DNA of 64,000 nucleotides. Source: Lytechinus pictus. Taxonomy: Eukaryota. The stretch is from NCBI RefSeq assembly GCF_037042905.1, contig NC_087248.1:1860001-1924000 (forward strand), in the 5' to 3' direction. Positions 1 through 64,000 of this stretch are shown piece after piece. Made by a program: the position numbers and the translations under genes. Within the stretch, counting starts at the first letter, position 1, and each line of letters opens with the position of its first letter. The notes beneath the pieces are model-generated. The model was not told the DNA's origin. It made no database searches and worked only from the letters and a program-made list of their open reading frames with translations.

Positions 1-1203
1 TCACAGGTGATATGGATATGAATCAGCACCCCGTAATGTCAGACACTCTAATCCTATGATTTATCATTATTTTAATTATCCCAAATGTGAAAAGATTCAC
101 ACTAACTATTTAATCTCAATACGTTAATACTTTGGCATCTTGAAAAGTTCAATGAGTAGTCAAAACACAGTTTCCATTAATGGAATGAAAAATAATTGAA
201 AGACAAAATGACCAGTAAGTTTTGGACATCATCAGAACCATTTTGCACGTCGCTAAAATTGTGCGTATAATTCTTTAGTGAATCCAAAGACAGAATTCGA
301 CCCTGACCAGAGACCCGGCAATTTTATGATTTCCTAAACAAGGAATGTACAAGAACATTTTCAAGGAAATAGGAAGTTGTGGCTGTTCTTCTTTTCTTTT
401 AAATGGGAACTAACGATGGGCAGGTCAATAAAGTTATTTTCACTGTCTATATTTCATTGACAAAAGGGCAGAAGTAATGATCTAGTTCTTCAGCTTTTAA
501 AACAATCATGTTTGATTGCTAGAATGACATGTGAATGGAAGTGGATACCGATATTGAGTATAAGGGGTTTCTTCTTGAAAGGTTAATAGAGATACATGTT
601 TAATGCAATTAGATTCGAGTTAACATTAATGATTCAGTTTAATGTCACTTACTGACATATATTTTCCGTTAAGGATAACTAAACGCGATTCACTCTAATA
701 AGGAAGATAAGTTAATCTAACAAGGCTGGACGTTTAATCGAGGCGACTCTCCCAGCCAGACCCTTTGGAGTACGAACATGACGAAGGGAATATCGAGCAT
801 TACCATTATCTAATTGGATGAAATAACCAATTCATAATCTACAAAAACCAAGGTTACTGTTTTACCGGTTATATCATGAAGTCATTTAACTCATTTAGAA
901 TGTTATCTTTTTCATTAATTTACTCGATACTCTCATTCAATTATACTCTTTTAGAGATAATAGGACGCAAAGATAGTCAACTTAATTTCATGTACAAGCA
1001 GGCCAAAATGACGTAATCTGTGCTAGGCGGAATAACAAATAGATTCAAACACGAATATGAATATTCGATATTGCGAGTACCCCCCCCCCCCTTAGAACAC
1101 CTCCACTATCAAATGAATGAATAAATAAGTAAATAGATAAAGATACATAAATGAATACATAAATGAATTGATAAATAAAATGAATAAATACACAAATCAT
1201 TAA

Positions 1204-1807
1204 AGGACAAGTCCACCCCAACAAAAAGTTGATTTGAAAAAAAGGAGAAAAATCCAACAAGCAAAACATTGAAAATTTCATCAAAATCGGATGCAAAATA
1301 AGAAAGTTATGACATTTTAAAGTTTCGCTTAATTTCACAAAACAGTAATATGCACATCCTGGTCGGTATGCAAATTGGCAGACTGATGACGTCACCCACT
1401 CACTATTTATTTTGTATTTTATTATATGAAATATGAAATATTCTAATTTTCTCCTCCTTGTCAAGTGAAACAAAGTTTTATTTCTCCTTGAACATGTGGA
1501 ATTGTCATTATTTTGACAGTTTATGGTTAAGTTAAGTTGGTCCTTTTTGTCAAATTTGTAAAAATTGAAATATTGTTTTATTCAAACAATAAAAAACAAA
1601 AGAAATAGTGAGTGATGGACATCATCGACTCTCTCATTTGCATATCGCTGAGTTGTGCATTTAACTGTTTTGTGAAAAATAAGCGAAACTTAAAAATGTC
1701 ATAACTTTCTTATTTTACATCCGATTTCGATGAAATTTGCAGCGTTATGTTTGTTTGATTTTTCTCTATCGATTTAAATCAACAATTTTCTGGGGTGGAC
1801 TTGACCT
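1204..1807. mobile_element. Kolobok/T2-like MITE (~600 bp)
   Basis: TTAA|AGGACAAGTCCACCCCA...TGGGGTGGACTTGACCT|TTAA; further copies at 26475, 29109 and 48059. Confidence 0.85.
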
Positions 1808-2394
1808 TTAATTTCACGTAACAATGCATTGATCGGTCCTTGTCAATAGGCAATTATAATCGCATAGTAATTATGTACGCGATCTTTCTCCCTCTCACAT
1901 ACCCACAGACGCACCGTCTCACGTACACGCAGCACGTTCACCTACCCCAACTTCACACACCCTAAACCCCCACACACTCACCCTACCTCTACCTAAAGCA
2001 CATGCAATGTGCCCAAACCCCACAGATTTACGCCGCGTTATCACAGATGTGTATTAAACTGCCTTTCCACTAACATTTTTAACGCTCTAGAGCAAAAATC
2101 CTTTAAAAAATTGATATTTTAGAGTTTAAGAATGGGAATCTATTTGAGCAGACTGGGTCTCTGAACTTTACCATTGTGACGTAATTGACATGATGTGTCC
2201 CTGCTCATTTTGTTCCCCGACGATTATGTTTAATATCTTACCCAAGCATATATCACATACCCTCGTCATGCTCACCCAAGCCCCAAATGTGTGAATATAT
2301 CCAAATCAGCATGGAAGATTTAGGGCCATCGCGGGTTAAGGTATCTAAACAGAAACATAAAAAAGACAAAAATCCTTTGGAATTTATCTTGTTT

Positions 2395-3000
2395 TTTATA
2401 CGGCCGTCTCGACGGGACGTTTTATGGTATACAGCCGTCCCTATGTCTGTCTGTCCGTCTGTCCATCCGTCCGTCCGTCTGTTAACTTTTTCTTGTAAAC
2501 GCGATAACTTCAGTTAAACATAACCTAGGCTCATATAATTGTGTGTGTATGATATTAGCATAGATCCAAGGAAGCCTATTGATTTTGAGGTCAAAGATCA
2601 AAGGTCAAGGTCACACTGACATGTTTTCATCTTACCCTGCTGCAGTCCTTGTAAACGCGATAACTTCAGTTTAACTTAATCTAGGCTCATGTAAATTTGG
2701 TGCGTATGATACTAGCATGAAGCCTATTGATTTTAAAATCAAAAGGTCAAAGGTCAAGATCACATTGAAATATTTTCATTTTACCATTCTGCACTCCTTG
2801 TAAACACGATAACTTCTGTTTAACATAACCTAGGCTCATATAATGTGTATGATACTAGCATAGATCCCAGGAAGCCTATTGATTTTGAGGTCAAAAGTTC
2901 AAAGGTGTAGTCGCCATTTTCCACTTTTCTTGCTTGACCAATAGCTCCATTTTCCGCGTTACAGACGGGCGTATATGTGCTCGCCTTAGCGACACTTGTT
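2395..3000 (+). mobile_element. Non-autonomous Helentron-like (HINE/DINE-1-type) element
   Basis: T-run start, subterminal IR ATACGGCCGTC / GACGGGCGTAT, (GTCY)n microsatellite, three ~150-bp internal repeats, 3' hairpin then TTGTT. Confidence 0.75.
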
Positions 3001-3064
3001 TAAACTTTAAAATTGTTTCATAGTTGCTAATCAACCTACTACTGTGTTTGTATGATATGTTCAG

Positions 3065-3196
3065 ATAATCAACCCTATTAATGGTAGTGTAATGTTTACC
3101 TCATCACTCCGAGAGGATTCATTCGATGAAGAAGAGTTAGAACAAGAGGGTATCCCTCCGCCATTCAACGCATACTCAGCTACTGGTGACGTCACG
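3065..3196 (+). CDS. NAALADase exon ([11 protein letters not shown]...[14 protein letters not shown])
   Basis: tcag acceptor, gtaaga donor, 132 nt, phase 0/0. Confidence 0.9.
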
Positions 3197-6100
3197 GTAA
3201 GACAATCAACCTCGGCGTCCATGCTATTTTCTATTTAAACTTTTACAGCAAAATTCTGCGGTATATGGTTAGTTGTGAAAGAAGAAAATAAAGGACTCTA
3301 GAAATGAAAAAGGAAAGAAATGTAACTCGCATGTGTAGCAGATGACTCGGTATGTATTTTGAATTAATGTTGATTACGGTATAATTGAAGAAAAGAATAA
3401 TTCATCACGTATAAAATTGGTGTAACTATTTAGTTGGTTACAGGGACAGCGGATTAAACCTGAAAGTGTGTGTGTGTATGTGGAGGGTGTTTTGGGGTGT
3501 GTGTATGTGAGGAGGTTGAACATGCATAAAATTCATTTCCACGTTCGTGTATATGGTTACTGAAAAAGTTTGGAGGGTGGGAGGGTGAATTTCCCTCCCG
3601 GCCCATGTTTTCTATTATTATTTTAGGGCTTACCGTACCAAATGATATAGCTGATTTTTTTTACAGCAGCGGCTGTTAAGACCATCTCTCTTATCCAGGC
3701 GCCTTCAAGTAGCTTAAAATTGGATTTAAAATTATCCAATCTTCGGCATGTTTAGTGTGAAATTATTTTACCGCACGTGTTATACAAAGCAGTCCTGTGT
3801 TAACATCTATAACCCAAACCGTCCTTACATACAGCATGCACTCACACAAGCATGTAGAGATAGAAAATCACTTTAACCGTTCCAAAAATAACGAGCTCAA
3901 CTTTCGTGATCTAAACGAGTTACACCATAAACACGGTTTTGTAAACTAAAACTGCAATTTAGAACGAAATATAAAGTTTCGACATATTCCAATGCTATTT
4001 AATGTTTCCATTGTCAACAGTTACCTTACCTTTGGTCAGCAAATTAATGAATAATATACCAGAAACAGTAAAGTTTATACTTATTATTTGATTGGTCAAT
4101 AAATGAATTGATAAATCGTCAAGGACAACTGTAGGCCTTTTTCCTAAAGCTTTTCTTTCCGAATAAAATAATACATATAATGCATTTTTTATCTTTCAAT
4201 ATTTATTGAATTTATAAATGAACTGTTACAAAGTGATGCACCGGCATGACAAAAAATAAAACAATAATTGAAATACGATCATGAAAGTTCATCTGTGTTG
4301 GTTGAAAATAAGTAAAATTTCGAGGCTATTCTTCGGATTTTTCGTTGTGTTGTGATCAAAAGATTAATTTTCACTTAATAATTAAAAAATCAAAAAGGAT
4401 TGACCCAAGAAAAAAAGGTATTTTCATCTTCGAAACATTCTTTTTAATATCGATATCACATGTCTTTGGGAATTTAAGAAATCATGGCATGAATATGACT
4501 TCCCCAAATGTATCTCTCGTCACATTCTTCATCTATTATGTGTGTCATATCCAGGGAGACCTTGTGTATGTCAATTATGGAAGGCTTGAGGACTACGAAT
4601 ATCTTCAGAATCTAACCACAAATATCAACTTCAAGGGAAAGATTCTCATCGCAAAATACGGCATGACAGGGAGAAATACCAAGGTAAGATCTGAAATTGA
4701 TTATATTACAAGGTATCAAAAGGTAAACATGATAGGTGAAATCTAAAGTACAAAATCGTCGAAACAGCCATATAGATAAGTTAGGATAAAAAAAGGCGCT
4801 GAGATATTCCCCTGAAATTTCTTTTATCTAAAATTTATTATTGATATTATGTTTTCAATTCAGTTTATCTGACGGCGGCAGCGGCGTCGTCGACATCAAA
4901 TCTTAAACCGAAGGTTAAGTTTTGAAATGTCATCATAACTTAGAAAGTATATGGGCCTAGTTCATGAAACTTAGACATAATGGTTATCAAGTATTACTAA
5001 ACATCCTGCCAGAGTTTAATGTCACACGACCAAGGTCAAATGTCATTTAGGGTCAATAAAATTAGACCATGTTGGGGGAATCAACATTAAAGTCTCAACC
5101 GAAGGTTAAGTTTTTGAAATGTTATCATAACTTAGAAAATATATTGGCCTAGTTCATGAAACTTGGACATAATGGTCACATGACCGAGGTCAAAGGTCAT
5201 TTAGGGTCAATGAACTTTGGCCATGTTAGGGGTATTTGTTGATTTCCATCATAACTTTGAATGTTTATGGATCTGGTTCGTGAAACCTGGACATGAGAGT
5301 AATCAAGTATCACAGAACATCCTTTGTGAGTTTCATGTCACATGACAAAGGTCAAAGGTCATTTAGGATCAATGAACTTAGATTATGTTGGGGGAATCAA
5401 AAACGAAATCTTAACCAACGTTAAGTTTTTTTTGATATCATAACTCTGAAACTATATGGATTCAGTTCATGAAAATTTGACATAAGAGTAATCAAGCATC
5501 AGTGAACATCCTGTGTGAGTTTCATGTCACATGACCAAGGTCAATGAACTTTAGTCGTGTTGGGGGTATTTGTTGAATTGCCATCATAACAATGAAAGTT
5601 TATGGATCTAGTTCATAAAATATTGATATAAGGGTAATCAAATTTCACTGATCGTCTTGCACAATTCTTTGGTCACACGATCAAGGTCAAATGTCATTTA
5701 GGGCCAGTGAACATAGTATTTTCTCATGATATTATGAATGGTGTTTTTTGTGAATGATTATTCTATTGTCGTTTTCAAAGTCAGCACTGCTGCTACATTG
5801 AATCGCGGAATGCAGGCGAGACTGCCAGAGGCGCTCCACTTGTTTATGGTTGTTTCCTTTTAACCTTTGTATCAACATTATTTAATACAAAGGTTGTTGT
5901 ACTTATATTTAAATAATTGGTTTTTGCACGTCCTAGTGGAAAGTCCTCGTTGAATTCTTTGATTATAATCATATCTATATAATTATATCATCATAAGTTC
6001 GAAGAGGATCGCAGAACATTTGCAGAAGGAAGTGCATTTTAATAAGATTATAACAACTCAATTTTGTTCTTTCTAGATCCTAATACAAATTCGTATAGAT

Positions 6101-9100
6101 TAATGAGATAACCACTTGTGTTCTGCTTCCTGCTCAAGATGTGTTTCTAATGATTTGATTAAACAAACCACATAAAAATAGCGAATAGAACCGATAACGT
6201 ACAATACACGGTGGAAAAGATAGTACAATCATGATGATTAATTAATAATACGTTCATTTGACATGTTTGATATGTGTATCATGTATCATCACGGTATATA
6301 CAGGTTGTAAATGCTGAAAAGTTTGGAGCTGCTGGTCTGATCCTTTTCTCTGATCCTAGAGATCTACCTACCTATGGCTTACCTCATAACGGTATACCCT
6401 ACCCGAGAGGATCATTTCTACCCAAGACGGCGGCACAGAGAGGCTCGATCCTTAAAGATATCGGTGATCCTCTGACTCCTGGCTACCCTGCTAAAGGTAA
6501 AAATTGAAGTTTTTCTTGGCCCCGTGTTACAAAGAGTTACGATTAATCAAATCAATCTCACCTATATGGAAATCCATCAACGTCATATTTTTTTTCTTCA
6601 GGAAATTTGCACAATCTCCTTAGTAAACAAAAGGAATCACACTGAATTTTAAAGAGAGTGATGAATGTATGCAAATACATCATATCTGAAATATATTTTG
6701 AACAAAGATACACTTTAGATTTTGATGTTGCTGGCTTTCCATAGATGTGGTTGATTGAATCAATCGCAACTCTTTGTAAGACGGGCCCTAATTTGTAGAA
6801 GAAGATGATGAGTCTAGTGTAATATATTGTATTTTAAATAAAAGATAGTAAATAGAAAATAACATCAGCGAAAGTGTCAGAAAGTAAAGTACAATAAAGC
6901 ATGTTACATTAGTCGGGACTGTTCCTTATATACTCTTGGATTTCCACTAAAAATCTGAAAATTACATTTTCCTTCGGGAATATTTCAAATAACATACAGT
7001 TCAGTTTTCACAGTGAAGGTGAATGATAATGTATGTGATTAATCCGTTAGTATTAAATCTTGAAATGTCATACACATAGGTAATATTCTTTTCCTAGATT
7101 TTGCATACAGATTAGAATTAAACGACACATCAATACCAAAGATTCCTGTACATCCCATTGGATTCGAAGATGCAGAAAAACTTTTAAGGTAAGGAAATTT
7201 TCATTTCAAACATGATTATACCTGGTAGCGTACTGTGGGTCACGGCGTGGGGGGGGGGGGGGGACACCAGCACATTTTTTAGTCACTTAGTGGGCACGCG
7301 CTCAATAGCATGGTATACTGGTCTAATAGAGACATTTTAAGGACTGTGCCATTAAACGGATATGTATCTCATTGGTAAAATAACGCAAGCGCGAAGCGTG
7401 AGCTGAAAATATTTGATATTCAGACCTAAAAAATGGGCATTATAAGCAAATATTTGTACTCATGATACTAGGAGCCTACCTATCTCACTAAACAAACAAT
7501 GCGAGCGCGAAGCGCAAGCTGAAATTTGTGTATATATTGACCCCAAAGAGACCTAAAAAGGGGCATTGTAAGCAAAATTTTGTAATCATGATACTAGGAG
7601 CCTACGTATTTTACTAACCAAATAATGCGAGCGCGAAGCGCGATCTGAAAAATTTTGACATTGAGACCAAAAAGGGGCATTTTAAAGACTGTTTTTAGGA
7701 ATTCATGAAGAGCAGATATATGACACCAATCCACTAATGCGAGCGTAAGTACGGACTGGAAATGTTTAATATTCATACCTTAAAAGGAGGCAATCACTTT
7801 AATAAGCAGACTCGTGAAAAGAAGCATAGGCCTATGTCACTACATAAAATAATTAAAAACTCGAATTGTGATTAAATATAATGTGTATATCGACTTGAAA
7901 ACGGGATGTATTAGTACCATTTAATTCCCTTTAGCAGGATTATTTATCTCATTAAACAGACAATGCGAGCACCAGGAGTGATTAACACATAGGCACAAAG
8001 TAAATTATTTTTCATAAAGTAATAACAAATATTTATCAAGTAATATAATATTACATATCATATATTATAACGTAATATACAATAATTTCTTCTTCCCCCA
8101 CTATATACGTTTCTCTTTCTTTCTCCCTCTTTTTCTCCCTTTCCCCTGTTTTTTTACCAGCCGATTGGTGGGGGGGGGGGCACGTGCCCCCGTAGTTACG
8201 CCACTGATTATACCTTTTAGTATATTTATACAATGTGGAATCGTGGAATAGATGATGATTTTGGTTATTGTGACCAGTCGATAAATTTGAATAAAAGAAA
8301 ATTAACTATGAAAAAATGTTTTTTTTTTATCATAGACACATAGCTACTTATGGCATTTGTGATGATCATCCATGTATCTTTTGGCTTGAATACCTATTAG
8401 TTTTCTTCTTTCCTTCGACCTACCAAATCTTCAATTGCATTAAAACATTTTATTTGTTGAAACCTATCACTCTTTAACCACTTTTATTATATCCAAAACA
8501 TGGTGTATAATTTTGCTGGCTTCTATAAGTTTAGACTTGATGAATTTCCTTTTGTAAATGAAGTATCAAAGTAAAGTCATGAAATAAATAAATACCATCA
8601 CATTCTCACACCCACATTCAACACCCCACATTCGCTTGCACACACACACACACACACACTAACTCTCACTTAGAATTATGCAAAAGCTCATTCAGAATCC
8701 CGATTCTTAATTTTCATGTTCTTGTTCTGAAGTATATAGAAAAACCAGGATGTAATTCTTAAAGTCTTGATTTCCATTTGACAGGGCATTAACAGGTCCT
8801 CAGCCCGGTGAAGGATGGAACAGAGACCCAAGGACAATCTTTGAAGTAGGTCCTGGATTTAAGGACCCCTATAGAGGAATGTAAGCACGACAGAGTATTT
8901 TTTTCTTATTTATTTGAATTTACCGCAAAATCGTAAAGTACGCATATTATTGAGTATAGAAAATACGGAACGTCGATAACAAACATATTAACATGAACAA
9001 GACATAATTTCACAAAATTTCTCCATCTGAAACTGAAGTGGTCCCAATTCGTAATTGTTATAGTAACAAAATTACGATAATAATTGTCATTCAGTAGCTG

Positions 9101-12100
9101 ATTGCCATTTTGTAAAATAATATTTCCTATTCATTTGTTATCAATCCTCAAAAATGTTGTTTCAAATTGTTGGTGTAGACATGGTTGAACTTTCGATGAC
9201 TCATCCTTTCTTACGACACATCGACACGTTTTTAAAAGATGGGGACATACTTTGGTCTTTTTTTCCTTTTGGTTTAATTATAGTGCACAGGCCGTGGACC
9301 GGGGCGTTGGGTTTAATACACCAGAGCCTAGATATCAAACAATATATTGTAAAAAATATACAAACTTTGGTATTGTTACGTCACGTGTCGATTACCTTGC
9401 GAATCCTTGATCTTTAATGTTGAAATGAACGTAATATTTTGTCTTACAGGAAAGTGAGACTAGCTGTAAATTCCATCTCAGCTCATCATTACACATATAA
9501 CACTGTATGTTTTATCAGAGGAGACATTGAGCCAGGTGAGTGGTATGGTCATTAAAAATGTCAGACGATAAAGATAACAAACATCAAACTATTCACATGC
9601 TTAGGCAACTTTTTAATTCACATAAAATCCTTCTTTCGTTTGATTACATCATACTTACATGTCAATTGTAAGACAATCAATTATTCCTATATAACAATGT
9701 TTTGAAAATACATTTTAATTAGAAATGTAAATGGGTCAAACCTTAAAGAAAAATATGCAAGGTTCATGAGAAAATTGAGAAGAAGAATCTCGAACAGAAA
9801 TAAACATAAGAAGTACAAGTTGATTGAAATAGGTCAAGACTGCCGTTGAAAACACGTAGTTAGATAAAATCTCTCGACATTTACTAATATGGTACGTGAA
9901 ATTACATCATTTATAAACATAGATCGTTACGTCATCGTTGGTAATCATCGAGATGCATGGGCTCTCGGGGCTGTTGATCCTACCAGTGGAACGGCTACTC
10001 TCATGGAAGTATCGAGGGCGTTTGGAAAATTAAAACAAGAAGGTGAATTAATTAACATCGACTTTAAATTCAATGGCTCAATGAATAATAAGTAATTTCA
10101 CAGTGACGTAGGTAAAAATTGTCTTTCCAGCAATGGTTCGTACTGTGAAACCAATTCCTTCGCCAGTAATATGTGTGGCGATTTCTTGAGGTTTTTTTTT
10201 ACTGCCGGGGGATGAGTCTATCCTTTTCTGGTTGCTGTAAAATATAAAGATTTAGACACGCTTCGGCCTCCCTTTTGGGAGTATAATAAAATCCTTGCTT
10301 TAACTCGTGCTCATGGTTCATGGTCATACGCAGAATTATTTTGCTGGGGGAGGGCAGGAAGCGTAAACTTTTTCGAAAAATCTCGAATGCGAGGGAGCAA
10401 AGCGACTGAGCTTGTTATTGTGGCGTTTTTGCATTTTGTAAAGTGAAACCGATGGATTTTATTCATACTTTTGGTGAATTTGGTAATGTAAGTTTTCAAA
10501 ATTTCTGGGGAGGGGACTGCCCCTTCCCCCCTGCTGCTTACGGCCATGTTATGGTTAACAACTCAGTCAAAATGATTTTAATTTTCAAGGGGGGATTTCT
10601 GTACAGAAAAAAAAAAAATAAATAACAAGCCCCCCCCCAAACAAAAAAAAAGCTCCTCACTCCACATTAGTGGCAATTTACTTAAGGAAAAACTTGACAA
10701 GTAATAAGTCCTCACCCCAATTAATGGTGGTTTATGTCTGAAAAATACAAGCAAAAAAATGTCCTTACTTGCGTATGCACCATATATTTCTTGTGGCTCT
10801 CAAGGGCCGGGGAGGGGGGGGGCACGGGTCGGACGCGCCCCTACCCGTGGTACACTATTGTATGGATGGTAACATGAGGCATACACTTCATTGCCATCCG
10901 GCACTGTGTAAGATGACAAAACCTTTGATTTTTGTAAATAAAACTATGGTAGACCTTGTCTAACGTATTGAAACTCACTAAGTCTACAATAATGTATGAT
11001 CCCACTAAATACGTTCAAATTAATAGGCTGAACAGTTGCAAGTCTCGCATTGTTTTTTAATTGATTTAAATCTCTAGATTCATCAGATTTTTCTAATTCT
11101 GGGAGCAAGGAATTATTTTATGATAGAAATTTATTTCAGTCCAGAATCTCTAAAATCGTTTTTTTTTTTTTGACAGGAATTCAATCATCTTTTAGCCGAT
11201 CGCACGATAGCCTATCTAAATTTGGACATAGCCGTTGCAGGTAAGTTGACGTACGTATTTAAAGTAGAGATTTAATTATGGTAGTGTATTTGATTTTATT
11301 CTTGAATAATTATGATCTGTCAATTGATGCAGTGAAAAGTCTAATGTAAAGCCAACCCATTTATGTTGGCACATTTGACGAAATTTTAAAAACTAACGAA
11401 AAGTTGATGCGCATATTGATGAAATGGAGTTCTCTCAAGATTACGAACTATGAAATAGCGCCATCAGACATTATAACTTTCGCTCTGATAATGAAATTCT
11501 CATGTCATTCATTATTTATAGAAAGTATATGGATAAAAATAAATGGCAAAATATCATAGACCGCTTGTATATTACGTTTGACCTTACACAGACTTTTAAT
11601 TTGATTTATTCAAACAATAATGACAACAAAATATTCTGTTACACGGATCTATTTGATATTTTGACAAATTTTTCAGGTAATTATGTACTGTGGACATCGG
11701 CTTCACCTCATTTAAGACCGGTGGTTTATGCTGCCGCCAAAAAGGTAAAGTTGTTTCTTTAAATACCTTAGCTGATATTTTAAACCTGTGTTTGATCATG
11801 TCTTTTGTTTATATATCATCATTTACCATATATCGTTTATTGATAAGGAAACATTGACTACCACGTTCATTCAGTTTCAAATTATGAACATTTCGTCATG
11901 AATATTTAATCACTGAATATTCAAGTAGACATGGAGATAATCTAAAAATTATGTCTAAATAATATTCTAAAAACTATTGTTCGTCCTTTAATAAAGATTA
12001 TCGAGGAATAATTAAGAATTTAGAATACTAGTATTACGAGGACTTTAAATTAGTTGTCATTGAGAGTGAGTGTCAGATGCATTCCGTTTTTCCATAAATA

Positions 12101-15100
12101 AGAATTCATTCGTAGATTATCGCCTTTGGTTAGCTAATTCATAGATGCATAAATATTTCTCAGATGATCTATATAATTCACAGAGGGCTTTGTCTTCATA
12201 CTGTTTTGACAAGTTGCTATGAATTTCTTTAGAAAAGAATCATCTCGCTCCCTGACCGCTCAAGATTATTGTACAAAAATTTATCGATGATTTTTTTTAT
12301 CACAATATTTCACAGATTCCAGATCCTGATAATAATGAGAGATCTCTTTATGATACCATGGTTGAACGAAAGCCAGATGATCTAGAACCACAAAGACCAC
12401 AGTAAGAAAACAACTGTGTAGTTTACAGTGTTGTATATGCATTGGATGTGGATGTGTGGGAGACGACGAAACTGTATGTAGGAGGGTATGTTGAGTTGTG
12501 CGTGTGTACGTATGTGTGTGATTGCGGATATTGTGAGGGTGTCTGTGTGTGTGGTGTATGGATGCGTGTGCACGTGTCGCTATGAGGGTGTGTTTGTTTA
12601 GTGGTGTGGGTGGGTGAGAGGGTTTGTGTATGTGTGAGGGTAAGAGAGACAGGGATTGGGGTAGGGTATTACTACAGGAGATAAACATAGAAGGAATATT
12701 TAAAGCATATTTGGTGTCCAAGGACTTTATCTAAAAGATGTACATATTTTTCAGTGTTTGATTTCTATTCTTTCTTTCAGCGTAAGGAGAACAGCAGGAG
12801 CGAGTGATCATCGTGGCTTTATTATGAGATTAGGAGTGCCATTTATAATGATCTTTTATGTACGTATGTATGCTTTCTCATTCTATAAATTCGTCTTCTA
12901 GTTAAACATATCTTTCATCCTGACCAGATTGCATCAAATTTGTAATAAAGTTAGTAAATTTGCTTTAATTTGAAAGTACATGTGAACGGTTACATTGCAT
13001 ATAATGACGAACATACCTGAATAGTTAAGGCCGAACATTCTAGTTTCATATTTTTTTTGTACAAAAAGAACAAAATCATCTGAATTTTTCTTGCTTTGGA
13101 ACAGGACCTCGAGCAAAATTTAAATGAAAACGGTACCTCATTTGTATTCGGATCTTTCTGTAGAATAGGTAACGTTGGTAAAGTCTATTTCATGTTTATC
13201 TTCCTATGGGTCGTTAAATTTCACTATTAATGTCGTTTATCCTTATCCTTTTCCTAAATATCACAGGGAACAATAAATGGAAGCTTCTACTCGTTATACC
13301 ATACGTCATACGAAACCATCCGATTAGTCGAGGAGTACATCGATCCAGAATACTCCCATCACCTCGCAACAACCCGAGTATTTGCCGAGATGACCCGAAT
13401 ACTAGCCGATTCATTAGTGTTACCATTCGACGTGCATCGTTATTCGGTAGAACTGCTTTCTATGTGGATTGATCTGAATTTTAGCGAAGCATCGGTAGAT
13501 CTTCTGGACCACGGGATATCACTTGGTAAGAGTAGACCAACTCTTTCCAGCCTTGATCAGGGGAAGTACCGGGGTATCTTTATAGGGCGGCGGAGAAATC
13601 CAAACGATGATGAAATTCTCCTCAATTAAATAATAGGTGTTAAATGAAGATATGCAACCGAATTCTTTCTTTTCTATTCTCTTCATTCTTCCCTTTTCTT
13701 CCTATTTTATCTCCCTGTTATTCACACCGGTTTAAAAAACAGAGGGGAAGTTCGCACCCACTCGCGCCGCCCTTGATCTATTTCATTTCGTTCTCTTCTT
13801 CGATTCAAATATGGTTCCTTTTTATTACCATGATTATACTTACTATCACTGGTGTACAGTTGTCTTTATCTTTTTTTATGGGGAGGGGGGGGGGGTGTCG
13901 TGGCGCATTCCCTAAAAGCTCCTGTACCATGACCATGAGATAAAAGGGAAAATTTGTATGAACAGGGAATGGTAAAAACAATTTTTTCGATATTATGATA
14001 AATCTTTCTCTAAATTAGACTTTCCCATGAACATGTTTTGTTCCCTCGCGATCATGTTCGGAATCCCCCGTATCTCAATTCTTGTCTCCTCATTTTATTT
14101 TACCCATTCTCCCTGGCTTTAATATACTTTTATAACCGTTACTTTTTTACCATAAAGAAGGCAAATATAACTTTCATTGCAATTCTGAATTCAGAGTTCC
14201 TATCTTACCGGATAATTTAAAGAAAAAATTGCCATACGCTTTTACATGTTACAGATTTATCGTAATTCAATGTTGAAATATCGCGCAAAGTGCGATTATA
14301 AGGTTGCCCACTTATTGACGAAAGTGGCGCCTGTCCATATTGAGCGGAGCGTTCAAAGAGATTGAGAAAGATCAATACTGTTTCAGAAGAATGTGACATC
14401 ATCATGAAGTGTATCATTAATATTTGACTAGGCTTATCATTTCAAAGTTCGCTAGTGGTTTGCCATGCCTCCAATATTTATGACGCTGACATGTCGGAGA
14501 TATGATATTTGTTTTTCGAACTTATCATTCGAACAAATGATTTAGGGGGCGTGTTCGAGTTGGCAAATTTCCAGACGCAAATAAAACTGAGATGAGATTT
14601 GTGATTCTCCAGTATTGAAATAGGAAATGCGCCCTCTACATTAAACGAATCTTAATGACGACCTTTCACTTTGTATAAGACTGAATTTTTAAAATTTGAA
14701 AATGAGCCTTGGGTGAATACTGAGTACTTATGTATTAAACACTCAAGAAATCAGATTGGTCAACATGTAAAAAGGTCTATACTGTTGGTTAAAACTAAAT
14801 TGCTTGAAAAACGAAATGTCAAATCACTTAACCAATATTTTGTAGGTACGCAATTAAATACGTTTTCTGAGAGTATCGATCGATTTGAAATAAAGGCGCT
14901 AAGTCAAACAAGAATTTCATATTCATTTATTTTCACCAAACATCATTTGTAATTTCAGAACGTTTAAAGGAAGCCGTATACGACTTTATAGGAAATTGTA
15001 CAGACTTCCAGGAAAGGGTTAGCAACGTTAATAAAAGCAGGTATGATAATGTACATTTACTGTCTCCACACTCTAAAAAAAGAGAGTAGAAATTTACCCA

Positions 15101-16670
15101 ATATTGGGTAGGAATGGAACACACATGGTAGCTGGGTAATTTTCCCCCAATATTGGGCAAAATTCATGTGATTGCGTAACACACTATTTTGGTATATTTT
15201 TACCCAACAAATATGCATGTTCCCATTTTACCCAATATTGGGTAAACCTTTTTTTAGAGTGCAGAAACCGACAGTTTGAAGTCAATTGCGTGTTTTAATC
15301 CTTCATTGACAACAATGACACGTGAATGAGTCATTTATTTGGTTTTGGAAACTGGGATCCTTTAAACTTTTTTAATGGCGTTTATGATATGGTTTATGTA
15401 TACTACAAAACCTGGTGGAAATTTAAAAAGACTGAGACCAATTTTCTTCAAACGGAATAATTAGCTGTCAACTCTCAATTGGGTAGTTTTCTTTTGGAAA
15501 ACTTGGTTTGAACATAAGACGACTTTGGAATTACAAAGAAGTTCATATTCTGATTCCTCAAAATCGAGTTCAAGAGCTTACACAAGCCTTAGCTTACGAA
15601 GAGGGTCCCTCCCTCACCATTCCCGTAATGATACTTGAAACAAAATATCTTGTTTCCTGTTTAACAGTTTACAAGGAGACTTTTTAATCAATCTTGAAAA
15701 ACACTTCTAAACAAACAAAGACAGATGATGAATTAACAAAAACTTTTGAAACGCCTTTTATAATAAGATCTCGTCATTGAAACTCACTTATGTCTTTATC
15801 CTAAACATTTTTAAAACGCAAGTTAAGATTAAGAGTAGTCAGATTTATTGATGAGGTTATGCAATTTATTCTACCATAACTGAGGGTATTTATTTATCTT
15901 AATAAAAAAATCGTTATCTCTTTTGAAACTTGTCAGCCCGTCAGCAGTAAGACAGATTAATGATCAGATGATGCAGTTAGAGAAGGCATTTATCAAGGAG
16001 CTACCTGACAATAGACTTGATAGGTGTGTATAGACTTCCGTTGCTTCTCGAACTCTTTATGTCGTCACACTATCTTTCCTACCCCTCTTCATTTATATTT
16101 TCCATAGTGAGCCACCAACAAATTCTATCATTTCTACCATCTGCTAAAATAATAATTTCGGTATCATGTTTATTAGTTTGGAAACAAAGGACATTAAAAA
16201 ACGTAAACGCGTAGAAGCAAAACACACTGCAAAACACCAATTATGAGATTTTAAAATGATGATATTGTGTGCAGTTTGGTGTTGCAAAGTCCAATACGAC
16301 GCAACAAAAAATATACATTTCATCATGTTTATGGTCATTTTGTTTTATTTGTCTTTTCTTTAATGTAATTGTTATACATATAAATCTCCAATCCACTATT
16401 TCAGTAATCTATGGTGATTCCATCTTCTAATTTCCATTGCTTTTCATTAATTAATTACCTTTATACACCAGACACGTCTTATTCTCACCAAGATTCACGG
16501 AATACGACGCCAGAGTTGGGCCTTTCCCAGGCATCGCTGATGCGTTACATAAGATCTTACAAGACTCCAACCAAGAGACACGCTGGAAAGTAGTATCCCA
16601 GCAAGTCGCTATTTTGACGCATGCTATTGAGGCAGCGACCGCTGTTTTGAAAGATGTGACGTCATGGTAA
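3065..16670 (+). CDS. Glutamate carboxypeptidase II / NAALADase-like (M28B) multi-exon gene, 5'-partial; possibly disabled because one exon is not found
   Basis: 15 AG/GT-bounded exons translate to [69 protein letters not shown] and FPGIADAL. Splice phases are compatible at every junction except 10042/11177. Confidence 0.93.
4555..4683 (+). CDS. NAALADase exon, PA domain ([14 protein letters not shown]...GRNTK)
   Basis: ccag / gtaaga, 129 nt. Confidence 0.95.
4870..5845 (+). mobile_element. Non-autonomous Helentron-like element, family 2, 5'-truncated
   Basis: Internal tandem repeats with GGTCAAAGGTCA; ends GCAGGCGAGAC..CCACTTGTTT; reverse copy at 57271-57951. Confidence 0.75.
6304..6496 (+). 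CDS. NAALADase exon ([18 protein letters not shown]...[11 protein letters not shown])
   Basis: cag / gtaaaa, 193 nt. Confidence 0.95.
6518..6788. mobile_element. MITE, PIF/Harbinger-like termini
   Basis: GGCCCCGTGTTACAAAGAGTTACGATT ... AATCGCAACTCTTTGTAAGACGGGCCC inverted ends. Confidence 0.7.
7098..7188 (+). CDS. NAALADase exon ([29 protein letters not shown])
   Basis: ttcctag / gtaagg, 91 nt, phase 1/2. Confidence 0.93.
7223..8206. mobile_element. hAT-like non-autonomous element with internal GCGAGCGCGAAGCGCGAGC array
   Basis: 8-bp duplication ATTATACC (7215-7222, 8207-8214); right end TACGCCACTG, degenerate left end TGGTAGCGTA. Confidence 0.75.
8785..8880 (+). CDS. NAALADase exon ([11 protein letters not shown]...[11 protein letters not shown])
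   Basis: acag / gtaagc, 96 nt, phase 2/2. Confidence 0.9.
9450..9535 (+). CDS. NAALADase exon (KVRLAVNS...[13 protein letters not shown])
   Basis: ttacag / gtgagt, 86 nt, phase 2/1. Confidence 0.93.
9923..10042 (+). CDS. NAALADase exon with Zn ligands ([24 protein letters not shown])
   Basis: atag / gtgaat, 120 nt; HxD and DP motifs of M28 peptidases. Confidence 0.96.
11177..11240 (+). CDS. NAALADase exon ([21 protein letters not shown])
   Basis: poly-T..gacag / gtaagt, 64 nt, phase 0/1; Zn-ligand Asp. Confidence 0.93.
11677..11744 (+). CDS. NAALADase exon ([23 protein letters not shown])
   Basis: tttcag / gtaaag, 68 nt. Confidence 0.92.
12316..12401 (+). CDS. NAALADase exon ([28 protein letters not shown])
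   Basis: cacag / gtaaga, 86 nt. Confidence 0.9.
12781..12859 (+). CDS. NAALADase exon ([26 protein letters not shown])
   Basis: tttcag / gtacgt, 79 nt, phase 2/0. Confidence 0.88.
13267..13525 (+). CDS. NAALADase exon ([11 protein letters not shown]...IDP...[10 protein letters not shown]...HGISL)
   Basis: cacag / gtaaga, 259 nt; YH Zn ligand. Confidence 0.95.
14959..15040 (+). CDS. NAALADase exon ([26 protein letters not shown])
   Basis: tttcag / gtatga, 82 nt. Confidence 0.92.
15069..15261. mobile_element. CACTA/EnSpm-like MITE
   Basis: CACTCTAAAAAA...TTTTTTAGAGTG with 2-bp CA duplication; absent from the paralogous intron (~47400). Confidence 0.8.
15937..16023 (+). CDS. NAALADase exon ([28 protein letters not shown])
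   Basis: tgtcag / gtgtgt, 87 nt; TfR-dimerisation domain motif. Confidence 0.93.
16472..16670 (+). CDS. NAALADase last coding exon (HVLFSP...FPGIADAL...DVTSW*)
   Basis: ccag acceptor, TAA stop at 16668-16670. Confidence 0.94.
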
Positions 16671-18599
16671 ACACAAGGGCGTACTGTGAGGGGTTGGGAG
16701 TGGGAGCTGCAGGAAACATGTTCATGCACTGATGTCCCTTTTAGTGGCGCAAAAAGGCATTAGTGAGAGAAATGAATAAAGAATAGTTTAATGTAAGGAA
16801 TGTTCAAAATCTAGAGCGTCTAGAGATGCGATTTCAATAAAACATGGGTGGGTTGCCTATTGTGAGCAACCTTCTTCTGCCGCAGGATCTTCTCTTGGGA
16901 ATAATTTACCATTCAATTTAAGAATTGTATCATTACTAGAGACTTTCAAATCCAAATTGAAGTCTTTTCTAACGGTACCAGTTCTTTGCACGAAGACACT
17001 AACTTGTCCAAACTCGATTTTCTTGTGCTCCTCAGAATAGAAATTTTCTAGAAAGATGGTGCCATATAAATGCAGATGCCATCCAATGTTGTAAGTTGGA
17101 ATGGAAATGTTCGTTTCCTAGATACACCAATGGTTATCGCTACTGTGCTAATGAACTGATTTATTTTGTACAGTTTTGTGACCAATCTTGCTCCAGATGA
17201 TTGGTTGATATTAGATGTCTAAGATATTCCGTCCAAACTACGTGTGCATTTCAACACACTTACCATACACTTAATATTTACTTCAAATCAATAAATCTTT
17301 TCTTTCACTTCTCAGCACATTTTGTGTACATGATTAATATAGGAGATGTTTCGGATGTATATCATATTTTTTTGCAATACGTCTCAAGATAACTATATTT
17401 TCATTTCAATGACTAAATGTAGCTTGATATGGATTGTAGGTTGTAAGATTAAAAGTGCAGAAAGAGTCTTGGATCTTTTTATTATTTTACATTCAATTGT
17501 TGAAAATATATTTCAAATATTTCAGGAGAATATAACTGATGAATATTTTCTCAAAATGATATTTGTATATAGGCTGGTTGAGTATTCATTGTAGGGCCAA
17601 CATTTGGGGATGTGTGTATACCACAGTGGAGAAAATAATTATGCATAATTATAGCGACTTAAACAATTAAACCAAACTCATACTCCAGTAGAAACCATTT
17701 CTGAAATTACCTTATTTCAGATTTCAGCTCACTGAAAGGAATTTTAGATTTCACAAGCTAGCCCATGATTTCTCCTTTGATACTGTGCTCTCATCCTTAT
17801 TTGTGAGAAGTACGAGGCTGATATCTCCATATCAGAAAATTTCCACGTCATAGATGGGAAAATTAATGCTGTATAAATATGTGCATATTTGTTTTGTATC
17901 TGAATCACATTCTGTTTAAATATTGATTTTTACCCCTAAAGATGCTCTCAATATGCAGATCTGTTTTTGAAATAAGCTTATGAACATCTGATCTTTAAAG
18001 ACAAATAGTCCATTATAAATGAACTTTGGCAAGTTTTAATAAAAGTTGTTAGATAAGAATAGACGCAGTCAACTTTTATTGATAAAATCGTAGGTAACTA
18101 TGTTTGTAGATAATATACATAATATACGTTGATTCATTTTGTAAATATTTGTAAATAGATATATTCTTAATGTTTGTTGGTACAAACGATTATGTCTATA
18201 ATCTTTTGCTAGAGGTGTTTTGATATAATGCTCGATCTAGTGTCGAAGTGTTTTTAAAACTTGATTTTTAAGAGTATGCCAGTTTTCTACTTAAATGAAA
18301 CTGTAGTTTTATGTAGTAACAAATCTGATATGAGGGGTAATTTTCAGATAAACATGGAATATATAATATTGATTCAAATAAATACGTGAAAATAAAAAAT
18401 AACATAAAAAACGAAGATATTTCTGTCAAATTATAAGAAAGGCCAGCAATACATCATTCTGATCGGAAATCTAAGATGAGATATTACTTGTTTATCTGAA
18501 AATGACCTCTCATATAAGATTTGGTAATACATAAATATGCAGTTTCATTAAATTAAAAAGCATGCATACTGTTTTGAAAAATGATTTTGAAAATGTATG

Positions 18600-18685
18600 T
18601 AAAGCGCTTAAAGACATCGTTCCGATGTATTAAGCGCTATGTAAAAAGCGGATTATTGTTATTATTATTATGATTGTTATTATTG
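18600..18685 (+). mobile_element. 3' fragment of a SINE/LINE
   Basis: AGCGCTT...TAAGCGCTAT plus (ATT)n tail, resembling the tails at 45590-45647 and 26930-26970. Confidence 0.55.
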
Positions 18686-20143
18686 TCACAAATGTTTAAA
18701 ATAAATTATTAATGTAGTTACATTTACTTTATAAGTAATGAAACATACGAATTAAAACAGTTTGTCTTTTCATATGTTTATTTCGTCCGTTGTTATTTAT
18801 TCAAGTGACATATAAAGCATAAGGATACGGTATATATTTTTTTTGACAAGAATATTCATCGACCAATACAAATCTATATTCATCAGTTGATTCATATTCA
18901 GTTACAATATAAACAGGGGAAATAAAACTTGTACCTCACGTGAATTGTGTGCCTGTATGGATTTTATTTTACTTAAAAAGTCATGTATTTTGAATACTAG
19001 TGAAAAGGATAATTAAAATCTTTTTTTCACAAGGCAACAGCTTAAATAAAATGACGAATGAACATGAAAGTATGAAGAATAATTTCTATCTTCATGACAA
19101 ATAAGACCGTACGTCTTTGCACACAGCAATCATTCCGTAAACAAATAAACTAAAGTTAAAAAACAGTCCATTAATCTTAACAGATTTCTAAAGCAAACCG
19201 ATCATACTTCTTAGACTTTGAGAGTGATTTGATATCACAATAATAAGATAAGATACACGCTAACCAGCATTGAAGCCGTTTTAACCAGGCAGGTTAATGT
19301 TTATTCTGCAATCTATTGACATATTGCGCCCCTGACGCAAATAAATAATCATTGTGTCGGTACATAATTACACCGATACATTCACCATGTTCAAATCTGT
19401 CACCTTTCCTTTTCCTATTTTCCCTCCTTCCCATTTTTGTTTGCTTTTGAGTTGCCTTTTCAGTGTCTTCCTCTTTCTCCCCTTTTCATATCCCTACCCC
19501 TTCTTTTCCTCTTCATTTTTTAAATTGGGTTAACCAGATGAGGAGGAGGGGATTCCCACCTTTAATACGGCCTTGTTGTCAAAAAGTTTTCTACTTTTGT
19601 TAAAAATGTATTTCCTCAGACAGTTATTCCCTATCATGCATGTACAGTGCAATTTATATGAATATCAACATTTTAAGATTTCTATGAGTTATACGGTAAG
19701 AATTTGGCTATTCCAAGAGAGCTTTTGGCCAATTATCACTAACCCATTTCTTTGACCAACTATACGTATTTTACCCTGACACTGTGTAATCATGTAAAAT
19801 TAAGTCTGTGACTTCTAATAATGTTTTACAATAAACTTTGATTTGAAATTAATTGGATGGAAGTTTGCGAAATAAATTCAGCTTATTGTCTGACGTCCTG
19901 TACATTTCCATCAATAAAAAAAAACCCGTCATAACACTTCTAGAAATAATGATTTTCATCGCGTTATGGTCAAGAAAAAAAATGATTAAATGAAACGTAA
20001 ATACAGTATTTGATTACTAGAAGTGACTTTTGACAAATGATTTTGCCTTTATTTTTCGCTCACTTATGCATTATTCAATTGATAAATGGTCGATATCTAA
20101 TGTTATCGACTAAGTTTAACGTTTAATGTTTCGACGTAACAAT

Positions 20144-20237
20144 AAAATCAATATCAGTATTGGCCAAATTACAAATTATTCCAACAGACAAAAATCAATA
20201 TCAGTATTGGCCAAATTACAAATTATTCCAACAGACA
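20144..20237. repeat. Perfect 47-bp tandem duplication
   Basis: AAAATCAATATCAGTATTGGCCAAATTACAAATTATTCCAACAGACA x2. Confidence 0.9.
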
Positions 20238-20418
20238 TTAAGACATTATTTTATTCTTTAATGTGGTCAAATGCAATCGTTCGCAATCTAAATTTTAATT
20301 GATCACAAGTTTTGTTTGGCCCTTGTTCCTGTTCTAGTCTAACTTTCCCCTGATATTATTTTCATGTGGTATTATTTTTTTTACATCTTTTTCTCCTCAT
20401 CATTTTCCGATCATTGAA

Positions 20419-21420
20419 TTAACCATTATTATTAGTAGTATCATTGTCAAGGCGTTGTGGATCGGGGTTTCCATTTTGGCTTTGGTTGGCTTCCATTGTT
20501 TTCGGATTCATGTATTTTCGGAAGCTCCAAAAAGCATAAACCATCAGGATGACCAAAGGGATTGTTGTTAGTACTGCCACAATAGTAACAAGGGGGCCAC
20601 TCCATTCTAGTCGGACCTGTCGATCAAAATGGCTGTCATCAGGAGTTTCGAGGTGTTTTTCAGTTAAATGTTGGTCTAATGATTCTGTGTGCTCTGGCTT
20701 GGTTGATAAAGAAGGGGAGGTTGGGGTGATGACTACTGATTCCCCCGTCTTGTCATATTGGAGGTTTAATGTGAATTCATTACAATTAGCCTCATTCGTT
20801 CTTTCACTAACATCGAGACTACAGCATCTGGTAGGCTCCCCTCTCTCAATCCACATTGTTTTGACTATGTTTGAACTATATCTTTCTTCCCGACGTTGTA
20901 GGTAAGGAGTTATTCTGCCGTTCTGGTAGCATCTTAAGACACCTGGAATGCTCCCTTCACTTGCAATACATTTCACCCACTGCCATCTCCCTGATATTTC
21001 AATGTCACTGTCAGTATCTTGAAGAATAGTACAGTTTGCTTTTCCTGGTGGGTACTTTACAGTGAGACTTATACTCTCTCTGGAACATTCTTCCTTTTCT
21101 TCACCAACAGTCCGATATGCCCGACATATGTATGTACCGCCATCATTTCTAGAAACATTATGGATAACAACATATTTTATATGATAATGTTGAGGTCCCT
21201 CGTCTACTCTAAAACGAAGCTTTCGGTCCCCCTGGAGAGATGATTGAATAAATGTACCGTTTCTATAAAATGGTTTTCCATACTGTTTGCTTATTTCAAT
21301 TAAACAGTTTTCAGTATCGATTAGCCTGCCACAAAATGTGAATTTTACACGTTCTCCTTCGTAATGCTGCAGTTGGGCTTCACAAATATGAAGAATTAAG
21401 AAAAGATAACCAAGGATCAT
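20419..21420 (-). CDS. Intronless type I membrane protein: Ig (V-like) domain + Cys-rich domain (subfamily A), 333 aa
   Basis: Hydrophobic N-terminus; IHNVSRNDGGTYICR Ig F-strand motif; YPPGKANC...CCS; TM LVTIVAVLTTIPLVILMVYAFW; paralog at 60833. Confidence 0.88.
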   Translation of the reverse strand: MILGYLFLILHICEAQLQHYEGERVKFTFCGRLIDTENCLIEISKQYGKPFYRNGTFIQSSLQGDRKLRFRVDEGPQHYHIKYVVIHNVSRNDGGTYICRAYRTVGEEKEECSRESISLTVKYPPGKANCTILQDTDSDIEISGRWQWVKCIASEGSIPGVLRCYQNGRITPYLQRREERYSSNIVKTMWIERGEPTRCCSLDVSERTNEANCNEFTLNLQYDKTGESVVITPTSPSLSTKPEHTESLDQHLTEKHLETPDDSHFDRQVRLEWSGPLVTIVAVLTTIPLVILMVYAFWSFRKYMNPKTMEANQSQNGNPDPQRLDNDTTNNNG

Positions 21421-21823
21421 TTTTCATGTTCAATTGCAGGCAATGTTGAGACTGGCTGCACGACGAGTATAAATACTTGAATGATATTTTAATCAGTGCT
21501 AACGCTATTATGACTTCTTAGATGATATAATGTTCATCTCCGTGCTTTTATAGGGACCTTACATATGCACTTGTTCAACCAAATGATGAAAGTAATCGAA
21601 AATTTTGCACTTCGTTTAAACCTCCGATGTGTAGTCGCAGATTTGAAATTCCATTACATTCGAAAGGATTTCGTTATTTCGTAGACCAATACGCTGTGGT
21701 GGTACATCTGTCAAAAAAAGAAAAAGAGTATCTCTAAAATGGTATTTCTTTCTTCGAATTGATGAGGATGAAGATGATGATAAATCAATGAAAATCAGTG
21801 AAAATATCGATATAATATATATA

Positions 21824-22690
21824 CAGTGCGTATCAAAATAAAGTTACACTTTGAAAAGCCCTGGGAATAAAAAAATATACAACATGTGGGTATTTTTTTC
21901 ACATATAAACTTGGGTTTGGGTCTCATCTATCCAATGAAAGTAAAGGTTTTGACAGAATGTTACACTTGAGTGAGCACTGTTCATTTTTTGTAAAGCTCG
22001 CAGAAATCTGTTTGCGCAGAAATGCTCATTTTCAGGCTGTGTCAAGGGGAAAGGGCGAAATCAAACTTACCCTTCGAAACATTTCTCATACATTTCCCTT
22101 GCACTTTTAGTCAATTGAAATAAAACGGATACATTCAAGCATTTTGTATAAATTTTGCCACCCAAATTGAAATTTCAACACTTTAGTAAGCACAACCTTT
22201 ACCCTTTTTGTGCCAGCTGGATCTGAGGACATAACCGAATCTGAACAAAAGTTTATATCAGACATCTCAGCATTTTTTCACTAATTTTTATCATTTAAAG
22301 TGAGTTTACATTTCATTTTTCATTTAATACTAGTTTCTCCACACTTTTTCCAAGCTTGACAATGATTAACAAAATGAAAATCAAGCTTAAGCCCTTTCAT
22401 GTAAATCACAGCTCAGTGTAAAGCAAATATCGTCACGATGACCTCGGTGTGTGGGGGAGTGGGGGTGGGGCGCAATGTACTCTCTGAAGTGTTTTGGGCA
22501 AGGAAACAATTAAAAAAAAAGGAAGAAGATATCTTGAAATTAATTTACTAGCTAAATTCCACGTGTTCTTCATGATTAAGATCTACTTTTATTCGCATAA
22601 CTATTTTCAAAATTCTGCGCAAATCACTTTTCACTAACTTTTCAGAAGTAAGTGGTGCTCACTCAAGCATAATATTTTTCGACAGTGTTA
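21824..22690 (+). mobile_element. Tc1/mariner-like MITE, right end lost
   Basis: TA|CAGTGCGTATCAAAA start; internal inverted matches (TGAGTGAGCAC ~21968 / GTGCTCACTCA ~22655); truncated by the tRNA-bearing repeat. Confidence 0.55.
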
Positions 22691-22699
22691 TCGTGGCCG

Positions 22700-22889
22700 C
22701 GGCGTTCAAAGCTGGAGGCCCGGGTTCGATTCCCGGCAGAGACATTTTTTCGGCATCACCAATTTTTCCAAAGGGTAGATAGCTCTGGGGAACCTTGATT
22801 TAAGCTACGCCTACCATTGTTCTCTTCTATCACAAAATATTTAAATAAAAAAGAGTTGCCAAAGCTGCTGTACATGTGTAACTTCACAC

Positions 22890-22933
<44 letters not shown>

Positions 22934-23400
22934 AAAGTTATACATGTACAACAGCTTTGGCAACTCTTTTATTTAAATATTGTAAAGAACTGGATGAAGA
23001 GAACAATGGTAGGCGTAGCTTAAATCAAGGTTCCCCAGAGCTATCTACCCTTTGGAAAAATTGGTGATGCCGAAAAATGTCTCTGCCGGGAATCGAACCC
23101 GGGCCCCGAGCTTTGAACGCCGGTGCCTTAACCACTAGACCACAGAGACGGGTTAGTGGCTAGGGCGACCCGATCCGATTGACCGTCAGATAGACAGATT
23201 TTCGACACTATACCAATTATAATTTCCTTTGTCGGGTGAAGGTGGGTTTCGAACAATGACAAGCCGCCATGCTTCAGCTGGATCAAAGCTAATGCTTTGA
23301 TACAGTACACGTATGGGAGAAAGTATACAAATGTGTAAAGTTATACATGTACAACAGCTTTGGCAACTCTTTTATTTATGTTCTCTTCATCCAGTTCTTT

Positions 23401-23407
<7 letters not shown>
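22700..23407. mobile_element. Unclassified (TA)n-associated tRNA-bearing repeat: full unit 22929-23407 plus inverted partial copy 22700-22891
   Basis: ~190-bp inverted arms around (TA)n; 47-bp direct repeat (22929-22975 / 23332-23378); 29-bp inverted repeat (22977-23005 / 23379-23407). Confidence 0.8.
23078..23149 (-). tRNA. tRNA or tRNA-like gene with anticodon TCA (opal-suppressor type), tRNA-Glu-like body
   Basis: GTCTCTG TG GTCT AGTGGTTA AGGC A CCGGC GTTCAAA GCTCG GGGC CCGGG TTCGATT CCCGG CAGAGAC A then TTTTT; 72 nt with A and B boxes; one anticodon-stem mismatch. Confidence 0.7.

Positions 23408-23463
<56 letters not shown>
23404..23463. repeat. (TA)n microsatellite; a second tract at ~22893-22927
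   Basis: Direct reading. Confidence 0.95.
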
Positions 23464-23466
<3 letters not shown>

Positions 23467-24374
23467 GACGAAATGAAAGGTTTATTTAATGTTCATCATG
23501 GTTTTGGAACGGTGAAGAGCGTAGAATAATTTTAATCCATGTATATAGTTGATTAGGGAAATTCAGTAATCATTTGTAATCGATTATGTATATAGGTATT
23601 TTCTTTTAAAATATTTAAGCACTATTTGCTGAGAAATAATGATGTTTACAACTGTTTGATTATGTTAGATGTTTACATTTAATCGTTTTTTACTGTTCCA
23701 GTATGAATATTAGAGACAATTACCATTGTTGTTGTTGTAAAGATTTATTTCATAACTCTAACTGTTTTTAAAAGATGATTAAATTTGAATTCTTGACAAT
23801 CTCCCTCCCCGATCATATGATTGGCAGTAAAAGGTTTCTAACCAAAACTCTGTTCAATTTTTATTGGAACCTGCTGCGACAGGATGAGCTTGATTTCTAT
23901 TCAGCAAAGTTATAAGAACTGAATTATTTGATTCTTGCTTGTCGTTATTTTGTTGTATGGAGCTACAAGTATACATGGTCGGAAGAGCAGAGGTACTGAC
24001 GAGAGAAGGAGTGAGAATACTGACTTTACCGAGAGAAGATACGGAAAATACTTAATTTACCGAGATACTGAAAATACGGAATTTACTGAGAATACTGACA
24101 TTACTGAGAATACTGAAAATACTGAGATAAGTGAGGATATTGAATTAAAGTACTGAGATTCCGAAATACTGAAATTACGGAGATGCTAATTACTGGAATG
24201 ACTGAAATAATGGAGATACGGAATGAAGGAGATGTTGAAATCCAGGAGATATAATCTAAGTTACTGGGAAGGAGCAAAGAGTCAGAAGTGAAAAAGACGG
24301 ACTTTACACCAACTGGGTGTATATTGCATCCGAAACGAACCAGCTCTTCAGGAGAGAAAGTCGGTTCGGCTACA
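23464..24374 (+). mobile_element. Putative 5' LTR of a Gypsy-like retrotransposon
   Basis: TGTGAC...GCTACA followed 2 nt later by a PBS and then gag; contains a degenerate 9-bp ACTGARAAT array (~23990-24220); left boundary inferred. Confidence 0.65.
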
Positions 24375-24376
24375 CG

Positions 24377-24394
24377 TGGTTTCAGAAGTGGGAT
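24377..24394 (+). promoter_or_regulatory. Primer-binding site, tRNA-Leu type
   Basis: TGGTTTCAGAAGTGGGAT, one mismatch from TGGTGTCAGAAGTGGGAT (complement of the tRNA-Leu 3' end, recalled). Confidence 0.75.
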
Positions 24395-24415
24395 AGTTGG
24401 TGTTGAAGTTCAGAA

Positions 24416-25297
24416 ATGGATGTTCGAGGACAAAGAAGGCGTGCGGTATCGCCGGCTGAGGTGATGGAGAAGTTGGAGAGCAGTATGGCGGAGATTGATC
24501 AGATGATGGCGGAGATACGGACCAGGATGGGGTTGACGCCATCATGGGGGACTGATGAGGCGTGCGGTAGGCATGGGCCGAGAGTTCAGTTCCGATCTTC
24601 ACAAACTGAAAACTTCAGAGCAGCAAGGATACCGCAGCCTACCGAACTGGAACAAGAATTTTCCAGGACTGAGCTACAAGATACCCGACATACACGAGCA
24701 CCCGAGATGAGAACCGTATCAGGAAATGTACTGCTAAATCATCACCAAGATAGATCGAAGGAACCAAATATTGTACCAGACAAGTTCGACGGCCGCACGC
24801 CGGTTGAAGACTATCTGAACCATTTTCAGGCGTGCATTGTGGTAAATCGCTGGGGAGAATCTGAGGCATTGGAATATCTGGCAGCCTGCCTGAGAGGTTC
24901 TGCGGTTACACTGCTTACACAGAAAACAGGGAGGCGACTCAGTTACTATGAACTAGTGGACAGAATGAGGAAACGATATGGTCCAGGTGGTAAGGCAGAG
25001 GTCTAACTTGCAGAGTTGGGACAGCGACGGAGAGGACCAGGAGAAACATTTCAGGAGTTAGGACAGAGCATAAGAGATCTCACGGCTCTCGCCTATCCTG
25101 AATTTGATAAAGACGGACTAGACCGGTTGGCGAGGAGACACTTTCTAGATGCGATTGTAGATTGCAAAATCCGAGAAGGGGTTTTCCGCTCGCAACCAAG
25201 ATCACTGGACGAGGCAATAGAAGCTGCTTTGAATGCAGAGGCGTTCTCAAGGATGGAGGATGAAAGGTGGGAATACCAGCAGACCAGGATGCTGTAA
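24416..25297 (+). pseudogene. Gypsy-type gag with in-frame stop at 25004-25006; no pol or 3' LTR seen
   Basis: PDKFDGRTPVEDYLNHF..NRW..LAACLRGSA and QELGQSIRDL..AYP..FLDAI..PRSLDEAIEAAL lie in the same frame across a TAA. Confidence 0.85.
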
Positions 25298-26474
25298 CCC
25301 GAGATGGCGACGGAATTCATGTCCGTACTGGCACACCCTTCTTGAGAGTGAGAATGAAAAGACTCATTCAAGACTTTCTTCTTGAAATGGAATCGGAAGA
25401 GCCAGACTCAGATGACGGAAATTCAAGAGAGAACTATCCCGAAGCTGGTCAGGCTAGTGTTAAAACATCAGAGGGGAACTCCTTTTGCAGAATTGTTGTA
25501 CAGCAATTGGGTTCTATCTCGGCTGATTGTGAGGAACAAGAGACAAGGAGCACTAAACGACTTAGTGGTACAGCAATCCCTGGAGGACAATTCGATAGAG
25601 CTGGAATATAGGTCACAGGCCTGATGGACGAGGGAGTCACAGGTGTGGAGCCATTTGGTGGGTGCACTTTGGCGGGCGTGCCGAAGCAGTTGCAGAACCA
25701 GTTGGCTGAGACTGTGCAGGATTTTCCAGTTGAATGTCGGGAATCGGTGCCAAGATCGTTTGAGAACTTCGGTAGTGTCTCACTTGAGAGCTGCTCGCTT
25801 GAGAAAGTAGATCATGTGCAGCAAGACAGCATGGAGCGTGAAACGGAAGAGGTACGACCATCCAAACAAGAGAGCAGAAGATATCTAGACCAGATGAACA
25901 GCGATGGAGGAAGGCGACAGAGATCACAGGCGGGTCGCATGAACAGGAGCCAGGGTGTTAAACTGAAAACCTGGTCATTTATTGGGGGTTATTTTGCCAC
26001 TTTTAGGTCAAGATAGGATTTTGTGAGAAATATAGGTCTACAGTCTTCAACACATCAGTTCCCATCCGGTTTCCTAAAAAAATCAGATTCCTTTGGCGCG
26101 GCGTTGCAGTGACTTCAAAATAAATATGATTACTAAGGGTGCGGTATATACCCGAGCGTTTTTTTTATACGACTGTCCGTCAGGAGTGGGTGCAATGGCT
26201 GACAATTCCATCAAAGCAGAAAAGGTGACCCTTAACCAAACTTGCACCTCTACAAAATATATTTATAAAGGGCTGTATCTAGAATCATCAGGAGCATAGT
26301 GACAAGAAATAAGGGTCCCGATCTCTTATAGCTTGGTCACAACTCGTCACGCATCTCCTTACGACCACACATGTTTTACCTGCTGCGAATTTGGTAGAAA
26401 ATCCTTGCGTCCTTAGGCAAGGGTCCACAATTTTTCATCAAGCATGCAATAGCATGCCTATGCATAATAATTAA

Positions 26475-26690
26475 AGGAGAAGTCCACCCCAACAAAAATT
26501 GATTTGCATAAAAAGAGAAAAATCCAACAAGCATATCACTGAAAAATTGGGTGTAAACTAAGACAGTTATGACATTTTCAAGTTTCGCATGACTCGAATT
26601 CACAAAACAATCTTGCACATCCTGGTCGATATGCAAATGAGTGGACTGATGACGTCACCAACTCATTATTCTTTTTTGATTTTACAATAT
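26475..26690 (+). mobile_element. Truncated, diverged Kolobok/T2-like MITE
   Basis: TTAA AGGAGAAGTCCACCCCAACAAAAA, colinear with the start of the 1204 copy. Confidence 0.75.
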
Positions 26691-26921
26691 GATTACTATG
26701 TATATTTCTTAAAGGAGATGGACTGAACTGCCAAAATAAAGGAAAAGTAGGGGATTACACTAAAATTCGCTTTGCAAGTAATTTTTGTTAATTCAAGGCA
26801 GCATTAGCCACAATGATGAGAAGGGAGAACTTTTCAAAAAGTGTCTATAAGAGGATGACATCTCATGGGGGGGGGGGGCTATTCTAATTTGTGAAATTAC
26901 ACAAAACTTGTGATAACAATC

Positions 26922-27257
26922 TAATTTTACATAGCGTTTAATAAATCGGAACAACGCTCTAAGCACTTTACATGTATATATTATTAACCCGGTCAACGGA
27001 TCCTTGCATGCCCGCATACAATGTATGTACTTTCTCCACTCTCTGGGGAGCATTCTAACAAGAGTTCCAAGACTCAATTGCTAGGCATACTACTTAGGTT
27101 TTCACATTCTACCGGGTACCCATTTACAACCTGGGTGGAGAGTGGCAAAGTGTGGATTAACGCCCTGCCAGAGGACGCTATATAGGCCATAGTGGGATTC
27201 GAATAGTCATGACCCTCTGATTACAAAACGAAAGTCAGAACCGCTAAACCACGGCGC
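26922..27257 (-). mobile_element. tRNA-derived SINE
   Basis: Minus-strand head GCGCCGTGGTTTAGCGG..TTCGAATCC; core GTAAATGGGTACCCGGTAG shared with the SINE at 45373. Confidence 0.8.
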
Positions 27258-27279
27258 TTGTATCTTTATACATCACCTG

Positions 27280-27434
27280 ACACGTATTGTTTTCACCAAG
27301 ATCACGAAATACGACGCCAGAGTTGAACCTTTTTCAGGCGTCGCTGATGCGTTACATAAGATCTTACAAGACTCCAACCAAGAGACACGCTGGAAAGTAG
27401 TCGCCCAACAAGTGGCATTTTTGACACATGCTAT
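27280..27434 (+). pseudogene. Isolated degraded copy of the NAALADase last exon
   Basis: Close match to 16472-16626; acceptor AG lost, 1-nt deletion, 3'-truncated. Confidence 0.92.
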
Positions 27435-29108
27435 ATATATTGACGCTACATTCTATACTATACCAGTGTTAAAATGGGTCACTCTGTCGTTTACCCCATT
27501 TTAAAAAAAGTCTAGTCCATCTCCTTTAAGAAATATACATGGGTATTACATAATATAGCATAAACTTATCAGGCATTCATGCTGCACACTGCATTAAAAT
27601 GAAAATATAATGTAAAACAGTGTAAAAATCTGATATTCTCTCAAAGAGTCATGTGTTATAAATCCGCGCTTATGGCGGGTGCGCGTTTCAATTCGTCGAC
27701 ATGGTTTAAAATGCATCATCGAGAATGAGTGAATAATGTGTAACTCAATGAATGATGATAATACCATTAATTTATGCTATTCGATATACATATATATATA
27801 TATATACTCATGATACATGAATTTACCATACAAATAATAAAGTAGATAGTAGAGGTATGGGGAAATTAATATGAAATATCCACACTTCATATCGTACTTA
27901 CCTATTGGGGAACTCACGCATAACGTGTCGACTATCTGACCCGCACAGTGAGATAATATTGTTTGGCAAGCATGTGATTTGTATACTCGCGATATGATAT
28001 GGGGTACGATTTGCTTTAATAAGCGGGCTCCTATTCGCTGGCCCGTACAAAGTTCATATAGACAGTATTTGACGTACAAATCTCTGGGCCTTCTTCACCC
28101 AATTTTCGACAAAAAATTTCTTTTAATATTTCAAGGTGTCAGGGCAGCGATAATATATTTTAGTTCCTGAACACGTGGATTTTTTATTTTAAGTAAAATA
28201 ATACAAGATTATTAGGGAATTGGATAATCGAGAAAGAGATGAGTTATAACTGACATTTTGTGTAATACTACGTTTCCAAGTGAGGTTAACATAACCAGAA
28301 ATACATAAATTTTGTCAGATTTTGGTAATATAACGTTGATTATGAATCAAGAATGTTAAATTAATTTCGTTTACCTATAATGAAGCAATATTCAATAAAG
28401 CAAAGTGACAGTTGCTCTAATGTTGCATTGATGTTTAAAAAAATATGACTAGGGTGCTTATTCAAAGTGACACAATGACCCTTTGAGCATGAGCATCACA
28501 ACGAATCATTTCTTATATAATGGATATTTACACTCTCTTTGCAAAATCAAAACAAACAACAGCATAATAGAGATGAAGAGACTTAGATATTAAATATAGA
28601 ATATAAATGTATGTTTGTAATATTATTAGTATTTATTCATCGATTTAAAAAAACAGCTACAGATTACATATCAACATAATAAAACATGAATGATAAAATA
28701 ATAGAATAATATATCACATTATTACGTTGGCAGAAATTATGCATTATTGCAATAATGTTTACACAATGTAGGCCTACATTCTAAATACATAATATATTCA
28801 AAATGAAAATATCACTATACTTGAAAATTAAGAAATATCAAAGAAAGATGCACTTTGCAAAAAAATCAAGAGAAAAAGTAAACTTAGAAAAGTGAGAGAG
28901 AGTCAGAAAAAAGAAGGAAAAGGATAAGAGAGAAGGGGGAGCCACAGAAAGAGAAACAAATATATGTAATTATAGCCAGAGGTAGCATGTCCACATCTGG
29001 TAATACAAAAAAATATAATACAATAAACATAGCCACTGCATGAATTGAACTAGAGTTTCTCTTCAAATGAAATTCCCACTTATATTATGAGTGATGTGAA
29101 ATTGTTAA

Positions 29109-30145
29109 AGGACAAGTCCATCCCAACAGAAGGTTGATTTCAATAAAAAGAGAAAAATCCAACAAGCACAACACTAAACATTTCATCAAAATCGGATGTA
29201 AAATAAAAAAACTTATGACATTTTTAAATTTCGCTTATTTTCACAAAACGTTTATCTGCACATCCTGGTCTGTATGCAAATGAGGGGACTGATGACATCA
29301 CTCACTCACTATTTCTTTTGTATTTTATTATCTGACATATGAAAAATTATATTTTTTCCCTCATAATCCTGTGAAACAATGTTTTTTTCCTCCCTGAGCA
29401 TGTGTAATTACCATTGCTTAAACACTTTATTGTTCAGTCAAGTTAGATAGATAGATAGATAGATAAATGGTTTATTAATAAAAATCAAGACATCATCGCG
29501 GCTAAGGCCGAATTGCGATGTATTCACTAGGTAATACATGTAAAGACACAAAAAATATTCAAACAATAACAAAGATAATTACAAAATAAATAATACGGAT
29601 AAAGTATGGTATTGAAACTACTTGTGTTGCGGAATTCTAGAAAGGAAAGAGATGGGGAGGAGGAGAGGCAGATAGAGAGAGAGGGGGTGGAAAGGGATAG
29701 AGAGAAAGAGAGGGGAGTGAAGGGAAGGAGTGGAGCAGAAAGTCAGAAGAAAAGAAGGTACAAACACTATGAAAGAGGTAAAAACATGAAGTTGTAAGGC
29801 TGCAAAATTTTACGTTAGAATAAACAAAGTTAGAAGAATTTGAAAGTAAAATATTATCCCTAACACATATTGGTATAGTGGTCATATTGCCAAATCTGTA
29901 AAAACTGAAATATTGAAAATTCAAACAACAAAAAACAAAAGAAATAGTGAGTGCGGGACATTATTGACTTTCATATTTGCATGTCACTGAATCGTGCATA
30001 TAATTGTTTCGTGAAAAATAAGCAAAATTTTAAAATGTCATAACTTTCTTATTTTACATCCGATTTTGATGACATTTTCAGCATTATGCTTGTTTGACTT
30101 TTTTCTATTGATTTAAATCAAAATTTTTCTGGGTGGACTTGACCT
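29109..30145. mobile_element. Kolobok/T2-like MITE with a nested ~430-bp retroposed insert (~29445-29880, minus strand)
   Basis: TTAA-flanked termini as at 1204; the insert ends on the minus strand in AATAAA plus a (TATC)n tail. Confidence 0.8.
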
Positions 30146-30239
30146 TTAATATATCAGACAGATTAATGAAAATACAAAACAATGTAAAAAAATTTAGCAA
30201 ACATTGGCTTTATTTAGCACGTCAAGTTTATAAGATCCC

Positions 30240-30900
30240 AAATAAAAATACATTTGATAAATAAACATTACATGATTCAAACATGTCAATTGTGGTCAAG
30301 GTAAACCTCTTCTCTTGTAACATTATTAAGTTCAGTTTATTTTCATTTAACATTGACAGGAATTGGACTAGAACTATATCTGTCAGTACGACAATTGACT
30401 TGTATCAGCCATGTCTGGTATCATCATGTCACTGTTTTTATTCCTCAAATACCATCTACTCTTCCCTTTCTTTAGAGAGCCAATGACCAGACTTCAAGAG
30501 GGACTCGCCAAAGTTAAGACATCTTTGAGACATTGCGTCTGCTCTCTAAGGTCTCCAGGTTGGTTTGCTGGAATGCACTTTCGTAATTTTGGTAAGAATT
30601 TCCCAGAACCTACTTTAGAATAGCACTATTTTTTTTTTACTTTTTCGATGGCAATAGTATGTGATTTTGTTAGGATCGAATACCATACTGGTACACCATG
30701 TTCCAGAAACGGACGAACGTATCCTTTTTATATAGATTATATACTGCGTGGAAGTTTTATTTGGCGTCAAGTAGCATTTGACAGATAAAGAAGTCCTTTA
30801 ACGTGACAGATAACTTTACTCCAAACTGGTAATCTGGTAATCATAATACACGTCTTCGGATATTGTCTCAAAATACGTTAAAGATGGAGATAAACTTGTT
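30240..30900 (-). mobile_element. Decayed LINE RT C-terminal fragment
   Basis: Minus-strand KGYVRPFLEHGVPVWYS (~30677-30728) resembles the VRPxLEY..VW LINE motif; boundaries approximate. Confidence 0.6.
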
Positions 30901-31710
30901 CCCTTTTTTAATTTGTATTCAACAATCACTAAACGTGTCAAACTACTTTGACGCCAGTTCACTTTGCACATACTCTTATCAAATGTCCCCTGTTTCCAGG
31001 AACATTGATGATAATTTGAGGCTTACGATAAAATTATAATTTTATGGTGTTATAATGTACTGTGCAAAAATGTATTAACATTTATTTAGGTTTGGTGTAA
31101 GCAACCACTCTTTAGAAAGAAACATGATTATTTTTCGATTTTCAGATTATCTTCTTGTCAGTCTATTTACCATCAGTCAGACAAATACTATGTTAATAAT
31201 AAAAAAAAGCAGGTTATAGACATTTCTTATAGCTAAACGGATGATCATCAGCTTACTTTAAAATAGTTTCAGATCCATTATATTATTATGGGATATATAT
31301 TCCTCAACGATAATCGTCAATTTTGTTTAGACAAAAAATGTCATCACTCCAATCACACTTCTTTGACATTAGGGTGTAGTGTACTTTTCAGATTATTTCC
31401 TTCAGCAAATCTGCAACTGCCCTGTACAGAAGTCCTCACTCTTCACAATTCTTCAAAGTCTGCTGTTGGATCCGTCAATTTTTGGTAATCATCGTAATTA
31501 ATAGCTAGTTAGCATTCTTGATGTACTGTTAGTGTTATTATAGGTTTTGGTAATGGAAGTTATATATAAGATTAAGATTTCCCATTACTTGCAATCGATT
31601 TCATGTTAGGAGGATTAAAGCTAGGGGAAACTGTGTGATTGATTCGTCGATATTAGGCTACAGGTATTTGTACTTGTATGATTTTGCTGCTTTGATTTTC
31701 TTTATCAATT

Positions 31711-33099
31711 CTACGCTGAACTATAATCGTTGCTATATGTGTCACTACTTCTGCTCATCCAGCTCTTCAAAGAATTTGATGTAGATGGGCAAATATTATC
31801 TGCATAATCATAAACTTCGTTTTGCATTTCCGCAATATTTCTGTCTGTAAATACATTCGATCTAGGAATTTCATACATGGAATCACTCAAAGATACAGTC
31901 TCTATTTGTCCACACTCCTCTTCACAAATATTTCCAGCACTGTCTGGTGTGTTCTTTTTCAACACCTTTAAAACCACGCAAGATACGAGCGCCACTGTGC
32001 AAGCAATAACAATCACTACGATCACGACTCCACCCACAACTATTGCAATTACGTGATGAACATGAAGAATCTTCCTTTCATTAGCATTGAACGTTGGGGT
32101 CATCGATGTTGAATATGATCCTCTGAGTTGGGGCTTTTCTGACCAATTCCGGGCTGTTGTTGGTTGCAAAGTCACTGCAGAAGAAGCGTTATCCATATTC
32201 AAATGACTCATTTCATCTTTGGAATCCTGATGAAGATTATTTGAACTCAAAATTGTATCAGTTTGGTGTATTGTGAATTCCCTTTGTCCCAAAGAAATTG
32301 ATTCTCGAACTGCATCAGGTTTTATATTTTGTGAACATGGTGGTTCACACGTTTGAGTCGAGATTGGTGGAGTGATTGTCCCGGTATCAGTAATGAGCAC
32401 CGTGGAATGTTTCATTTTAAGAGGTTCAATGATACACTCGAGCTGTTTACCAGGAAATTCAACTTCACTGGTTACTATGCAGGCGATTTCATGAAAATAC
32501 AGTTCACGTGTCATTAGAATCTGTTGGGTTAAAACTTTAAATTGGCCTTCAGTAGCTGAATTCGTAGCAACGGTATTATCATAAAACACTCTGCTCTGAT
32601 TCCATCCGATATCAACAGGCGGGTTGCAAGATTTCACCAGACATCGAAACGTAATAATTTGGTTTATCTCTGTACTCATACCATCATGGTCGCAGTGTAT
32701 ATCTTCCTTCGTTGGAAAACACTGTACAAAGGCCCAAGCGCTCCTTGAATCGTAACAATCTTCATTTGCACGATCAATGACATAACAAGTGACAAATCTG
32801 TCCCTTCCTCTGATCGTGTTCAGTAAGAGTGTAGATGTTAATAAGTTATCATTTCCAGAATCTTCTGTTTTCTTTGCGTTATGTACACTGGGAATAACAC
32901 TCCATTTCACAGTATGCGATTCTTTATTAACGTTTCTCAATGAGCAACTGAAAGTAGCACTATTACCTTCTGTTACCTGTATATTACTCGGTTGAACAAA
33001 AAAATCATGAGATGTGCAAATGTGATCTGAATAAACCACCGGAATATATGAAAGCGACAGTATGGACATACTAAATGTAGCAACTAAGTGCCAATCCAT
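31711..33099 (-). CDS. Intronless type I membrane receptor: two Ig domains, S/T-rich stalk, TM, Tyr-motif tail (subfamily B), 462 aa
   Basis: Signal peptide; FFVQPSNIQVTEGNSATFSC..W..C; FRC..NPPVDIGW..IAC; long hydrophobic TM; tail with MYEIP, VYDYA, TYSNDY. Confidence 0.88.
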   Translation of the reverse strand: MDWHLVATFSMSILSLSYIPVVYSDHICTSHDFFVQPSNIQVTEGNSATFSCSLRNVNKESHTVKWSVIPSVHNAKKTEDSGNDNLLTSTLLLNTIRGRDRFVTCYVIDRANEDCYDSRSAWAFVQCFPTKEDIHCDHDGMSTEINQIITFRCLVKSCNPPVDIGWNQSRVFYDNTVATNSATEGQFKVLTQQILMTRELYFHEIACIVTSEVEFPGKQLECIIEPLKMKHSTVLITDTGTITPPISTQTCEPPCSQNIKPDAVRESISLGQREFTIHQTDTILSSNNLHQDSKDEMSHLNMDNASSAVTLQPTTARNWSEKPQLRGSYSTSMTPTFNANERKILHVHHVIAIVVGGVVIVVIVIACTVALVSCVVLKVLKKNTPDSAGNICEEECGQIETVSLSDSMYEIPRSNVFTDRNIAEMQNEVYDYADNICPSTSNSLKSWMSRSSDTYSNDYSSA

Positions 33100-33779
33100 A
33101 ATGGATGCTGCAGTAACGATAGTGGCTATTCCATGTTCAAATCTATCGAAATGTCAGTGATGTGAAGATATCGTTACATGCATGCCCCTTTTTTATTCAA
33201 TTGCTATCATTACAAAAAAGGAGAAAAACATGATTAAGCTTCGAAGGTGTAGCAATTGTCCCTCTATACTCAAGAAAGTTTTGATTGCCATCAGTCATTT
33301 AGAGTGCATGTTCTTCATCGTTAAGATGAACAAGTGCTTGTCATAACCTCTTTAAAGGCCGAGAACAGGGAAGACTGTCTCTTAAATTGACTTACACATT
33401 AATTCTCATACAAATTACAAACAGAAATGATGGAAGAGAAGGCGACGTTGATTAAGTTCCGATAAAATATTTATTCACCCTTTCTTGATGGTAGAAAGAT
33501 TGTAAGAATTACTGAAGAAGCACAAATATGAAATATCGATGAGAAGTATACAAGTGAAGAAATATGAATAACAATTATATGAAGCTATAGGACCCCTATG
33601 TTTACCGACATGGGATGGGCCAGGAGAACAAACTGTGTGATATATGCGGGATGGAGCGGTAGCTCAACTCCCCACATCTCTCTAATATCCATTTTGTACA
33701 AATGTATTTATACTCTGGACTTGATATGTGACTCACATTGTTCTACTATTACAATAATAATGACAAGTTTTATTGTTAG

Positions 33780-34400
33780 ATCAAGTTTATTTATTTAAAA
33801 CGAAAAACATCACATCACATACATTTGACGTGTATTATAGAACTAACTGTCTAAAATGCAGCATTACGGATCTGCGTTTGAAGACATTAACATATTGAAG
33901 GTTAAAATGGTGTTGTAAACAGGGACCCTTACTCCTTGTATACCTAATTGAAATATTTGCCTCAACAGTTTCTTGAAAGTAGCCACTGCAGGTGCCGACA
34001 CAACTTCGCATGGAAGTCTGTTCCACAGCTGATGGACCCCTATATTACTAAAAAAGTGGTCCGATAGTTCAGTTCTAGAACGTCTTTTAGCACAATTTTC
34101 TGGAATTACCTCTAAAACATTGTCAAGTTGAAAGGAGAACGTTTGAGCTGAATTCCCATAATACCCATTCAGAGTTTTTCACATTCAAATAAAATATTCT
34201 TTAATTCTCCTCTCCTCTTCTCCAAAGACTTTGATGTGATTCGCTTGTTACCGAGACGTAATGATTTGATCGTTATGATTGTTCTCGTCATTCCAAGGTT
34301 TAGATATATACTCGGAATCAGTATTTCACAAATTGGTTTTCTGGCTAGGTTAAATGAAGTTTCCTCTTTATGAAATACTATTAATACCTTTTTGATCTCC
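33780..34400 (-). mobile_element. Decayed LINE 3' fragment
   Basis: Minus-strand YRGP / LWNRLP (frameshifted, ~34010-34045) and AATAAATAAAC tail; boundaries approximate. Confidence 0.5.
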
Positions 34401-34854
34401 AGATGCACTGTTTAAGAAAAAAAATGTTTTTTTTCCTAAATGCTAAAGGTTAATGAGTGATCTAAAGCAGATACGAACCAATAGCGCCATCTCGAGTCCT
34501 CAACTACTCATACCTGGCCAGTTTCCTGACCCATAACGCTAGTGTAGTCTAGTAATATAGACCCACTTCAATGATAACATGCTAATTAACTACTCAATAC
34601 ATTTATACCGCAATATATGTTACCAAGTAGCAAAAAAATTACATTTTAGTTTCTCTATACAAATACAATTATAGGTCAATTTATTCTCTGTAGTATTAGT
34701 AGATTTATGAAAACGTATATTTTAATACTATGTATTTATAACATACAGTCAGTGAGAGACCACACACAGTTCACTCCCTCTCTAAAACAAATATTTCGCA
34801 CATTTCAGATCCTGAAAACGACGATAGATCTCTCTAAAATACCATGGTTGAACG

Positions 34855-37200
34855 CAGGGGCGGAAATCTCTCCCAAAAGGTAGGGGGGACACAGGGGCGG
34901 ATCCAGCCTTCGCCAATAGGGGGGGGGGCGGAAATTTGTTTCAGCCATATTTTCCCCGATCGGCAGCACGAAGATGATTTTTGTTTGTTTCTTTGAAAGG
35001 GTAGTCCTCATTAGTCACTTCTTAGCTTTATTCTTATAAATTAATATATAATCCTTATTTATATGATGCGAGCTCGAAGCGCAAGCTAATTTTTTTTGGA
35101 AATTTTATGTATTTTTTCCTAAAATTTGAACTGATTCTGGGCAATGTTTGTTATCCTGAAAAAGATGTGTATGCAACTTAATAATTTCTACGAACGCAAC
35201 GCGCGAGCAGAAATGAACTGATGGAAAAGATACCTGTTAAAGTAGCATTTAACAATCAAATAATGCGAGCCCGAAGCGCGAGCTGATTTTTTTTTTACAT
35301 TTTCACCTAAAGAATGGAAATTCTAAGCACTTTTTGTAACTCAGGCTGAATAGGTATATAAGTAAACAATTAATGCGAGCGCGAAGCGCGAGCGGAAAAT
35401 TTTGAGATTTAGTCCTATAATATTTACTGAACGAGACACTCTATTTATGTTTTGTAAATCCTGAAAAGGATGAGTATTAATAATGCGAGCGCAAAGCGCG
35501 AGCAGAAATTTTTTATATACGTTTTGAACTGGTACCTGTTGAAAAGGTACCTGTTAAGGACTGCTTGCACTTAGCCATGAAGGCGTATTTCATATTTCAT
35601 ATTTCATATTTCAACAATAAAAAAATGCGAGCACGAAGCGCGAGCTGAAAAATTTTGAACTTTCTAAAGAAAGAATGGAAAATTTTAATCAGTTTTTGTA
35701 ATCGTGAACAGGATAACTATATAATTTAACGATTGATGCGAGCGCGAAGCGCGAGCAGAATTTTTTTTCGAGATTTAGACCTAAAAATGGGCCACTCTGT
35801 TCATGTTTTGTAAATCATCAAAAGGATGAGTAATATGGGGTGTTCCTACATTAATAATGCGAGCAGAAAAATTTTGATATTGTGATCTGAAACTGGATAA
35901 TGATTTAAATTAGAGAGCAAGTTGAGTATCTGAATAAACATGCGCGAGCGTGTTTCATATTTAGACCTATAATCTAGGCATTCTAAATACAACTTTAATC
36001 ATGAAAATCATGAAACTTTGATATTCCGATCTGAAAAAAGAGTAAATTTCAGCTTCATATTTCAAGCACTTTGTAGAAAAATTGTAATGTCGATATGGAT
36101 CGCACTTAAAAAAGAGCTGATATTATTATTACTTTGAGTTTTGACAAAGGAGCGGGACATCCTTACGACATGACATCATATGAAAATGATGACTATCTTC
36201 CTATTCCTCTTGCTAAGCGCGAGATGAAATAAAAGGGACAATTCAATTATTAAATCAATATCATATTTATTAATGCCTAATGAAGACGCAAAATCTGATG
36301 ATATCATGGCATAAAAGCTGGACATTTCACTTTTGTGATTATGAATAGGATGCATCAGTTAATATATTTTTAACCATTAATGCGAGCGCAAATCGCGAGC
36401 TAAATTTTTTGATAAACTGTCATGAAAAGGGGATTTTAAGTAGTTTGTTTTATAATCAATATTTAAACATTTATATAACTCGCCAATGAAAATGCGAGCG
36501 TACAGCGCGCTAGCTGATACGTCTTGACAATCAGACCTGAAAAGGGATATTTTGAAAACTTTATGGAGTATACGAAAATAATAGGTACCTGATAAATCAA
36601 AATTTGCGAGCGCGCAGCGCAAGCAGCAAATGTTAACATTCAGACCATAAAACTTCCATTTTTACAGAGCTCTTTTTAAAAACCAATTTGTAAATTACAC
36701 AAATTAATGAAAGTTCGATTTCCGAGGTGAAATATGTTTTGTATATTGACTTCCAAATTTGATATTCGAACTCCATATTGAACAAGATATGTAAATCACC
36801 TCACAGGCAATGCGAGCGTGAAGCGCGAGCGAAAATCTTATATCGTCGTCCTTCTCTTCTTTTTCTCCTCTCTTTTCCCTCCTTTTTTCCTTCCTTCCTT
36901 CTTTCTTTCCCTTTTTCTTTTTTGCTCCGCCAAGAGGGGGGGAGGGGGGGGCCCTCGGCCCCCTGGATCCGCCTATGGGGACAAGGTGCGGGAAAATTTG
37001 ACAAGCAAAAAAAAAGGTTATCATCGCCAAAGTAAGGTCATCTCGTCCCAAAATACATGTTTTATTTCGATTTAGAATGATGTATTTCTTACCATAATAA
37101 AAGATCAAAAATAGTAGGGGGACATTTGATATTGTGCCCCCCCTACTATTTTTAGTAGGGGGGACACGTCCCCCCTGTCCCCCCTGTGATTTCCGCCATG
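34855..37200. mobile_element. hAT-like non-autonomous element splitting a pseudo-exon, with nested element 34892-36977
   Basis: GTTGAACG duplicated (34847-54, 37201-08); ends CAGGGGCGGAAATC / GATTTCCGCCATG; nested ends CAGGGGCGGATCCAG / CTGGATCCGCCTATG flanked by GGGACA. Confidence 0.85.
35060..36835 (+). repeat. Degenerate ~110-bp tandem array with conserved core ATGCGAGCGCGAAGCGCGAGC
   Basis: About 13 recognisable cores; same family at 7380-7990, 49690-50320 and reversed at 55060-55940. Confidence 0.85.
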
Positions 37201-37886
37201 GTTGAACGAAAGCCAGATGATCCGGAACAAAAAGAAATTTAATATGTATTTTGCATAAATTGAGAAAAACCTTGAATTCTTCACCACTGATTTGATATTT
37301 CTAATAAGAAAGACCCAATCTTGTCCATTGAATTCCTCATTCTCAATTAATCTTATAAGAAAGACCAAGTTTCGTGTATTAACCCTATGCTGAGACGTGC
37401 AGAACTGCTCTATTGTGGAATCACACCCCTCCTCTTGTGTCCGAGGAAAGCATTTTAATTGGCCCGAAGTACACCAATGAATATCGGAGCCACTCCCTGT
37501 CAAGACGTAATCCCTTTATTGACAGCTCAACCACTGATGCATGCATCGATGAAGAGGGAAAGCTCGACCTTTTGCTGATGAACCAAGCGTTACGTTAACA
37601 ACAATGGAGATTTCCAACCTTTTGTCGCGGCTCTCTATTTATTTTAAGCAGGATTAGCACTTGAACTGAGAGCAAGGACTCCTATATTGTTCACACGGTT
37701 TATTCATCCAGCGTGCATTGCAAAATAATTAGAGACACGGTCGTCCGTCGGCTGTATTTTCCCCCGTTACCTCACTGACTTTAAATTTTCTGGAATTTTC
37801 GAACTTATTTTTATTATTATTTTTTTTTAAATACCCCCACAGTCATCTACTCGTCTTATATGTGACTGTATCATAGGCTCCCCTAA

Positions 37887-40800
37887 ATGGAGTTCACTAT
37901 CTACAAATACCCATGTGCCTGTTGTATGAAACCGGTTAAGAACAATCAGAAGGGACTGAAGTGTACCAAATGCAATCAATGGCTACATATCATTTGTGCT
38001 GGTATTCCTGAAGAGATCTACAATGACAAGTCAGAGAACTTTTTCGGTTGGCAATGCAACATTTGTATTTTTAAGGACATGCCCTTCTATAATGAATCGG
38101 AAAATATCACTATTCGAGAGTCAGTTAATGTCAGTACAAATACTACCAACCGAAACATTGCTTGTATTCATGGTTTATACTACCAAGAATTACGTGGTAA
38201 TGGCCTTAATATCGCCCATTTAAATGTTAACAGCCTACTGAGACACATTGAAGAAGTGAGAACATTTGTTAAGACTAACAAGGTTCAGGTATTCGCAGTT
38301 AATGAAACAAAAACAGATGAATCTATCTATGATAAAGAAATTATGATTGACGATTACAATTTGGTTCGTAAAGACAGAGTTCGACAGGGTGGTGGAGTAG
38401 CCATTTATCTCCACAAATCATTACATTTTGAAAAAATAATTCATGAATTCCTTGATGATTTAGAAGCACTTGTTATTAAGGTTTATCTCAAGTTTTCAAA
38501 ACCTCTCATCGTATCAACTTGGTATAGACCACCATCCTCAGATATTGGAATCTTTAATTTGTATGAAAGATTTCTAATCGTTATTGACACAATGAATTGT
38601 GATATAGTTATAGCAGGTGACGCAAACTGTGATATCATAGCTAAACCCTTATCAAGCATGACCAAGAAATATGTTGATATAAATAATGTTTACTCTCTGG
38701 TCCAAGTTAATACCAAAGAAGCAACAAGAATCACAAATCTTTCTGCTACATTGATTGATCACCTATTAACAAACAACACCAAAAACGTAGTGAATCATGG
38801 TGTAATTCATAGCGGAATGAGTGACCATTCGATTAGCTTCCTGACCTGGAACTCTAAGATTTGTGCTCAGCCCAAATTTATCACTTTCAGAAGTTGCAGC
38901 AAGCTCAATATTGATGACTTTAGAAATGATATTCGTAACCAGAATTGGGAAAGTATAGATCAATGTAATTCAGTTGATGACGCTGTCGATTTATGGCAAA
39001 ATATGTTTTTACAAGTTGTTGACAAACACATGCCAAATCGTTCAAAAAGAATAAGTACAAAGGGTTCCCCTTGGATGAATGCAAATATTTGTAAACTTAT
39101 GAAAAAACGTGACAAACTTAAAAGAAAAGCTTGCAAACTGAAAGATGAAAAACTTATGTGCGAGTACAGAATATTACGAAATAAGGTAACAAATGAAGTA
39201 AGGAAATCAAAGAAACGGTATTACTCTGATAAATTTACAAATTTTAAGGTAAACCCAAAACAGACTTGGAAAACCTTAAAGTCCATTATTCCGAATAAAA
39301 AACGTGAAATACCCACAGTTTCGTCTAACTCGGATTGTAATACTGAAACTGCTAACCTATTCAACACTTACTTTGCAAATGTAGGGAGACAATTAGCCAG
39401 TGAAATACCCGATATGAACCTCCATACAGAAAATGGTAATTATACAAATGAGACTTTTGCATTCACTCAGGTGAACGACCATGATGTTTTGAAAATCATA
39501 AGAAATCTTAAAAACACTAAGTCTGTCGGTGTTGATAAGATATCTGTCTTTGTCTTGAAGGCATGCTCTATGGAGATATCAATGAGTATTGCTAAGTTGA
39601 TTAATTTATCTTTGTCAAGTGGTATATTTCCGCAACAATGGAAAAAAGCTAAGATTATCCCAATTCACAAAGGTGGCGATAAAAATTCTCCTTCGAATTA
39701 TAGGCCCATCTCAATTTTGCCCTGCGTATCTAAAATACTGGAAAGGGTTGTCCAACGGCAAGTTTTAGATTTTTTTGCGAAATAATTATATTCTGACACC
39801 TGCCCAATCCGGTTTTCGGCCAAGGCACTCAACCATTACCACTCTCCTAAAGGTAACCGATGACTGGTTTCACTCAGTCAATCTGAAACATTACATTGGG
39901 GCCGTCTTCGTCGATTTAAAAAAAGCATTCGACACCGTGAATTGTGATATTCTTTTGAAAAAATGAATAACTTAGGTATTTCTGGCACACCATCCTTATG
40001 GTTTCGAAGTAACATGTCTAACCGGGTTTGTAGGACTCTTATTAATTCGGAACTCTCTTATGAATCAGTTATTAACTGCGGTGTGCCCCAGGGATCACTC
40101 CTGGGGCCACTGCTCTTTATATTATATGTCAATGATCTAGTGAAATGTATTAATACATGTCATATCCAATTGTATGCGGATGACACCGTTTTGTATTTTT
40201 TACACCCCTCCATAGATAGAATCAACGAGGCCCTGAACTCAGATTTAGAAAATATGTACCAATGAATGTGCCAGAATAAGTTAAGTGTTAACTGTAAAAA
40301 AACGGTCTGTATGCTCATTGGAAGCAAGAATATGATTTTTAAACAAAATGTCCTTCATGTTTCCTTAAATAATACCCCATTAGAACAAGTTCATCATGTC
40401 AACTACCTAGGCATCATAGTTGATGATTATTTGAATTTCAATTTGCATATAGACAACATGTTGCAAAAAATAGGTCAATTAGTCGGTTTTCTGGGAAGAT
40501 TGCGGCGATCCCTAAGTGAATCGATTCTGAAATTAATATATAGTTCATTGATCCTCCCCTACTTTGATTATGGTGATGTTGTTTACGATGCATCCTTTAG
40601 GAAATACACAGACCGCCTTCAAAAACTGCAAAACAGAGCAGGTCGTATTATACTCCAAATTAAACCCGAATCTCATATATCTATTTTGGAAATGCATGAT
40701 ATACTTAATTGGCAATTGTTGGACAAAAGAAGAAGCGATCATTCCCTTATTCTCATGTATAAGATCATGAATAATCTATCTCCAAAATATTTAAGAAATG

Positions 40801-41320
40801 AATTTGAGTTAGTATCACATACGTATCCCTCCCGTTTCGGAACCAAATTTAAATTACCCAAACCAAGAACAAATTACCTCAAAAGATCCTTCAAGTATAA
40901 AAGCGCCATGGCTTATAATTCCCTTCCTCTTCACATTAAATCATCCCCTAGTATTAACATTTTCAAATCTAAGATTGTTGATCTGTAGCCACATGTACTC
41001 CGGTACCCCCTCCCCCATTCCCTGTTAGGTTTGCACCCCTTCCTTTTTTTTCCTTTTTTTTTTCGGTGTTTTTTTTTCGGTGTTTTATCTAAATATGTTT
41101 ACTGTTGATATTTGTATTTTCATTCATCTTCTGTACATCTGTTATTTTAATGTGGTTATATTGTGTCTAAATTATACGTTAATGTCAAATGTTATGTACC
41201 CCACGGAAGACCAGCGTGACTGTGCCAGTCACGCTGAATGTGGGCTATCCACCGTATTTTATTGTATATAATTGTGCTTTTAATACGGAAATAAATACTA
41301 CTACTACACTACTACTACTA
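37887..41320 (+). mobile_element. Near full-length CR1/L2/Crack-group LINE (PHD - APE - RT), inactivated
   Basis: CxxC..CxxCxxWxHxxC..WxCxxC; HLNVNSL, NETK, GGGVAIY, GDAN, IDH, SDH; YRPISILP, VDLKKAFDTV, GVPQGSLLGPLLF, YADDT; frameshifts ~39780 and ~39962, stop 40263-65; AATAAA + (CTA)n tail. Confidence 0.95.
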
Positions 41321-41741
41321 GGTTAGAGTAGTTGTGGATGATACGATGAGGTTTAGAGTATGACGTATATATTGTGTGTGTGTTTGCAAGTAGTAAGGGA
41401 GTTGCACCACAAATTGTCACCCCGAGACTGAAATCACAAATTGTCACCCCTGCACAAATTGTCGCCTCGCGACAATTCGTGCTGCACGTGCCGGTCTCAA
41501 TTTTAAGCATATTGTGCCAATTCGTGTTCGCAAAAAGAAACCTAGCTAGTACCACATGTGGCCCATTACACAAATCGTCTTCAAACACCTGTCTGGTGTG
41601 GAGTGTCGTTGTTTGTGCTAGAGGTGAGTGTTGTGTTGGTAGGTGTGTGGGTGGGTTATGCGTGTGCATATGTGTGTATTATTATTATTATTATTTATCA
41701 TTATTATCATTGTTTTTTTGTTTTTTTGGGGGGGGAGGATA

Positions 41742-42317
41742 GGTATATCAACTTGGTCTAGCAGTATGAGTTGGTCAAACTATCTGATCGTCTAATACCA
41801 TATGAGCTAAACCCATTTGCTCTAGTAACACTTTGGTCTAATGTATAGGACTTGGTCGAATTCTTGCTTGGTCTCATGACCACTCGGTCGAATACCCAAA
41901 TGGTCTAATCGCCTTTCCGTCTAAATGCGAAATAAATATTTCCAGTCTGTTACAAAAATTGTTGGCTCAGTCGGTAACGCGTCTGCCCGTCGAACCAAAG
42001 ATCGCGGGTTCGAGTCCACCCGGATGACTGAAGCCAGTGCGTTGTGTGTAAACGTCTCTCCCATTATATGCAGGCTATGTTACAATGGAGAACACTCCGT
42101 CCCTCGGATAGGAAGCTAAATGGAGGCCCCGTGTAGAGGAGAGTCACCACCTTTGCACGTTAAGAACCCACTGCACTATTCGTATAAGAGTAGGGGGAAA
42201 ACCCCGGTGTAGTGGTCCACCTGCATTCCCCCAAATCATTTATATCAGGAGGAGAGACTTGCGGGTCAGAGTGATTCAGTTCGCTTTTTGCCTCCCAGGC
42301 ACAGGTGACGTCAAACA

Positions 42318-42361
<44 letters not shown>

Positions 42362-42520
42362 TAAATTAGACCAAATGGAAATTAGAAGGAATGGTAAATA
42401 GGCAAAATGAGAATTAGACCAAAATGTAAACTGGTTGTAAACGATATGGAATTGGACCATGTATAGGATGAGGCTAAACGGACATTAGTCAAATCGGGTC
42501 TAGACTAACTGGCAATTTAC
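41742..42520. mobile_element. Merlin-like MITE (TTGGTCTAAT / ATTAGACCAA repeats) interrupted by a SINE
   Basis: Same short-repeat organisation as 46375-46730; halves lie either side of the SINE. Confidence 0.55.
41960..42358 (+). mobile_element. tRNA-derived SINE (family 2)
   Basis: TGGCTCAGTCGG A box, GGTTCGAGTCC B box, (AAT)n tail; close inverted copy at 44076-44468. Confidence 0.9.
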
Positions 42521-42780
42521 ATTTGGGGGAGGCTAATATAGACAACAGCAGCAGAGCCCGTGTAAAATATGGTTTTTATCCACTTGGTCTAACAATAGTA
42601 ATTCTCCGTTTGGCTTAAACCATTTTGGTCTAATAATAATTTGGTATAATTTGCAATTGGTCTAATATATACTTGGTCTAATTCGCAGCTATTTGTAATG
42701 CCCAAATTAATATTTACTTTATTACCAGAGACGTCTTCGCGACGAAAAAAATATTGGAAACTTCTCAGTATCGTATTCAT

Positions 42781-42968
42781 CAGGGGCCGCGGAACAGTTT
42801 TCAAAGTGGGGGGGGGGGGGGAGGGGGCTGAGCCAAAAGTGGGGGGGGGGCTGACCATGCTAAAAATCACAATCATATGGTCAATTTTACGTTTTTGTAC
42901 ACGGTTTTGGAAAAAAGTGGGGGGCTGAAGCCCCCCCCCCCCCAGCCCCCCCGGTTCCGCGGCCCCTG
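42781..42968. mobile_element. Palindromic MITE
   Basis: CAGGGGCCGCGGAAC / GTTCCGCGGCCCCTG; TTCAT on both sides. Confidence 0.8.
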
Positions 42969-44075
42969 TTCATGACGGGAATTAAAGTATTGGAGACGTC
43001 TCTGAGACGGATAAAGGACTATTTTGAGACGGTTTTGAGATTCCCAAGACTAAAGAAACGTCATGGGGCCTCAGAAGACGTCTCTGCGACAAGTTTCAAA
43101 GTCGTCTCAAAACCGTTTAAAAGTAGTCAAAAATCCGTCTCAAACGTGAGATACCGCCATCAGTTTCACGCAAATTGTTGTTAATTAACGCACGTACACA
43201 CGCCCTCGCACCCAGAGAAATATAGAAAGTTTCTTAGGAACTCTACATGACCCATTTGTGTGTGTGTGTGTGTGTGTTAATGGAGACAATTAAGTTAAGT
43301 GTTAAGTGAAATGGGGCGACAATTTGTGGTGTCCCCTCCTCACAAATTGTCGCCTAAATTAGGCGACAATTTGTGTTGTCAGTTTTTGCACAAATTGTCG
43401 CCCAAATCATTGTCAGGGGAGAGAATTTGTGCTGGGGTGACAATTTGTGGTGCAACAGGTGTGTGCGCGCGTATGTGCTGCTGTTTGAAAGGATGAAGGT
43501 GAGGGAGTGTGTGTGTGGGAGAGAGATGGGGCAAGAGGAAATAGATGATAGAGAAAGAATGAATACTTAAAGCATTATTATTTTATAATCCTTGTCGGTA
43601 CAGACTCTTTTATGTATGAAAGATTCATGATGTCTAGCGACTTTGCCTGTTTATCAATGTTTGGAAAACAGCAGGGGCTAGTGATCACTTTGGGCGCCAT
43701 TTTTTTCTTTTCAATTTTTATGTTGTGTATGCTTAGGGGAAAGGAGAATATAGGTTTGTGTGGTGTCATCGGGTTTCTGCAGATTCTAATGTTTCGTTTT
43801 TTAATTCTTATTTTGTAAGTTCCTTATGCACTTTGCGGGGTTTGCCTGGGTCATGTGGGTAGGCGAGGGAAGGTGAAGGTGGGGATCCGAAGGGCAAGGA
43901 TTTTTTTGGGGGAGTGGGATGTGCGGGTGTGTTTATTAATCTTTTTTCTTCTTTATTATATTACTTCTTTTCTTTCAGTGAATTGGAAAATGAATGGATT
44001 AATTTATAAATGATGTATATGTTCATGGATTACTTATTAATTGGCACCTTGTTCTTGACGTATTATTTATGAAGT

Positions 44076-44468
44076 TATTATTATTATCATCATTATTTGT
44101 TTGACGTCACCTGTGCCTGGGAGGCGAAAAGCGAACTAAATCACTATGACCCGCAGGTCTCTCCTCCTGATATAACTGACTTGGGGGAATGCAGGTGGAC
44201 CACTACACCGGGGTTTCCCCTTACTCTTATACGAATAGTGCAGTGTGTTCTTAACGTGCAAAGGTGGTGACTCTCCTCTACACGGGGCCTCCATTTAACA
44301 TCCTATCCTAGGGACGGAGTGTTTTCAATTGTAACATAGCCTGCATCTATGAAACATGGGAGAGACGTTTACACACAACGCACTGGCTTCAGTCATCCGG
44401 GTGGACTCGAACCCACGATCTTTGATTCGACGGGCAGACGCGTTACCGACTGAGCCAACAACACTCTC
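44076..44468 (-). mobile_element. tRNA-derived SINE (family 2)
   Basis: Reverse complement of 41960-42358 with a few extra 5' bases. Confidence 0.9.
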
Positions 44469-44819
44469 AAATGATGTATCATTTATGAAGTTATGAAATT
44501 TATGAAGTCGATTTATGTTTGTATTCACTGAAAGAACCAATAAAAGAATACTTTTAAAAATATGTTTGACCTGGGAACGCCAAATTAATATTCCACCTTG
44601 ATATTTGACCTGGGGCGCCAAATTGATTATCAACCGGGGGGGGGGGGGGGGAGCGCCGAATTCATGTTCGACCTTTGGGGCGCCAATTTGATATTCGATA
44701 CATATGCGACTCAAGAAAAGACTTTTTGTATAGGAAAGCTCTTGCATGGAATGCATATAATAAACTGATTGATTAGGGAATCAAATATATATCTGTCAAC
44801 TAAATTCTCTCTGTTAAGG

Positions 44820-45170
44820 GCATGTGTAGGAAATATCCTTTTGTATGGTTCAAAAACATGGACAATCAAGAAGTAGTTAAATGATAGACTAGATGACACA
44901 TTTACTCGACTTTTAATGAGGGTACAACATTTTTGTTGCAGAGATCACAAAAAGATGAAATTGATGGAGATCTTCCACTTATCTCCACCACGATAATTAA
45001 ACATAGAGTAAGATTTGCTGGTCATTGTTTAGTGAGAAGGAAGTTATTTTTGTTTTTTGATTTGTTGCGCCTCCCTCATAAAACCAGAGGACGGATACTT
45101 TTAAATTTTGTTGATTGCATTATGTAGGGATACAAATAATTCGTTACATTATATACAAACTCTCATTATT
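44820..45170 (+). mobile_element. RTE-clade LINE 3' relic
   Basis: ILLYGSKTWTIKK*LNDRLDDTFTRLLMRV and RVRFAGHC. Confidence 0.7.
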
Positions 45171-45372
45171 GTTGATTAATTTTCGGATGCGTCCGTTTAG
45201 TATTAGTCATTGATATGACCATTCGACGTCCATCGTTATTCAGTTGACTGCTTTGGATCGATCTAAATTTTGCGAAGCATCGGCAGATCTTTTAGTTAAA
45301 ATTTTGACCATCTCTTGTCTGCCTATCAGGGGAAACACCAGTGAATTTTATGGGGTGGGGAAACAATATGTA

Positions 45373-45647
45373 GAGGTGCTGTGGCACAGTGGATAAGTCT
45401 TCGGACTTTGAACCACAAGGTCCGGGGTTCAAATCCAACCGCAGCACTAGCGTCCTTTGGCAAGGCGTTTATCTACATTTGCCACTCTCGACCCAGGTGT
45501 AGTAAATGGGTACCCGGTAGGAAGGAATTCCTTGAATGCTCGATGCGCCCGATCAGGGTAGCCGTGCTAAAGCCGGGGTAATAGTATGCAGCGCTTAGAA
45601 ACATTTGTATTAAGCGCTATATAAATGTTGCATATTATTATTATTAT
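45373..45647 (+). mobile_element. tRNA-derived SINE (family 1)
   Basis: TGGCACAGTGG A box, GGTTCAAATCC B box, (ATT)n tail, AATATG on both flanks; absent from the source intron (~13600). Confidence 0.9.
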
Positions 45648-46374
45648 AATATGGTGACGTCATATTTCTCATATGGGTAACATAGTTATACAACCTATGA
45701 TCTCTCTTTTCTTTTCTCTCTATTCTTCTCTTTTCTTCCTCTTTTATATTCTTCTTATTTTCCTTATTTCCAATGCTTACGAAAACATAGTGGAAGTTCC
45801 ATAATAAAATCCAACATGTTCTTTTTAATTACCATAATCATACCTACTATGACTGGTGTACATTAATTTTTTTTCTTGGGGGGGGGGGGTCGAAGAGTAT
45901 TCCCTAAAAGTTCCATGACCACGACCCTGAGATAAAAGTAGGAAAATTGGAGTGAACAGGGGAAACCATGAAAATATGATATCGGTATTATGATAAATCT
46001 TTCACAAAATTAAATTTTAATTCAAAACGGCCTTGTTCATTTGAGAAATCCCCTAAATATCATTTCCTTTCCCCCTATTGTATTCAAATACTATTATGAA
46101 CATTAATTTCTTGACTTAAAAAAACCCCACCACATATATCTTTCATTGAAACTGTGATTTCATGGTTCCCATCTACCAGATAATGGTGACTCTTTATTTT
46201 AAAAAAGTTGTCATACACTGGTACAAGGCCAATGTAAAGATTGATCGTTATTGAATATTGCAATATCGCGCAAAGCGCGATGAGGTTGCCTAATTATTTA
46301 CGAAAGTGGCGCCTGTCCTTATGATATTAGCGGAGTGTTCAGAGAGATTGAGAAAGTAAAATACTGTTCCAGCA

Positions 46375-46730
46375 GGTAAATTGCCAATTCGTCCACTGCC
46401 AACTCGTCCACTCACCACATGGTCTAACTTTATATAGTCTATTGCCATTCCGTCCATCAACATTTTATCTAGACAACCATTTGGTCCAATTATCACTTCG
46501 TCTAATCACCAGTTCGTCTATGACCATTTCGTCTCATAACCAGTTGGTCTAATACCCATCTTCTTTTCATTCATTTCGCCCAATTAACACTTAGTCTGAT
46601 TAGACCAATTGTTATATGGACTAAATGGCAATTAGACTATATGGATATTGGACGAACTGATGGTAGACCAAATGATTTTAGACGAGTTGGCATTTGGACG
46701 AAGTGGCATTGGACCAAATGAAAATAAACC
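46375..46730. mobile_element. Merlin-like MITE with 8-bp TSD
   Basis: TTCCAGCA|GGTAAA...ATAAACC|TTCCAGCA; empty site near 14380; superfamily assignment inferred. Confidence 0.75.
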
Positions 46731-48058
46731 TTCCAGCATAGGTCCATGATTCCAGTAAGAACGTGGCATCATCATCATGACATCTATCATTTCAATTTGA
46801 CCTGGTTAATTATTTCAAAGTTCACTAGTGGTTTGTTACGCCCCCAATGTTTATGACTCTAACATGTCGGAGATATGATATTTGTTTTTCGAACTTATCA
46901 TTCGAACAAATTATAGAGGGTGTGTAGAGTTGGCAAATTCCGAGCCGCAAATTCAACTAAAATGGGATTTCCAGGAATGGAAATGCGCCCTCTACATCTA
47001 AATGAAGCTTAATGACGCCCTTTGAATATCGAAAATTGAGAAGTATCCTTTTGTGAATACTGAATATTTATTCATGTCTTATACTATCAGAAAAATCAGC
47101 CTGGTTAACATATAAACATACCTATAGTCAGTTGATAAAAAGGTAATTTAAAAAAAAAATCGCAGATCACTTAGCCAACACTTTGTAGGTCCGTAATTTC
47201 CAAAACATTTCTGAGAGTATAAATTGCTTTGTAATAAAGGCCCTAAGTCAAACAAGAACTTGTCATTTTCAAAAACTTCATTTTGATTTCAGAACGTTTA
47301 AAGGAAGCCGTATACGATTTTATGGGAAATTGTACAGAATTCCAGGAAAGAGTTAGCAACGTTAATAAAAGCAGGTATGATGATGTAAAGTAACTGTTTC
47401 CAGAAACCGACAGTTCTAAGTCAATATACATGTGTTTCCCTCAATTGACCAGTAAACGAGTCTTGTCTTTTATATGTTTTGAGGAAACCGGGATCCCTCA
47501 AACTTGTTTTTAATGCCGTCATGATCGGGGTTACAAAACGTGATGGGAAGTTTTGAAAGAGACCCATTTTCTTCAGACAAAATAATAAAGCTTTCAACTC
47601 CCAATTTATTATTTTTACAAGCCTCCTATGTCGAAGAGGGTCCCCTCCCACACCATCCCTGTAACAATACAACATTTCAAAGTATCTTTTTTCCTTTATC
47701 AACAATTTACAATGAGACCTATTAATCAATCTTGACAAACACTTCTAAACAAACAAGGACATTATAATGAATTCACAAAAACTTTTGAAACGACTTTTGT
47801 TATAAGACCTCATCGTTGAAACTCACTTATGTCTTTATCCTAAACATTTTTTAAATGCAAGTTGAAAAATTAAGAGTTATTGATGAGGTTGTTACGATAA
47901 ACTTTTCCAAGATAAAATACTTAGTTGCGCAATTTATTCTACTTAAGTAAGGGTGTTGATTCATCTTATCTTATCTCATCTGTTTTGAAACCTGTCAGCC
48001 CGTCAGCAGTAAGAGATATTAATGATAAGATGATACAGTTAGAGAAAGCATTTATTTA

Positions 48059-48658
48059 AGGTCAAGTCCACTCCAGAAAAAATGTTGATTTGAATAAATA
48101 GCGAAAAATCAAACTAACATAACGCTGAAAATCTCATCAAAATCGGATGTAAAATAAGGAAGTTATGGCATTTAAAAGTTTCGTTTGTTTTTCACAAAAC
48201 AGTGATATGCACAAATCAGTGACATGCAAATGAGTCAGTCGACGATGTCCATCACTCACTATTTCTTTTGTTTTTTATTGTTTGAATTATACAATATTTC
48301 CTTTTTTACAGATTTGACAACGAGGACCAACTTGACTGAACCATACTAAACAATGCTAATTCCACATGTTCAAGGAGGAATTAATCCTTGTTTCACTTGA
48401 CAATGGGGAGAAAATAAGAATATTTCATATTTCACATAATAAAATACAAAAGAAATAGTGAGTGGATGACGTCATCAGTCTCCTAATTTGCATACCGACT
48501 AGGATGTGCATATAACTGTTTTGTGAAATTAAGCGAGACTTTAAAAAGTCATAACTTTCTTATTTTACATCCGATTTTGATGAAATTTTCAGTGTTATGC
48601 TTGTTGGATTTTTCTCTTTTTATTCAAACAAACTTTTTGTTGGGGGTGGACTTGTCCT
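48059..48658. mobile_element. Kolobok/T2-like MITE inserted in a pseudo-exon, reverse orientation to the 1204 copy
   Basis: Splits ...GCATTTATT / AAGGAA..CCTGACAATAGG at a TTAA. Confidence 0.88.
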
Positions 48659-49540
48659 TTAAGGAACGTTACCTGACAATAGGCTTGATAGGTACGTAGA
48701 CTTCCGTTACTTCTCTAACTCTTGAAGTCGTCATACTATCTTTCCTACCCCTCTTCATTTATATTTTTCACATTGAATGACCAACAAAGTATTTCCTCTG
48801 CTAAAAGGATTATATCTGTATCTTTTTTATTAGCTTGGAAGCAAAATAACCTGAAAACTAAAACGCCTAGAAGCAAACCACACAAGAAAATCAACAATGA
48901 TGAGATTTTAGAAGAATAATAATATTGTGTAAATTTTGGTGTTATACGTATATGACATTAGACATATCTACCCATTGTAACCTTTGAAAAAGCTGAGGTA
49001 ATCTGATTTCTAGATAATGTACATATTGATTCATTTTGTAAATATTTGTTGATAGATATGTCTTGCTCGTTGGAACAGTGATTTATATTATATGACATTT
49101 GTATATAACTTGATATAATGTATATTATTGATGCGTTTTATTACGTTTCAAATACATAAATGGCATTCTATCACTCGAAGATGAAATTAGATTTTTTATT
49201 ACGAAGTGAATTTTTTGGTTGTTAAAAATGTTAAGTATTTAGATACAAATCGCGAGTCGGTCTCATTTATCACAGCAAATAACTATAAATAAAAAAAGAA
49301 TGTTACAGTGGACCATATTACAAACATAAAATAGTATGTATTGATATACCATGTATACTAAATAGATTGTAATAATATAAAATTTTGATCAAAATAATTC
49401 GTTTTTCTTCCGAATTTCTTTCGGGATTTTACTACCCTTTTGTCTTAAAAAAGCAGATAAATCTTTTGTTTTCATGACAGTCATCAAGTAGTTAAAATGG
49501 GCGGGGGATGGAAACAGAAAGAAGAAAAAGAGAAGAAAAG

Positions 49541-50350
49541 CAGGGACAGATCCAGCTTTCGCCAATAGGGGGGGGCAATTTTTTCACCCATTTTCCCCCC
49601 TCAAAGTTGATATTTAGACCTAAAAACGGGACACACTTCATGTTTTGTAAATCACGAAAAGGATGACTAATTAGGTACCTTTCTACGTTAATACGAGCGC
49701 GAAGCACGAGAAGATTTTTTTTATATTCTGATAAATTATGAAACTGGATAATTTAAGCACGTTTTGAATACGGAACACATTTATTGTGTGCACGTGTTTT
49801 TGAGATTTAGACCTAGAATCTGGGCATTCTTAATACATTTCTTTTATCATGAAAATCAATAATGTGCGAGCTGAAAAAAAAATGATTGCGATCTGAAAAG
49901 GGTAAATTTAAGCGCCATATCAAACATCGTAGGAAATTTTTGAAGTGTGGATCGTAATCCACAAATGATGCGAGCGCGAAGCGCGAGCCAATTTATTTAA
50001 TCATTTTGATCTAGCACCCGGGGAAATTGTAAGGACATTCTGTCATCATATGAAAATGACTATTGTCCTATTCCTCTTCCTAAGCGCTAGATGAAACTTG
50101 TCGATATCGATATTCCATTCTGAACAATTTCATTATTAGGAATTCATGAAACTGTTATTATTATTATTATTGTTTTATTTGGCATTCAAAAAACAAAGAA
50201 TACAAACAGATCAGAGACAAGATCAACCAAACTTGTACATGATAAAGAAAGATAGAGATGCCTTACTTATGATAGAGATACCTTACTTATCAAACTAATA
50301 TTAATGAGAGCGCGAAATCTGTTGATATTAAGGCCTGAAAACTGGACATT
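49541..50350 (+). mobile_element. Internally deleted relative of the 34892-36977 element
   Basis: CAGGGACAGATCCAGCTTTCGCCAATAGGGG start and GCGAAGC cores. Confidence 0.7.
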
Positions 50351-51367
50351 TTTAACATTTTTTAAATATTGTTTTACGACCTACTTGTGCGCATATGGTA
50401 ATCCTCTTATGCAGAGCTTATAGCGGCCGTTGATGGAGTGCAGGAGACCCATGTGCAGGAAAATGTGTTGATGCGCGCGCAGTTGCGGTAGCGTGGTTTC
50501 CCTACATGAGGTGCCATGAGCCTAATTACATCAGGAGGGCTAAAGATATTCGTTCGACCCAACCCATTCGATTTTTTTCAATTTGATATTGCTGATTGAC
50601 AAAAGTGTATGATTATGATTCAAAATCTAACACTGATTCTAGAAATGGTAACTACTGAACTTCCTTTGCCCAAATTGGGAAGATATATCAATGATTTGGA
50701 ACTATTTTTTGACTGGCGGAAGAATTGGGGCTATTTTACTGTTTCAGTTAATGAATTTGATCCCATCATAGTTATCTTCATAAATGGCGATTTATTTTTA
50801 AAATGAGCTGGCTACGATACCCTTCTCTGGTCAGATATGGAATGTCAGATATATATCCTATCCAAAGGTAGTAAACATTCGACCCTCTAATTTCACATTT
50901 ATTTCTTATGAATATTTCTTAAGTGCCATTTTAACACACAAGTCTATGGGGAATGTTTTACGCGCGTGACACCATGACTGTGAACCAACAGAATGCGGTG
51001 CCATGGGAGTAGGCATGTGGGGATCGTTTACACTGCATCTGGCACGGCGACGTTACACGGCGCCACGGCAATCAGGCACGGCGAAAAAAAAATCGATCGA
51101 CCGTTTTCCATTTTCCAGTGCCCCACGGTACGGCAAAAAATAGCCTTGCTCGGATGCCGTCCGGCAGGCAAAAACCGTCCGATGTACCCATGGAAACCCA
51201 AGGCAAATAAGCCTGCTTCAGGCGTGGCAAAAAGTGATTTTTGAGGGTTTTCGTTATCTATGTATAACATTTATAAATTAATCCTCCCCATAACCACACC
51301 CAACACTTAGTTTTCCATCTTCCCTGAATCTTGTGATCACTCCACTTAACATGGTAAATATATACCA

Positions 51368-51508
51368 GGGCCCCGTTGCATGCTAGTTACTATTATGGTG
51401 ACTTTGCAATCCAGTGGTAGCACCATGGTAACGATGGTCAACAGCCAATCGAAATCAAGGACTCAATGAAAGTTACTATCGCATGGTAACCTCTACGCAT
51501 CGGGGACC
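51368..51508. mobile_element. Small Harbinger-like MITE
   Basis: GGGCCCCGTTGCAT ... GCATCGGGGACC degenerate inverted ends. Confidence 0.5.
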
Positions 51509-52054
51509 ACGAGTCCTTGAGGGAGATGATTCACAATGCCGAGTTTTGCTTACGCATGTCTACATCACCAAAATACTGTCTGCTTGGACTGATTTGCAAT
51601 GTGAAATATACTGAAATAATGAAATACACCCTAATGATACACCCTAGCAAACACCGTAGTTCTTTTTTAATTTATTATTATTATTATTTTTTTTTTTTTT
51701 TTTGGGGGGGGGCAATATTTGCATTCATCATTTAGCTAAAACCTTTTCCCCTATATATTTTTTTAAAAGAGGCTCTTTGCCCATCTCAGAGTGAAATTTT
51801 TATGTTGTCATACAGCTGACATGAGAGAGTTCGCTTGGAAGATACACCTATTTTCTCATTCTCTCTTTTGACCAGAATTGATATAACGTTTTCGCCCCTA
51901 TACATCGATATGATAAGGCAAGACTATATATATATCAATCATCCCCCGGGAGCATCCCAAAGTAATCGAATGTCCTACGTGTGTTTCCAGTCTTTCTCGA
52001 TACATACAACATTTCACACCAAGAACTAATATCTCCCACATATCTTGCTTTATG

Positions 52055-52775
52055 TTAGTCTGGCTGTTGTGACTGTTTTGCTCTAAACGCTTTGAGATGA
52101 TGGCAAAGATGGGGATTGTGTTTTATACTGAAAACTATAGGATCAATTTTAAACGTCTGATTCAAGAAAAGGATCCCATTTATTTCAAGTAGAGTACGTT
52201 GAAACGAACTAGGATGAGGATCGTCATCAGAAAATCTCCATTTAATATTTACAGGGGGACGACCGACTGGAACTTGACAGGAAACTGTCAGAGTGTCCAT
52301 ATTATTCAGTACTGTCACATGTTGTGGGGAGCATCTAATGGATCCTTCGTTCGGGAAATGGGCCACATCAACCGTCGCAACTTTGGAGTAAAACGTTTGC
52401 CAGTTGTAATTCTGGCCGGTCAAATGGCGTAAAACACAACTTGCAGTGGAGATTCCTCTTCCTTTTAAAAATTGAAAGTTTAGAAGTTTTCTGACAGGTC
52501 TGGTGATCAAAATAGTCTGAGATATGTGTTCGATAGTCCGGTGGATTTAATTGCCATGTCAAAGAATCTTTTCCTATATTTGCTCGAGATATTGTACAAT
52601 TCAACGTAACATCATCGCCTTCATGAATTATCACATCATGTGGTTGTGTTGAGAAGAAAGGTGTGTCATCATGTCTGCATGCTATTGCTGTTGCCCAGCA
52701 GTTAAGAAATGTGTCAAAAATGAGATGCGATACCAAACCAAACCCAAAACAAGACATATTGGACTTGTTGGTCAA
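52055..52775 (-). pseudogene. Frameshifted Ig-domain receptor gene (subfamily B)
   Basis: PFFSTQPHDVIIHEGDDVTLNC..W in one frame and FPNEGSIRC..VSCQVPVGRPPVNIKW in another; both parallel the 462-aa ORF. Confidence 0.8.
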
Positions 52776-53159
52776 CAGTCGTCAGTGAACATGAAGTGTT
52801 AAATGTTTGAGTGGTGTTTGGTATTCATACAATAGCAAGACATGAGATCATGCTATTAAATCGTTAAGTGATTATCTATCATAAAGAGCACTCTCCTTCC
52901 AGTTTTGACATGATGATGATTTCATGATGGTAGTTTCATTCCCCATTTTGATGAAAGAATTATCAATGGTATGATTTCCATATGTCTTATTTGATGCAGA
53001 GTATCCATTTTGACTTGTTAAAGGATTTTCCTGAGATTTAATTCAGACATCCTCAATGACATCTCCCAGTAAATTTCCAGCGATGCTCAATTAGCCTTCA
53101 CATAAAAGTAATTACTCCAGATATTGATCTTGGCCTTACCGAAATGAAATTCAAAATTA

Positions 53160-54180
53160 TTCTCGCTTACTTTCTTCTGTTATGTTTGCAGACGACTCAA
53201 ACATAGTTTTATCTGTCCCAGACTCGAATGTCCCAGAACTACAAATACGGAACTATTAAATATTTCACAAAGGATCAAATCACACAAATTGTCAATCAAT
53301 CTTCCGAAAAACCGAATTGATGTTAATTAGCAATTCTGTTAGTAATCTTCATGGCCACGTTTTAAGGAATTACTATAGGTGAAAACTGATCTTGGAAATT
53401 GTATATTGACAGCATAAGAGAATAATTAATAATTAACAAATTAAAATATCATGTCCCATCTTTAACTCTCTTAAGGTTATATTACTTTTATACAACTCCT
53501 AAGAATGTTCTGTAATCTGATTGGTCCATATCGGATCACATGATATTCAGCGAATTGCACTATTCATGCTATTGCATCCAAAATACACTATCCTGCACTC
53601 TGACGTCAGAGTGCAGGATAGTGTGAGTTCTGGAATTTTCTAGAGTTATCTAGAATTTAGATCAATTATAGTATTTGGGGCAACTCAGTAACATGGGTGA
53701 GGGGGTAAGGTTGTATAAAACAAACAATACGCGCATTCTTGTGCATAGAGGACCTAAATAATGTACATGTATATCCATTGGCTCTTCTCGCACATCGTTC
53801 ATTACTTGGCCCTGCATGCACTCGCTTACGTGCATTATTTGTATACTATCGTCCTCTATCTTACGTTAGTTATCCTTGCTTGGAGAAACGCTTCCAAAAG
53901 TCATCTTGACAGACTTCACTTGCTTCTGAAGAAAATTGTCCGTATTATATAAAAATCCGGTTTTTAGTCTCATACTTCTCCAATTTTATTTGTCAACAAA
54001 ATATTGAAAGTCGACGATCTTTTTTACTTTCAATTAGGACATGACTCAAATGAAATAGCAGATATTTTTTTTTCTTCAAATGTATTTACTAAAAAAACCC
54101 AGCTCCATACACAAAAACGCAACAAGACATTCAGACTCATTTCATATTCCATTGACAAGCACTAAATTCTGGAATTCATT
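53160..54180 (+). mobile_element. Decayed LINE RT fragment, interrupted ~53490-53840
   Basis: MFADDSNIV, KLSINL, ILAWRNASKSHLDRLHLLLKKIVRII, KFWNSL. Confidence 0.7.
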
Positions 54181-54357
54181 ATGACAGCTTAACCATGCCC
54201 GTATTCTGGGGTGGGGGCTTTCGGAGCCCGGGCCCCCCGGGTAGGCGAAAGGGAGGCGCCAAAAAGAGGAAGAAAAGAGAGGGAAAGAAAAGGGGGAGAA
54301 AAAGGAGGGAAAGAAAAAAAAGGGAAAGATAGAGAGAAGGAAAAAAAGAAGAGGGAA

Positions 54358-55050
54358 GGGGGCGCCGACTTGATGTTTTACTTAGGGTCGCCAAATTGAT
54401 GTCCGACATAAGGAGGGGGGGGGGCATCGAATTGATGTTCGACCTAGGGGCACCGAATTGATGTTCGACATAGGGGCGCGAAATTGATGTTTGATTTAGG
54501 GGGCGCCGAATTGTAGTTCTACCTAACAGCATTGATGTTTGACCTCGGGGCGCCGAATTGTTGCTCGACTGAGGGGCGCCGAATTGATTTACGACATGGG
54601 GGGGGGGTAGGGCGCCGAATTTATGTTCAACCGAGGGGTGCGCCGAATCGATGTTCGACCTGGGGGCGCCGAATTGAAGTTCGACATAGGGGCGCCGAAT
54701 CGATGTTCGACATAGGGGCGCCGAATTGATGTTCAACCTAGGGGGGGGCGGATTTATGTTCGACATACGGGCACTAATTTGATGTTTGTCCAGGGGGGCG
54801 TTTCATGAAAGGACTTGTCGGACGTTTTATCCGACAAGTCCCATTTTATCCGACAGTTACCATAGTAACAGTACCTCTCAGCCAATCAACATCAGAGAAA
54901 GATGTCAGATCTGACAACTTGTCGGATGAAAATGTTGATGAAACACTCCCCTGGTGCGCCAAATTCTTATTCGATCTGCGGGGTTCCAATTTGATGTTTG
55001 AACGGGGGGGGGGGGGGGGGCGCTAAATTCATGTTTTACATGGGGGGGGG
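54358..55050. repeat. ~28-bp minisatellite (AGGGGCGCCGAATTGATGTTCGACMT) with an inserted MITE at 54794-54950
   Basis: About 20 units; same unit at 44570-44700; MITE ends GGGGGCGTTTCATGAA / TTGATGAAACACTCCC. Confidence 0.85.
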
Positions 55051-55059
55051 CAAACTCAT

Positions 55060-55990
55060 GCTTCCTCGCATCAAATGCTTATAGTTAGATGCCCATCTTG
55101 TTCATGATTACCAAAAGTGCTTAGAAAATCCCAATTTAATGTCAGAATATCAACAATTTTCATCTCGTGCTTTTTGCTCGCATCAATTGTCTAGATAGAT
55201 ACCCATCCTGTTCAAGGTCCGAAAATGTGCCTATAGAATGACAAGTTTTGAGTCGGAATATCAAAGATTTTCAGTTTGCGCTTCGTACTCGCATCGATTA
55301 ATTAGATGCCTTTCCTATTCATGATTACAGAAAGTGAAAGTGCATAGGATGTCCAGATTTTAAATCATAAAATTAAAAGTTTTACCAGCTCGTGCTTCGC
55401 GCTCGCATCAATCGCTAAGTTAGATGACCACCATGTTCATGATTACCAAAAGTGCTTAGAATGTCAAAAATTTAGGCCAGAATATCAATTTTTTTCAGCT
55501 CTCGCTCAATTGTTAAAATAGATACCCATCTTGTTCATGTTTACAAAAAATGCTTAGAATGTCCAATTTTGGGACGGAAATTAAAAAACTGTCAGCTCGC
55601 GCTTCGCGCTAGCATAAAATGTTGAAATAGATAAGGTGACGATCCTTTTCATGGTTATATAAAGTGCTTAGAATGTCCAACTTTGGGTTGGAATACTAAA
55701 AATTTTAAGCTCGCGCTTCGCGCTCGAATAAAACGATTTGTGAGTTACCCATCCTAATCATGATTACCAATAATGCTTAAAATGTCCAAATTTTAGGTTG
55801 GAATATCAAAATGTTGCAGCTCGGTCTTCGCGCTCGCATCAATTATTTAGATAGAAACCCATGCCTTTAATGGATACAAAAAGTACTTAGAATGTCCAGT
55901 TTTGGGTCGGAAATTCAAAAATTGTCAGCTCGCGCTCACATGAAATGTTGAGATACCCATGCTATTTTTGATTATCATAAGTACATACGG
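55060..55990 (-). repeat. Reverse-orientation GCGAAGC-core ~110-bp array
   Basis: Repeated GCTCGCGCTTCGCGCTCGCAT cores with related spacers. Confidence 0.85.
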
Positions 55991-57270
55991 ATTTTCCAAA
56001 TTTGAGGTCAGAATATGCAAAAGTGCTTAGAATGTCCGATCGGGAAACATATAAATGAAAATATCCCCCCTCTTATTGGAGAGAGCGGGATCCACCCCTG
56101 GTAAAGAAATTACAGCTTCCACACACAAAATTTTAGCAGGGCCTACCACTCTGATGAGAAGTTAAACTAAATTCAAATCGTGCTTAATATTCTATGTTTT
56201 CTGGTCGCATTTAATTCTTTTCAAAAAGTGGTATTACAACATATTCATGGATATTTTTTTCATGAACACATTAAAAAAAGAGTGGTCTTCGATTGTCCTT
56301 TTCACGTTATTATAACTTCACCTATGATTGTCTGGCGGGAAGGGACGCCATTTTACGAAAAGTTCACAGGGGCGCCAAAATTAGGTCGCCCCCCCCCCCT
56401 CGGTGCAAAATCCTGGATACGCGTGAACAGTTACACCAAAGCCTACATAGCTTTAAACATATTCTTTCCAAATACGTTTCATTTCAACATTAATTGACTT
56501 GCATATGTCCCCATCTCTCCCCCCTCTCTCTCTTTCTCCTTCTCTCTTTATTTTTCCCTTTCAGCTAAACTTTTTCATTCATGTCCACTGTTATATTATT
56601 ACAATAATATAGCCTTTTATCTTAATTCCATCGCTCGGTGTGTCTTTTGTATCTATTTTCCGTTACAAATCTTATTTGTTACGTTGTAATTGTCTAATTA
56701 TTTCGTCATTCTTAACAGTTTGGGGCTAATTCTTTATTTTATTTTATGAAAAAAAAAAATCATTATACATTCGTATTTTCAGGGGCCTCAGAAATGCAAT
56801 CCCTGAATTTATTTTAGGTTCCACCGCTTTTGTTTTTCGCAGAACCCTCTTTTTCAACTTATTGTACTAAGTCATTCTTTTCTTTCAAGACATGTTCATC
56901 TTTATATGTAATTCAATTGTTGTTTGTTTATCATACATGCATTATGAATTGAAAAGGAAAACAAGAGTGGAAGAAATAAATTCAAATAAAATCAAATAAA
57001 AAAAATTGAAAAATCATAAAAAAATAAGTAGCATACTTTTGACACTCTAATAACTGGTATTTACCTCAGCTCTCTTAAAGAATATATACATGTACAGGAG
57101 ATTTCCCTAGGGCATGTTGGACAAGAGGTCGTAAAGTGATTGTAACTAACTATTGCAATAATAGTAAGTTTATAAACTTTTAACTTTGAATCAAGAAACA
57201 ATATGTATTGATACATACATTTTTAGTCGTTTTTCTATGTTATTATTATTTAATTTAGCATTTCAACAAC

Positions 57271-57951
57271 AAACAAGTGGAACGCCTCTGGCAGTCTCAC
57301 CTGCATTACGCCATTCGATATAGCAGCAGTGCAGACTTTGAAAACAGCCATTAAATAATTATTCACCAAAGAAAACACTCATATGATAATAAAATACTAT
57401 GTCCAATGGCCCAACATGACCTTTGACCATGATCATGTGACCTAAGACATGTGCAAAACAATCATTCATACTTGATTCCCCTTATGTCTATGTTTCATGA
57501 ACTACATGTGTAGATCCATAAACTTTCTAAGTTATGATGCCAATTCAACTAATTCCCCAACACGGCCAAAGTTAATTGACCCTGAATGACCTTTGACTTT
57601 GGTCATGTGAACAGAAACAAGCACAAGATATTAAGGGATACATGGTTACTCTTATGTCCCAAGTTTCATGAACTAGATTTATAATCTTTAAATTTGTGAT
57701 GACAATTCCACAAATTCCCCCAACATGGTCAACATGGTCAAAGTTTGTTGACCCTAAGTGACATTTGACCTTGGTCATGTGACCTGAAACTCAGGCACCC
57801 GTATATGTTCAAGTTTCATGAACTAGGTTCATATACTTTAGAAGTTATGACAACATTTCAAAAATTTAACCTTGGTTAAGATTTCAATGTTGACGACGCC
57901 GCCGTCGGAAAAGCAGCGCCTATAGTCTCGCTCTATGCAGGCGAGACAAAA
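57271..57951 (-). mobile_element. Non-autonomous Helentron-like element, family 2
   Basis: Reverse copy of 4870-5845 with both ends: AACAAGTGG..GTCTCACCTGCA and TGCAGGCGAGACAAAA. Confidence 0.78.
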
Positions 57952-59825
57952 ACTACAATAGAAGATATTTACAAAATCCAGGTCGGCTGGGAAATAAAGG
58001 GAACAAAATAAGTTACGGTACCTCTCACGCTTTCCGCCCCGATATGGACTTTTTTGGCAACTTACAGTCCACAAGAATACACCAATGCCAAATTTATATG
58101 AAACAATCATAATTTAAATAGAAGCAATATTTTCAAAATTAAGATAGTGTCATTTAGGATTAATAACTATGTGCTTAAAGGAAAAGGAGAGAACAAGGGT
58201 ATTTTCAATTCAATTCAGTCAAAGATGGCCTTTATTGATATCCAAACATAATGCAAATATGACAATCGCAAATGACGAACATTATTCATTATTTATATTT
58301 ATGTTCACATATATATATATTAAACACAATATATACATGTATATACAAATATAATCATAATTGTGAAAATACAATTCGAACGAAAAAAATGAACAATGAA
58401 CAGGTTTTCGTAAAAATTACCTGTTAACATGACAGAGGGGACGTTGCATGTAAAACAGATGATTGATAAAAGATAAAGTCACATTCAAAATAGCCGACTT
58501 GGCATGCTTGTGGAGAGGGGACTGTGACTGGTTGCATAAACTGTGGTACCAAAATGAAAAAAGGGGAAAGTTTCAAATTTTGTTCAGTATGTCAAGTAAC
58601 CATGGTAATTTGCTATTTTAAATCGTTTTGCTCTACTTGACAATGTTGATAAGTGTGTGTATGGCAAAGGTATAAGATCAAGGAACCATGTCTGACAAAT
58701 ATAGATATTTGAAAATATTTTTGTTCAAATTTTCTACACATTGCTAGTCTCCTCTCCTGAAGAGTTGTTAATTCCTTTTTTGGCATTCATTTGTATAATT
58801 ATTTGGTGTAACTATGCCCTAAAATAATCTTACCTAATTACTTTTGCTTGCATTTTGTTTTTAAGAGTATTTCTTTGTTATGCTGTAAGACTACTGCATA
58901 TGACTGAAAATTGGAACCCATTGTTCTAAGAAAAAAATGTTTTTACTTCTGGAAATGAATCATTTGACGATTACATCAAATATATTTTCTACAGCAGTGC
59001 TTTGTGTTGCAAACCTGTTTTTCCTCTGACAGTTCTAAATATTAAATATATTTTATATAATTATATATTATCACCCGTATCAGACATCTGAGCTGGTCAG
59101 TTACAAAACCGTATTTCCCTGTATTTTATTATTATCAGGAAGGGATAGGTATATTGTTTGTATTTTCCTCGGTCTCAATGCGCGTATTGACTTTGCATGC
59201 AGAGACGACGCAAAATATACCTTTGTATTTTCCCTGGTCTCACATCCGGGCCTTTGAGGATGCGAATGAAGTGATACGCTTCATAATGTTCCGCGCACCA
59301 ACGATCTACGTCATAATAAATACAACGCTGGATCTGGGCGCTTGCAAGTACGTCATAATGGTAAAGTGCAGAGCCTAGACACTGATATTTTTATGACACA
59401 ACAGAACTCTATTCTTAAAAGATATCACTGTTATGATTTTTGCTCTAGATATCTGATTTGGATGATAATAAAAATATTGACTTCCCTTCTTTCGGGGAAC
59501 ATCAAATATGTTGCCCTTAAAAGACCCATATTTCCCTCGTCTAAAGACTCGGGCCAATATGATTCTTTTGCTGGCAATATATTTGATGTTCCCCTCAAGA
59601 CCAGTCAATATTATATAATTATTTTACCTCCGACAAAATCTTCTGTTCAACATTTTCAACACTGACGATTACTTTGATATAAAAAAAAAATCTGCTCTTA
59701 ATCATTTATAGGTAAATAAAAACTTAGAGATATATGTTTTTAATAAAACTACTAGTGTTATCATTTCAGTGCCAATAGTATCATTGTCATTATTATCATC
59801 CTGATTACAAAAAAAAACCATCTAC

Positions 59826-60081
59826 NNNNNNNNNNNNNNNNNNNNNNNNNNNNNNNNNNNNNNNNNNNNNNNNNNNNNNNNNNNNNNNNNNNNNNNNNNN
59901 NNNNNNNNNNNNNNNNNNNNNNNNNNNNNNNNNNNNNNNNNNNNNNNNNNNNNNNNNNNNNNNNNNNNNNNNNNNNNNNNNNNNNNNNNNNNNNNNNNNN
60001 NNNNNNNNNNNNNNNNNNNNNNNNNNNNNNNNNNNNNNNNNNNNNNNNNNNNNNNNNNNNNNNNNNNNNNNNNNNNNNNNN
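59826..60081. other. Assembly gap (256 N)
   Basis: Direct reading. Confidence 0.99.
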
Positions 60082-60101
60082 AGAGTTTGGAGTAGTAGAT
60101 G

Positions 60102-60637
60102 CCCGGGGGGGGGGCACTCGACCAAAAAAGTGGTAGGGGTGTGCCGCGGGCGAGACAAAAAACGGGGGCCTTGGAGCGGGCTTATTGTAAAAAGGAGGGT
60201 CCTCTGAACGGGCTTCGGAAAGACAAATGTTTGTAAAAACGGGGGTCCTTGGATCGGATCGCCAGCGTGTGAGTTTGTATGCATCCCTATGGAACGAGCA
60301 TGCTTGCATGATGCAGCTAGCCCGGCGGCACGGCCGCCGAGTGCGCTCGCGCAGAGACGATGGTCGGACAGCGCTCTCGGCCGCTTTTCACCAAAATCGC
60401 AGCTTCAATGCGACCGGAACGGTGTAACGAAAAATATGCGACGCTTTGGAGCGGATTTCTTTCTTCCTTTTTTCTCGATAAGAAGAAAATGCTATGCCTT
60501 GGAACGGCTTTCTTTGTTCTTTTTCTCAATAAGACAAAAATGCTATGCCTTGGATCGGAAATTTGAGTGTAAAAATGGGGGTCCCCTCCGCGGCACATAC
60601 CCATTATGCATTATATACTGAGTGCCCCCCCCCCCGG
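60102..60637. mobile_element. Unclassified GC-rich MITE
   Basis: CCCGGGGGGGGGGCACTC / GAGTGCCCCCCCCCCCGG; AGTAGAT on both flanks. Confidence 0.75.
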
Positions 60638-60832
60638 AGTAGATATATAATCTTCATTACTCTCATTATTGTTCTGATTATTGATTAACCATGTTATCAT
60701 CATTTTTACTATCAGTATTATTACTTTGAAAACACACGCCTTTATATCATTAATAGCATCTGATCATGATCATCATTGTAACCGTCGCGACGGTTACAAT
60801 GACGCGTCGTTTCATCATCATCATTATAAACA

Positions 60833-61843
60833 TCAATTGGATTGTCGGTGTTCATTTACATGATCTATATGTCCATAAGTTGTGGGCTTTTCTACTTCCT
60901 GATTGGAGGGAGATGATAATTCATACATGTTTATAATATTTTGAGTGTCCTCATCATCGACAGGACTCCACCCGCATGTACATCTGACATATTGCTCACA
61001 TATACATAACTTATATCTAAATATTAGCCATAAAATAACAATCAGTAAAGCAATAAGGCACAATACGAAAGTGACAAGTGACAATATATAGAAATTGTTG
61101 TTAAATTTTTCATTAGCTTCCACAGGATTTAATGCTTTGTTATCGGAGGAAGTTGTAGTTTGTAAGTAAAATGTAAAATCATCACATTGTGAAATTTCGT
61201 CAAGCTCTTTTCTCGTACTACTACAACATTGCAGATGCTTTCCTTTTTGTACAAACAATTCTTGGTATAATATTGTATCATTGCTAAATAGATCCGTTTT
61301 AGGTGGAGTGAAATCGCCATTTTGAATACATATCAAATATCCCTGTACATTACCTACTTTTGCAATACATTCTGTAATATCGTAAAGGAATGATTCATTT
61401 GATAATATAAGATCACAATGAGCTTTACCAGGTGGATAATGAACGATTAAACCCACCTCATTCAAGATCGTATAAACTGGTGAACTGGCGTCAGAGACCA
61501 TACAGCGATACATCCCTGCGTCGTATCGAGATACATTAAGTATAGTGAGATATAAGTTACTCCAATCATTGTTATACGTTATTTCTGCTACCTTAAACCG
61601 AGTTCGCTGATCTGGCCTCAGAACAGAGTAGTTAAGATATCCACTTTCATAAAATGCTGTGTTGTTTTGATATTGCAGTTTGAAATTAACATCGTTTGTT
61701 GAGTTATAACTGAAACGGAATTCTGCATTCTCCCTTTCCATTGATATCATTTGTGATTTGCCAAATCGCAATTTAACAAAGAATAACATGAAAATAGAGA
61801 ACAGAAGTGAATATTTAACAGGCATGGTTGCTCGGTTATTCAC
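60833..61843 (-). CDS. Intronless type I membrane protein: Ig (V-like) domain + Cys-rich domain (subfamily A), ~330 aa
   Basis: Signal peptide (probable start MPVKY); LTILNVSRYDAGMYRC; YPPGKAHC..CIQNG..CCS..CDDF; TM ILSLVTFVLCLIALLIVILWLIF; tail MYEL, TYGHI. Confidence 0.88.
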   Translation of the reverse strand: MNNRATMPVKYSLLFSIFMLFFVKLRFGKSQMISMERENAEFRFSYNSTNDVNFKLQYQNNTAFYESGYLNYSVLRPDQRTRFKVAEITYNNDWSNLYLTILNVSRYDAGMYRCMVSDASSPVYTILNEVGLIVHYPPGKAHCDLILSNESFLYDITECIAKVGNVQGYLICIQNGDFTPPKTDLFSNDTILYQELFVQKGKHLQCCSSTRKELDEISQCDDFTFYLQTTTSSDNKALNPVEANEKFNNNFYILSLVTFVLCLIALLIVILWLIFRYKLCICEQYVRCTCGWSPVDDEDTQNIINMYELSSPSNQEVEKPTTYGHIDHVNEHRQSN

Positions 61844-62902
61844 TACTTTTTTTATTTGATAATACTAGACCTTAATAATCTCCTGGGGTATATATTCAGG
61901 TAATAAAGAGTAATCCGTTTTTTAAACGTATGCGTAGTCTCTTCTGTAAAATAAAAATATATTCCTTGCAATATTCAAATGATGAGCGTAACATAAGTGG
62001 TCATCTCAAGTTACAAAAATTCTATTCAGACTTTCCTAAAGATTTAGAGTGTTTCCTTATGCTGATTATTGCCTCAGAAGAATATCAATATACCGTGATA
62101 ATTCCTCACAAAATGCACACAAAACAGTCATAAGTATAAGGACGCCAGTCTTCGAATGCTGCTGCTGATATTATACCGTAACCATTATTTTAGCCGTATA
62201 TAAGCCAAGTCACTGGATTTGAGAAAACCTAGGGACTGCTGCAGAAGCCGACTCGGAACCATCGCTTTGAGGAAAGTAATCTAGAGGAAGAAAACAAATG
62301 AAACGAAACATTATTTCAAAGGGCTATCAATTCAGTATATATTTCATCAAATGAATGTGATAAAAGAGTTGTACCCCGAAAGGGGTAGAATAACTGTGAC
62401 CCCCCTCCCCGATTCGCTTGACTACCCAATATCCATTACAAGAGATATGACACAATGATAATAAAGTCAAACGCGAAAAAACATCCAGCAACTTTGTTAA
62501 TGGTGCACCTACCACATTGTCTGATCAAATTGATATGTCTCCAAACGAAGTTGATGATTGATGCTCTTTTTTAATTCCTCTATAAACTTCCATGCTAAAA
62601 TCGTGTAACCATTATTGTTTTAAATACGATTATTGGGCATACTAGCATTCCTCATATCAAGCATTATACTGTTGATTCAAAATATTGCCAAATGGTGACA
62701 CTTTCAATGTTCCACACAAATGAAATCCGTGAATTCCCGATTCCAACTATGGGGAGTAGTACTTTTAACTGACTGTACCACAAAGTAATTTAATCATTAA
62801 CATCTATAATTTTGACTGCATGACCTGTTCCAACAAGTAGATATGAATATGTATGCACATGATATATTTTAATGACATGTTATGACAATGTGAACTTTAT
62901 AA

Positions 62903-63494
62903 TACCGTGTTTACACGTAATCGGCTTTTGCATCGGCTTTTTCATAGCGTGTAAACGCGATTAACTTGCATCGGCTCGCGGTTCAGAACCGGCAATTTTG
63001 CACCACCAAAGTAGTAGGTTCAGAACCGCGAGCTGATGCAGAATCGGCTTTTTTACTACGTGAAAACAGAAAGCCGATTCTGCATCGGCAATTGGTGCGC
63101 ATTTCATTTACTTTACCATTGTGACGTAATTGTAAGCGCATGGATCCAGCGTTGTCTTTATTATTACGTATATTGTTGTTGTGCGTATCATTTCAGGTTT
63201 TTGTATCGGGGCTCGCGGTTTTGAACCGCGAGCTGTAACAGCGTGTAAACGCAGTGCAAGATAAACCAAAAGCCGATTCTGCATTAGCCTCTTGTCGAGG
63301 CCCTGGCGGCTGCTTCCCGAGCGAAGCGAGGGATTTCCTAATTCGCGAATTAGGCCTGGCGCGGCGCTCTGCTCCGCTCCCTCCCTTGCTTCGCCATGAT
63401 CGCTCGGAAAGCAGCCGACATGGCCTCGACAAGAGGCTAATTCTGCATCGGCTTTTGGTTCTGAACCAAAAGCCGATCAAGTGTAAACACGGTA
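62903..63494. mobile_element. PIF/Harbinger-like MITE
   Basis: TAA|TACCGTGTTTACAC ... GTGTAAACACGGTA|TTA with internal ATCGGCTTTT / AAAAGCCGAT repeats. Confidence 0.8.
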
Positions 63495-64000
63495 TTAGTA
63501 ACGTGACATGTACATTATTTTGTTAAGCTATTAATTGAAAATCCAATTGAGTAGCAGTAGCACGATATATCAACAATAAAGCAATGGACATTGTATCATG
63601 ATTATCAATTTACATAGAAGGTTGGGTGGTTATGTCTAATGATGTTATATTATCATGATCATAATAATTTTGTTAATCGTTAACATATGCCGGACCCCAG
63701 AAAGCAAACAACTATAATGACAGTTTGCATCATGTGATTCAATTTGGGAAACTTCCAATAGACGAAGAGAGAACGAGCGTGTATCCGTCAGAGGAGACTT
63801 ATTTCGGTAGCAGCTTCAAATCCGTAGTCGAAGCAGGTGAGAAACAAAATTGTCATATATCATATACGATCTATTTCATTTCTTTTATTTTGAGCTTATA
63901 CAATGTTATTAAAAGAAAATGAGTTTAAACTACTACATTCGATGCGAGGTACAAAATGAGGTAAGGATGTTAAGATGGAAGAGTGAGTAAAGAACTTTAT

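Follow-up and report, generated by a model that had tools for sequence, protein, structure and literature searches.

The human peptidases GCPII (FOLH1/PSMA) and GCPIII (NAALAD2) of MEROPS family M28B share with the sea-urchin genes described here the same exons of 120, 83 and 64 nt round the active site. An M28-like fold is also kept in the transferrin receptor and in NAALADL2, from which catalytic or zinc-binding residues are absent. Tandem pseudogenes situated beside a working gene are known from the human pairs CYP21A1P/CYP21A2 and GBAP1/GBA1, which are characterized by deletions and splice changes in combination with patchy gene conversion.

The window analysed here, a stretch of 64,000 nt of the Lytechinus pictus genome (C4:1860001-1924000), holds copy B, one of two tandem NAALADase/GCPII-like genes encoding M28B metallopeptidases. 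The first-pass annotation had taken this locus for the NAALADase gene itself. It is, however, a damaged tandem duplicate, and the intact, transcribed gene is located 83 kb upstream on the same strand, outside the window. This copy A (C4:1771116-1793399) corresponds to XP_063954933.1, an 800-aa protein named N-acetylated-alpha-linked acidic dipeptidase 2-like, and retains 18 out of 18 coding exons. The exon model used for copy A is 98.6% identical to XP_063954933.1, all mismatches being due to the placement of the exon-14 donor in the model. Copy B is probably a young unprocessed pseudogene, or else a null haplotype that still segregates in the species.

Homology between the two copies spans positions 1939-16670 of the window (Table 1). 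Fifteen exons are of equal length in both copies and encode sequences with 98% protein identity. The introns of copy B are found at the same positions as those of copy A and are homologous in sequence, and it is by such retained introns, together with a working paralog nearby, that an unprocessed duplicate is recognized. The product of copy A contains all three domains, PA, Peptidase_M28 and TFR_dimer (P0155). The exons of copy B span all three regions, but the frame is broken after exon 9 and an ORF is available only for the TFR_dimer part (P0267). The NCBI model of copy B, XP_063954935.1, is a C-terminal ORF of 220 aa that is formed by exons 14-18 and carries B-diagnostic residues. It comprises a complete TFR_dimer domain (E 5e-21) and is most likely the remnant ORF of a disabled duplicate. 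That the two copies are falsely duplicated haplotypes was rejected, since homology is confined to the gene body and they are separated by 69 kb of other, N-free sequence in which a LINE and Ig-domain ORFs occur. Other NAALADase fragments are present in the window, for example a piece at 26698-27540. This apparent orphan exon was considered as the missing exon of copy B and rejected, as it is an exon-18-like fragment.

Table 1. Features of copy B and their positions in the window.
Feature	Position	Strand	Remarks
Intron 1 piece	1939-2089	+	5' limit of detectable homology to copy A; no exon 1 upstream
112-nt stretch replacing ~2.6 kb of copy A including exon 2	2090-2201	+	Exon 2 deleted from copy B
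Exon 3, 138 nt	3059-3196	+	Acceptor (3057-3058) is AT, AG in copy A; in-frame AG 6 nt downstream
Exons 4-8	4555-4683, 6304-6496, 7098-7188, 8785-8880, 9450-9535	+	Open; lengths as in copy A; AG/GT kept
Exon 9, 120 nt	9923-10042	+	AG/GT; ends in phase 1; equivalents of zinc ligands H377/D387
Proximal intron 9	10043-10318	+	Old lineage, ~76% identity to copy A; last 8 nt, TCATGGTT (10311-10318), are a copy of the MITE target-site duplication
MITE, hAT-like, 230 nt	10319-10548	.	In intron 9
Second target-duplication copy, end of intron 9 and deletion junction (~10581-10584)	10549-10584	+	
Rest of intron 10	10585-11176	+	Mostly a second repeat element; ~91-94% identity to copy A
Exon 11, 64 nt	11177-11240	+	AG/GT; starts in phase 0
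Exons 12-18	11677-11744, 12316-12401, 12781-12859, 13267-13525, 14959-15040, 15937-16023, 16472-16670 (stop included)	+	All open

The first-pass annotation had described a 120-nt and a 64-nt exon enclosing an interval from which the exon for the catalytic glutamate is missing, and had described that exon of the human gene as 83 nt long and containing E424 and E425. These observations were borne out in each respect. Both flanking exons are in place, and exon 10 of copy A measures exactly 83 nt. On full-length human GCPII (9hlw_A) the peptide it encodes covers residues 410-436, so that the two glutamates correspond to the catalytic base E424 and the zinc ligand E425, which are present in copy A and lacking in copy B. 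Six-frame translation of the interval 10043-11176 revealed no W..EE peptide, and exon 10 of the paralog A matched nothing in the window, whether by tblastn, which had been proposed as a check, or by blastn. A diverged or inverted exon 10 within the interval was rejected by the same translation and searches. In the genome as a whole the exon-10 peptide matched only copy A and 9-11 more distant paralogs, and no B-type exon 10 was found on unplaced contigs. Relocation of the exon was likewise rejected, because the assembly contains no other close match to the 421-nt segment of copy A that bears exon 10. In the comparison with other species, also proposed at the time, both L. variegatus copies (Lv1 and Lv2) were seen to carry the 83-nt exon, and a search for an ortholog of copy B in that species with the 220-aa protein gave nothing useful.

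Alignment of the surviving exons to the human enzyme places further active-site residues. Positions 9919-10041 of the window align to residues 369-408 of 9hlw_A, with the His and Asp of exon 9 falling on the zinc ligands 377 and 387 (E 5e-13 for exon 9 against GCPII/GCPIII). Exon 15 (13267-13524) aligns to residues 547-607, and the His of its SLYHTSYET motif is positioned on zinc ligand 553. The exon 11 peptide (...AYLNLDIAV), at 21 aa too short a query for significance, shows a weak match (E 0.92) to NAALADL1 (4twe, ...AYINVDISV) in which an Asp, the candidate equivalent of zinc ligand D453, is present.

The segment lost from copy B amounts to ~320 bp, made up of exon 10 (83 nt) with 141 nt of the preceding intron 9 and 96 nt of the following intron 10, and is flanked by the microhomologies CAAGTT and CAAGATT. 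On the side of copy A the breakpoints are located at 1167 and 1488 of L004, with CAAG(A)TT ahead of each. When the MITE is removed in silico, intron 9 of copy B aligns continuously to copy A, Lv1 and Lv2, followed by a jump of ~320 bp. The short stretch between the MITE and the junction (10549-10584) reaches a local alignment score of 28, compared with 11.3 +/- 1.8 for shuffled sequences. The repeat element in intron 10 is common to copy A, copy B and one L. variegatus copy; in copy B the deletion has removed the first bases of the element. As had been pointed out in the first-pass annotation, direct splicing of exon 9 to exon 11 joins phase 1 to phase 0 and shifts the frame. The resulting sequence of 22 wrong residues ends at a stop codon at 11678-11680.

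High heterozygosity is typical of sea-urchin genomes, and duplicated loci pose difficulties for assembly, which raises the question of whether exon 10 is present in the animal and was dropped through a local misassembly or a chimeric path between copies or haplotypes. The exons of copy B are strongly constrained and look intact, as in a working gene, and the four sequencing runs found consist of transcript contigs. However, the junction is that of a clean microhomology deletion in colinear sequence, and N runs are found neither near the exon 9-11 interval nor between the two copies. Two more lesions, the deletion of exon 2 and the mutated acceptor, lie elsewhere in copy B, unplaced contigs provide no home for the exon, and the NCBI annotation of the same assembly likewise contains only a truncated ORF. 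An assembly fault is thus very unlikely.

The interval had also been described as containing repeat-like DNA, and this is indeed a genuine interspersed repeat, the MITE of 230 nt in intron 9. The element is bounded by the terminal inverted repeats CATGGTCATACGCAG and CTGCTTACGGCCATG and flanked by an 8-bp target duplication (TCATGGTT/TTATGGTT). The family comprises hundreds of copies, and the one in intron 9, compared by eye with a 20-copy consensus, is visibly diverged and has a 17-nt internal deletion. The sequence age of a cut-and-paste element does not date its insertion. The MITE is old, yet it does not date the deletion. Since taking the element out leaves uninterrupted homology to copy A, Lv1 and Lv2, the alignment indicates that the MITE was inserted into intron 9 in an event separate from the loss of the exon. 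The repeat as the cause of the deletion was rejected, because the element is simply inserted, with a target duplication of its own, and the junction is situated ~35 nt further on. For the B-specific flank at 10215-10330 no donor locus was found, this sequence being unique in the genome.

The 5' end of the gene does not conform to the earlier statement that all other exons are open with good splice sites: exons 1 and 2 are lacking, and exon 3 has AT instead of AG as its acceptor. Exon 1 of copy A encodes VTLAVGIAILCVGIGIGVLVGHF. No counterpart was detected within 120 kb upstream of copy B or elsewhere in the genome, in which exon 1 is single-copy, and a genome-wide search for a second copy of exon 2 showed that this exon is single-copy, too. 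The intron 1 piece of copy B displays 90% identity to intron 1 of copy A (C4:1775907-1776062) and to its counterpart in both L. variegatus copies, and on the other side of the 112-nt stretch, positions 2202-2395 match intron 2 of copy A (C4:1778695-1778893) at 94.5%. Due to the absence of exon 1, copy B has neither a start codon nor a membrane anchor, and the type II topology given by this exon, an N-terminal cytoplasmic tail with a single transmembrane anchor, is missing. A supply of exons 1 and 2 by read-through from copy A is unlikely, given the same-strand Ig-domain ORFs between the copies, and the frameshift between exons 9 and 11 would remain. With exon 1 absent, exon 2 deleted, the exon-3 acceptor mutated and exon 10 deleted along with the reading frame, copy B as assembled is incapable of making an enzyme.

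Copy A is transcribed, and its transcripts include exon 10. In each of four runs (Logan), small transcript-contig sets that hold 5% of the words each, a single spliced contig extends over exons 8-13, and all four are of the A type. They show the exact mismatch pattern between A and B (12, 4, 1, 1, 1), with 12 B-diagnostic bases located in exon 8, and have 80 extra letters between 10043 and 11175. A B-type contig was not found in the four runs, although contigs can drop rare variants, so that silence of copy B is not proven.

These contigs also bear on the question of whether copy B still yields a non-catalytic product. Such a product could arise by use of a 44-nt cryptic exon within the MITE (10444-10487, with a GTAAGT donor), which would preserve an open frame all the way from exon 3 to the regular stop, or it could consist of the 220-aa fragment, which encloses the dimerisation domain in full. 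Either form is very unlikely, even though a product of this kind would account for why the exons flanking the gap are constrained. Chance alone is expected to yield 58 AG...GT candidates that preserve the frame, of which the cryptic exon is one, and it contains no W..EE. The part of the M28 catalytic domain encoded by exon 10 is buried in the solved GCPII structures, so that a stable fold is unlikely once it is replaced. Moreover, start codon, signal sequence and membrane anchor are missing with exons 1 and 2, B-type contigs are absent from the four runs, and a product restricted to the tail would leave the constraint on exons 3-9 unexplained. It is extremely improbable that selection maintains copy B for a non-catalytic NAALADase-like protein with the MITE-derived mini-exon in place of exon 10. 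If this were true, the transcript would come from an unseen 5' exon or from read-through of copy A, and the constraint on 15 exons would be explained.

The 15 surviving exons bear the signature of purifying selection, as judged from their substitutions. Copies A and B differ by 48.5 synonymous and 14.5 nonsynonymous changes (dN/dS 0.08), those private to copy B being 27 synonymous and 10 nonsynonymous (P = 1e-10 against neutrality). No indel is found in 1777 exonic nt, whereas 12.5 kb of intron contain 167 gap events. The relaxed constraint of a pseudogene, that is, a dN/dS approaching 1 and indels in exons, is thus not observed in copy B, which would fit only an inactivation in the very recent past or a masking effect of gene conversion. 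If all nonsynonymous changes private to copy B were neutral, the neutral period would not exceed ~0.012 substitutions per site. However, an inactivation so recent as to show no relaxation is hard to reconcile with three or four independent lesions.

Identity between the two copies is distributed as a mosaic: it is 91-95% in the 5' block, drops to 77-82% in the centre and reaches 87-99% in the 3' block, with a sharp step from ~80% to 94% at the deletion junction. Since this jump falls exactly at the junction, it suggests that the deletion is older than the last gene conversion on its right side. Conversion from A to B in the 5' and 3' blocks could mask an older death. Taken further, copy B might have been born broken, as a long-dead partial duplicate from a complex duplication skipping exons 1, 2 and 10, the exons of which would be overwritten again and again by gene conversion from copy A and diverse A alleles. 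The mosaic with its step at the junction would agree with such an origin, and several exon-removing lesions suit a long decay better than a recent death. The additional NAALADase fragments in the window imply that partial duplications are common here. In addition, an older A-type protein of L. pictus (P0270) differs from copy A at 9 positions in the 3' half, compared with 5 for copy B, which places the 3' differences between A and B inside the allelic range of A. An origin as a broken copy is nevertheless unlikely, as the central block (exons 7-9) escaped conversion. Here the introns are ~75% identical to copy A, and copy B forms the outgroup to A, Lv1 and Lv2. Nonetheless, dN/dS is still ~0.09 in this block, with 17.5 synonymous and 6.5 nonsynonymous differences where ~31 nonsynonymous ones are expected under neutrality throughout. 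Indels are absent from its exons, compared with ~8 expected at the intron rate. A closer donor for the block was not found in the assembly, the nearest sequence being copy A at 75% identity.

According to the preferred explanation, a young pseudogene or segregating null haplotype, copy B would have functioned as a paralog during most of its history and been disabled only recently, since its surviving exons are still constrained and free of indels. The MITE would already have resided in intron 9, a few dozen bases from the later breakpoint, when a single deletion of ~320 bp between the short direct repeats CAAGTT and CAAGATT took out exon 10. Any transcript joining exons 9 and 11 would then encounter a stop 22 codons on and is an expected target of NMD. 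Parts of copy B are being homogenised with copy A through gene conversion, and the broken form might be either fixed or polymorphic. Of the possibilities named in the first-pass annotation, a recent null allele or young pseudogene gains from the clean microhomology deletion, the loss of exons 1 and 2 and the lack of relaxed constraint; support for a non-catalytic isoform was not obtained.

For annotation purposes, the locus should not be read as a sea-urchin NAALADase that has dispensed with its catalytic glutamate, since the working gene lies upstream. Although the phenomenon is in kind that of an ordinary young pseudogene or null haplotype, copy B appears to be a duplicate caught at the moment of death, combining gross structural lesions with no measurable relaxation, in a cluster with conversion and repeated partial duplication. 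Should population data reveal a segregating null haplotype, the locus would provide a clean case of presence/absence variation in a marine invertebrate that is highly polymorphic and serves as a genetic model.

Compared with GCPII, copy B possesses the equivalents of H377, D387 and H553, and the exon with E424/E425 is found in copy A. Lacking this exon, the N-terminal anchor exon and exon 2, copy B as assembled cannot be an active member of the family. Relative to copy A, which is represented by spliced contigs in four runs, it lacks exons 1, 2 and 10 and has acquired the MITE in intron 9. In the transferrin receptor and NAALADL2 residues were substituted within an intact fold, whereas in copy B an entire exon is gone and the frame is shifted. 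Closer parallels are CYP21A1P/CYP21A2 and GBAP1/GBA1, with which copy B shares the state of a disabled tandem duplicate with patchy homogenisation. Unlike CYP21A1P and GBAP1, however, its surviving exons display no excess of nonsynonymous changes or indels, which points to a very recent inactivation or a segregating null haplotype.

The two exons that bound the interval 10043-11176 of copy B, the NAALADase/GCPII-like gene of the window, are both present at the 120 nt and 64 nt claimed in the first-pass annotation. Exon 9 matches the solved structures of GCPIII and GCPII (E 5e-13 and 1e-10), and in the structure alignment the positions of human H377 and D387 are occupied by its H and D. The claimed absence of an exon between them is borne out, as six-frame translation of 10043-11176 yields no W..EE peptide. 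The predicted phase clash is found as well: with a phase-1 end to exon 9 and a phase-0 start to exon 11, joining the two shifts the frame, and 22 wrong residues are followed by a stop codon at 11678-11680.

In the 812-Mb assembly holding the window (C4:1860001-1924000), the interval as a DNA query matches a locus 83 kb upstream on the same contig, C4. This locus (L004), which has the counterparts of exons 9 and 11 of B and an 83-nt exon between them, is part of copy A, a gene of 18 coding exons (C4:1771116-1793399) with the domains PA, Peptidase_M28 and TFR_dimer. The gene model of A is 98.6% identical to the annotated protein XP_063954933.1 (800 aa), the mismatch stemming wholly from the exon-14 donor of the model, which is 33 nt off. 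Exon 10 of A has good splice sites (tttttctgtag/GATGG...ACAGAG/gtaacc) and encodes 27 residues preceded by (G). In full-length human GCPII the aligned stretch is residues 410-436, so that the two glutamates of the peptide correspond to E424 and E425; size and content of the exon agree with those given in the first-pass annotation. Catalytic function in this genome is carried by copy A together with roughly ten more distant paralogs.

Comparison with other species, regarded as informative in the first-pass annotation, located the 83-nt exon in both L. variegatus copies (Lv1 and Lv2). When the interval is aligned with A, Lv1 and Lv2, intron 9 of B is homologous to all three from 10043 onward, with about 76% identity. 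The "repeat-like DNA" noted here is real and represents a hAT-like MITE with terminal inverted repeats (TIRs) and a target duplication, the copy in B having a 17-nt internal deletion. Once the MITE and one target copy are taken out, B continues to align without a shift to intron 9 of the other three copies, and the local alignment score across the site is 28, compared to 11.3 +/- 1.8 for shuffles. Due to this continuous homology the MITE can be regarded as a plain intronic insertion. It was rejected as the cause of the exon loss, because the register is unbroken at its site and the deletion lies about 35 nt further on. The MITE family (about 230-250 nt, TIR CATGGCCGTACGCAG, 8-bp target duplication) has at least 790 first-look candidates genome-wide; 20 other copies were collected (L035-L054), copies are 74-85% alike, and in each of the four transcript runs the contigs contain pieces of the family at high depth.

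The deletion junction is situated at about 10581-10584, where the sequence of B passes directly from the position matching L004:1167 to the one matching L004:1488. Missing are about 320 bp, namely exon 10 (83 nt) together with 141 nt of intron 9 and 96 nt of intron 10; the far end falls just inside the start of a second repeat, which is also carried by A and Lv1. Because CAAG(A)TT precedes both breakpoints in A, exon 10 would have been removed by a microhomology-mediated deletion. An assembly fault is a very improbable source of the gap, given a clean junction, other lesions in the same copy and no alternative contig. Relocation of the exon was likewise rejected: no other close copy of the 421-nt exon-bearing segment of A exists in the assembly, and the only matches to the exon 10 peptide are A itself and less closely related paralogs.

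All other exons had been thought intact, which does not hold. Exons 3-9 and 11-18 of B are present and open, equal those of A in length, and keep AG/GT except for exon 3, the acceptor of which is AT instead of the AG in A, with an in-frame AG 6 nt downstream. Exons 1 and 2, each single-copy genome-wide in A, were not found in 120 kb upstream of B by tblastn with the A protein or blastn with the A exons. Homology between A and B starts with a piece of intron 1 (1939-2089) and resumes at 2202 in intron 2, so that 2.6 kb including exon 2 are replaced by 112 nt in B. No exon 1-like sequence lies upstream of B; in A this exon provides the start codon and the transmembrane anchor. Intron 2 of both copies contains tandemly repeated units of about 157 bp (2406-2906 in B, C4:1778955-1780100 in A), which are more numerous in A. 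NCBI annotates B only as a 220-aa ORF (XP_063954935.1), which runs from the exon 14 Met to the normal stop, has B-diagnostic residues and equals a TFR_dimer domain. It is hardly likely that B makes a non-catalytic product, either this 220-aa tail or a protein in which a 44-nt cryptic exon within the MITE restores the frame, since that exon is one of 58 chance candidates and neither version is backed by a start codon or transcript.

Transcript contigs from four small runs of a single study were aligned to 9300-12700. Each run gave one spliced contig of 2-3 kb, which spans exons 8-13 and confirms every splice site used in this region. The contigs mismatch the window at 12, 4, 1, 1 and 1 positions in exons 8, 9, 11, 12 and 13, exactly the counts between A and B, and the listed bases are those of A. 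Between 10043 and 11175 they have 80 extra letters, which together with 3 boundary bases also fitting the window make up the 83-nt exon of A. Copy A is expressed. Regarding junctions from 10042, the contigs of the four runs include no 10042/11177 join and no B-type contig; as contigs can drop rare variants, this does not imply that B is silent.

Across the exons, A and B differ by 48.5 synonymous and 14.5 nonsynonymous changes (dS 0.13, dN 0.011, dN/dS 0.08). Polarisation with A and both L. variegatus copies leaves 27 synonymous and 10 nonsynonymous changes private to B (binomial P = 1e-10 against neutral expectation), a ratio resembling those of the other three genes. The alignment of A and B is free of gaps over 1777 nt of exon, compared with 167 gap events over 12.5 kb of intron. 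The surviving exons of B are free of any sign of decay.

Identity between A and B forms a mosaic: the 5' block is 91-95% identical, the centre (about 6700-10300) 77-82% and the 3' block 87-99%, and a step coincides exactly with the deletion junction. Since exons 7-9 place B as outgroup to A, Lv1 and Lv2 (dS 0.31-0.38 versus 0.08-0.21) and the genome holds no closer donor for the central block, B is an old paralog that probably predates the split of L. pictus and L. variegatus; gene conversion later made its outer parts similar to A again. An older A-type protein of L. pictus (XP_054753954.1, 537 aa, earlier annotation) differs from A at more positions of the 3' half than B does, and in the converted blocks the low dN/dS may just mirror selected allelic variation of A. 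Compared with current copy A, the same protein has 11 changed residues (2%), and several of its states also occur in L. variegatus, which points to very high allelic diversity or copy-number variation at the locus. In the unconverted centre, dN/dS is about 0.09 and no exon indels are seen where about 8 are expected, so that B must have been functional through most of its history. That B was born broken and has been kept similar to A by conversion is unlikely, as the central block counts against it. If all B-private nonsynonymous changes were neutral, the neutral period would not exceed about 0.012 substitutions per site, or could be somewhat longer in case the outer blocks were refreshed by conversion.

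Features of copy B and its surroundings (window positions unless prefixed C4)
Feature	Position (strand)	Size	Details
Exon 9, copy B	9923-10042	120 nt	AG...GT; encodes 40 residues
MITE	10319-10548	230 nt	TIRs CATGGTCATACGCAG and CTGCTTACGGCCATG; 8-bp target duplication TCATGGTT/TTATGGTT
Exon 11, copy B	11177-11240	64 nt	encodes 21 residues
Exon-18-like NAALADase fragment	27298-27435		80% aa identity to A
Exon-13-like NAALADase fragment	34751-34870		with stop
Intron 15-exon 16-exon 17 NAALADase block	46770-48056		77-78% at DNA level; exons 85% aa; ends at repeat
Ig V-set / Ig_3 long open frames	31714-33153 (-), 60836-61864 (-); C4:1840936-1842165 (+), C4:1846139-1847446 (+)		both sides of copy B
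Non-LTR retrotransposon ORF	37887-39782 (+)		endonuclease domain and PHD finger
Non-LTR retrotransposon ORF between A and B	C4:1821356-1824058 (+)		endonuclease and reverse transcriptase domains
Interspersed repeat	1194-1811, 29102-29444, 48051-48666	~610 bp	several copies, both orientations, within 180 kb

The NAALADase locus has undergone repeated partial duplications, and the Ig-domain frames flanking B suggest that the NAALADase copies are interspersed among the members of a duplicated Ig-superfamily gene cluster. One copy of the interspersed repeat lies directly upstream of the 5' end of B, and another adjoins the exon-17-like fragment. The window contains a run of 256 Ns at 59826-60081. 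In L. variegatus the orthologs XP_041461189.1 and XP_041461191.1 (CM031018.1:6724558-6794414), each flagged as partial, are arranged tail to tail with about 500 bp between them; each locus contains 500 Ns, and dS between the two is 0.13. They could be genuine inverted paralogs, or else two haplotypes that scaffolding has placed next to each other.

We consider it likely that B is a tandem paralog which was disabled only recently and now represents a young unprocessed pseudogene or else a null haplotype. This reading leaves unaccounted for that several exon-removing lesions coexist with no visible relaxation of constraint. The state of B will not surprise the specialist; the locus is of use for annotation correction and of mild interest as a duplicate at the point of death.

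Zinc-ligand motifs, exon structure and domain content place B in the M28B (GCPII/NAALADase) lineage. However, in contrast to active members, B as assembled lacks E424/E425, the membrane anchor and a continuous ORF. It can thereby be assigned to a known class, the unprocessed pseudogenes that adjoin a working gene and exchange sequence with it, but differs from the usual representative of this class in displaying no relaxed constraint yet.

Follow-up and report, generated by a model that had tools for sequence, protein, structure and literature searches.

Gene organization of the locus

Four loci belonging to two gene families (A and B) were identified on the minus strand of a 64,000-nucleotide stretch of the Lytechinus pictus genome (the window). 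The genes A1, B1 and A2 are intact, and B2 is a broken copy. The features, in positions of the window, are as follows.

20419..21420 (-), A1, intact family-A gene, 333 aa (ORF; A-family HMM E 4e-78)
Residues 1-15 (-), A1 signal peptide
21055-21375 (-), A1 IgV, residues 16-122
20755-21054 (-), A1 IgC-like, Cys-rich domain, residues 123-222, followed by a disordered stalk
20509-20598 (-), A1 transmembrane (TM) helix, residues 275-304, followed by a 30-aa tail
31711..33099 (-), B1, intact short-form family-B gene, 462 aa (ORF; B-family HMM E 6e-124)
32722-33003 (-), B1 Ig1, residues 33-126, preceded by a signal peptide
32428-32700 (-), B1 Ig2, residues 134-224, followed by a 110-aa disordered stalk
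31954-32073 (-), B1 TM, residues 343-382, followed by an 80-aa tail with a C-terminal Tyr
31864-31875 (-), B1 conserved tail motif YEIP, residues 409-412
52055..52757 (-), B2, broken family-B gene (pseudogene; tblastn, translation, and HMM in two frames)
59826..60081 (no strand), assembly gap (N) between B2 and A2, outside every ORF
60833..61825 (-), A2, intact family-A gene, 330 aa from the ATG (A-family HMM E 1e-74)

In each intact ORF, a hydrophobic signal-like segment is followed by the ectodomain, a single TM segment close to the C-terminus, a tail and a stop, all in one piece, as an earlier note on this DNA had described. That note's four minus-strand loci contain the ORFs, although A2 starts with the ATG at 61825 and not at 61843, where the codon is GTG. 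A2 consists of IgV and IgC domains, a TM and a 60-aa tail with a Cys-rich juxtamembrane part. The division into two subfamilies was borne out as well: A1 and A2 are paralogs (27% identity, pairwise E 9e-26), and B2 joins family B through HMM matches in two frames, the pairwise relation between B1 and the ORF at 52055 being weak (E 6e-4). Members other than these four were not found in a six-frame HMM scan of the window.

The first frame of B2 contains an ATG at 52757, the signal peptide and the initial portion of Ig1, whereas the second contains the remaining Ig1 and Ig2, with a frameshift near 52500. The two frames overlap in the B-family HMM matches (52371-52781, 1.3e-15; 52058-52546, 4.2e-19), and similarity stops at HMM position 201 of 619. 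Because the frames overlap in this way and the TM and tail are missing, B2 is a frameshifted, truncated pseudogene, in agreement with the earlier reading. The assembly gap falls in intergenic, repeat-like sequence some 750 bp 3' of the A2 stop codon, and no reading frame is affected.

The surroundings are transposon-rich and include a LINE endonuclease ORF at 37887-39785. Within the window the A and B genes are 8-10 kb apart with transposons in between, and are not tightly paired. An intron-rich neighbouring gene had also been proposed; one exon-like NAALADase/TfR fragment is present at 16467-16652 (+), matching TFR_dimer positions 69-121, but no peptidase exons of a NAALADase-like gene were found in the window with PF04389.

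The coding regions are uninterrupted from signal peptide to stop, and "intronless" is used here of the coding region. Five L. pictus RefSeq proteins are identical from end to end to single genomic ORFs of paralogs. The absence of introns from the coding region, a criterion for retrogenes, was thus found for the complete ORFs and for these five proteins, and no intron-bearing parent gene of a putative retroposed origin was identified. None of the A1, A2 and B1 proteins has an exact counterpart in the public protein collection, whereas RefSeq models exist for paralogs; the three genes may therefore be unannotated. A search of sequencing runs for RNA containing A1 found no run. In four small runs of uncertain library type, coverage consisted of high-copy repeat at 21744-23583 only, plus a single 255-nt contig on A1 (21113-21366) with 96% identity and four synonymous and four non-synonymous differences.

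Ig fold and conserved motifs

Single sequences matched the Pfam Ig families only below the gathering score. Profiles were built from alignments of 66 family-A sequences and of 11 family-B sequences only. Against PDB sequences, the A profile matched CEA (1e-18), pIgR (4e-15) and JAM-A (1e-10), and the B profile matched titin (1.4e-14), nectin-1 (1.4e-11) and SYG-2. The AF2 model of A1 has an overall pLDDT of 80.8, with two beta-sandwiches in an ectodomain mostly above 90, and gave Foldseek probabilities of 1.0 to BTN3A1, CD80, PD-L1, SIRPa and Necl-4. The B1 model contains two Ig domains (pLDDT of about 90), and Ig1-Ig2 matched D1-D2 of Neph1, SYG-1 and Rst (TM score by target 0.64-0.66) and of nectin-4; titin, LRIG1, RPTP and nectin score equally well. 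Both models reached a Foldseek probability of 1.0 with many Ig proteins of solved structure. Profiles and models together indicate that both families genuinely belong to the immunoglobulin superfamily (IgSF), as had been suggested from the letters of the sequence. A complex prediction for the A1 and B1 ectodomains returned 0.00, which is no answer and counts as evidence neither way.

Family A is composed of an IgV+IgC ectodomain, a TM and a short variable tail. C164, C199 and C200 are invariant in the alignment at a mean column identity of 19%, in line with the earlier remark that paralogs keep cysteines and motifs and are otherwise diverged. The family has its own motifs (YPPGKAxC, CYQxG, CCSS and CxCxDF), and D93, G95 and DxGTYI are near-invariant. 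A1 has C30 and C98; the F-strand Cys is missing from many paralogs and the conserved C-strand Trp is absent.

Proteins of family B carry 2-4 Ig domains, followed by a long stalk, a TM and a tail in which a Y-E/D-x-P motif is conserved; C52, W66 and C105 are invariant in the 11-sequence alignment. The tail motif occurs in nine of ten L. pictus B tails and four times in a Diadema B tail. It is the sole conserved tail element, the C-termini being variable (DYSSA, ASDY and so on). No conserved ITAM or ITIM was found in the families, and inspection of A1, A2 and B1 by eye revealed no charged TM residues of the kind seen in activating paired receptors.

Family size, distribution and linkage

Six-frame matches in the L. 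pictus genome number at least 93 for family A and at least 30 for family B. Both families are large and clustered, in keeping with the earlier note's view of a gene cluster. Annotated relatives occur in Lytechinus, Strongylocentrotus and Diadema, every one as "uncharacterized protein". No description of the families was found in the literature by topic or by seven RefSeq LOC identifiers of members. Families A and B are so far echinoid-only, lineage-restricted and without a name.

A third subfamily, A', predicted to be tail-less or GPI-like, was identified at 15 loci directly upstream of A genes, with spacers of -20 to 327 bp. The tree contains three clades; A' forms one of them (SH-aLRT 99), and A2 is sister to the adjoining A gene just past the end of the window. 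Recurrent A'->A(->B) gene sets are concentrated on one contig (C4). Of the 28 B loci on this contig, 20 have an A or A' locus no more than 10 kb away, against 0.7 expected. The linkage is conserved in Diadema, in which A' and A are fused into one ORF with B genes on its flanks. A second A'+A fusion was found as a single-exon ORF in one other assembly. The A' subfamily and the recurrent A'-A-B sets, linked also in Diadema, are the main structure, which the earlier note had overlooked.

Sequence divergence and selection

The paralogs are old, being 20-35% identical. Pairwise dN/dS (omega) of the Ig domains is mostly 0.2-0.6, with a range of 0.06-1.5 (0.06-0.6 in IgV and IgC apart from a single exception of 1.5 at low dS), and it is lower than that of the stalk and tail. 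Purifying selection acts on the Ig domains (pairwise omega below 1), and values mostly of 0.2-0.6 give no sign of diversifying selection, for which the earlier note had suggested a check. An ortholog-like gene of A2 is present on a Logan contig (L074) of another urchin, with 55% amino acid identity, the same start position and a conserved Cys-rich juxtamembrane part of the tail; omega for this pair is 0.26 at a dS of about 1.2 (range 0.18-0.28). Stop-bearing copies make up one of 93 A matches and three of 30 B matches, or 4 of about 123 together among the matches listed. In one paralog pair, dS is patchy between domains.

Comparison with known receptor systems

The best Foldseek matches of family A are the B7, butyrophilin and Necl (CADM) proteins (E 1e-9 to 1e-12, probability 1.0), which have the same build of signal peptide, IgV, IgC, TM and short tail. 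Identity is only 11-18%, however, and there is no family-specific sequence match. The coding region of family A is in a single piece and without B30.2, whereas the B7, butyrophilin and Necl genes have one exon per domain. The match of the A profile to CD276 is confined to a short junction stretch and is on a par with those to CEACAM, JAM and IgLON. Sequence homology specific to the B7/butyrophilin family, over and above the common IgV-IgC build, was not found for family A, identity in structural alignments being 11-15%.

Ig1-Ig2 of family B superposes best on D1-D2 of Kirrel/Neph, SYG-1, Rst and nectin. Family B has 2-4 Ig domains, whereas Kirrel has five and nectin three; it lacks the C-terminal afadin-binding motif of nectin and has Y-E/D-x-P in its tail. 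Unlike Kirrel and nectin, it is present in about 30 copies, which are linked to A and A' genes. The V-C2-C2 ectodomain and the afadin-binding (nectin) or FERM/PDZ-binding (Necl) C-terminus of the nectin/Necl family were not found in family B, whose members have 2 or 4 Ig domains. The echinoderm KirrelL gene, which is required for cell fusion, is an intronless IgSF gene (PMC8903837), and by this description resembles family B in lacking introns.

The Alr genes of Hydractinia consist of several exons, show high polymorphism and have a functional link to allorecognition (PMC9546547). In both systems, strongly diverged IgSF genes for type I membrane proteins with tyrosine-motif tails form a large complex in a single region, and their Ig domains escape Pfam thresholds and are recognised by structure prediction. 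The likeness is formal. The urchin families differ in having single-piece coding regions and purifying selection, and sea urchins are solitary animals.

Proposed role

The four ORFs belong to two linked IgSF families, so far echinoid-only, that probably act in surface recognition or adhesion, with B as the signalling member and A and A' as ligands or co-receptors. The A, A' and B proteins would be located at the cell surface, where cells would recognise or adhere to one another through them, much as through Kirrel/nephrin, nectin/Necl or B7-type pairs. B would be the signalling chain, its YxxP, a short motif, docking SH2 proteins of the Crk/Nck/Abl class when phosphorylated, and A and A' may serve as ligands or co-receptors, perhaps binding the B protein whose gene lies alongside.

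A role as diversifying innate-immune or allorecognition receptors, in which many paralogs provide breadth of recognition and B tails signal in coelomocytes, appears unlikely. Consistent with it are the size and clustering of the multigene families and their V-type Ig domains, tails with tyrosine motifs, one pseudogene in the window, the patchy dS of one pair as a hint of gene conversion, and the formal likeness to the Alr complex. However, the Ig domains are more constrained than stalk and tail, A2 and its ortholog-like gene are conserved, broken copies are few, the paralogs are old and ITAM or ITIM motifs are not conserved. Neither the excess of non-synonymous change nor the high turnover of a diversifying immune family was found in the pairwise omega values and stop counts, and the expanded-immune, birth-and-death character previously attributed to the genes is weak. 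It is quite improbable that the proteins are gamete or embryonic recognition and fusion molecules, with B acting as an adhesion receptor of the Kirrel type and being partnered by A or A'. The analogy would draw on the structural closeness of B1 Ig1-Ig2 to Neph1, SYG-1 and Rst, the profile matches to SYG-2 and nectin-1, and the intronless KirrelL, but the Foldseek matches to titin, LRIG1, RPTP and nectin are equally good, and the copy numbers, about 30 for B and 90 for A, far exceed the needs of a single developmental adhesion pair.

Intronless, tightly packed and even overlapping ORFs in transposon-rich DNA, together with the missing proteins and the RNA not found in the runs searched, might suggest cargo genes of an old virus- or transposon-like element, or else ORF remnants without a function. 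This is very improbable, as open frames are kept with omega below 1 at 20-35% identity, neither viral hallmark genes nor terminal repeats accompany the ORFs, the Lytechinus-Diadema linkage is conserved, four genera have the family and paralogs carry RefSeq models.

Within the preferred reading of surface recognition or adhesion, a more speculative and rather unlikely extension is that each A'-A-B set would form a heritable recognition module of linked genes for interacting surface partners, kept for more than 200 million years, the estimated age of the Lytechinus-Diadema split, with A'-A being dicistronic or a split three-pass protein. The ancestral three-pass protein would have carried two IgV-IgC ectodomains with a hydrophobic hairpin between them, and on this extension the ancestral form still exists as the fused A'+A ORF of Diadema and one other assembly. 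If this is true, either outcome would be unusual, be it an IgSF protein that is polytopic and has two ectodomains or a dicistronic receptor gene in an animal. The split or fused A'-A unit may serve as a useful case of membrane-protein gene fission or fusion.

Significance

For immunity and cell recognition in deuterostomes, sea urchins serve as a reference point, and Lytechinus pictus offers a genetically tractable species. Because the Ig domains are under purifying selection here, clustered, intronless and divergent Ig genes should not be taken as immune receptors by default. At least 120 loci in all are defined as members of unnamed, structurally clear IgSF families, and with their recurrent three-gene arrangement and conserved tyrosine motif the A, A' and B loci are concrete candidates for cell-cell recognition.

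Genes and remnants in the window

The earlier note had claimed a cluster of intronless, diverged Ig-superfamily (IgSF) receptors, and the ORF listing places its four minus-strand ORFs where it had put them:

20419-21420, minus strand: A1, intact family-A gene (IgV, IgC, TM, short tail), 333 aa
31711-33099, minus strand: B1, intact family-B gene (Ig domains, stalk, TM, tail), 462 aa
52055-52510, minus strand: ORF of B2, a broken family-B copy, 151 aa
60833-61843, minus strand: A2, intact family-A gene, listed start GTG, 330 aa from the ATG at 61825

An ortholog-like gene starts at the position that aligns with the A2 ATG at 61825. In pairwise comparison A1 and A2 are paralogs (27% identity, E = 9e-26), and B1 matches the 52055 ORF weakly (E = 6e-4). 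The window was scanned in six frames with family HMMs made from paralogs, and two overlapping frames in the B2 region matched the B-family HMM (52371-52781 at HMM positions 17-100; 52058-52546 at positions 105-201 of 619). Because these matches fall in two overlapping frames, B2 is, on sequence grounds, a frameshifted pseudogene, in agreement with the note; an ATG, signal peptide, Ig1 and Ig2 are retained and everything downstream is gone. The same scan detected no additional A or B family member in the 64-kb window. The public protein collection has no exact copy of A1, A2 or B1; these three genes may lack annotation or have other gene models.

An N gap (59826-60081) breaks no ORF; its flanks are low-complexity and repeat-like, and its end is about 750 bp 3' of the A2 stop. 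Between B1 and B2 lies a plus-strand non-LTR retrotransposon remnant composed of a PHD finger and APE-type endonuclease ORF (37887-39785) and a second ORF without a Pfam match (40266-40988).

Family size and coding structure

Genome-wide homolog counts, which the note had proposed as a check, were obtained by six-frame search of the 812-Mb L. pictus assembly and are lower bounds: at least 93 matches for A1 and at least 30 for B1. Internal stops are absent from 92 of the 93 A matches, most of them in open frames of 280-410 aa; 27 of the 30 B matches, mostly in 480-800-aa frames, are likewise free of stops, and 28 of the 30 lie on contig C4. Among 87 ORFs from 72 fetched loci, nearly all have a hydrophobic signal-like start, and in most of them one TM is found near the C-terminus. 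Single genomic ORFs of paralogous loci match five L. pictus RefSeq proteins at 100% identity over the full length, which makes the annotated coding region of those five paralogs one piece and bears out the intronless coding region. Another RefSeq model, XP_054753974.1 (P0081; G000:C4:0.36-0.37 Mb, L019/L029 region), joins a complete A protein including the TM to a partial B Ig1 and a B-type tail with YEDP; either read-through produced a chimeric transcript here or the annotation is an artefact.

Ig-superfamily membership and conserved residues

Single A and B sequences fall below every Pfam Ig gathering threshold. Despite this, their Ig-superfamily identity was upheld by profile matches to PDB Ig sequences and by AlphaFold2 models searched with Foldseek. 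The family-A profile (66-sequence alignment) matched CEA (1e-18), pIgR, JAM-A, CAR and CD276, and the family-B profile (11-sequence alignment) matched titin (1e-14), nectin-1 across two domains (1e-11), Robo and SYG-2. The A1 model, built with the A alignment (mean pLDDT 80.8, ectodomain mostly >90), begins at the N-terminus with a V-type sandwich, followed by a second Ig domain of seven strands, a disordered stalk and a TM helix; its top Foldseek ranks are butyrophilins, CD80/CD86, PD-L1, ICOSL, SIRP and Necl/CADM (E 1e-9 to 1e-12, 11-18% identity). The B1 model has two Ig domains predicted with confidence, then a disordered stalk of 110 residues, a TM and a disordered tail, and its best structural matches include D1-D2 of Neph1, SYG-1 and Rst (TM-score by target about 0.65), nectin-4 D1-D2, titin, LRIG1 and RPTPs. 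Families A and B are both IgSF, and neither lies within a named IgSF subfamily.

Family A has the conserved motifs EGxxAxLxF, DxGTYI, YPPGKAxC, CYQxG, CCSS and CxCxDF in the 66-sequence alignment. Mean column identity is 19% and C164, C199 and C200 (A1 numbering) are invariant, so the description of paralogs that keep cysteines and motifs and differ elsewhere was accurate. There is no conserved C-strand Trp in family A, and many members are missing the F-strand Cys. Family B conserves the canonical C/W/C positions in Ig1 and Ig2 (11-sequence alignment); its long forms have two extra Ig domains, and B1 and its closest relative are short forms with two. A single Y-E/D-x-P motif occurs about 50-60 residues past the TM in 9 of 10 complete L. 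pictus B tails (YEIP in B1, residues 409-412), together with a near-invariant Tyr close to the C-terminus, and a Diadema B protein has four EPAYEVP repeats. SH2 domains of the Crk/Nck/Abl class are known to prefer YxxP sites.

The A' subfamily and A'-A-B gene sets

A third subfamily, A', is encoded by an ORF of 270-327 aa immediately upstream of an A gene on the same strand at 15 fetched loci:

L003-L009, L019, L020, L036, L037, L053, L056, L065, L068, one strand at each: tandem A'-A pairs
L068, G000:C4:1924100-1927800: starts 100 bp past the right end of the window

The A' ORFs are mutual best matches and form a single clade (SH-aLRT 99). Most have a hydrophobic C-terminus, either with no tail, which looks GPI-like, or with a very short one. 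The distance from A' stop to A ATG is -20 to 327 bp (<100 bp in 8 of 15, two overlapping), and AATAAA is mostly absent; these short spacers suggest that A' and A are transcribed dicistronically or that promoters lie inside the upstream gene. B genes are linked to this unit as well: of the 28 B matches on C4, 20 have their start no more than 10 kb from an A or A' match, against 0.7 expected by chance, and 2000 random placements gave at most 5; in one instance a B starts 170 bp past an A stop.

In the tree, deep A lineages, A1 and A2 among them, lie on C4, and a derived, well-supported A-only clade is spread across at least nine contigs. A2 is sister to the A gene from an A'-A pair that starts about 750 bp past the right end of the window, in divergent orientation. 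The nearest relatives of A1 (locus L002) and B1 (L022) sit together about 80 kb leftward. Since both A1/B1-type pairs adjoin a NAALADase-like TFR_dimer exon (C4:1793190 and window 16467-16652), the sequence arrangement indicates block duplication of the A/B pairs with the exon.

TFR_dimer exon-like fragments (NAALADase/TfR-like) recur every ~85-110 kb beside A/B genes (window 16467-16652, plus strand; G000:C4:1793190-1793381; C4:1987479-1987673), consistent with a duplicated NAALADase-A-B block; a search for peptidase M28 exons in the window's copy detected none. Loci L054 and L064 (G000:C4:8.83 Mb) are nearly identical in IgV (dS 0.07, dN 0.004) and differ more in IgC (dS 0.31) and tail (dS 0.47), the pattern expected from domain-limited gene conversion.

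Relatives in other sea urchins

The cross-taxon count, also proposed earlier, was made by profile search against 1.84 billion representative proteins and returned 246 proteins below 1e-30, many of them full-length, single-stretch and 280-400 aa long. The named relatives, all "uncharacterized protein", are from the sea urchins L. pictus, L. variegatus, S. purpuratus (XP_030845405.1), Diadema setosum and D. antillarum. The ESM-Atlas cluster closest to A1 (score 0.98) is unnamed, Pfam-less and all-echinoderm.

A' and A form one uninterrupted 606-aa ORF in Diadema setosum (OZ188204.1, L073:9947-11767), in the order signal peptide, IgV-IgC, hydrophobic segment, short loop, second hydrophobic segment, IgV-IgC and TM. 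A second fused protein from another assembly (P0005, ENA ERZ26222911; 605 aa, 1818-bp single-exon gene) shares only 25% identity with it and likewise has two hydrophobic segments between its IgV-IgC modules. The fused product is predicted to cross the membrane three times and to carry two ectodomains. Upstream of the Diadema fusion, at 5.8 kb, is a B gene of 774 aa, and a B fragment is found 4 kb downstream; the linkage of A', A and B is therefore older than the Lytechinus-Diadema split, estimated at >200 million years. Either the A'-A unit was ancestrally one protein or it was fused repeatedly. The Diadema cluster sits within the span of an opposite-strand 5'-nucleotidase gene model.

Selection and expression

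The Nei-Gojobori method was applied to 12 paralog pairs that share 55% identity or more. Omega (dN/dS) was 0.06-0.58 in IgV, 0.23-0.63 in IgC (plus a single 1.5 at dS 0.06) and 0.55-1.03 in stalk, TM and tail. A2 and an ortholog-like ORF on a Logan contig share 55% aa identity (dN 0.30, dS about 1.16, omega 0.26) and a conserved juxtamembrane tail. By these estimates A/B-type genes are under constraint, strongest in the Ig domains, and neither the 12 pairs nor the A2 comparison gave a sign of diversifying selection at domain level. With Ig-domain omega mostly below 1, this constraint speaks against an immune family of the classical fast-diversifying kind. An immune role was one of the candidate roles (immune, allorecognition or gamete) that the note had put forward, together with a possible retroposed origin.

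No RNA sequencing run with A1 was found. In four small public runs, each of uncertain library type, coverage was confined to repeats upstream of A1 and one low-depth 255-nt contig within its ORF, which fits a transcribed as well as a silent A1. The high-copy repeat directly upstream of A1 (21744-23583) overlaps a tRNA-like SINE noted earlier (22929-23407); in these runs its contig word depth reached thousands over 21744-22663 and ranged from tens to hundreds over 22664-23583.

Proposed role

No paper on these families was found in the literature. For comparison, echinoderm KirrelL is an IgSF fusion gene without introns (PMC8903837), and the Alr complex of Hydractinia (PMC9546547) is a second relevant case. 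The A and B genes are securely real, conserved, single-coding-piece genes for IgSF surface proteins of undescribed echinoid families. From their architecture, conserved linkage and structural neighbours we infer that the A, A' and B products would act in cell-surface recognition or adhesion: B would be a receptor that signals through YxxP, and A and A' would be ligands or co-receptors.

What the first reader, a model, noticed from the sequence alone, without database searches (positions are those of the whole stretch)
22929..23407. (TA)n-embedded element with split direct plus inverted terminal repeats (A-B ... A-B')
Seen: a ~480-bp unit bounded by (TA)n on both sides. A perfect 47-bp block A occurs in direct orientation (22929-22975, 23332-23378). 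A perfect 29-bp block B follows it, forward the first time and inverted the second (22977-23005, 23379-23407). The tRNA lies between. This fits neither a SINE (no tail, tRNA internal) nor a plain MITE. Known: mixed direct/inverted ends occur in DIRS/Ngaro tyrosine-recombinase elements and Penelope-like elements. Inference: a non-autonomous, microsatellite-targeting member of such a group, or an undescribed class.
Basis: partly seen in the sequence, partly recalled or inferred. Interest (0 to 1): 0.75.

Follow-up and report, generated by a model that had tools for sequence, protein, structure and literature searches.

The report
tRNA-carrying Penelope-type repeat in (TA)n
The "element with split direct and inverted ends" is one insertion of a young repeat of about 404 bases that carries a tRNA gene, occurs over a thousand times in this sea-urchin genome, and lands in (TA)n microsatellites with the layout typical of Penelope-like retrotransposons but without their hammerhead ribozyme.

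Summary

- **Block A.** It repeats because 22929-23378 is 1.1 head-to-tail monomers of a 403-405-bp repeat.
- **Block B'.** It is a separate, 29-36-bp, 5'-truncated copy lying head-to-head against that array.
- **Copy number.** The family has at least 278 matches and 1299 candidate places on most chromosomes. Arrays reach about 21 monomers.
- **Ends.** Read in the tRNA's sense, copies end at one of two fixed points 41 bp apart. They start at variable points.
- **Target.** 25 of 28 3' ends and 10 of 15 5' ends abut (TA)n, against a 0.4% background.
- **Inverted pairs.** In 5 of 5 simple head-to-head pairs, one arm has the long end and the other the short end.
- **Parallel in the same genome.** Intact Penelope-like elements (PLEs; reverse transcriptase plus GIY-YIG endonuclease) show the same anatomy and the same (TA)n target.
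- **Difference.** The monomer has no hammerhead ribozyme. It carries a well-formed tRNA gene with a UCA anticodon and a T-run terminator.

Best reading (0.74): a non-autonomous parasite of PLEs, akin to animal "retrozymes" but with a tRNA where they have the ribozyme. No autonomous partner sharing its 3' end was found.

The scan has found this family before on other DNA of this genome.

The parts
22695..22892 (+). Second, more divergent copy of the family. It is 5'-truncated inside the tRNA, has a long-form 3' end, and lies tail-to-tail with the main unit.
   Evidence: I3 arms at 22695-22749 and 23073-23127 (93%); I1 arms of 82 nt at 100%; 22700-22890 matches monomer 194->1 at 90%. On its left it abuts an unrelated high-copy repeat.
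22893..22927 (.). (TA)17 microsatellite shared by the 3' ends of the two tail-to-tail copies.
   Evidence: read directly.
22929..23331 (-). One complete 403-bp monomer, with the tRNA sense on the minus strand. Its long-form 3' end is at 22929, next to the (TA)n.
   Evidence: 97-99% identical copies genome-wide, in tandem arrays with a 403-405-bp period.
23078..23149 (-). tRNA gene module with anticodon UCA. It has A and B boxes and is followed at once by T5 (plus strand 23073-23077).
   Evidence: ARAGORN. Rfam RF00005 scores 54 bits here and 65 bits in other copies. All of about 50 copies keep TCA. The window copy has a G>C mismatch in the anticodon stem.
23332..23378 (-). In the tRNA sense this is the 5'-truncated start of the 1.1-monomer arm.
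   Evidence: 23332-23378 equals monomer 1-47 at 100%. Tandem continuation is seen in all arrays.
23379..23407 (+). It is joined head-to-head and has the short-form 3' end.
   Evidence: 23379-23414 equals monomer 77->42. It shares a private G variant with block B, absent from 56 other copies and from 99.8% of the family's read depth (place 22990).
23404..23463 (.). (TA)30 microsatellite on the far side. Together with 22893-22927 it is the split target tract.
   Evidence: read directly. Searches show (TA)n flanks at most family insertions.

Best explanation
This is one insertion of a young, non-autonomous retroelement family with a monomer of about 404 bp. The family is copied into (TA)n microsatellites by the reverse transcriptase/GIY-YIG endonuclease of Penelope-like elements (PLEs) living in the same genome.

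**Shown.**
- The family is dispersed and also forms arrays.
- Its 3' ends fall at two fixed points 41 bp apart, and its 5' ends vary.
- Both sides abut (TA)n.
- Head-to-head pairs carry one long and one short end.
- Real PLE families in this genome do exactly the same.

**Inferred.**
- The endonuclease nicks the (TA)n tract, and the nick primes reverse transcription of a multimeric (or circular) element RNA from its 3' region.
- That gives the 1.1-monomer arm (23378 down to 22929).
- A second priming or template switch on the other DNA strand gives the short inverted arm (23379-23407).
- The element resembles animal non-LTR retrozymes but has a tRNA gene where those carry a hammerhead ribozyme.
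For: - **Copy number.** One search gives 278 matches and 1299 candidate places on most chromosomes, with arrays of up to about 21 monomers.
- **Ends and target.**: 3' ends at monomer position 1 (15 cases) or 42 (9 cases); 5' ends scattered from 62 to 369. 25 of 28 3' ends and 10 of 15 5' ends abut (TA)>=4, against a 0.4% background.
- **Inverted pairs.** Five of five simple head-to-head pairs (L005, L006, L016, L026 and the window) have one long and one short end.
- **PLEs in the same genome.**
  - intact PLE reading frames of 816-954 aa with RVT_1 plus a C-terminal GIY-YIG domain.
  - at least three PLE families end in (TA)n with short and long forms differing by 36-57 nt.
  - their inverted pairs L035/L036, L039/L041 and L057/L058 are each short plus long.
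- **Literature.** (PMC8557442): PLEs show 5' truncation, partial tandems, an adjacent inverted 5'-truncated copy, a 30-40-bp tail at one end, and microsatellite bias, with (TA)n reported for Naiads.
- **Single event.**: the two arms in the window share a private variant.
- **Array homogeneity.**: monomers differ by a median 0.5% within arrays and 1.7% between arrays.
- **Fold.**: the monomer RNA folds as a long rod (z = -6.0), like retrozyme RNAs (PMC7229834).
Against: - No autonomous PLE sharing the element's 3' end was found among 38 sampled PLE loci from at least six families. The best tail alignment is not significant (p about 0.03-0.05 before correction for eight tests).
- There is no hammerhead motif. 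Canonical PLEs and retrozymes have one.
- RNA reads cover the family on both strands but show no discrete ends. Genomic DNA carry-over multiplied by copy number cannot be excluded.
- The rod fold scores about as well on the opposite strand and has no covariation support.
- No empty allele of this site was seen, because the contigs break at (TA)n.
Confidence: 0.74

Rival explanations
1. It is a classical tRNA-derived SINE, transcribed by RNA polymerase III and mobilised by a LINE with (TA)n target or tail specificity.
For: It carries a tRNA module with intact A and B boxes. It shows 5' truncation and a fixed 3' end, as in target-primed reverse transcription.
Against: - The 5' ends never cluster at the tRNA start, which would be monomer position 221.
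- The tRNA is internal and is followed at once by T5-6, which would stop polymerase III.
- Multi-monomer arrays are common, as are head-to-head arms that both begin at the 3' end with a 41-bp offset.
- (TA)n lies on both sides, not only at the tail.
Confidence: 0.08
2. It is an ordinary satellite DNA spread at the DNA level, by unequal exchange, excised circles or fold-back repair, into fragile (TA)n tracts, with no reverse transcription.
For: Long homogeneous arrays exist. (TA)n tracts are fragile and prone to recombination (established knowledge). The monomer is palindrome-like on both strands.
Against: One end is fixed at two precise positions while the other varies. Many dispersed copies are shorter than one monomer. 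The long/short asymmetry of inverted pairs is identical to that of PLEs that encode a reverse transcriptase.
Confidence: 0.08
3. It is a non-autonomous DIRS/Ngaro element moved by a tyrosine recombinase, or a DNA transposon (MITE or Helitron) with mixed ends.
For: Helitrons insert at A|T and can form tandems (established knowledge).
Against: The A-B' joint is unique to this locus, and inverted junctions fall at different positions elsewhere. One end is variable in every copy. There are no constant inverted terminal repeats and no 5'-TC...CTRR-3' Helitron ends.
Confidence: 0.04

Closest known systems
Penelope-like elements (canonical EN+ clades with the CX2-5CxxC linker; also Naiads) and their non-autonomous derivatives
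   Same: - Fixed 3' end, 5' truncation, and partial tandems that act like pseudo-LTRs.
- An adjacent inverted 5'-truncated copy, and a tail of about 40 bp on one end only.
- Insertion into microsatellites.
- The same anatomy is seen in PLEs of this genome and described in PMC8557442.
   Different: It has no reading frame and no hammerhead, and it carries a complete tRNA gene. No sequence similarity to the 3' end of any sampled PLE was found.
Metazoan non-LTR retrozymes (Cervera and de la Pena 2020, PMC7229834; Li et al. 2026 preprint, 10.64898/2026.07.22.740005)
   Same: Short tandem repeats of 150-450 bp, from dimers to long multimers; AT-rich; strongly self-paired RNA; non-coding; found together with PLEs.
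   Different: The defining type I hammerhead is absent, and a tRNA sits in each monomer instead. Circular RNA has not been shown here.
tRNA-derived SINEs
   Same: A tRNA-derived module with polymerase III boxes; non-autonomous retroposition with 5' truncation.
   Different: The tRNA is internal and is terminated at once. The 5' ends are not set by the tRNA. Copies form multimers and inverted arms. There is no LINE-type tail.
Helenus / Cassandra (TRIMs with a small-RNA gene in the LTR; Kojima 2024, PMC10886601)
   Same: A small-RNA gene module carried by a non-autonomous retroelement that is not LINE-dependent. Cassandra also forms tandem arrays.
   Different: Those have two LTRs, a primer-binding site, a polypurine tract and 4-5-bp target duplications. 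Here one end is variable and the target is (TA)n. Helenus is not reported from echinoderms.

Membership tests
PLE-type (Penelope-like) insertion / PLE-dependent non-autonomous element | Fixed 3' end with frequent 5' truncation | tested here: met
   3' ends at monomer position 1 (or 3) in 15 cases and position 42 in 9 of 28; 5' ends scattered from 62 to 369.
PLE-type (Penelope-like) insertion / PLE-dependent non-autonomous element | Partial tandem (pseudo-LTR) arrangement | tested here: met
   1.1 to about 21 head-to-tail monomers; the window holds 1.1.
PLE-type (Penelope-like) insertion / PLE-dependent non-autonomous element | Adjacent inverted 5'-truncated copy, with a 30-40-bp tail on one end only | tested here: met
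   5 of 5 simple head-to-head pairs have one long and one short end, 41 bp apart. Same-genome PLE pairs behave alike, with tails of 36-57 nt.
PLE-type (Penelope-like) insertion / PLE-dependent non-autonomous element | Microsatellite target bias | tested here: met
   35 of 43 ends abut (TA)>=4, against a 0.4% background.
PLE-type (Penelope-like) insertion / PLE-dependent non-autonomous element | 3'-end sequence shared with an autonomous PLE of the same genome | tested here: inconclusive
   no significant match in 38 sampled loci.
PLE-type (Penelope-like) insertion / PLE-dependent non-autonomous element | Hammerhead ribozyme in the terminal repeat (canonical clades; absent in Naiads) | tested here: not met
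   no CUGANGA core on either strand of a monomer dimer; no hammerhead family at E<=1. The same regular expression finds the motif in most sampled PLE copies.
Metazoan non-LTR retrozyme | Type I hammerhead in every tandem monomer | tested here: not met
Metazoan non-LTR retrozyme | Short tandem monomers of 150-450 bp with a highly self-paired RNA | tested here: met
   for the monomers.: -133.7 kcal/mol, z = -6.0. The antisense strand folds about as well and there is no covariation.
Metazoan non-LTR retrozyme | Expressed as circular RNA | not testable with these tools
   One search shows family-level RNA reads on both strands. In tandem DNA a back-splice cannot be told from an array junction.
tRNA-derived SINE | The tRNA head defines the 5' end, and the whole unit is a polymerase III transcript | tested here: not met
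   5' ends do not cluster at the tRNA start. T5-6 follows directly after the tRNA.
DIRS/Ngaro | Constant inverted or split direct terminal repeats with an internal complementary region | tested here: not met
   the A-B' joint is private to this locus, and the junction positions differ between loci.
MITE | Constant terminal inverted repeats plus a fixed-length target duplication | tested here: not met
   most copies have a single orientation, and the inverted arms vary in length.
Helitron | 5'-TC...CTRR-3' ends with a subterminal GC-rich hairpin | tested here: not met
   the fixed end reads ...CTTTACACA and the other end is variable.
Helenus (tRNA-bearing TRIM) | Two LTRs, primer-binding site, polypurine tract, 4-5-bp target duplication | tested here: not met
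   variable 5' ends and (TA)n flanks; not reported in echinoderms.

The most novel reading that the evidence does not exclude
The tRNA is not a passenger. It would be the working counterpart of the hammerhead in PLEs and retrozymes. RNase P and RNase Z would cut multimeric transcripts at every tRNA and release unit-length, rod-shaped RNAs that serve as templates for PLE reverse transcription. That would be a host-enzyme-processed 'retrozyme without a ribozyme'. A less likely extension is that the released UCA tRNA is charged and reads UGA.
Probability: 0.15. Interest if true: 0.85.

Novelty: new variant of a known kind. Interest (0 to 1): 0.6.

Why it matters
How PLEs transpose is still unsolved: why they make tandem and inverted copies, why one end carries a tail, and what the hammerhead is for.

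This family is small, very young and abundant. It reproduces the whole PLE insertion signature without a hammerhead and carries a tRNA at the corresponding place. That makes it a compact natural substrate for testing which RNA features the PLE machinery needs. It also allows a test of whether host tRNA processing can replace self-cleavage.

On the practical side, the family explains thousands of 'opal suppressor tRNA', 'MITE' and 'TIR' false calls in sea-urchin annotation. It also marks (TA)n tracts as PLE landing pads.

Tried and rejected
- **miRNA hits.** MIR7723, mir-5014 and others at 22791-23032 are all far below their gathering scores. They come from the tail-to-tail palindrome and the TA run.
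- **Programmed UGA recoding of PLE reading frames by the UCA tRNA.** The in-frame TGAs in PLE copies align to Arg codons of intact relatives, at different positions. They are CGA>TGA decay.
- **A tRNA inside PLEs.** None was found in 32 PLE loci, apart from adjacent copies of this family.
- **Shared 3' tail with PLEs.** Only a weak colinear match to the L031 family, not significant.
- **Covariation for the rod fold.** None; the family is too young.
- **Rfam at gathering thresholds.** It does not detect even the PLEs' own minimal hammerheads, so the hammerhead test rests on the motif search.
- **Empty-site or polymorphism test with reads.** The contigs break at (TA)n.
- **Left-hand repeat 22000-22692.** It is an unrelated high-copy family, not part of this element.

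Full report
**1. The observation**

- Block A (47 bp) is exact at 22929-22975 and 23332-23378.
- Block B (29 bp, 22977-23005) recurs as a perfect reverse complement at 23379-23407.
- (TA)n runs lie at 22893-22927 and 23404-23463.
- A tRNA lies at 23078-23149 on the minus strand, with anticodon TCA (ARAGORN; Rfam tRNA 54 bits).

Positions about 22695-22892 are the reverse complement of 22929-23127, across the first (TA)n (I1 is 82 nt at 100%, I3 is 55 nt at 93%; 90% over 194 nt).

**2. What the repeats are**

Searching the window's own genome with 22929-23407 gave 278 matches from 1299 candidate places on most chromosomes.
- Almost all matches cover query 1-450 and overlap the next match by 46 bp. 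This is the signature of a head-to-tail repeat with a 403-405-bp period.
- Arrays reach about 18 monomers (C4 near 8.10 Mb) and about 21 monomers (C4 near 26.00 Mb).
- No match extends into query 451-479.

Block A therefore repeats because 22929-23378 is one monomer plus the first 47 bp of the next. BLAST of the monomer against the window shows 23379-23414 to be monomer positions 77 down to 42 in the opposite orientation. B' is thus the tip of a separate, inverted, very short copy.

RNA reads of the family continue after 23378 with the normal tandem sequence (83 reads). Inverted junctions at other loci fall at other monomer positions, for example 193/136, 129/344 and 279/170. The A-B' joint is private to this locus.

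**3. Anatomy of the family**

I mapped 22 independent loci. Read in the sense of the tRNA:
- Copies end at one of two fixed points. The long form ends ...CTTTACACA (monomer position 1; 15 ends). The short form ends ...CTTTACAATAT (position 42; 9 ends). They are 41 bp apart.
- Copies start at scattered positions, from 62 to 369. There is no clustering at the tRNA start.
- 25 of 28 3' ends and 10 of 15 5' ends abut (TA)>=4, against 0.4% of random window positions. The target is therefore the microsatellite itself, not a tail.
- In all five simple head-to-head pairs (L005, L006, L016, L026 and the window), one arm has the long end and the other the short end.
- Monomers differ by a median 0.5% within arrays and 1.7% between arrays. 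One seven-monomer array has at most one difference between any two of its monomers.

In the window, blocks B and B' share a G that is absent from 56 other copies and from 99.8% of the family's read depth (place 22990). The two arms therefore came from one template or one event.

**4. The same anatomy in real Penelope-like elements of this genome**

A GIY-YIG family search found 59 matches from 468 candidates.
- Larger loci hold intact reading frames of 816-954 aa with RVT_1 followed by a C-terminal GIY-YIG domain.
- These frames carry the Cys-rich linker C-x4-C-x2-C before the nuclease.
- Most copies have a minimal hammerhead core (CUGANGA...CGAAA) 73-155 nt before their 3' end, and that end abuts (TA)n.

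Three families show short and long 3' forms:

| PLE family (example loci) | Short form, nt (hammerhead start to (TA)n) | Long form, nt (hammerhead start to (TA)n) |
|---|---|---|
| L034-L041 | 86-91 | 142 |
| L053-L059 | 73 | 107-114 |
| L051/L060 | 82 | 139 |

In each family the short boundary sits at an internal TA-rich patch, just as in the monomer. Their head-to-head pairs (L035/L036, L039/L041, L057/L058) are each one short plus one long.

Craig et al. 2021 (PMC8557442) describe this set of features for PLEs:
- 5' truncation and partial tandems that form pseudo-LTRs;
- an adjacent inverted 5'-truncated copy;
- a 30-40-bp tail often at one end only;
- microsatellite bias, with (TA)n reported for Naiads.

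**5. What differs**

The monomer has no reading frame and no hammerhead. A monomer dimer has no CUGANGA core on either strand, and no hammerhead family appears at E<=1.

Instead, each monomer carries a well-formed 72-nt tRNA.
- The acceptor stem has seven perfect pairs, and the A and B boxes are present.
- The family's commonest version (31 of 44 copies matched) has a fully paired anticodon stem. A subfamily turns its G-U pair into A-U.
- The window copy has a G>C mismatch.
- All of about 50 copies keep the TCA anticodon.
- T5-6 follows directly after the tRNA, so polymerase III would end there. The element as a whole cannot be a polymerase III transcript of SINE type.

The tRNA ends 149 nt before the long-form 3' end. 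In the long forms of four of the five PLE families with one, the hammerhead starts 137-155 nt before that end (107-121 nt in the fifth), so the positions are close.

The monomer RNA folds into one long rod (-133.7 kcal/mol, z = -6.0). This resembles the 'highly self-paired' retrozyme RNAs (PMC7229834). However, the antisense strand folds about as well (z = -5.2), and the family is too young to show covariation.

**6. Expression**

In two RNA-seq runs of the same species, the family is covered at a depth of about 40-270 on both strands, while the unique flank is near zero.
- No places stand out where many molecules begin or end.
- With more than a thousand copies, a little genomic DNA in the libraries could give the same picture.
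- Transcription is therefore likely but not proven, and processing at the tRNA borders is unsupported.

**7. Mechanism**

*Shown:* the copy anatomy, the target, and the parallel with coding PLEs.

*Inferred:*
- A PLE endonuclease nicks (TA)n, and the nick primes reverse transcription near the 3' region of a multimeric or circular element RNA.
- This yields the arm 23378 down to 22929 (5' truncated, long end).
- A second priming or template switch on the opposite strand yields the 29-bp arm 23379-23407 (short end).
- The target tract is left split on both sides.
- The copy at 22695-22892 is a separate insertion into the same tract.

**8. Rivals**

- **LINE-dependent SINE.** It is contradicted by the internal, terminated tRNA, the unclustered 5' ends, the multimers, and the paired arms that both start at the 3' end.
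- **Purely DNA-level satellite spread.** It does not explain one fixed and one variable end, or the long/short pairing shared with PLEs.
- **DIRS, MITE, Helitron or Helenus.** All fail on their defining constant ends (PMC10886601).

**9. Weak points**

- I found no autonomous partner by 3' similarity among 38 sampled PLE loci.
- The best tail alignment, to the L031 family, is not significant.
- Repbase and Dfam could not be queried, so a prior library entry cannot be excluded.
- Paper searches found no description of a tRNA-bearing PLE-dependent element.

**10. Earlier notes of this scan**

I looked these up after my own reading was formed.
- They report the same family at several other places in this genome, which they call the painted sea urchin.
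- They reach the same reading: more than 2,000 copies, (TA)n target, PLE-type insertion.
- They are unverified AI notes and are not counted as evidence here. They do mean that the scan has found this family before on other DNA.

**11. Verdict**

The family is a new variant of a known kind: a hammerhead-less, tRNA-carrying, PLE-type non-autonomous tandem retroelement. Interest 0.6.

Noticed in passing
window 23078-23149 (minus strand) and all family copies: The repeat-borne tRNA keeps a UCA (UGA-reading) anticodon in all of about 50 copies examined. The family's commonest version has a fully paired anticodon stem, and its D and T arms resemble tRNA-Glu (from memory). The window copy has a stem mismatch. 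Nothing shows that the tRNA decodes.
   Followed up: partly
window 22000-22692: An unrelated high-copy repeat (at least 2354 candidate places, 92-93% identical copies) abuts the truncated left copy. It is also covered by RNA reads on both strands.
   Followed up: partly
L034-L041, L051/L060, L053-L059 (own-genome PLE loci): Three Penelope-like families with minimal hammerheads each have two alternative 3' ends, 36-57 nt apart. The short end sits at an internal TA-rich patch. Inverted pairs always combine one short and one long end.
   Followed up: yes
L031, L048, L051 (PLE nuclease region): In-frame TGA codons in decayed PLE copies align to Arg codons of intact relatives. This is CGA>TGA decay, not recoding.
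   Followed up: yes
L068:6696-8270: A family monomer is interrupted by a 1.2-kb insertion inside its tRNA part, with about 5 nt of the monomer duplicated at the two edges. A truncated PLE nuclease fragment follows 210 bp after its 3' end.
   Followed up: no
L063:7146-7165 and L002:2097-2142: A 20-30-bp mini-copy of the family's 3' tip lies between two (TA)n runs, right after a PLE 3' end. At L002 a 15-nt fold-back of the tRNA sequence sits at the 5' junction.
   Followed up: no

What the first reader, a model, noticed from the sequence alone, without database searches (positions are those of the whole stretch)
23073..23149. Canonical-shaped tRNA with a UGA-reading (TCA) anticodon carried by a repeat
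Seen: the minus strand folds into a 72-nt cloverleaf with a perfect 7-bp acceptor stem, 4-bp D stem, perfect 5-bp T stem, 4-nt variable loop and anticodon loop GT-TCA-AA, followed directly by TTTTT. The inverted partial copy (22700-22750) has the same loop, the better-pairing 3' strand GCTGG, and a T6 run. Known: tRNA-Sec has a long variable arm and a non-7/5 stem, so this is not tRNA-Sec. The D and T arms resemble tRNA-Glu. SINE heads usually lose acceptor pairing and read on into a body instead of terminating. Inference: a mobile element may encode a stand-alone Pol III tRNA-like RNA, possibly an opal suppressor or a private primer. The G at position 32 and one stem mismatch argue against a fully functional decoder.
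Basis: partly seen in the sequence, partly recalled or inferred. Interest (0 to 1): 0.85.

Follow-up and report, generated by a model that had tools for sequence, protein, structure and literature searches.

The report
Repeat-borne tRNA look-alike, UCA anticodon
A well-formed tRNA-shaped gene that would read the UGA stop codon is real, but it is one module of a roughly 400-base mobile repeat present thousands of times in this marine invertebrate, so it is most likely transposon cargo and not a working stop-codon suppressor.

Summary
ARAGORN and Rfam both call a 72-nt tRNA at 23078-23149 (-) with anticodon TCA. It has a 7-bp acceptor stem, 5-bp T stem, 4-nt variable loop and G32, and is followed by T5. 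An inverted, 5'-truncated copy lies at 22695-22750.

It is not a lone gene. Public reads show that all of 22930-23377 is a very high-copy repeat: 9,768 DNA contigs in one run, and it is also present in related species. The unit is about 403 bp, often head-to-tail, with many copy ends in TA-rich sequence or (TA)n. The family consensus repairs this copy's one stem mismatch. No major variant was listed in the anticodon loop.

The locus holds a full unit, a 55-nt partial tandem, a 27-nt inverted tail and an inverted truncated copy across (TA)17. This matches published insertion patterns of Penelope-like retroelements. There is no hammerhead ribozyme, no match to Helenus elements and no usable primer-binding site.

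RNA-seq gives no sign of a discrete tRNA. It is not tRNA-Sec. Decoding is neither shown nor likely, because of G32, the thousands of copies and CpG-type decay.

The scan has noted this family before on other DNA; two earlier follow-ups reached the same kind of verdict.

The parts
23078..23149 (-). 72-nt tRNA-shaped gene with anticodon TCA (UCA) and G32. It has a private C at tRNA position 42 (window place 23108) that breaks the 28-42 pair.
   Evidence: ARAGORN. Rfam RF00005 at 54.4 bits. Cloverleaf check. Family consensus at 23108.
23056..23077 (-). Pol III terminator-like signals: T5 directly after the tRNA (23077-23073) and a second T5 at 23060-23056. About 35-56% of family copies have T6 at the first run.
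   Evidence: Sequence. 'Put in behind 23072: A' in 399 of 711 RNA reads and 68 DNA contigs.
22931..23333 (-). One unit (about 403 bp) of the high-copy repeat. On the tRNA strand it reads: 174-nt leader, tRNA, T5, 66-nt body, 27-nt segment B', 47-nt segment A.
   Evidence: Joints that 'go back' 403, 401, 395 and 365 bases, including 109 RNA reads. Depth is high over all of 22930-23377 and about zero beyond 23378.
23324..23378 (-). Partial tandem copy (pseudo-LTR-like): a 55-nt direct repeat of 22921-22975, 95% identical.
   Evidence: (D4).
23379..23405 (.). 27-nt fragment (29 nt with its flanks) that is the exact reverse complement of 22979-23005. It may be the short 'tail' extension seen at Penelope-like insertions. 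This junction is at about single-copy depth.
   Evidence: exact match. (depth falls to 74-858 in DNA and about 4 in RNA).
22695..22892 (+). Second copy, inverted and 5'-truncated at about tRNA position 23. It holds the tRNA 3' part (to 22744), T6 (22745-22750), the body (82 nt 100% identical to the right copy), and a partly deleted B' and A.
   Evidence: (I1, I3).
22893..22926 (.). (TA)17 between the 3' ends of the two inverted copies.
   Evidence: Loose ends of other copies at 22970-22984 run into TA-rich sequence or (TA)n.
23404..23463 (.). (TA)30 bordering the composite on the right.

Best explanation
The sequence is a structurally intact, tRNA-Glu-like gene module inside a roughly 403-bp non-autonomous repeat. 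The module has internal A and B boxes and its own T5/T6 stop.

The repeat is present thousands of times. It forms head-to-tail arrays, suffers 5' truncation, and many of its copy ends border TA-rich sequence or (TA)n. This is the insertion signature published for endonuclease-bearing Penelope-like retroelements of the Naiad/Neptune type.

This locus is a composite of one full unit, a 55-nt partial tandem, a 27-nt inverted tail, and a second, inverted, 5'-truncated copy across a (TA)17.

The UCA anticodon and G32 were most likely fixed in the founder copy, possibly by a one-base slip in a UUC-A Glu loop, and have been inherited since. The cloverleaf persists because the family is young and homogeneous, and perhaps because the element gains from the Pol III/TFIIIC-binding module. 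The product, if made, is most likely not an aminoacylated UGA decoder.

Shown: the tRNA shape, the repeat status, the unit length, the locus architecture and the consensus stem. Inferred: mobilisation by a Penelope-like element, the Glu origin and the lack of decoding.
For: The tRNA call is supported.

Repeat status: 9,768 contigs of DNA run X1 and 674 of organism C (X10) lie on 22930-23400. Summed word depth is 0.2-1.3 million, against about 74 at the locus-specific junction. Joints going back 395-403 bases show a tandem unit. Loose ends at 22970-22984 run into TA-rich sequence or (TA)n. Depth rises from the leader (about 0.55 M) through the tRNA (about 0.8 M) to the body (about 1.2 M), as 5' truncation would give.

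Locus architecture. The published Penelope-like hallmarks are 5' truncation, partial tandems (pLTR), an adjacent inverted truncated copy, a 30-40-bp tail and (TA)n targets; Naiads lack hammerheads and non-autonomous relatives form head-to-tail arrays (PMC8557442).

The consensus cloverleaf has no mismatch, and the window copy's C42 is private. Most listed differences among copies are G>A or C>T.

RNA-seq X23 shows equal depth on both strands, continuous depth across both tRNA borders and no start or end pile-ups.

Fifteen nucleotides (GUGGUCUAGUGGUUA) are identical to the human tRNA-Glu-CTC 5' fragment printed in PMC13604853.

Repeat families are already known to generate hundreds of predicted 'suppressor' tRNAs (Helenus, Sup-CTA; PMC10886601).
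Against: Between organisms A and C the consensus of the tRNA plus 3' body shows 0 fixed differences in 172 nt, against 7 in 196 nt of the leader (Fisher p = 0.016). So some constraint acts on that half. For the tRNA alone p = 0.19.

Every invariant tRNA nucleotide, both promoter boxes and the terminator are kept in the consensus, which is more than a passenger needs.

Only 40 of 102 variable places were shown by read laying, so the anticodon's conservation and the decay pattern are incompletely seen.

The RNA-seq library would not capture 75-nt tRNAs, so absence of a discrete RNA is weak evidence.

No autonomous Penelope-like partner was found in the window. Here the inverted copy lies at the 3' side, not the 5' side drawn as typical.
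Confidence: 0.68

Rival explanations
1. The tRNA module works for the element and not for translation. Either it is a Pol III/TFIIIC entry point, or it is an RNase P/RNase Z 'punctuation' site that cuts multimeric array transcripts into unit-length RNAs. The second option would play the part that the hammerhead ribozyme plays in tandem non-LTR retrozymes derived from Penelope-like elements.
For: The architecture matches retrozymes: tandem units of about 400 nt with Penelope-like insertion structure (10.64898/2026.07.22.740005). There is no hammerhead, and Naiad-type elements also lack one. The cloverleaf is fully paired in the consensus. The tRNA plus body is more conserved between species than the leader (p = 0.016). 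The anticodon would be irrelevant, which fits G32 and a stop anticodon.
Against: RNA-seq depth runs unbroken across both tRNA borders, and no places where molecules begin or end were found. Both strands are equally covered. The T5/T6 directly after the tRNA would stop Pol III before the rest of the unit.
Confidence: 0.14
2. It is a working UGA-decoding (opal suppressor) tRNA, charged perhaps by TrpRS. A73, G1-C72, C35 and A36 are eukaryotic Trp identity elements; this rests on my own knowledge and was not tested.
For: The cloverleaf, promoter boxes and terminator are canonical. UCA is seen in both copies here and was reported for other copies by other first readers (unchecked). No major anticodon-loop variant is listed.
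Against: G32 is the family state, and purines at position 32 are very rare in decoders (established knowledge of the 32-38 pair). Thousands of active suppressor genes would be highly deleterious. Copies differ by CpG-type decay, and this copy has a broken stem. No processed RNA was seen.
Confidence: 0.04
3. It is a 'private primer': its 3' end primes reverse transcription of a partner retroelement.
For: tRNAs are the usual primers of LTR retroelements.
Against: No sequence complementary to its 3' end plus CCA occurs in the window; the only hits are the gene itself, at 3 mismatches. The one TGG-type site inside the unit (23269-23254) matches no tRNA 3' end listed, and its TGG is changed in 62% of RNA reads (place 23267). 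Penelope-like elements use target-primed reverse transcription and do not use tRNA primers.
Confidence: 0.02
4. It is a Helenus-type TRIM: a miniature LTR retrotransposon carrying a tRNA-like Pol III unit. The tandem unit would be LTR plus internal region.
For: Helenus occurs in bivalves and other invertebrates, forms tandem arrays, and its tRNA-like parts are followed by T runs (PMC10886601). A CA|TGG junction and a purine-rich tract next to a TG exist in the unit.
Against: Eleven motifs from the tRNA and the unit were searched in the published Helenus consensus file. Seven were absent and none of the matches was to this element. The primer-binding-like site fits no tRNA and is not conserved. 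Copy ends lie at (TA)n and not at TG...CA borders.
Confidence: 0.06
5. It is an ordinary single-copy tRNA pseudogene or a chance cloverleaf.
For: There is only one tRNA call in the window.
Against: Thousands of near-identical copies exist in several runs and species. The covariance score is 54 bits.
Confidence: 0.01

Closest known systems
Non-autonomous derivatives of Penelope-like elements (Naiad/Neptune-type insertions; animal non-LTR retrozymes)
   Same: Units of a few hundred bases in head-to-tail arrays. Partial tandems (pseudo-LTR), adjacent inverted 5'-truncated copies, a short tail and a preference for (TA)n (PMC8557442), all seen at this locus or in the reads.
   Different: There is no hammerhead ribozyme. 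A complete tRNA-shaped Pol III unit sits inside each unit instead. No similarity to an autonomous partner could be tested. The inverted copy here faces the 3' end.
Helenus (TRIMp3) miniature LTR retrotransposons with tRNA-like sequences (Kojima 2024, PMC10886601)
   Same: A small mobile repeat carrying a tRNA-like Pol III unit. It inflates tRNA predictions, including 'suppressor' types. It forms tandem arrays and is present in marine invertebrates.
   Different: No sequence match to the published consensus sequences. No convincing LTR ends, primer-binding site or polypurine tract. Most Helenus tRNA-like parts do not fold as tRNAs, whereas this one does.
tRNA-derived SINEs
   Same: tRNA-related A and B boxes, 5' truncation, a simple-repeat end and high copy number.
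   Different: The tRNA is not at the 5' end: a 174-nt repeated leader precedes it. It keeps a perfect acceptor stem and is followed at once by T5/T6. In contrast, the termite SINE family met by accident has an unpaired acceptor and reads into its body.
tRNA-Sec
   Same: UCA anticodon.
   Different: It has the 7/5 arms, 4-bp D stem, 4-nt variable loop and A73 of an ordinary tRNA, and not the 9/4 arms, long variable arm, 6-bp D stem and G73 of eukaryotic tRNA-Sec.
Cytosolic tRNA-Glu
   Same: Fifteen nucleotides covering positions 7-21 are identical to the human Glu-CTC 5' fragment. It also has the 4-nt variable loop and the CCCGGGUUCGAUUCCCGG T arm (the T arm comparison is from memory).
   Different: The acceptor stem is shifted by one pair, the anticodon stem register is shifted so that a stem G sits at position 32, and the loop reads UCA instead of UUC or CUC.

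Membership tests
tRNA-Sec | 9/4 (or 8/5) acceptor/T arms, 6-bp D stem, long variable arm, G73 | tested here: not met
   7/5 arms, 4-bp D stem, 4-nt variable loop, A73. The best Rfam clan member is RF00005.
Functional cytosolic elongator tRNA gene | Canonical cloverleaf with the invariant nucleotides, A and B boxes, and a terminator | tested here: met
   The sequence shows U8, A14, G18G19, G15:C48, UUCGAUU and T5. The consensus has no stem mismatch.
Functional cytosolic elongator tRNA gene | Pyrimidine at position 32 and an anticodon for a sense codon | tested here: not met
   G32 and UCA in both copies here. No major variant is listed there in the family.
Functional cytosolic elongator tRNA gene | A mature, CCA-ended, aminoacylated RNA of about 75 nt | not testable with these tools
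   Only poly(A)-type or total RNA-seq could be laid. It shows no ends at the tRNA borders, but it would not capture tRNAs.
tRNA-derived SINE | tRNA-related head at the element's 5' end, transcribed into the body with no terminator in between | tested here: not met
   The 174-nt leader upstream is as repeated as the tRNA. T5/T6 follows the tRNA directly.
Helenus / TRIM | Two LTRs with TG...CA ends, a primer-binding site complementary to a tRNA 3' end, and a polypurine tract | tested here: not met
   The TGGCGGCTTGTC site fits none of the tRNA ends. Its TGG is altered in 62% of RNA reads. The motif searches gave no match to this element in the published consensus sequences.
Penelope-like-element type insertion (non-autonomous) | Frequent 5' truncation | tested here: met
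   The left copy is truncated at tRNA position about 23. Depth rises toward the 3' body.
Penelope-like-element type insertion (non-autonomous) | Partial tandem (pseudo-LTR) and multicopy head-to-tail insertions | tested here: met
   55-nt direct repeat (D4). Joints going back 395-403 bases in DNA contigs and in 109 RNA reads.
Penelope-like-element type insertion (non-autonomous) | Adjacent inverted truncated copy | tested here: met
   Arms 22695-22892 and 22929-23127. It lies at the 3' side, whereas the typical drawing has it at the 5' side.
Penelope-like-element type insertion (non-autonomous) | Insertion bias for (TA)n microsatellites | tested here: met
   (TA)17 and (TA)30 at this locus. 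The loose ends of many other copies run into TA-rich sequence or (TA)n. These runs could also be internal microsatellite expansions, so the feature is met only as an association.
Penelope-like-element type insertion (non-autonomous) | 30-40-bp tail extension at one end | tested here: inconclusive
   A 27-29-nt inverted fragment at 23379-23405 next to the partial tandem. Whether it is the published 'tail' cannot be decided from one locus.
Penelope-like-element type insertion (non-autonomous) | 3' end shared with an autonomous element encoding RT and GIY-YIG endonuclease | not testable with these tools
   No such element is in the window (the only RT is an AP-endonuclease LINE).
Non-LTR retrozyme | Type I hammerhead ribozyme in every tandem unit | tested here: not met
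   No hammerhead family appears among 80 Rfam matches at E up to 10 over 22400-23500.

The most novel reading that the evidence does not exclude
The family supplies a real UGA-reading tRNA that serves retroelements and not the host. The carriers look like dependants of Naiad-type Penelope-like elements. In clams and spiders that clade has evolved ORFs with several in-frame UGA codons (PMC8557442). A transposon-borne UCA tRNA could then help translate such ORFs, as phage-borne suppressor tRNAs do for recoded phage genes.
Probability: 0.03. Interest if true: 0.9.

Novelty: new variant of a known kind. Interest (0 to 1): 0.35.

Why it matters
In practical terms, this family will flood any tRNA annotation of this genome and its relatives with thousands of 'opal suppressor' or false 'SeC' calls, as ARAGORN does here. 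It should be masked before tRNA or selenoprotein analyses.

Biologically, it would be a non-autonomous element with Penelope-like insertion behaviour that carries a complete tRNA-shaped Pol III unit where related tandem elements carry a hammerhead ribozyme. That raises a testable question: do tRNA-processing enzymes or TFIIIC substitute for the ribozyme in the element's life cycle?

It also offers a natural test of how a cell tolerates thousands of promoter-competent genes with a stop-codon anticodon.

Tried and rejected
1. Fetching other family copies.
- The single metagenome scan, with a D-arm/B-box pattern, returned only an unrelated tRNA-derived SINE of termite-gut metagenomes.
- Three viral-contig scans and one scan of bacterial/archaeal genomes gave only phage tRNAs or nothing.
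- No family alignment or stem-covariation test was therefore possible.

2. Helenus/TRIM. Eleven motifs from the tRNA and the unit were searched in the published consensus file. Seven were absent, and the four that occur matched unrelated Helenus elements. The primer-binding tables do not fit.

3. 'Private primer'. There is no complementary site in the window.

4. SINE with a LINE partner. The window's only LINE ends in (TAC)n and shares nothing with the unit. One pattern search was mis-specified by me and says nothing.

5. Hammerhead or other ribozymes: none. The many 'microRNA' matches there are just the long palindrome.

6. Literature. Exact-sequence search found no paper printing this tRNA. 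Oyster satellitome papers do not mention tRNA, and I could not establish the species.

7. Organism identification by protein features was uninformative.

8. Reference metazoan tRNAs for isotype scoring could not be obtained from tools. Only the Glu 5' half was verified from a paper.

Full report
**What is there**

ARAGORN reports a single tRNA in the 64-kb window, at 23078-23149 on the minus strand, anticodon tca. It labels the gene 'SeC' only because of the anticodon. Rfam's general tRNA model matches the same 72 nt from model position 1 to 71 at 54.4 bits (gathering score 29, E 6e-9), and nothing else in the window reaches any family's threshold.

Laid on the cloverleaf, the sequence has:
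- a perfect 7-bp acceptor stem;
- a 4-bp D stem with one U-G;
- a perfect 5-bp T stem;
- a 4-nt variable loop;
- an anticodon stem with one C28-C42 mismatch and one G-U;
- the loop G32-U33-UCA-A37-A38;
- discriminator A.

U8, A14, G18G19, A21, the G15:C48 pair and the UUCGAUU T loop are all present, and so are the A box (UGGUCUAGUGG) and B box (GGUUCGAUUCC). T5 follows the last base, and a second T5 lies 12 nt further on.

An inverted copy at 22695-22750 shares the loop, carries GCTGG in the 3' stem strand and has T6. Its homology starts near tRNA position 23, and it is not itself callable as a tRNA.

**It is not tRNA-Sec**

The 7/5 arms, 4-bp D stem, short variable loop and A73 are those of an ordinary elongator tRNA.

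The segment GUGGUCUAGUGGUUA (positions 7-21) is identical to the 5' fragment of human tRNA-Glu-CTC as printed in PMC13604853. The T arm is the Glu/Gly type (one search shows the same string in Drosophila tRNA constructs).

Relative to Glu, the anticodon-stem string CGGCG sits one base further 3', which puts a stem G at position 32. The string UUCA in the loop then reads as U33 plus UCA. A one-base register slip in a UUC-A Glu loop is thus a simple origin for the 'opal' anticodon. This is inference, not a test.

**It is one module of a very abundant repeat**

- Depth: summed word depth is 0.2-1.3 million over 22930-23377 and collapses to about 74-860 beyond 23378.
- Identity of the X1 contigs to this copy: 2,789 at 99% or more, 3,719 at 95-99%, 2,594 at 90-95%, and 666 below 90%.
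- Spread: runs labelled with four further organisms hold its 31-mers.
- Tandem arrays: joints that 'go back' 403, 401, 395 and 365 bases, one of them carried by 109 RNA reads, show that head-to-tail arrays of a unit of about 403 bp are common.

On the tRNA strand the unit reads: a 174-nt leader, the tRNA, T5, a 66-nt body, a 27-nt segment (B'), and a 47-nt AT-rich segment (A).

Many copies break off into TA-rich sequence or (TA)n next to B' or A (loose ends at 22970-22984 and 23332). Depth rises from the leader (about 0.55 M) through the tRNA (about 0.8 M) to the body (about 1.2 M), as expected if copies are often 5'-truncated.

**What the family says about the tRNA**
- At window place 23108 nearly every other copy, in both species and in RNA, has the base that makes G42. 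The family consensus therefore has a fully paired anticodon stem, and this copy's mismatch is private.
- The only common polymorphism inside the tRNA (23082; position 68 A to G) keeps the pair as U-G.
- The first T run is T6 in 35-56% of copies.
- No difference in the anticodon loop appears among the 40 best-supported variable places. However, 62 lesser ones were not printed, so conservation of UCA is probable and not proven.
- Both copies in this window have UCA, and about 29 unchecked first-reader notes elsewhere in the genome say the same.
- Between organisms A and C the consensus differs at 7 of 196 leader positions and at 0 of 172 positions of tRNA plus body (Fisher p = 0.016). For the tRNA alone p = 0.19. 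Some constraint or homogenisation therefore acts on that half of the unit, but it cannot be pinned on the tRNA.
- Most listed differences among copies are G>A and C>T, the pattern of methylated-CpG decay.

**Expression**

RNA run X23 (raw paired reads) covers the whole unit at 200-500 reads in the quarter of the run that was read. Numbers are equal for both mate orientations. Depth is continuous across both tRNA borders, there are no places where molecules begin or end, and 39% of reads run on into unrelated sequence. That is what copies embedded in other transcripts would give.

It is not evidence for a discrete tRNA, and such a library would not capture one. The small run X32 contributed one 322-nt contig and is uninformative.

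**What kind of repeat**

Classes tested and not met:
- SINE: a repeated leader precedes the tRNA, and a terminator follows it.
- Helenus/TRIM: the motif searches in the published consensus file gave no match to this element. The only CA|TGG site fits none of the tRNA 3' ends tabulated, and its TGG is altered in 62% of RNA reads.
- Retrozyme: no hammerhead among the Rfam matches at E up to 10.

The locus itself consists of:
- a (TA)30 run;
- a 27-29-nt fragment that is the exact inverse of 22979-23005;
- a 55-nt partial tandem copy;
- a full unit;
- a (TA)17 run;
- a second, inverted copy truncated inside the tRNA.

An earlier follow-up of this scan (s1-317488) suggested a Penelope-like insertion pattern, and I checked that against the literature. 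Craig et al. 2021 (PMC8557442) describe for Naiad, Neptune and related endonuclease-bearing Penelope-like elements:
- heavy 5' truncation;
- partial tandems forming pseudo-LTRs;
- an adjacent inverted truncated copy;
- a 30-40-bp tail at one end;
- (TA)n as the preferred target;
- tens of thousands of copies in invertebrates;
- absence of hammerheads in Naiads;
- non-autonomous relatives that make head-to-tail arrays.

Five of these features are met here. The tail is inconclusive, and similarity to an autonomous partner cannot be tested. I therefore file the carrier as a probable non-autonomous dependant of a Penelope-like element, with moderate confidence.

**How it most likely works**

The tRNA module is competent on paper to bind TFIIIC and to give a Pol III transcript of about 77 nt ending in the T run. 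Nothing shows that the product is processed, charged or used.

Against decoding:
- G32 is the family state.
- The anticodon matches no sense codon.
- Thousands of promoter-competent suppressor genes would be very costly.
- Copies decay.

For some function:
- The cloverleaf is fully intact in the consensus.
- The half of the unit that holds it is more conserved between species.

The most attractive functional alternative is that the module serves the element. It could be a Pol III/TFIIIC site, or an RNase P/Z cleavage signal that replaces the hammerhead of related tandem elements. The RNA-seq gives this no support.

**Comparison and novelty**

Repeat families that generate hundreds of predicted suppressor tRNAs are known; for example, every Sup-CTA prediction in two rust fungi comes from Helenus. 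The general phenomenon is therefore not new. Two follow-ups of this scan on other windows reached the same kind of verdict.

I found the following combination described in no paper of the library: a complete tRNA with its own terminator, inside a roughly 400-bp unit, with Penelope-like insertion behaviour and no ribozyme. I rate it a new variant of a known kind, with modest interest.

Noticed in passing
window 23013-23333 (places 23066, 23082, 23267, 23316, 23333): RNA reads carry a set of variants at 40-72% that make up only 0.4-27% of DNA contig depth. So the transcribed copies seem to be a biased subset of the family, or the individuals differ. 23082 is A>G on the tRNA strand.
   Followed up: partly
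window 23048: Fifty-six RNA reads leave the unit here into a (TC)n run, so a subfamily or an expressed locus carries a (TC)n insertion in the 3' body.
   Followed up: no
window 22981: Seventy RNA reads have a different, non-TA sequence (ending ...GGGACGCACTGTATATATTG) in place of segment A next to B. The 3' part of the element therefore exists in at least two module versions.
   Followed up: no
window 37887-41320: Non-LTR retrotransposon with a PHD finger and an AP-type endonuclease (Pfam PF00628, PF03372) and a downstream RT-like ORF. It ends in a (TAC)n tail near 41300 and is unrelated to the tRNA repeat.
   Followed up: partly
window 24008-24224: A run of 9-nt-period repeats (ATACTGARA-like) just upstream of three ORFs (24416-26016) that have no Pfam match.
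   Followed up: no
L003-L122 (termite-gut metagenome contigs): A large tRNA-derived SINE family shares the TAGTGGTTAAGGC D arm and GGTTCGATTCC B box but has an unpaired acceptor and reads on into a body. It is a useful contrast to the element studied here.
   Followed up: partly
L124:7662-7735: A phage contig encodes a CTA-anticodon (amber-reading) tRNA whose acceptor stem and T arm happen to equal those of the tRNA studied here. The resemblance is coincidental.
   Followed up: no
window 59826-60081: A run of 256 N (assembly gap or masked). It was left untouched.
   Followed up: no
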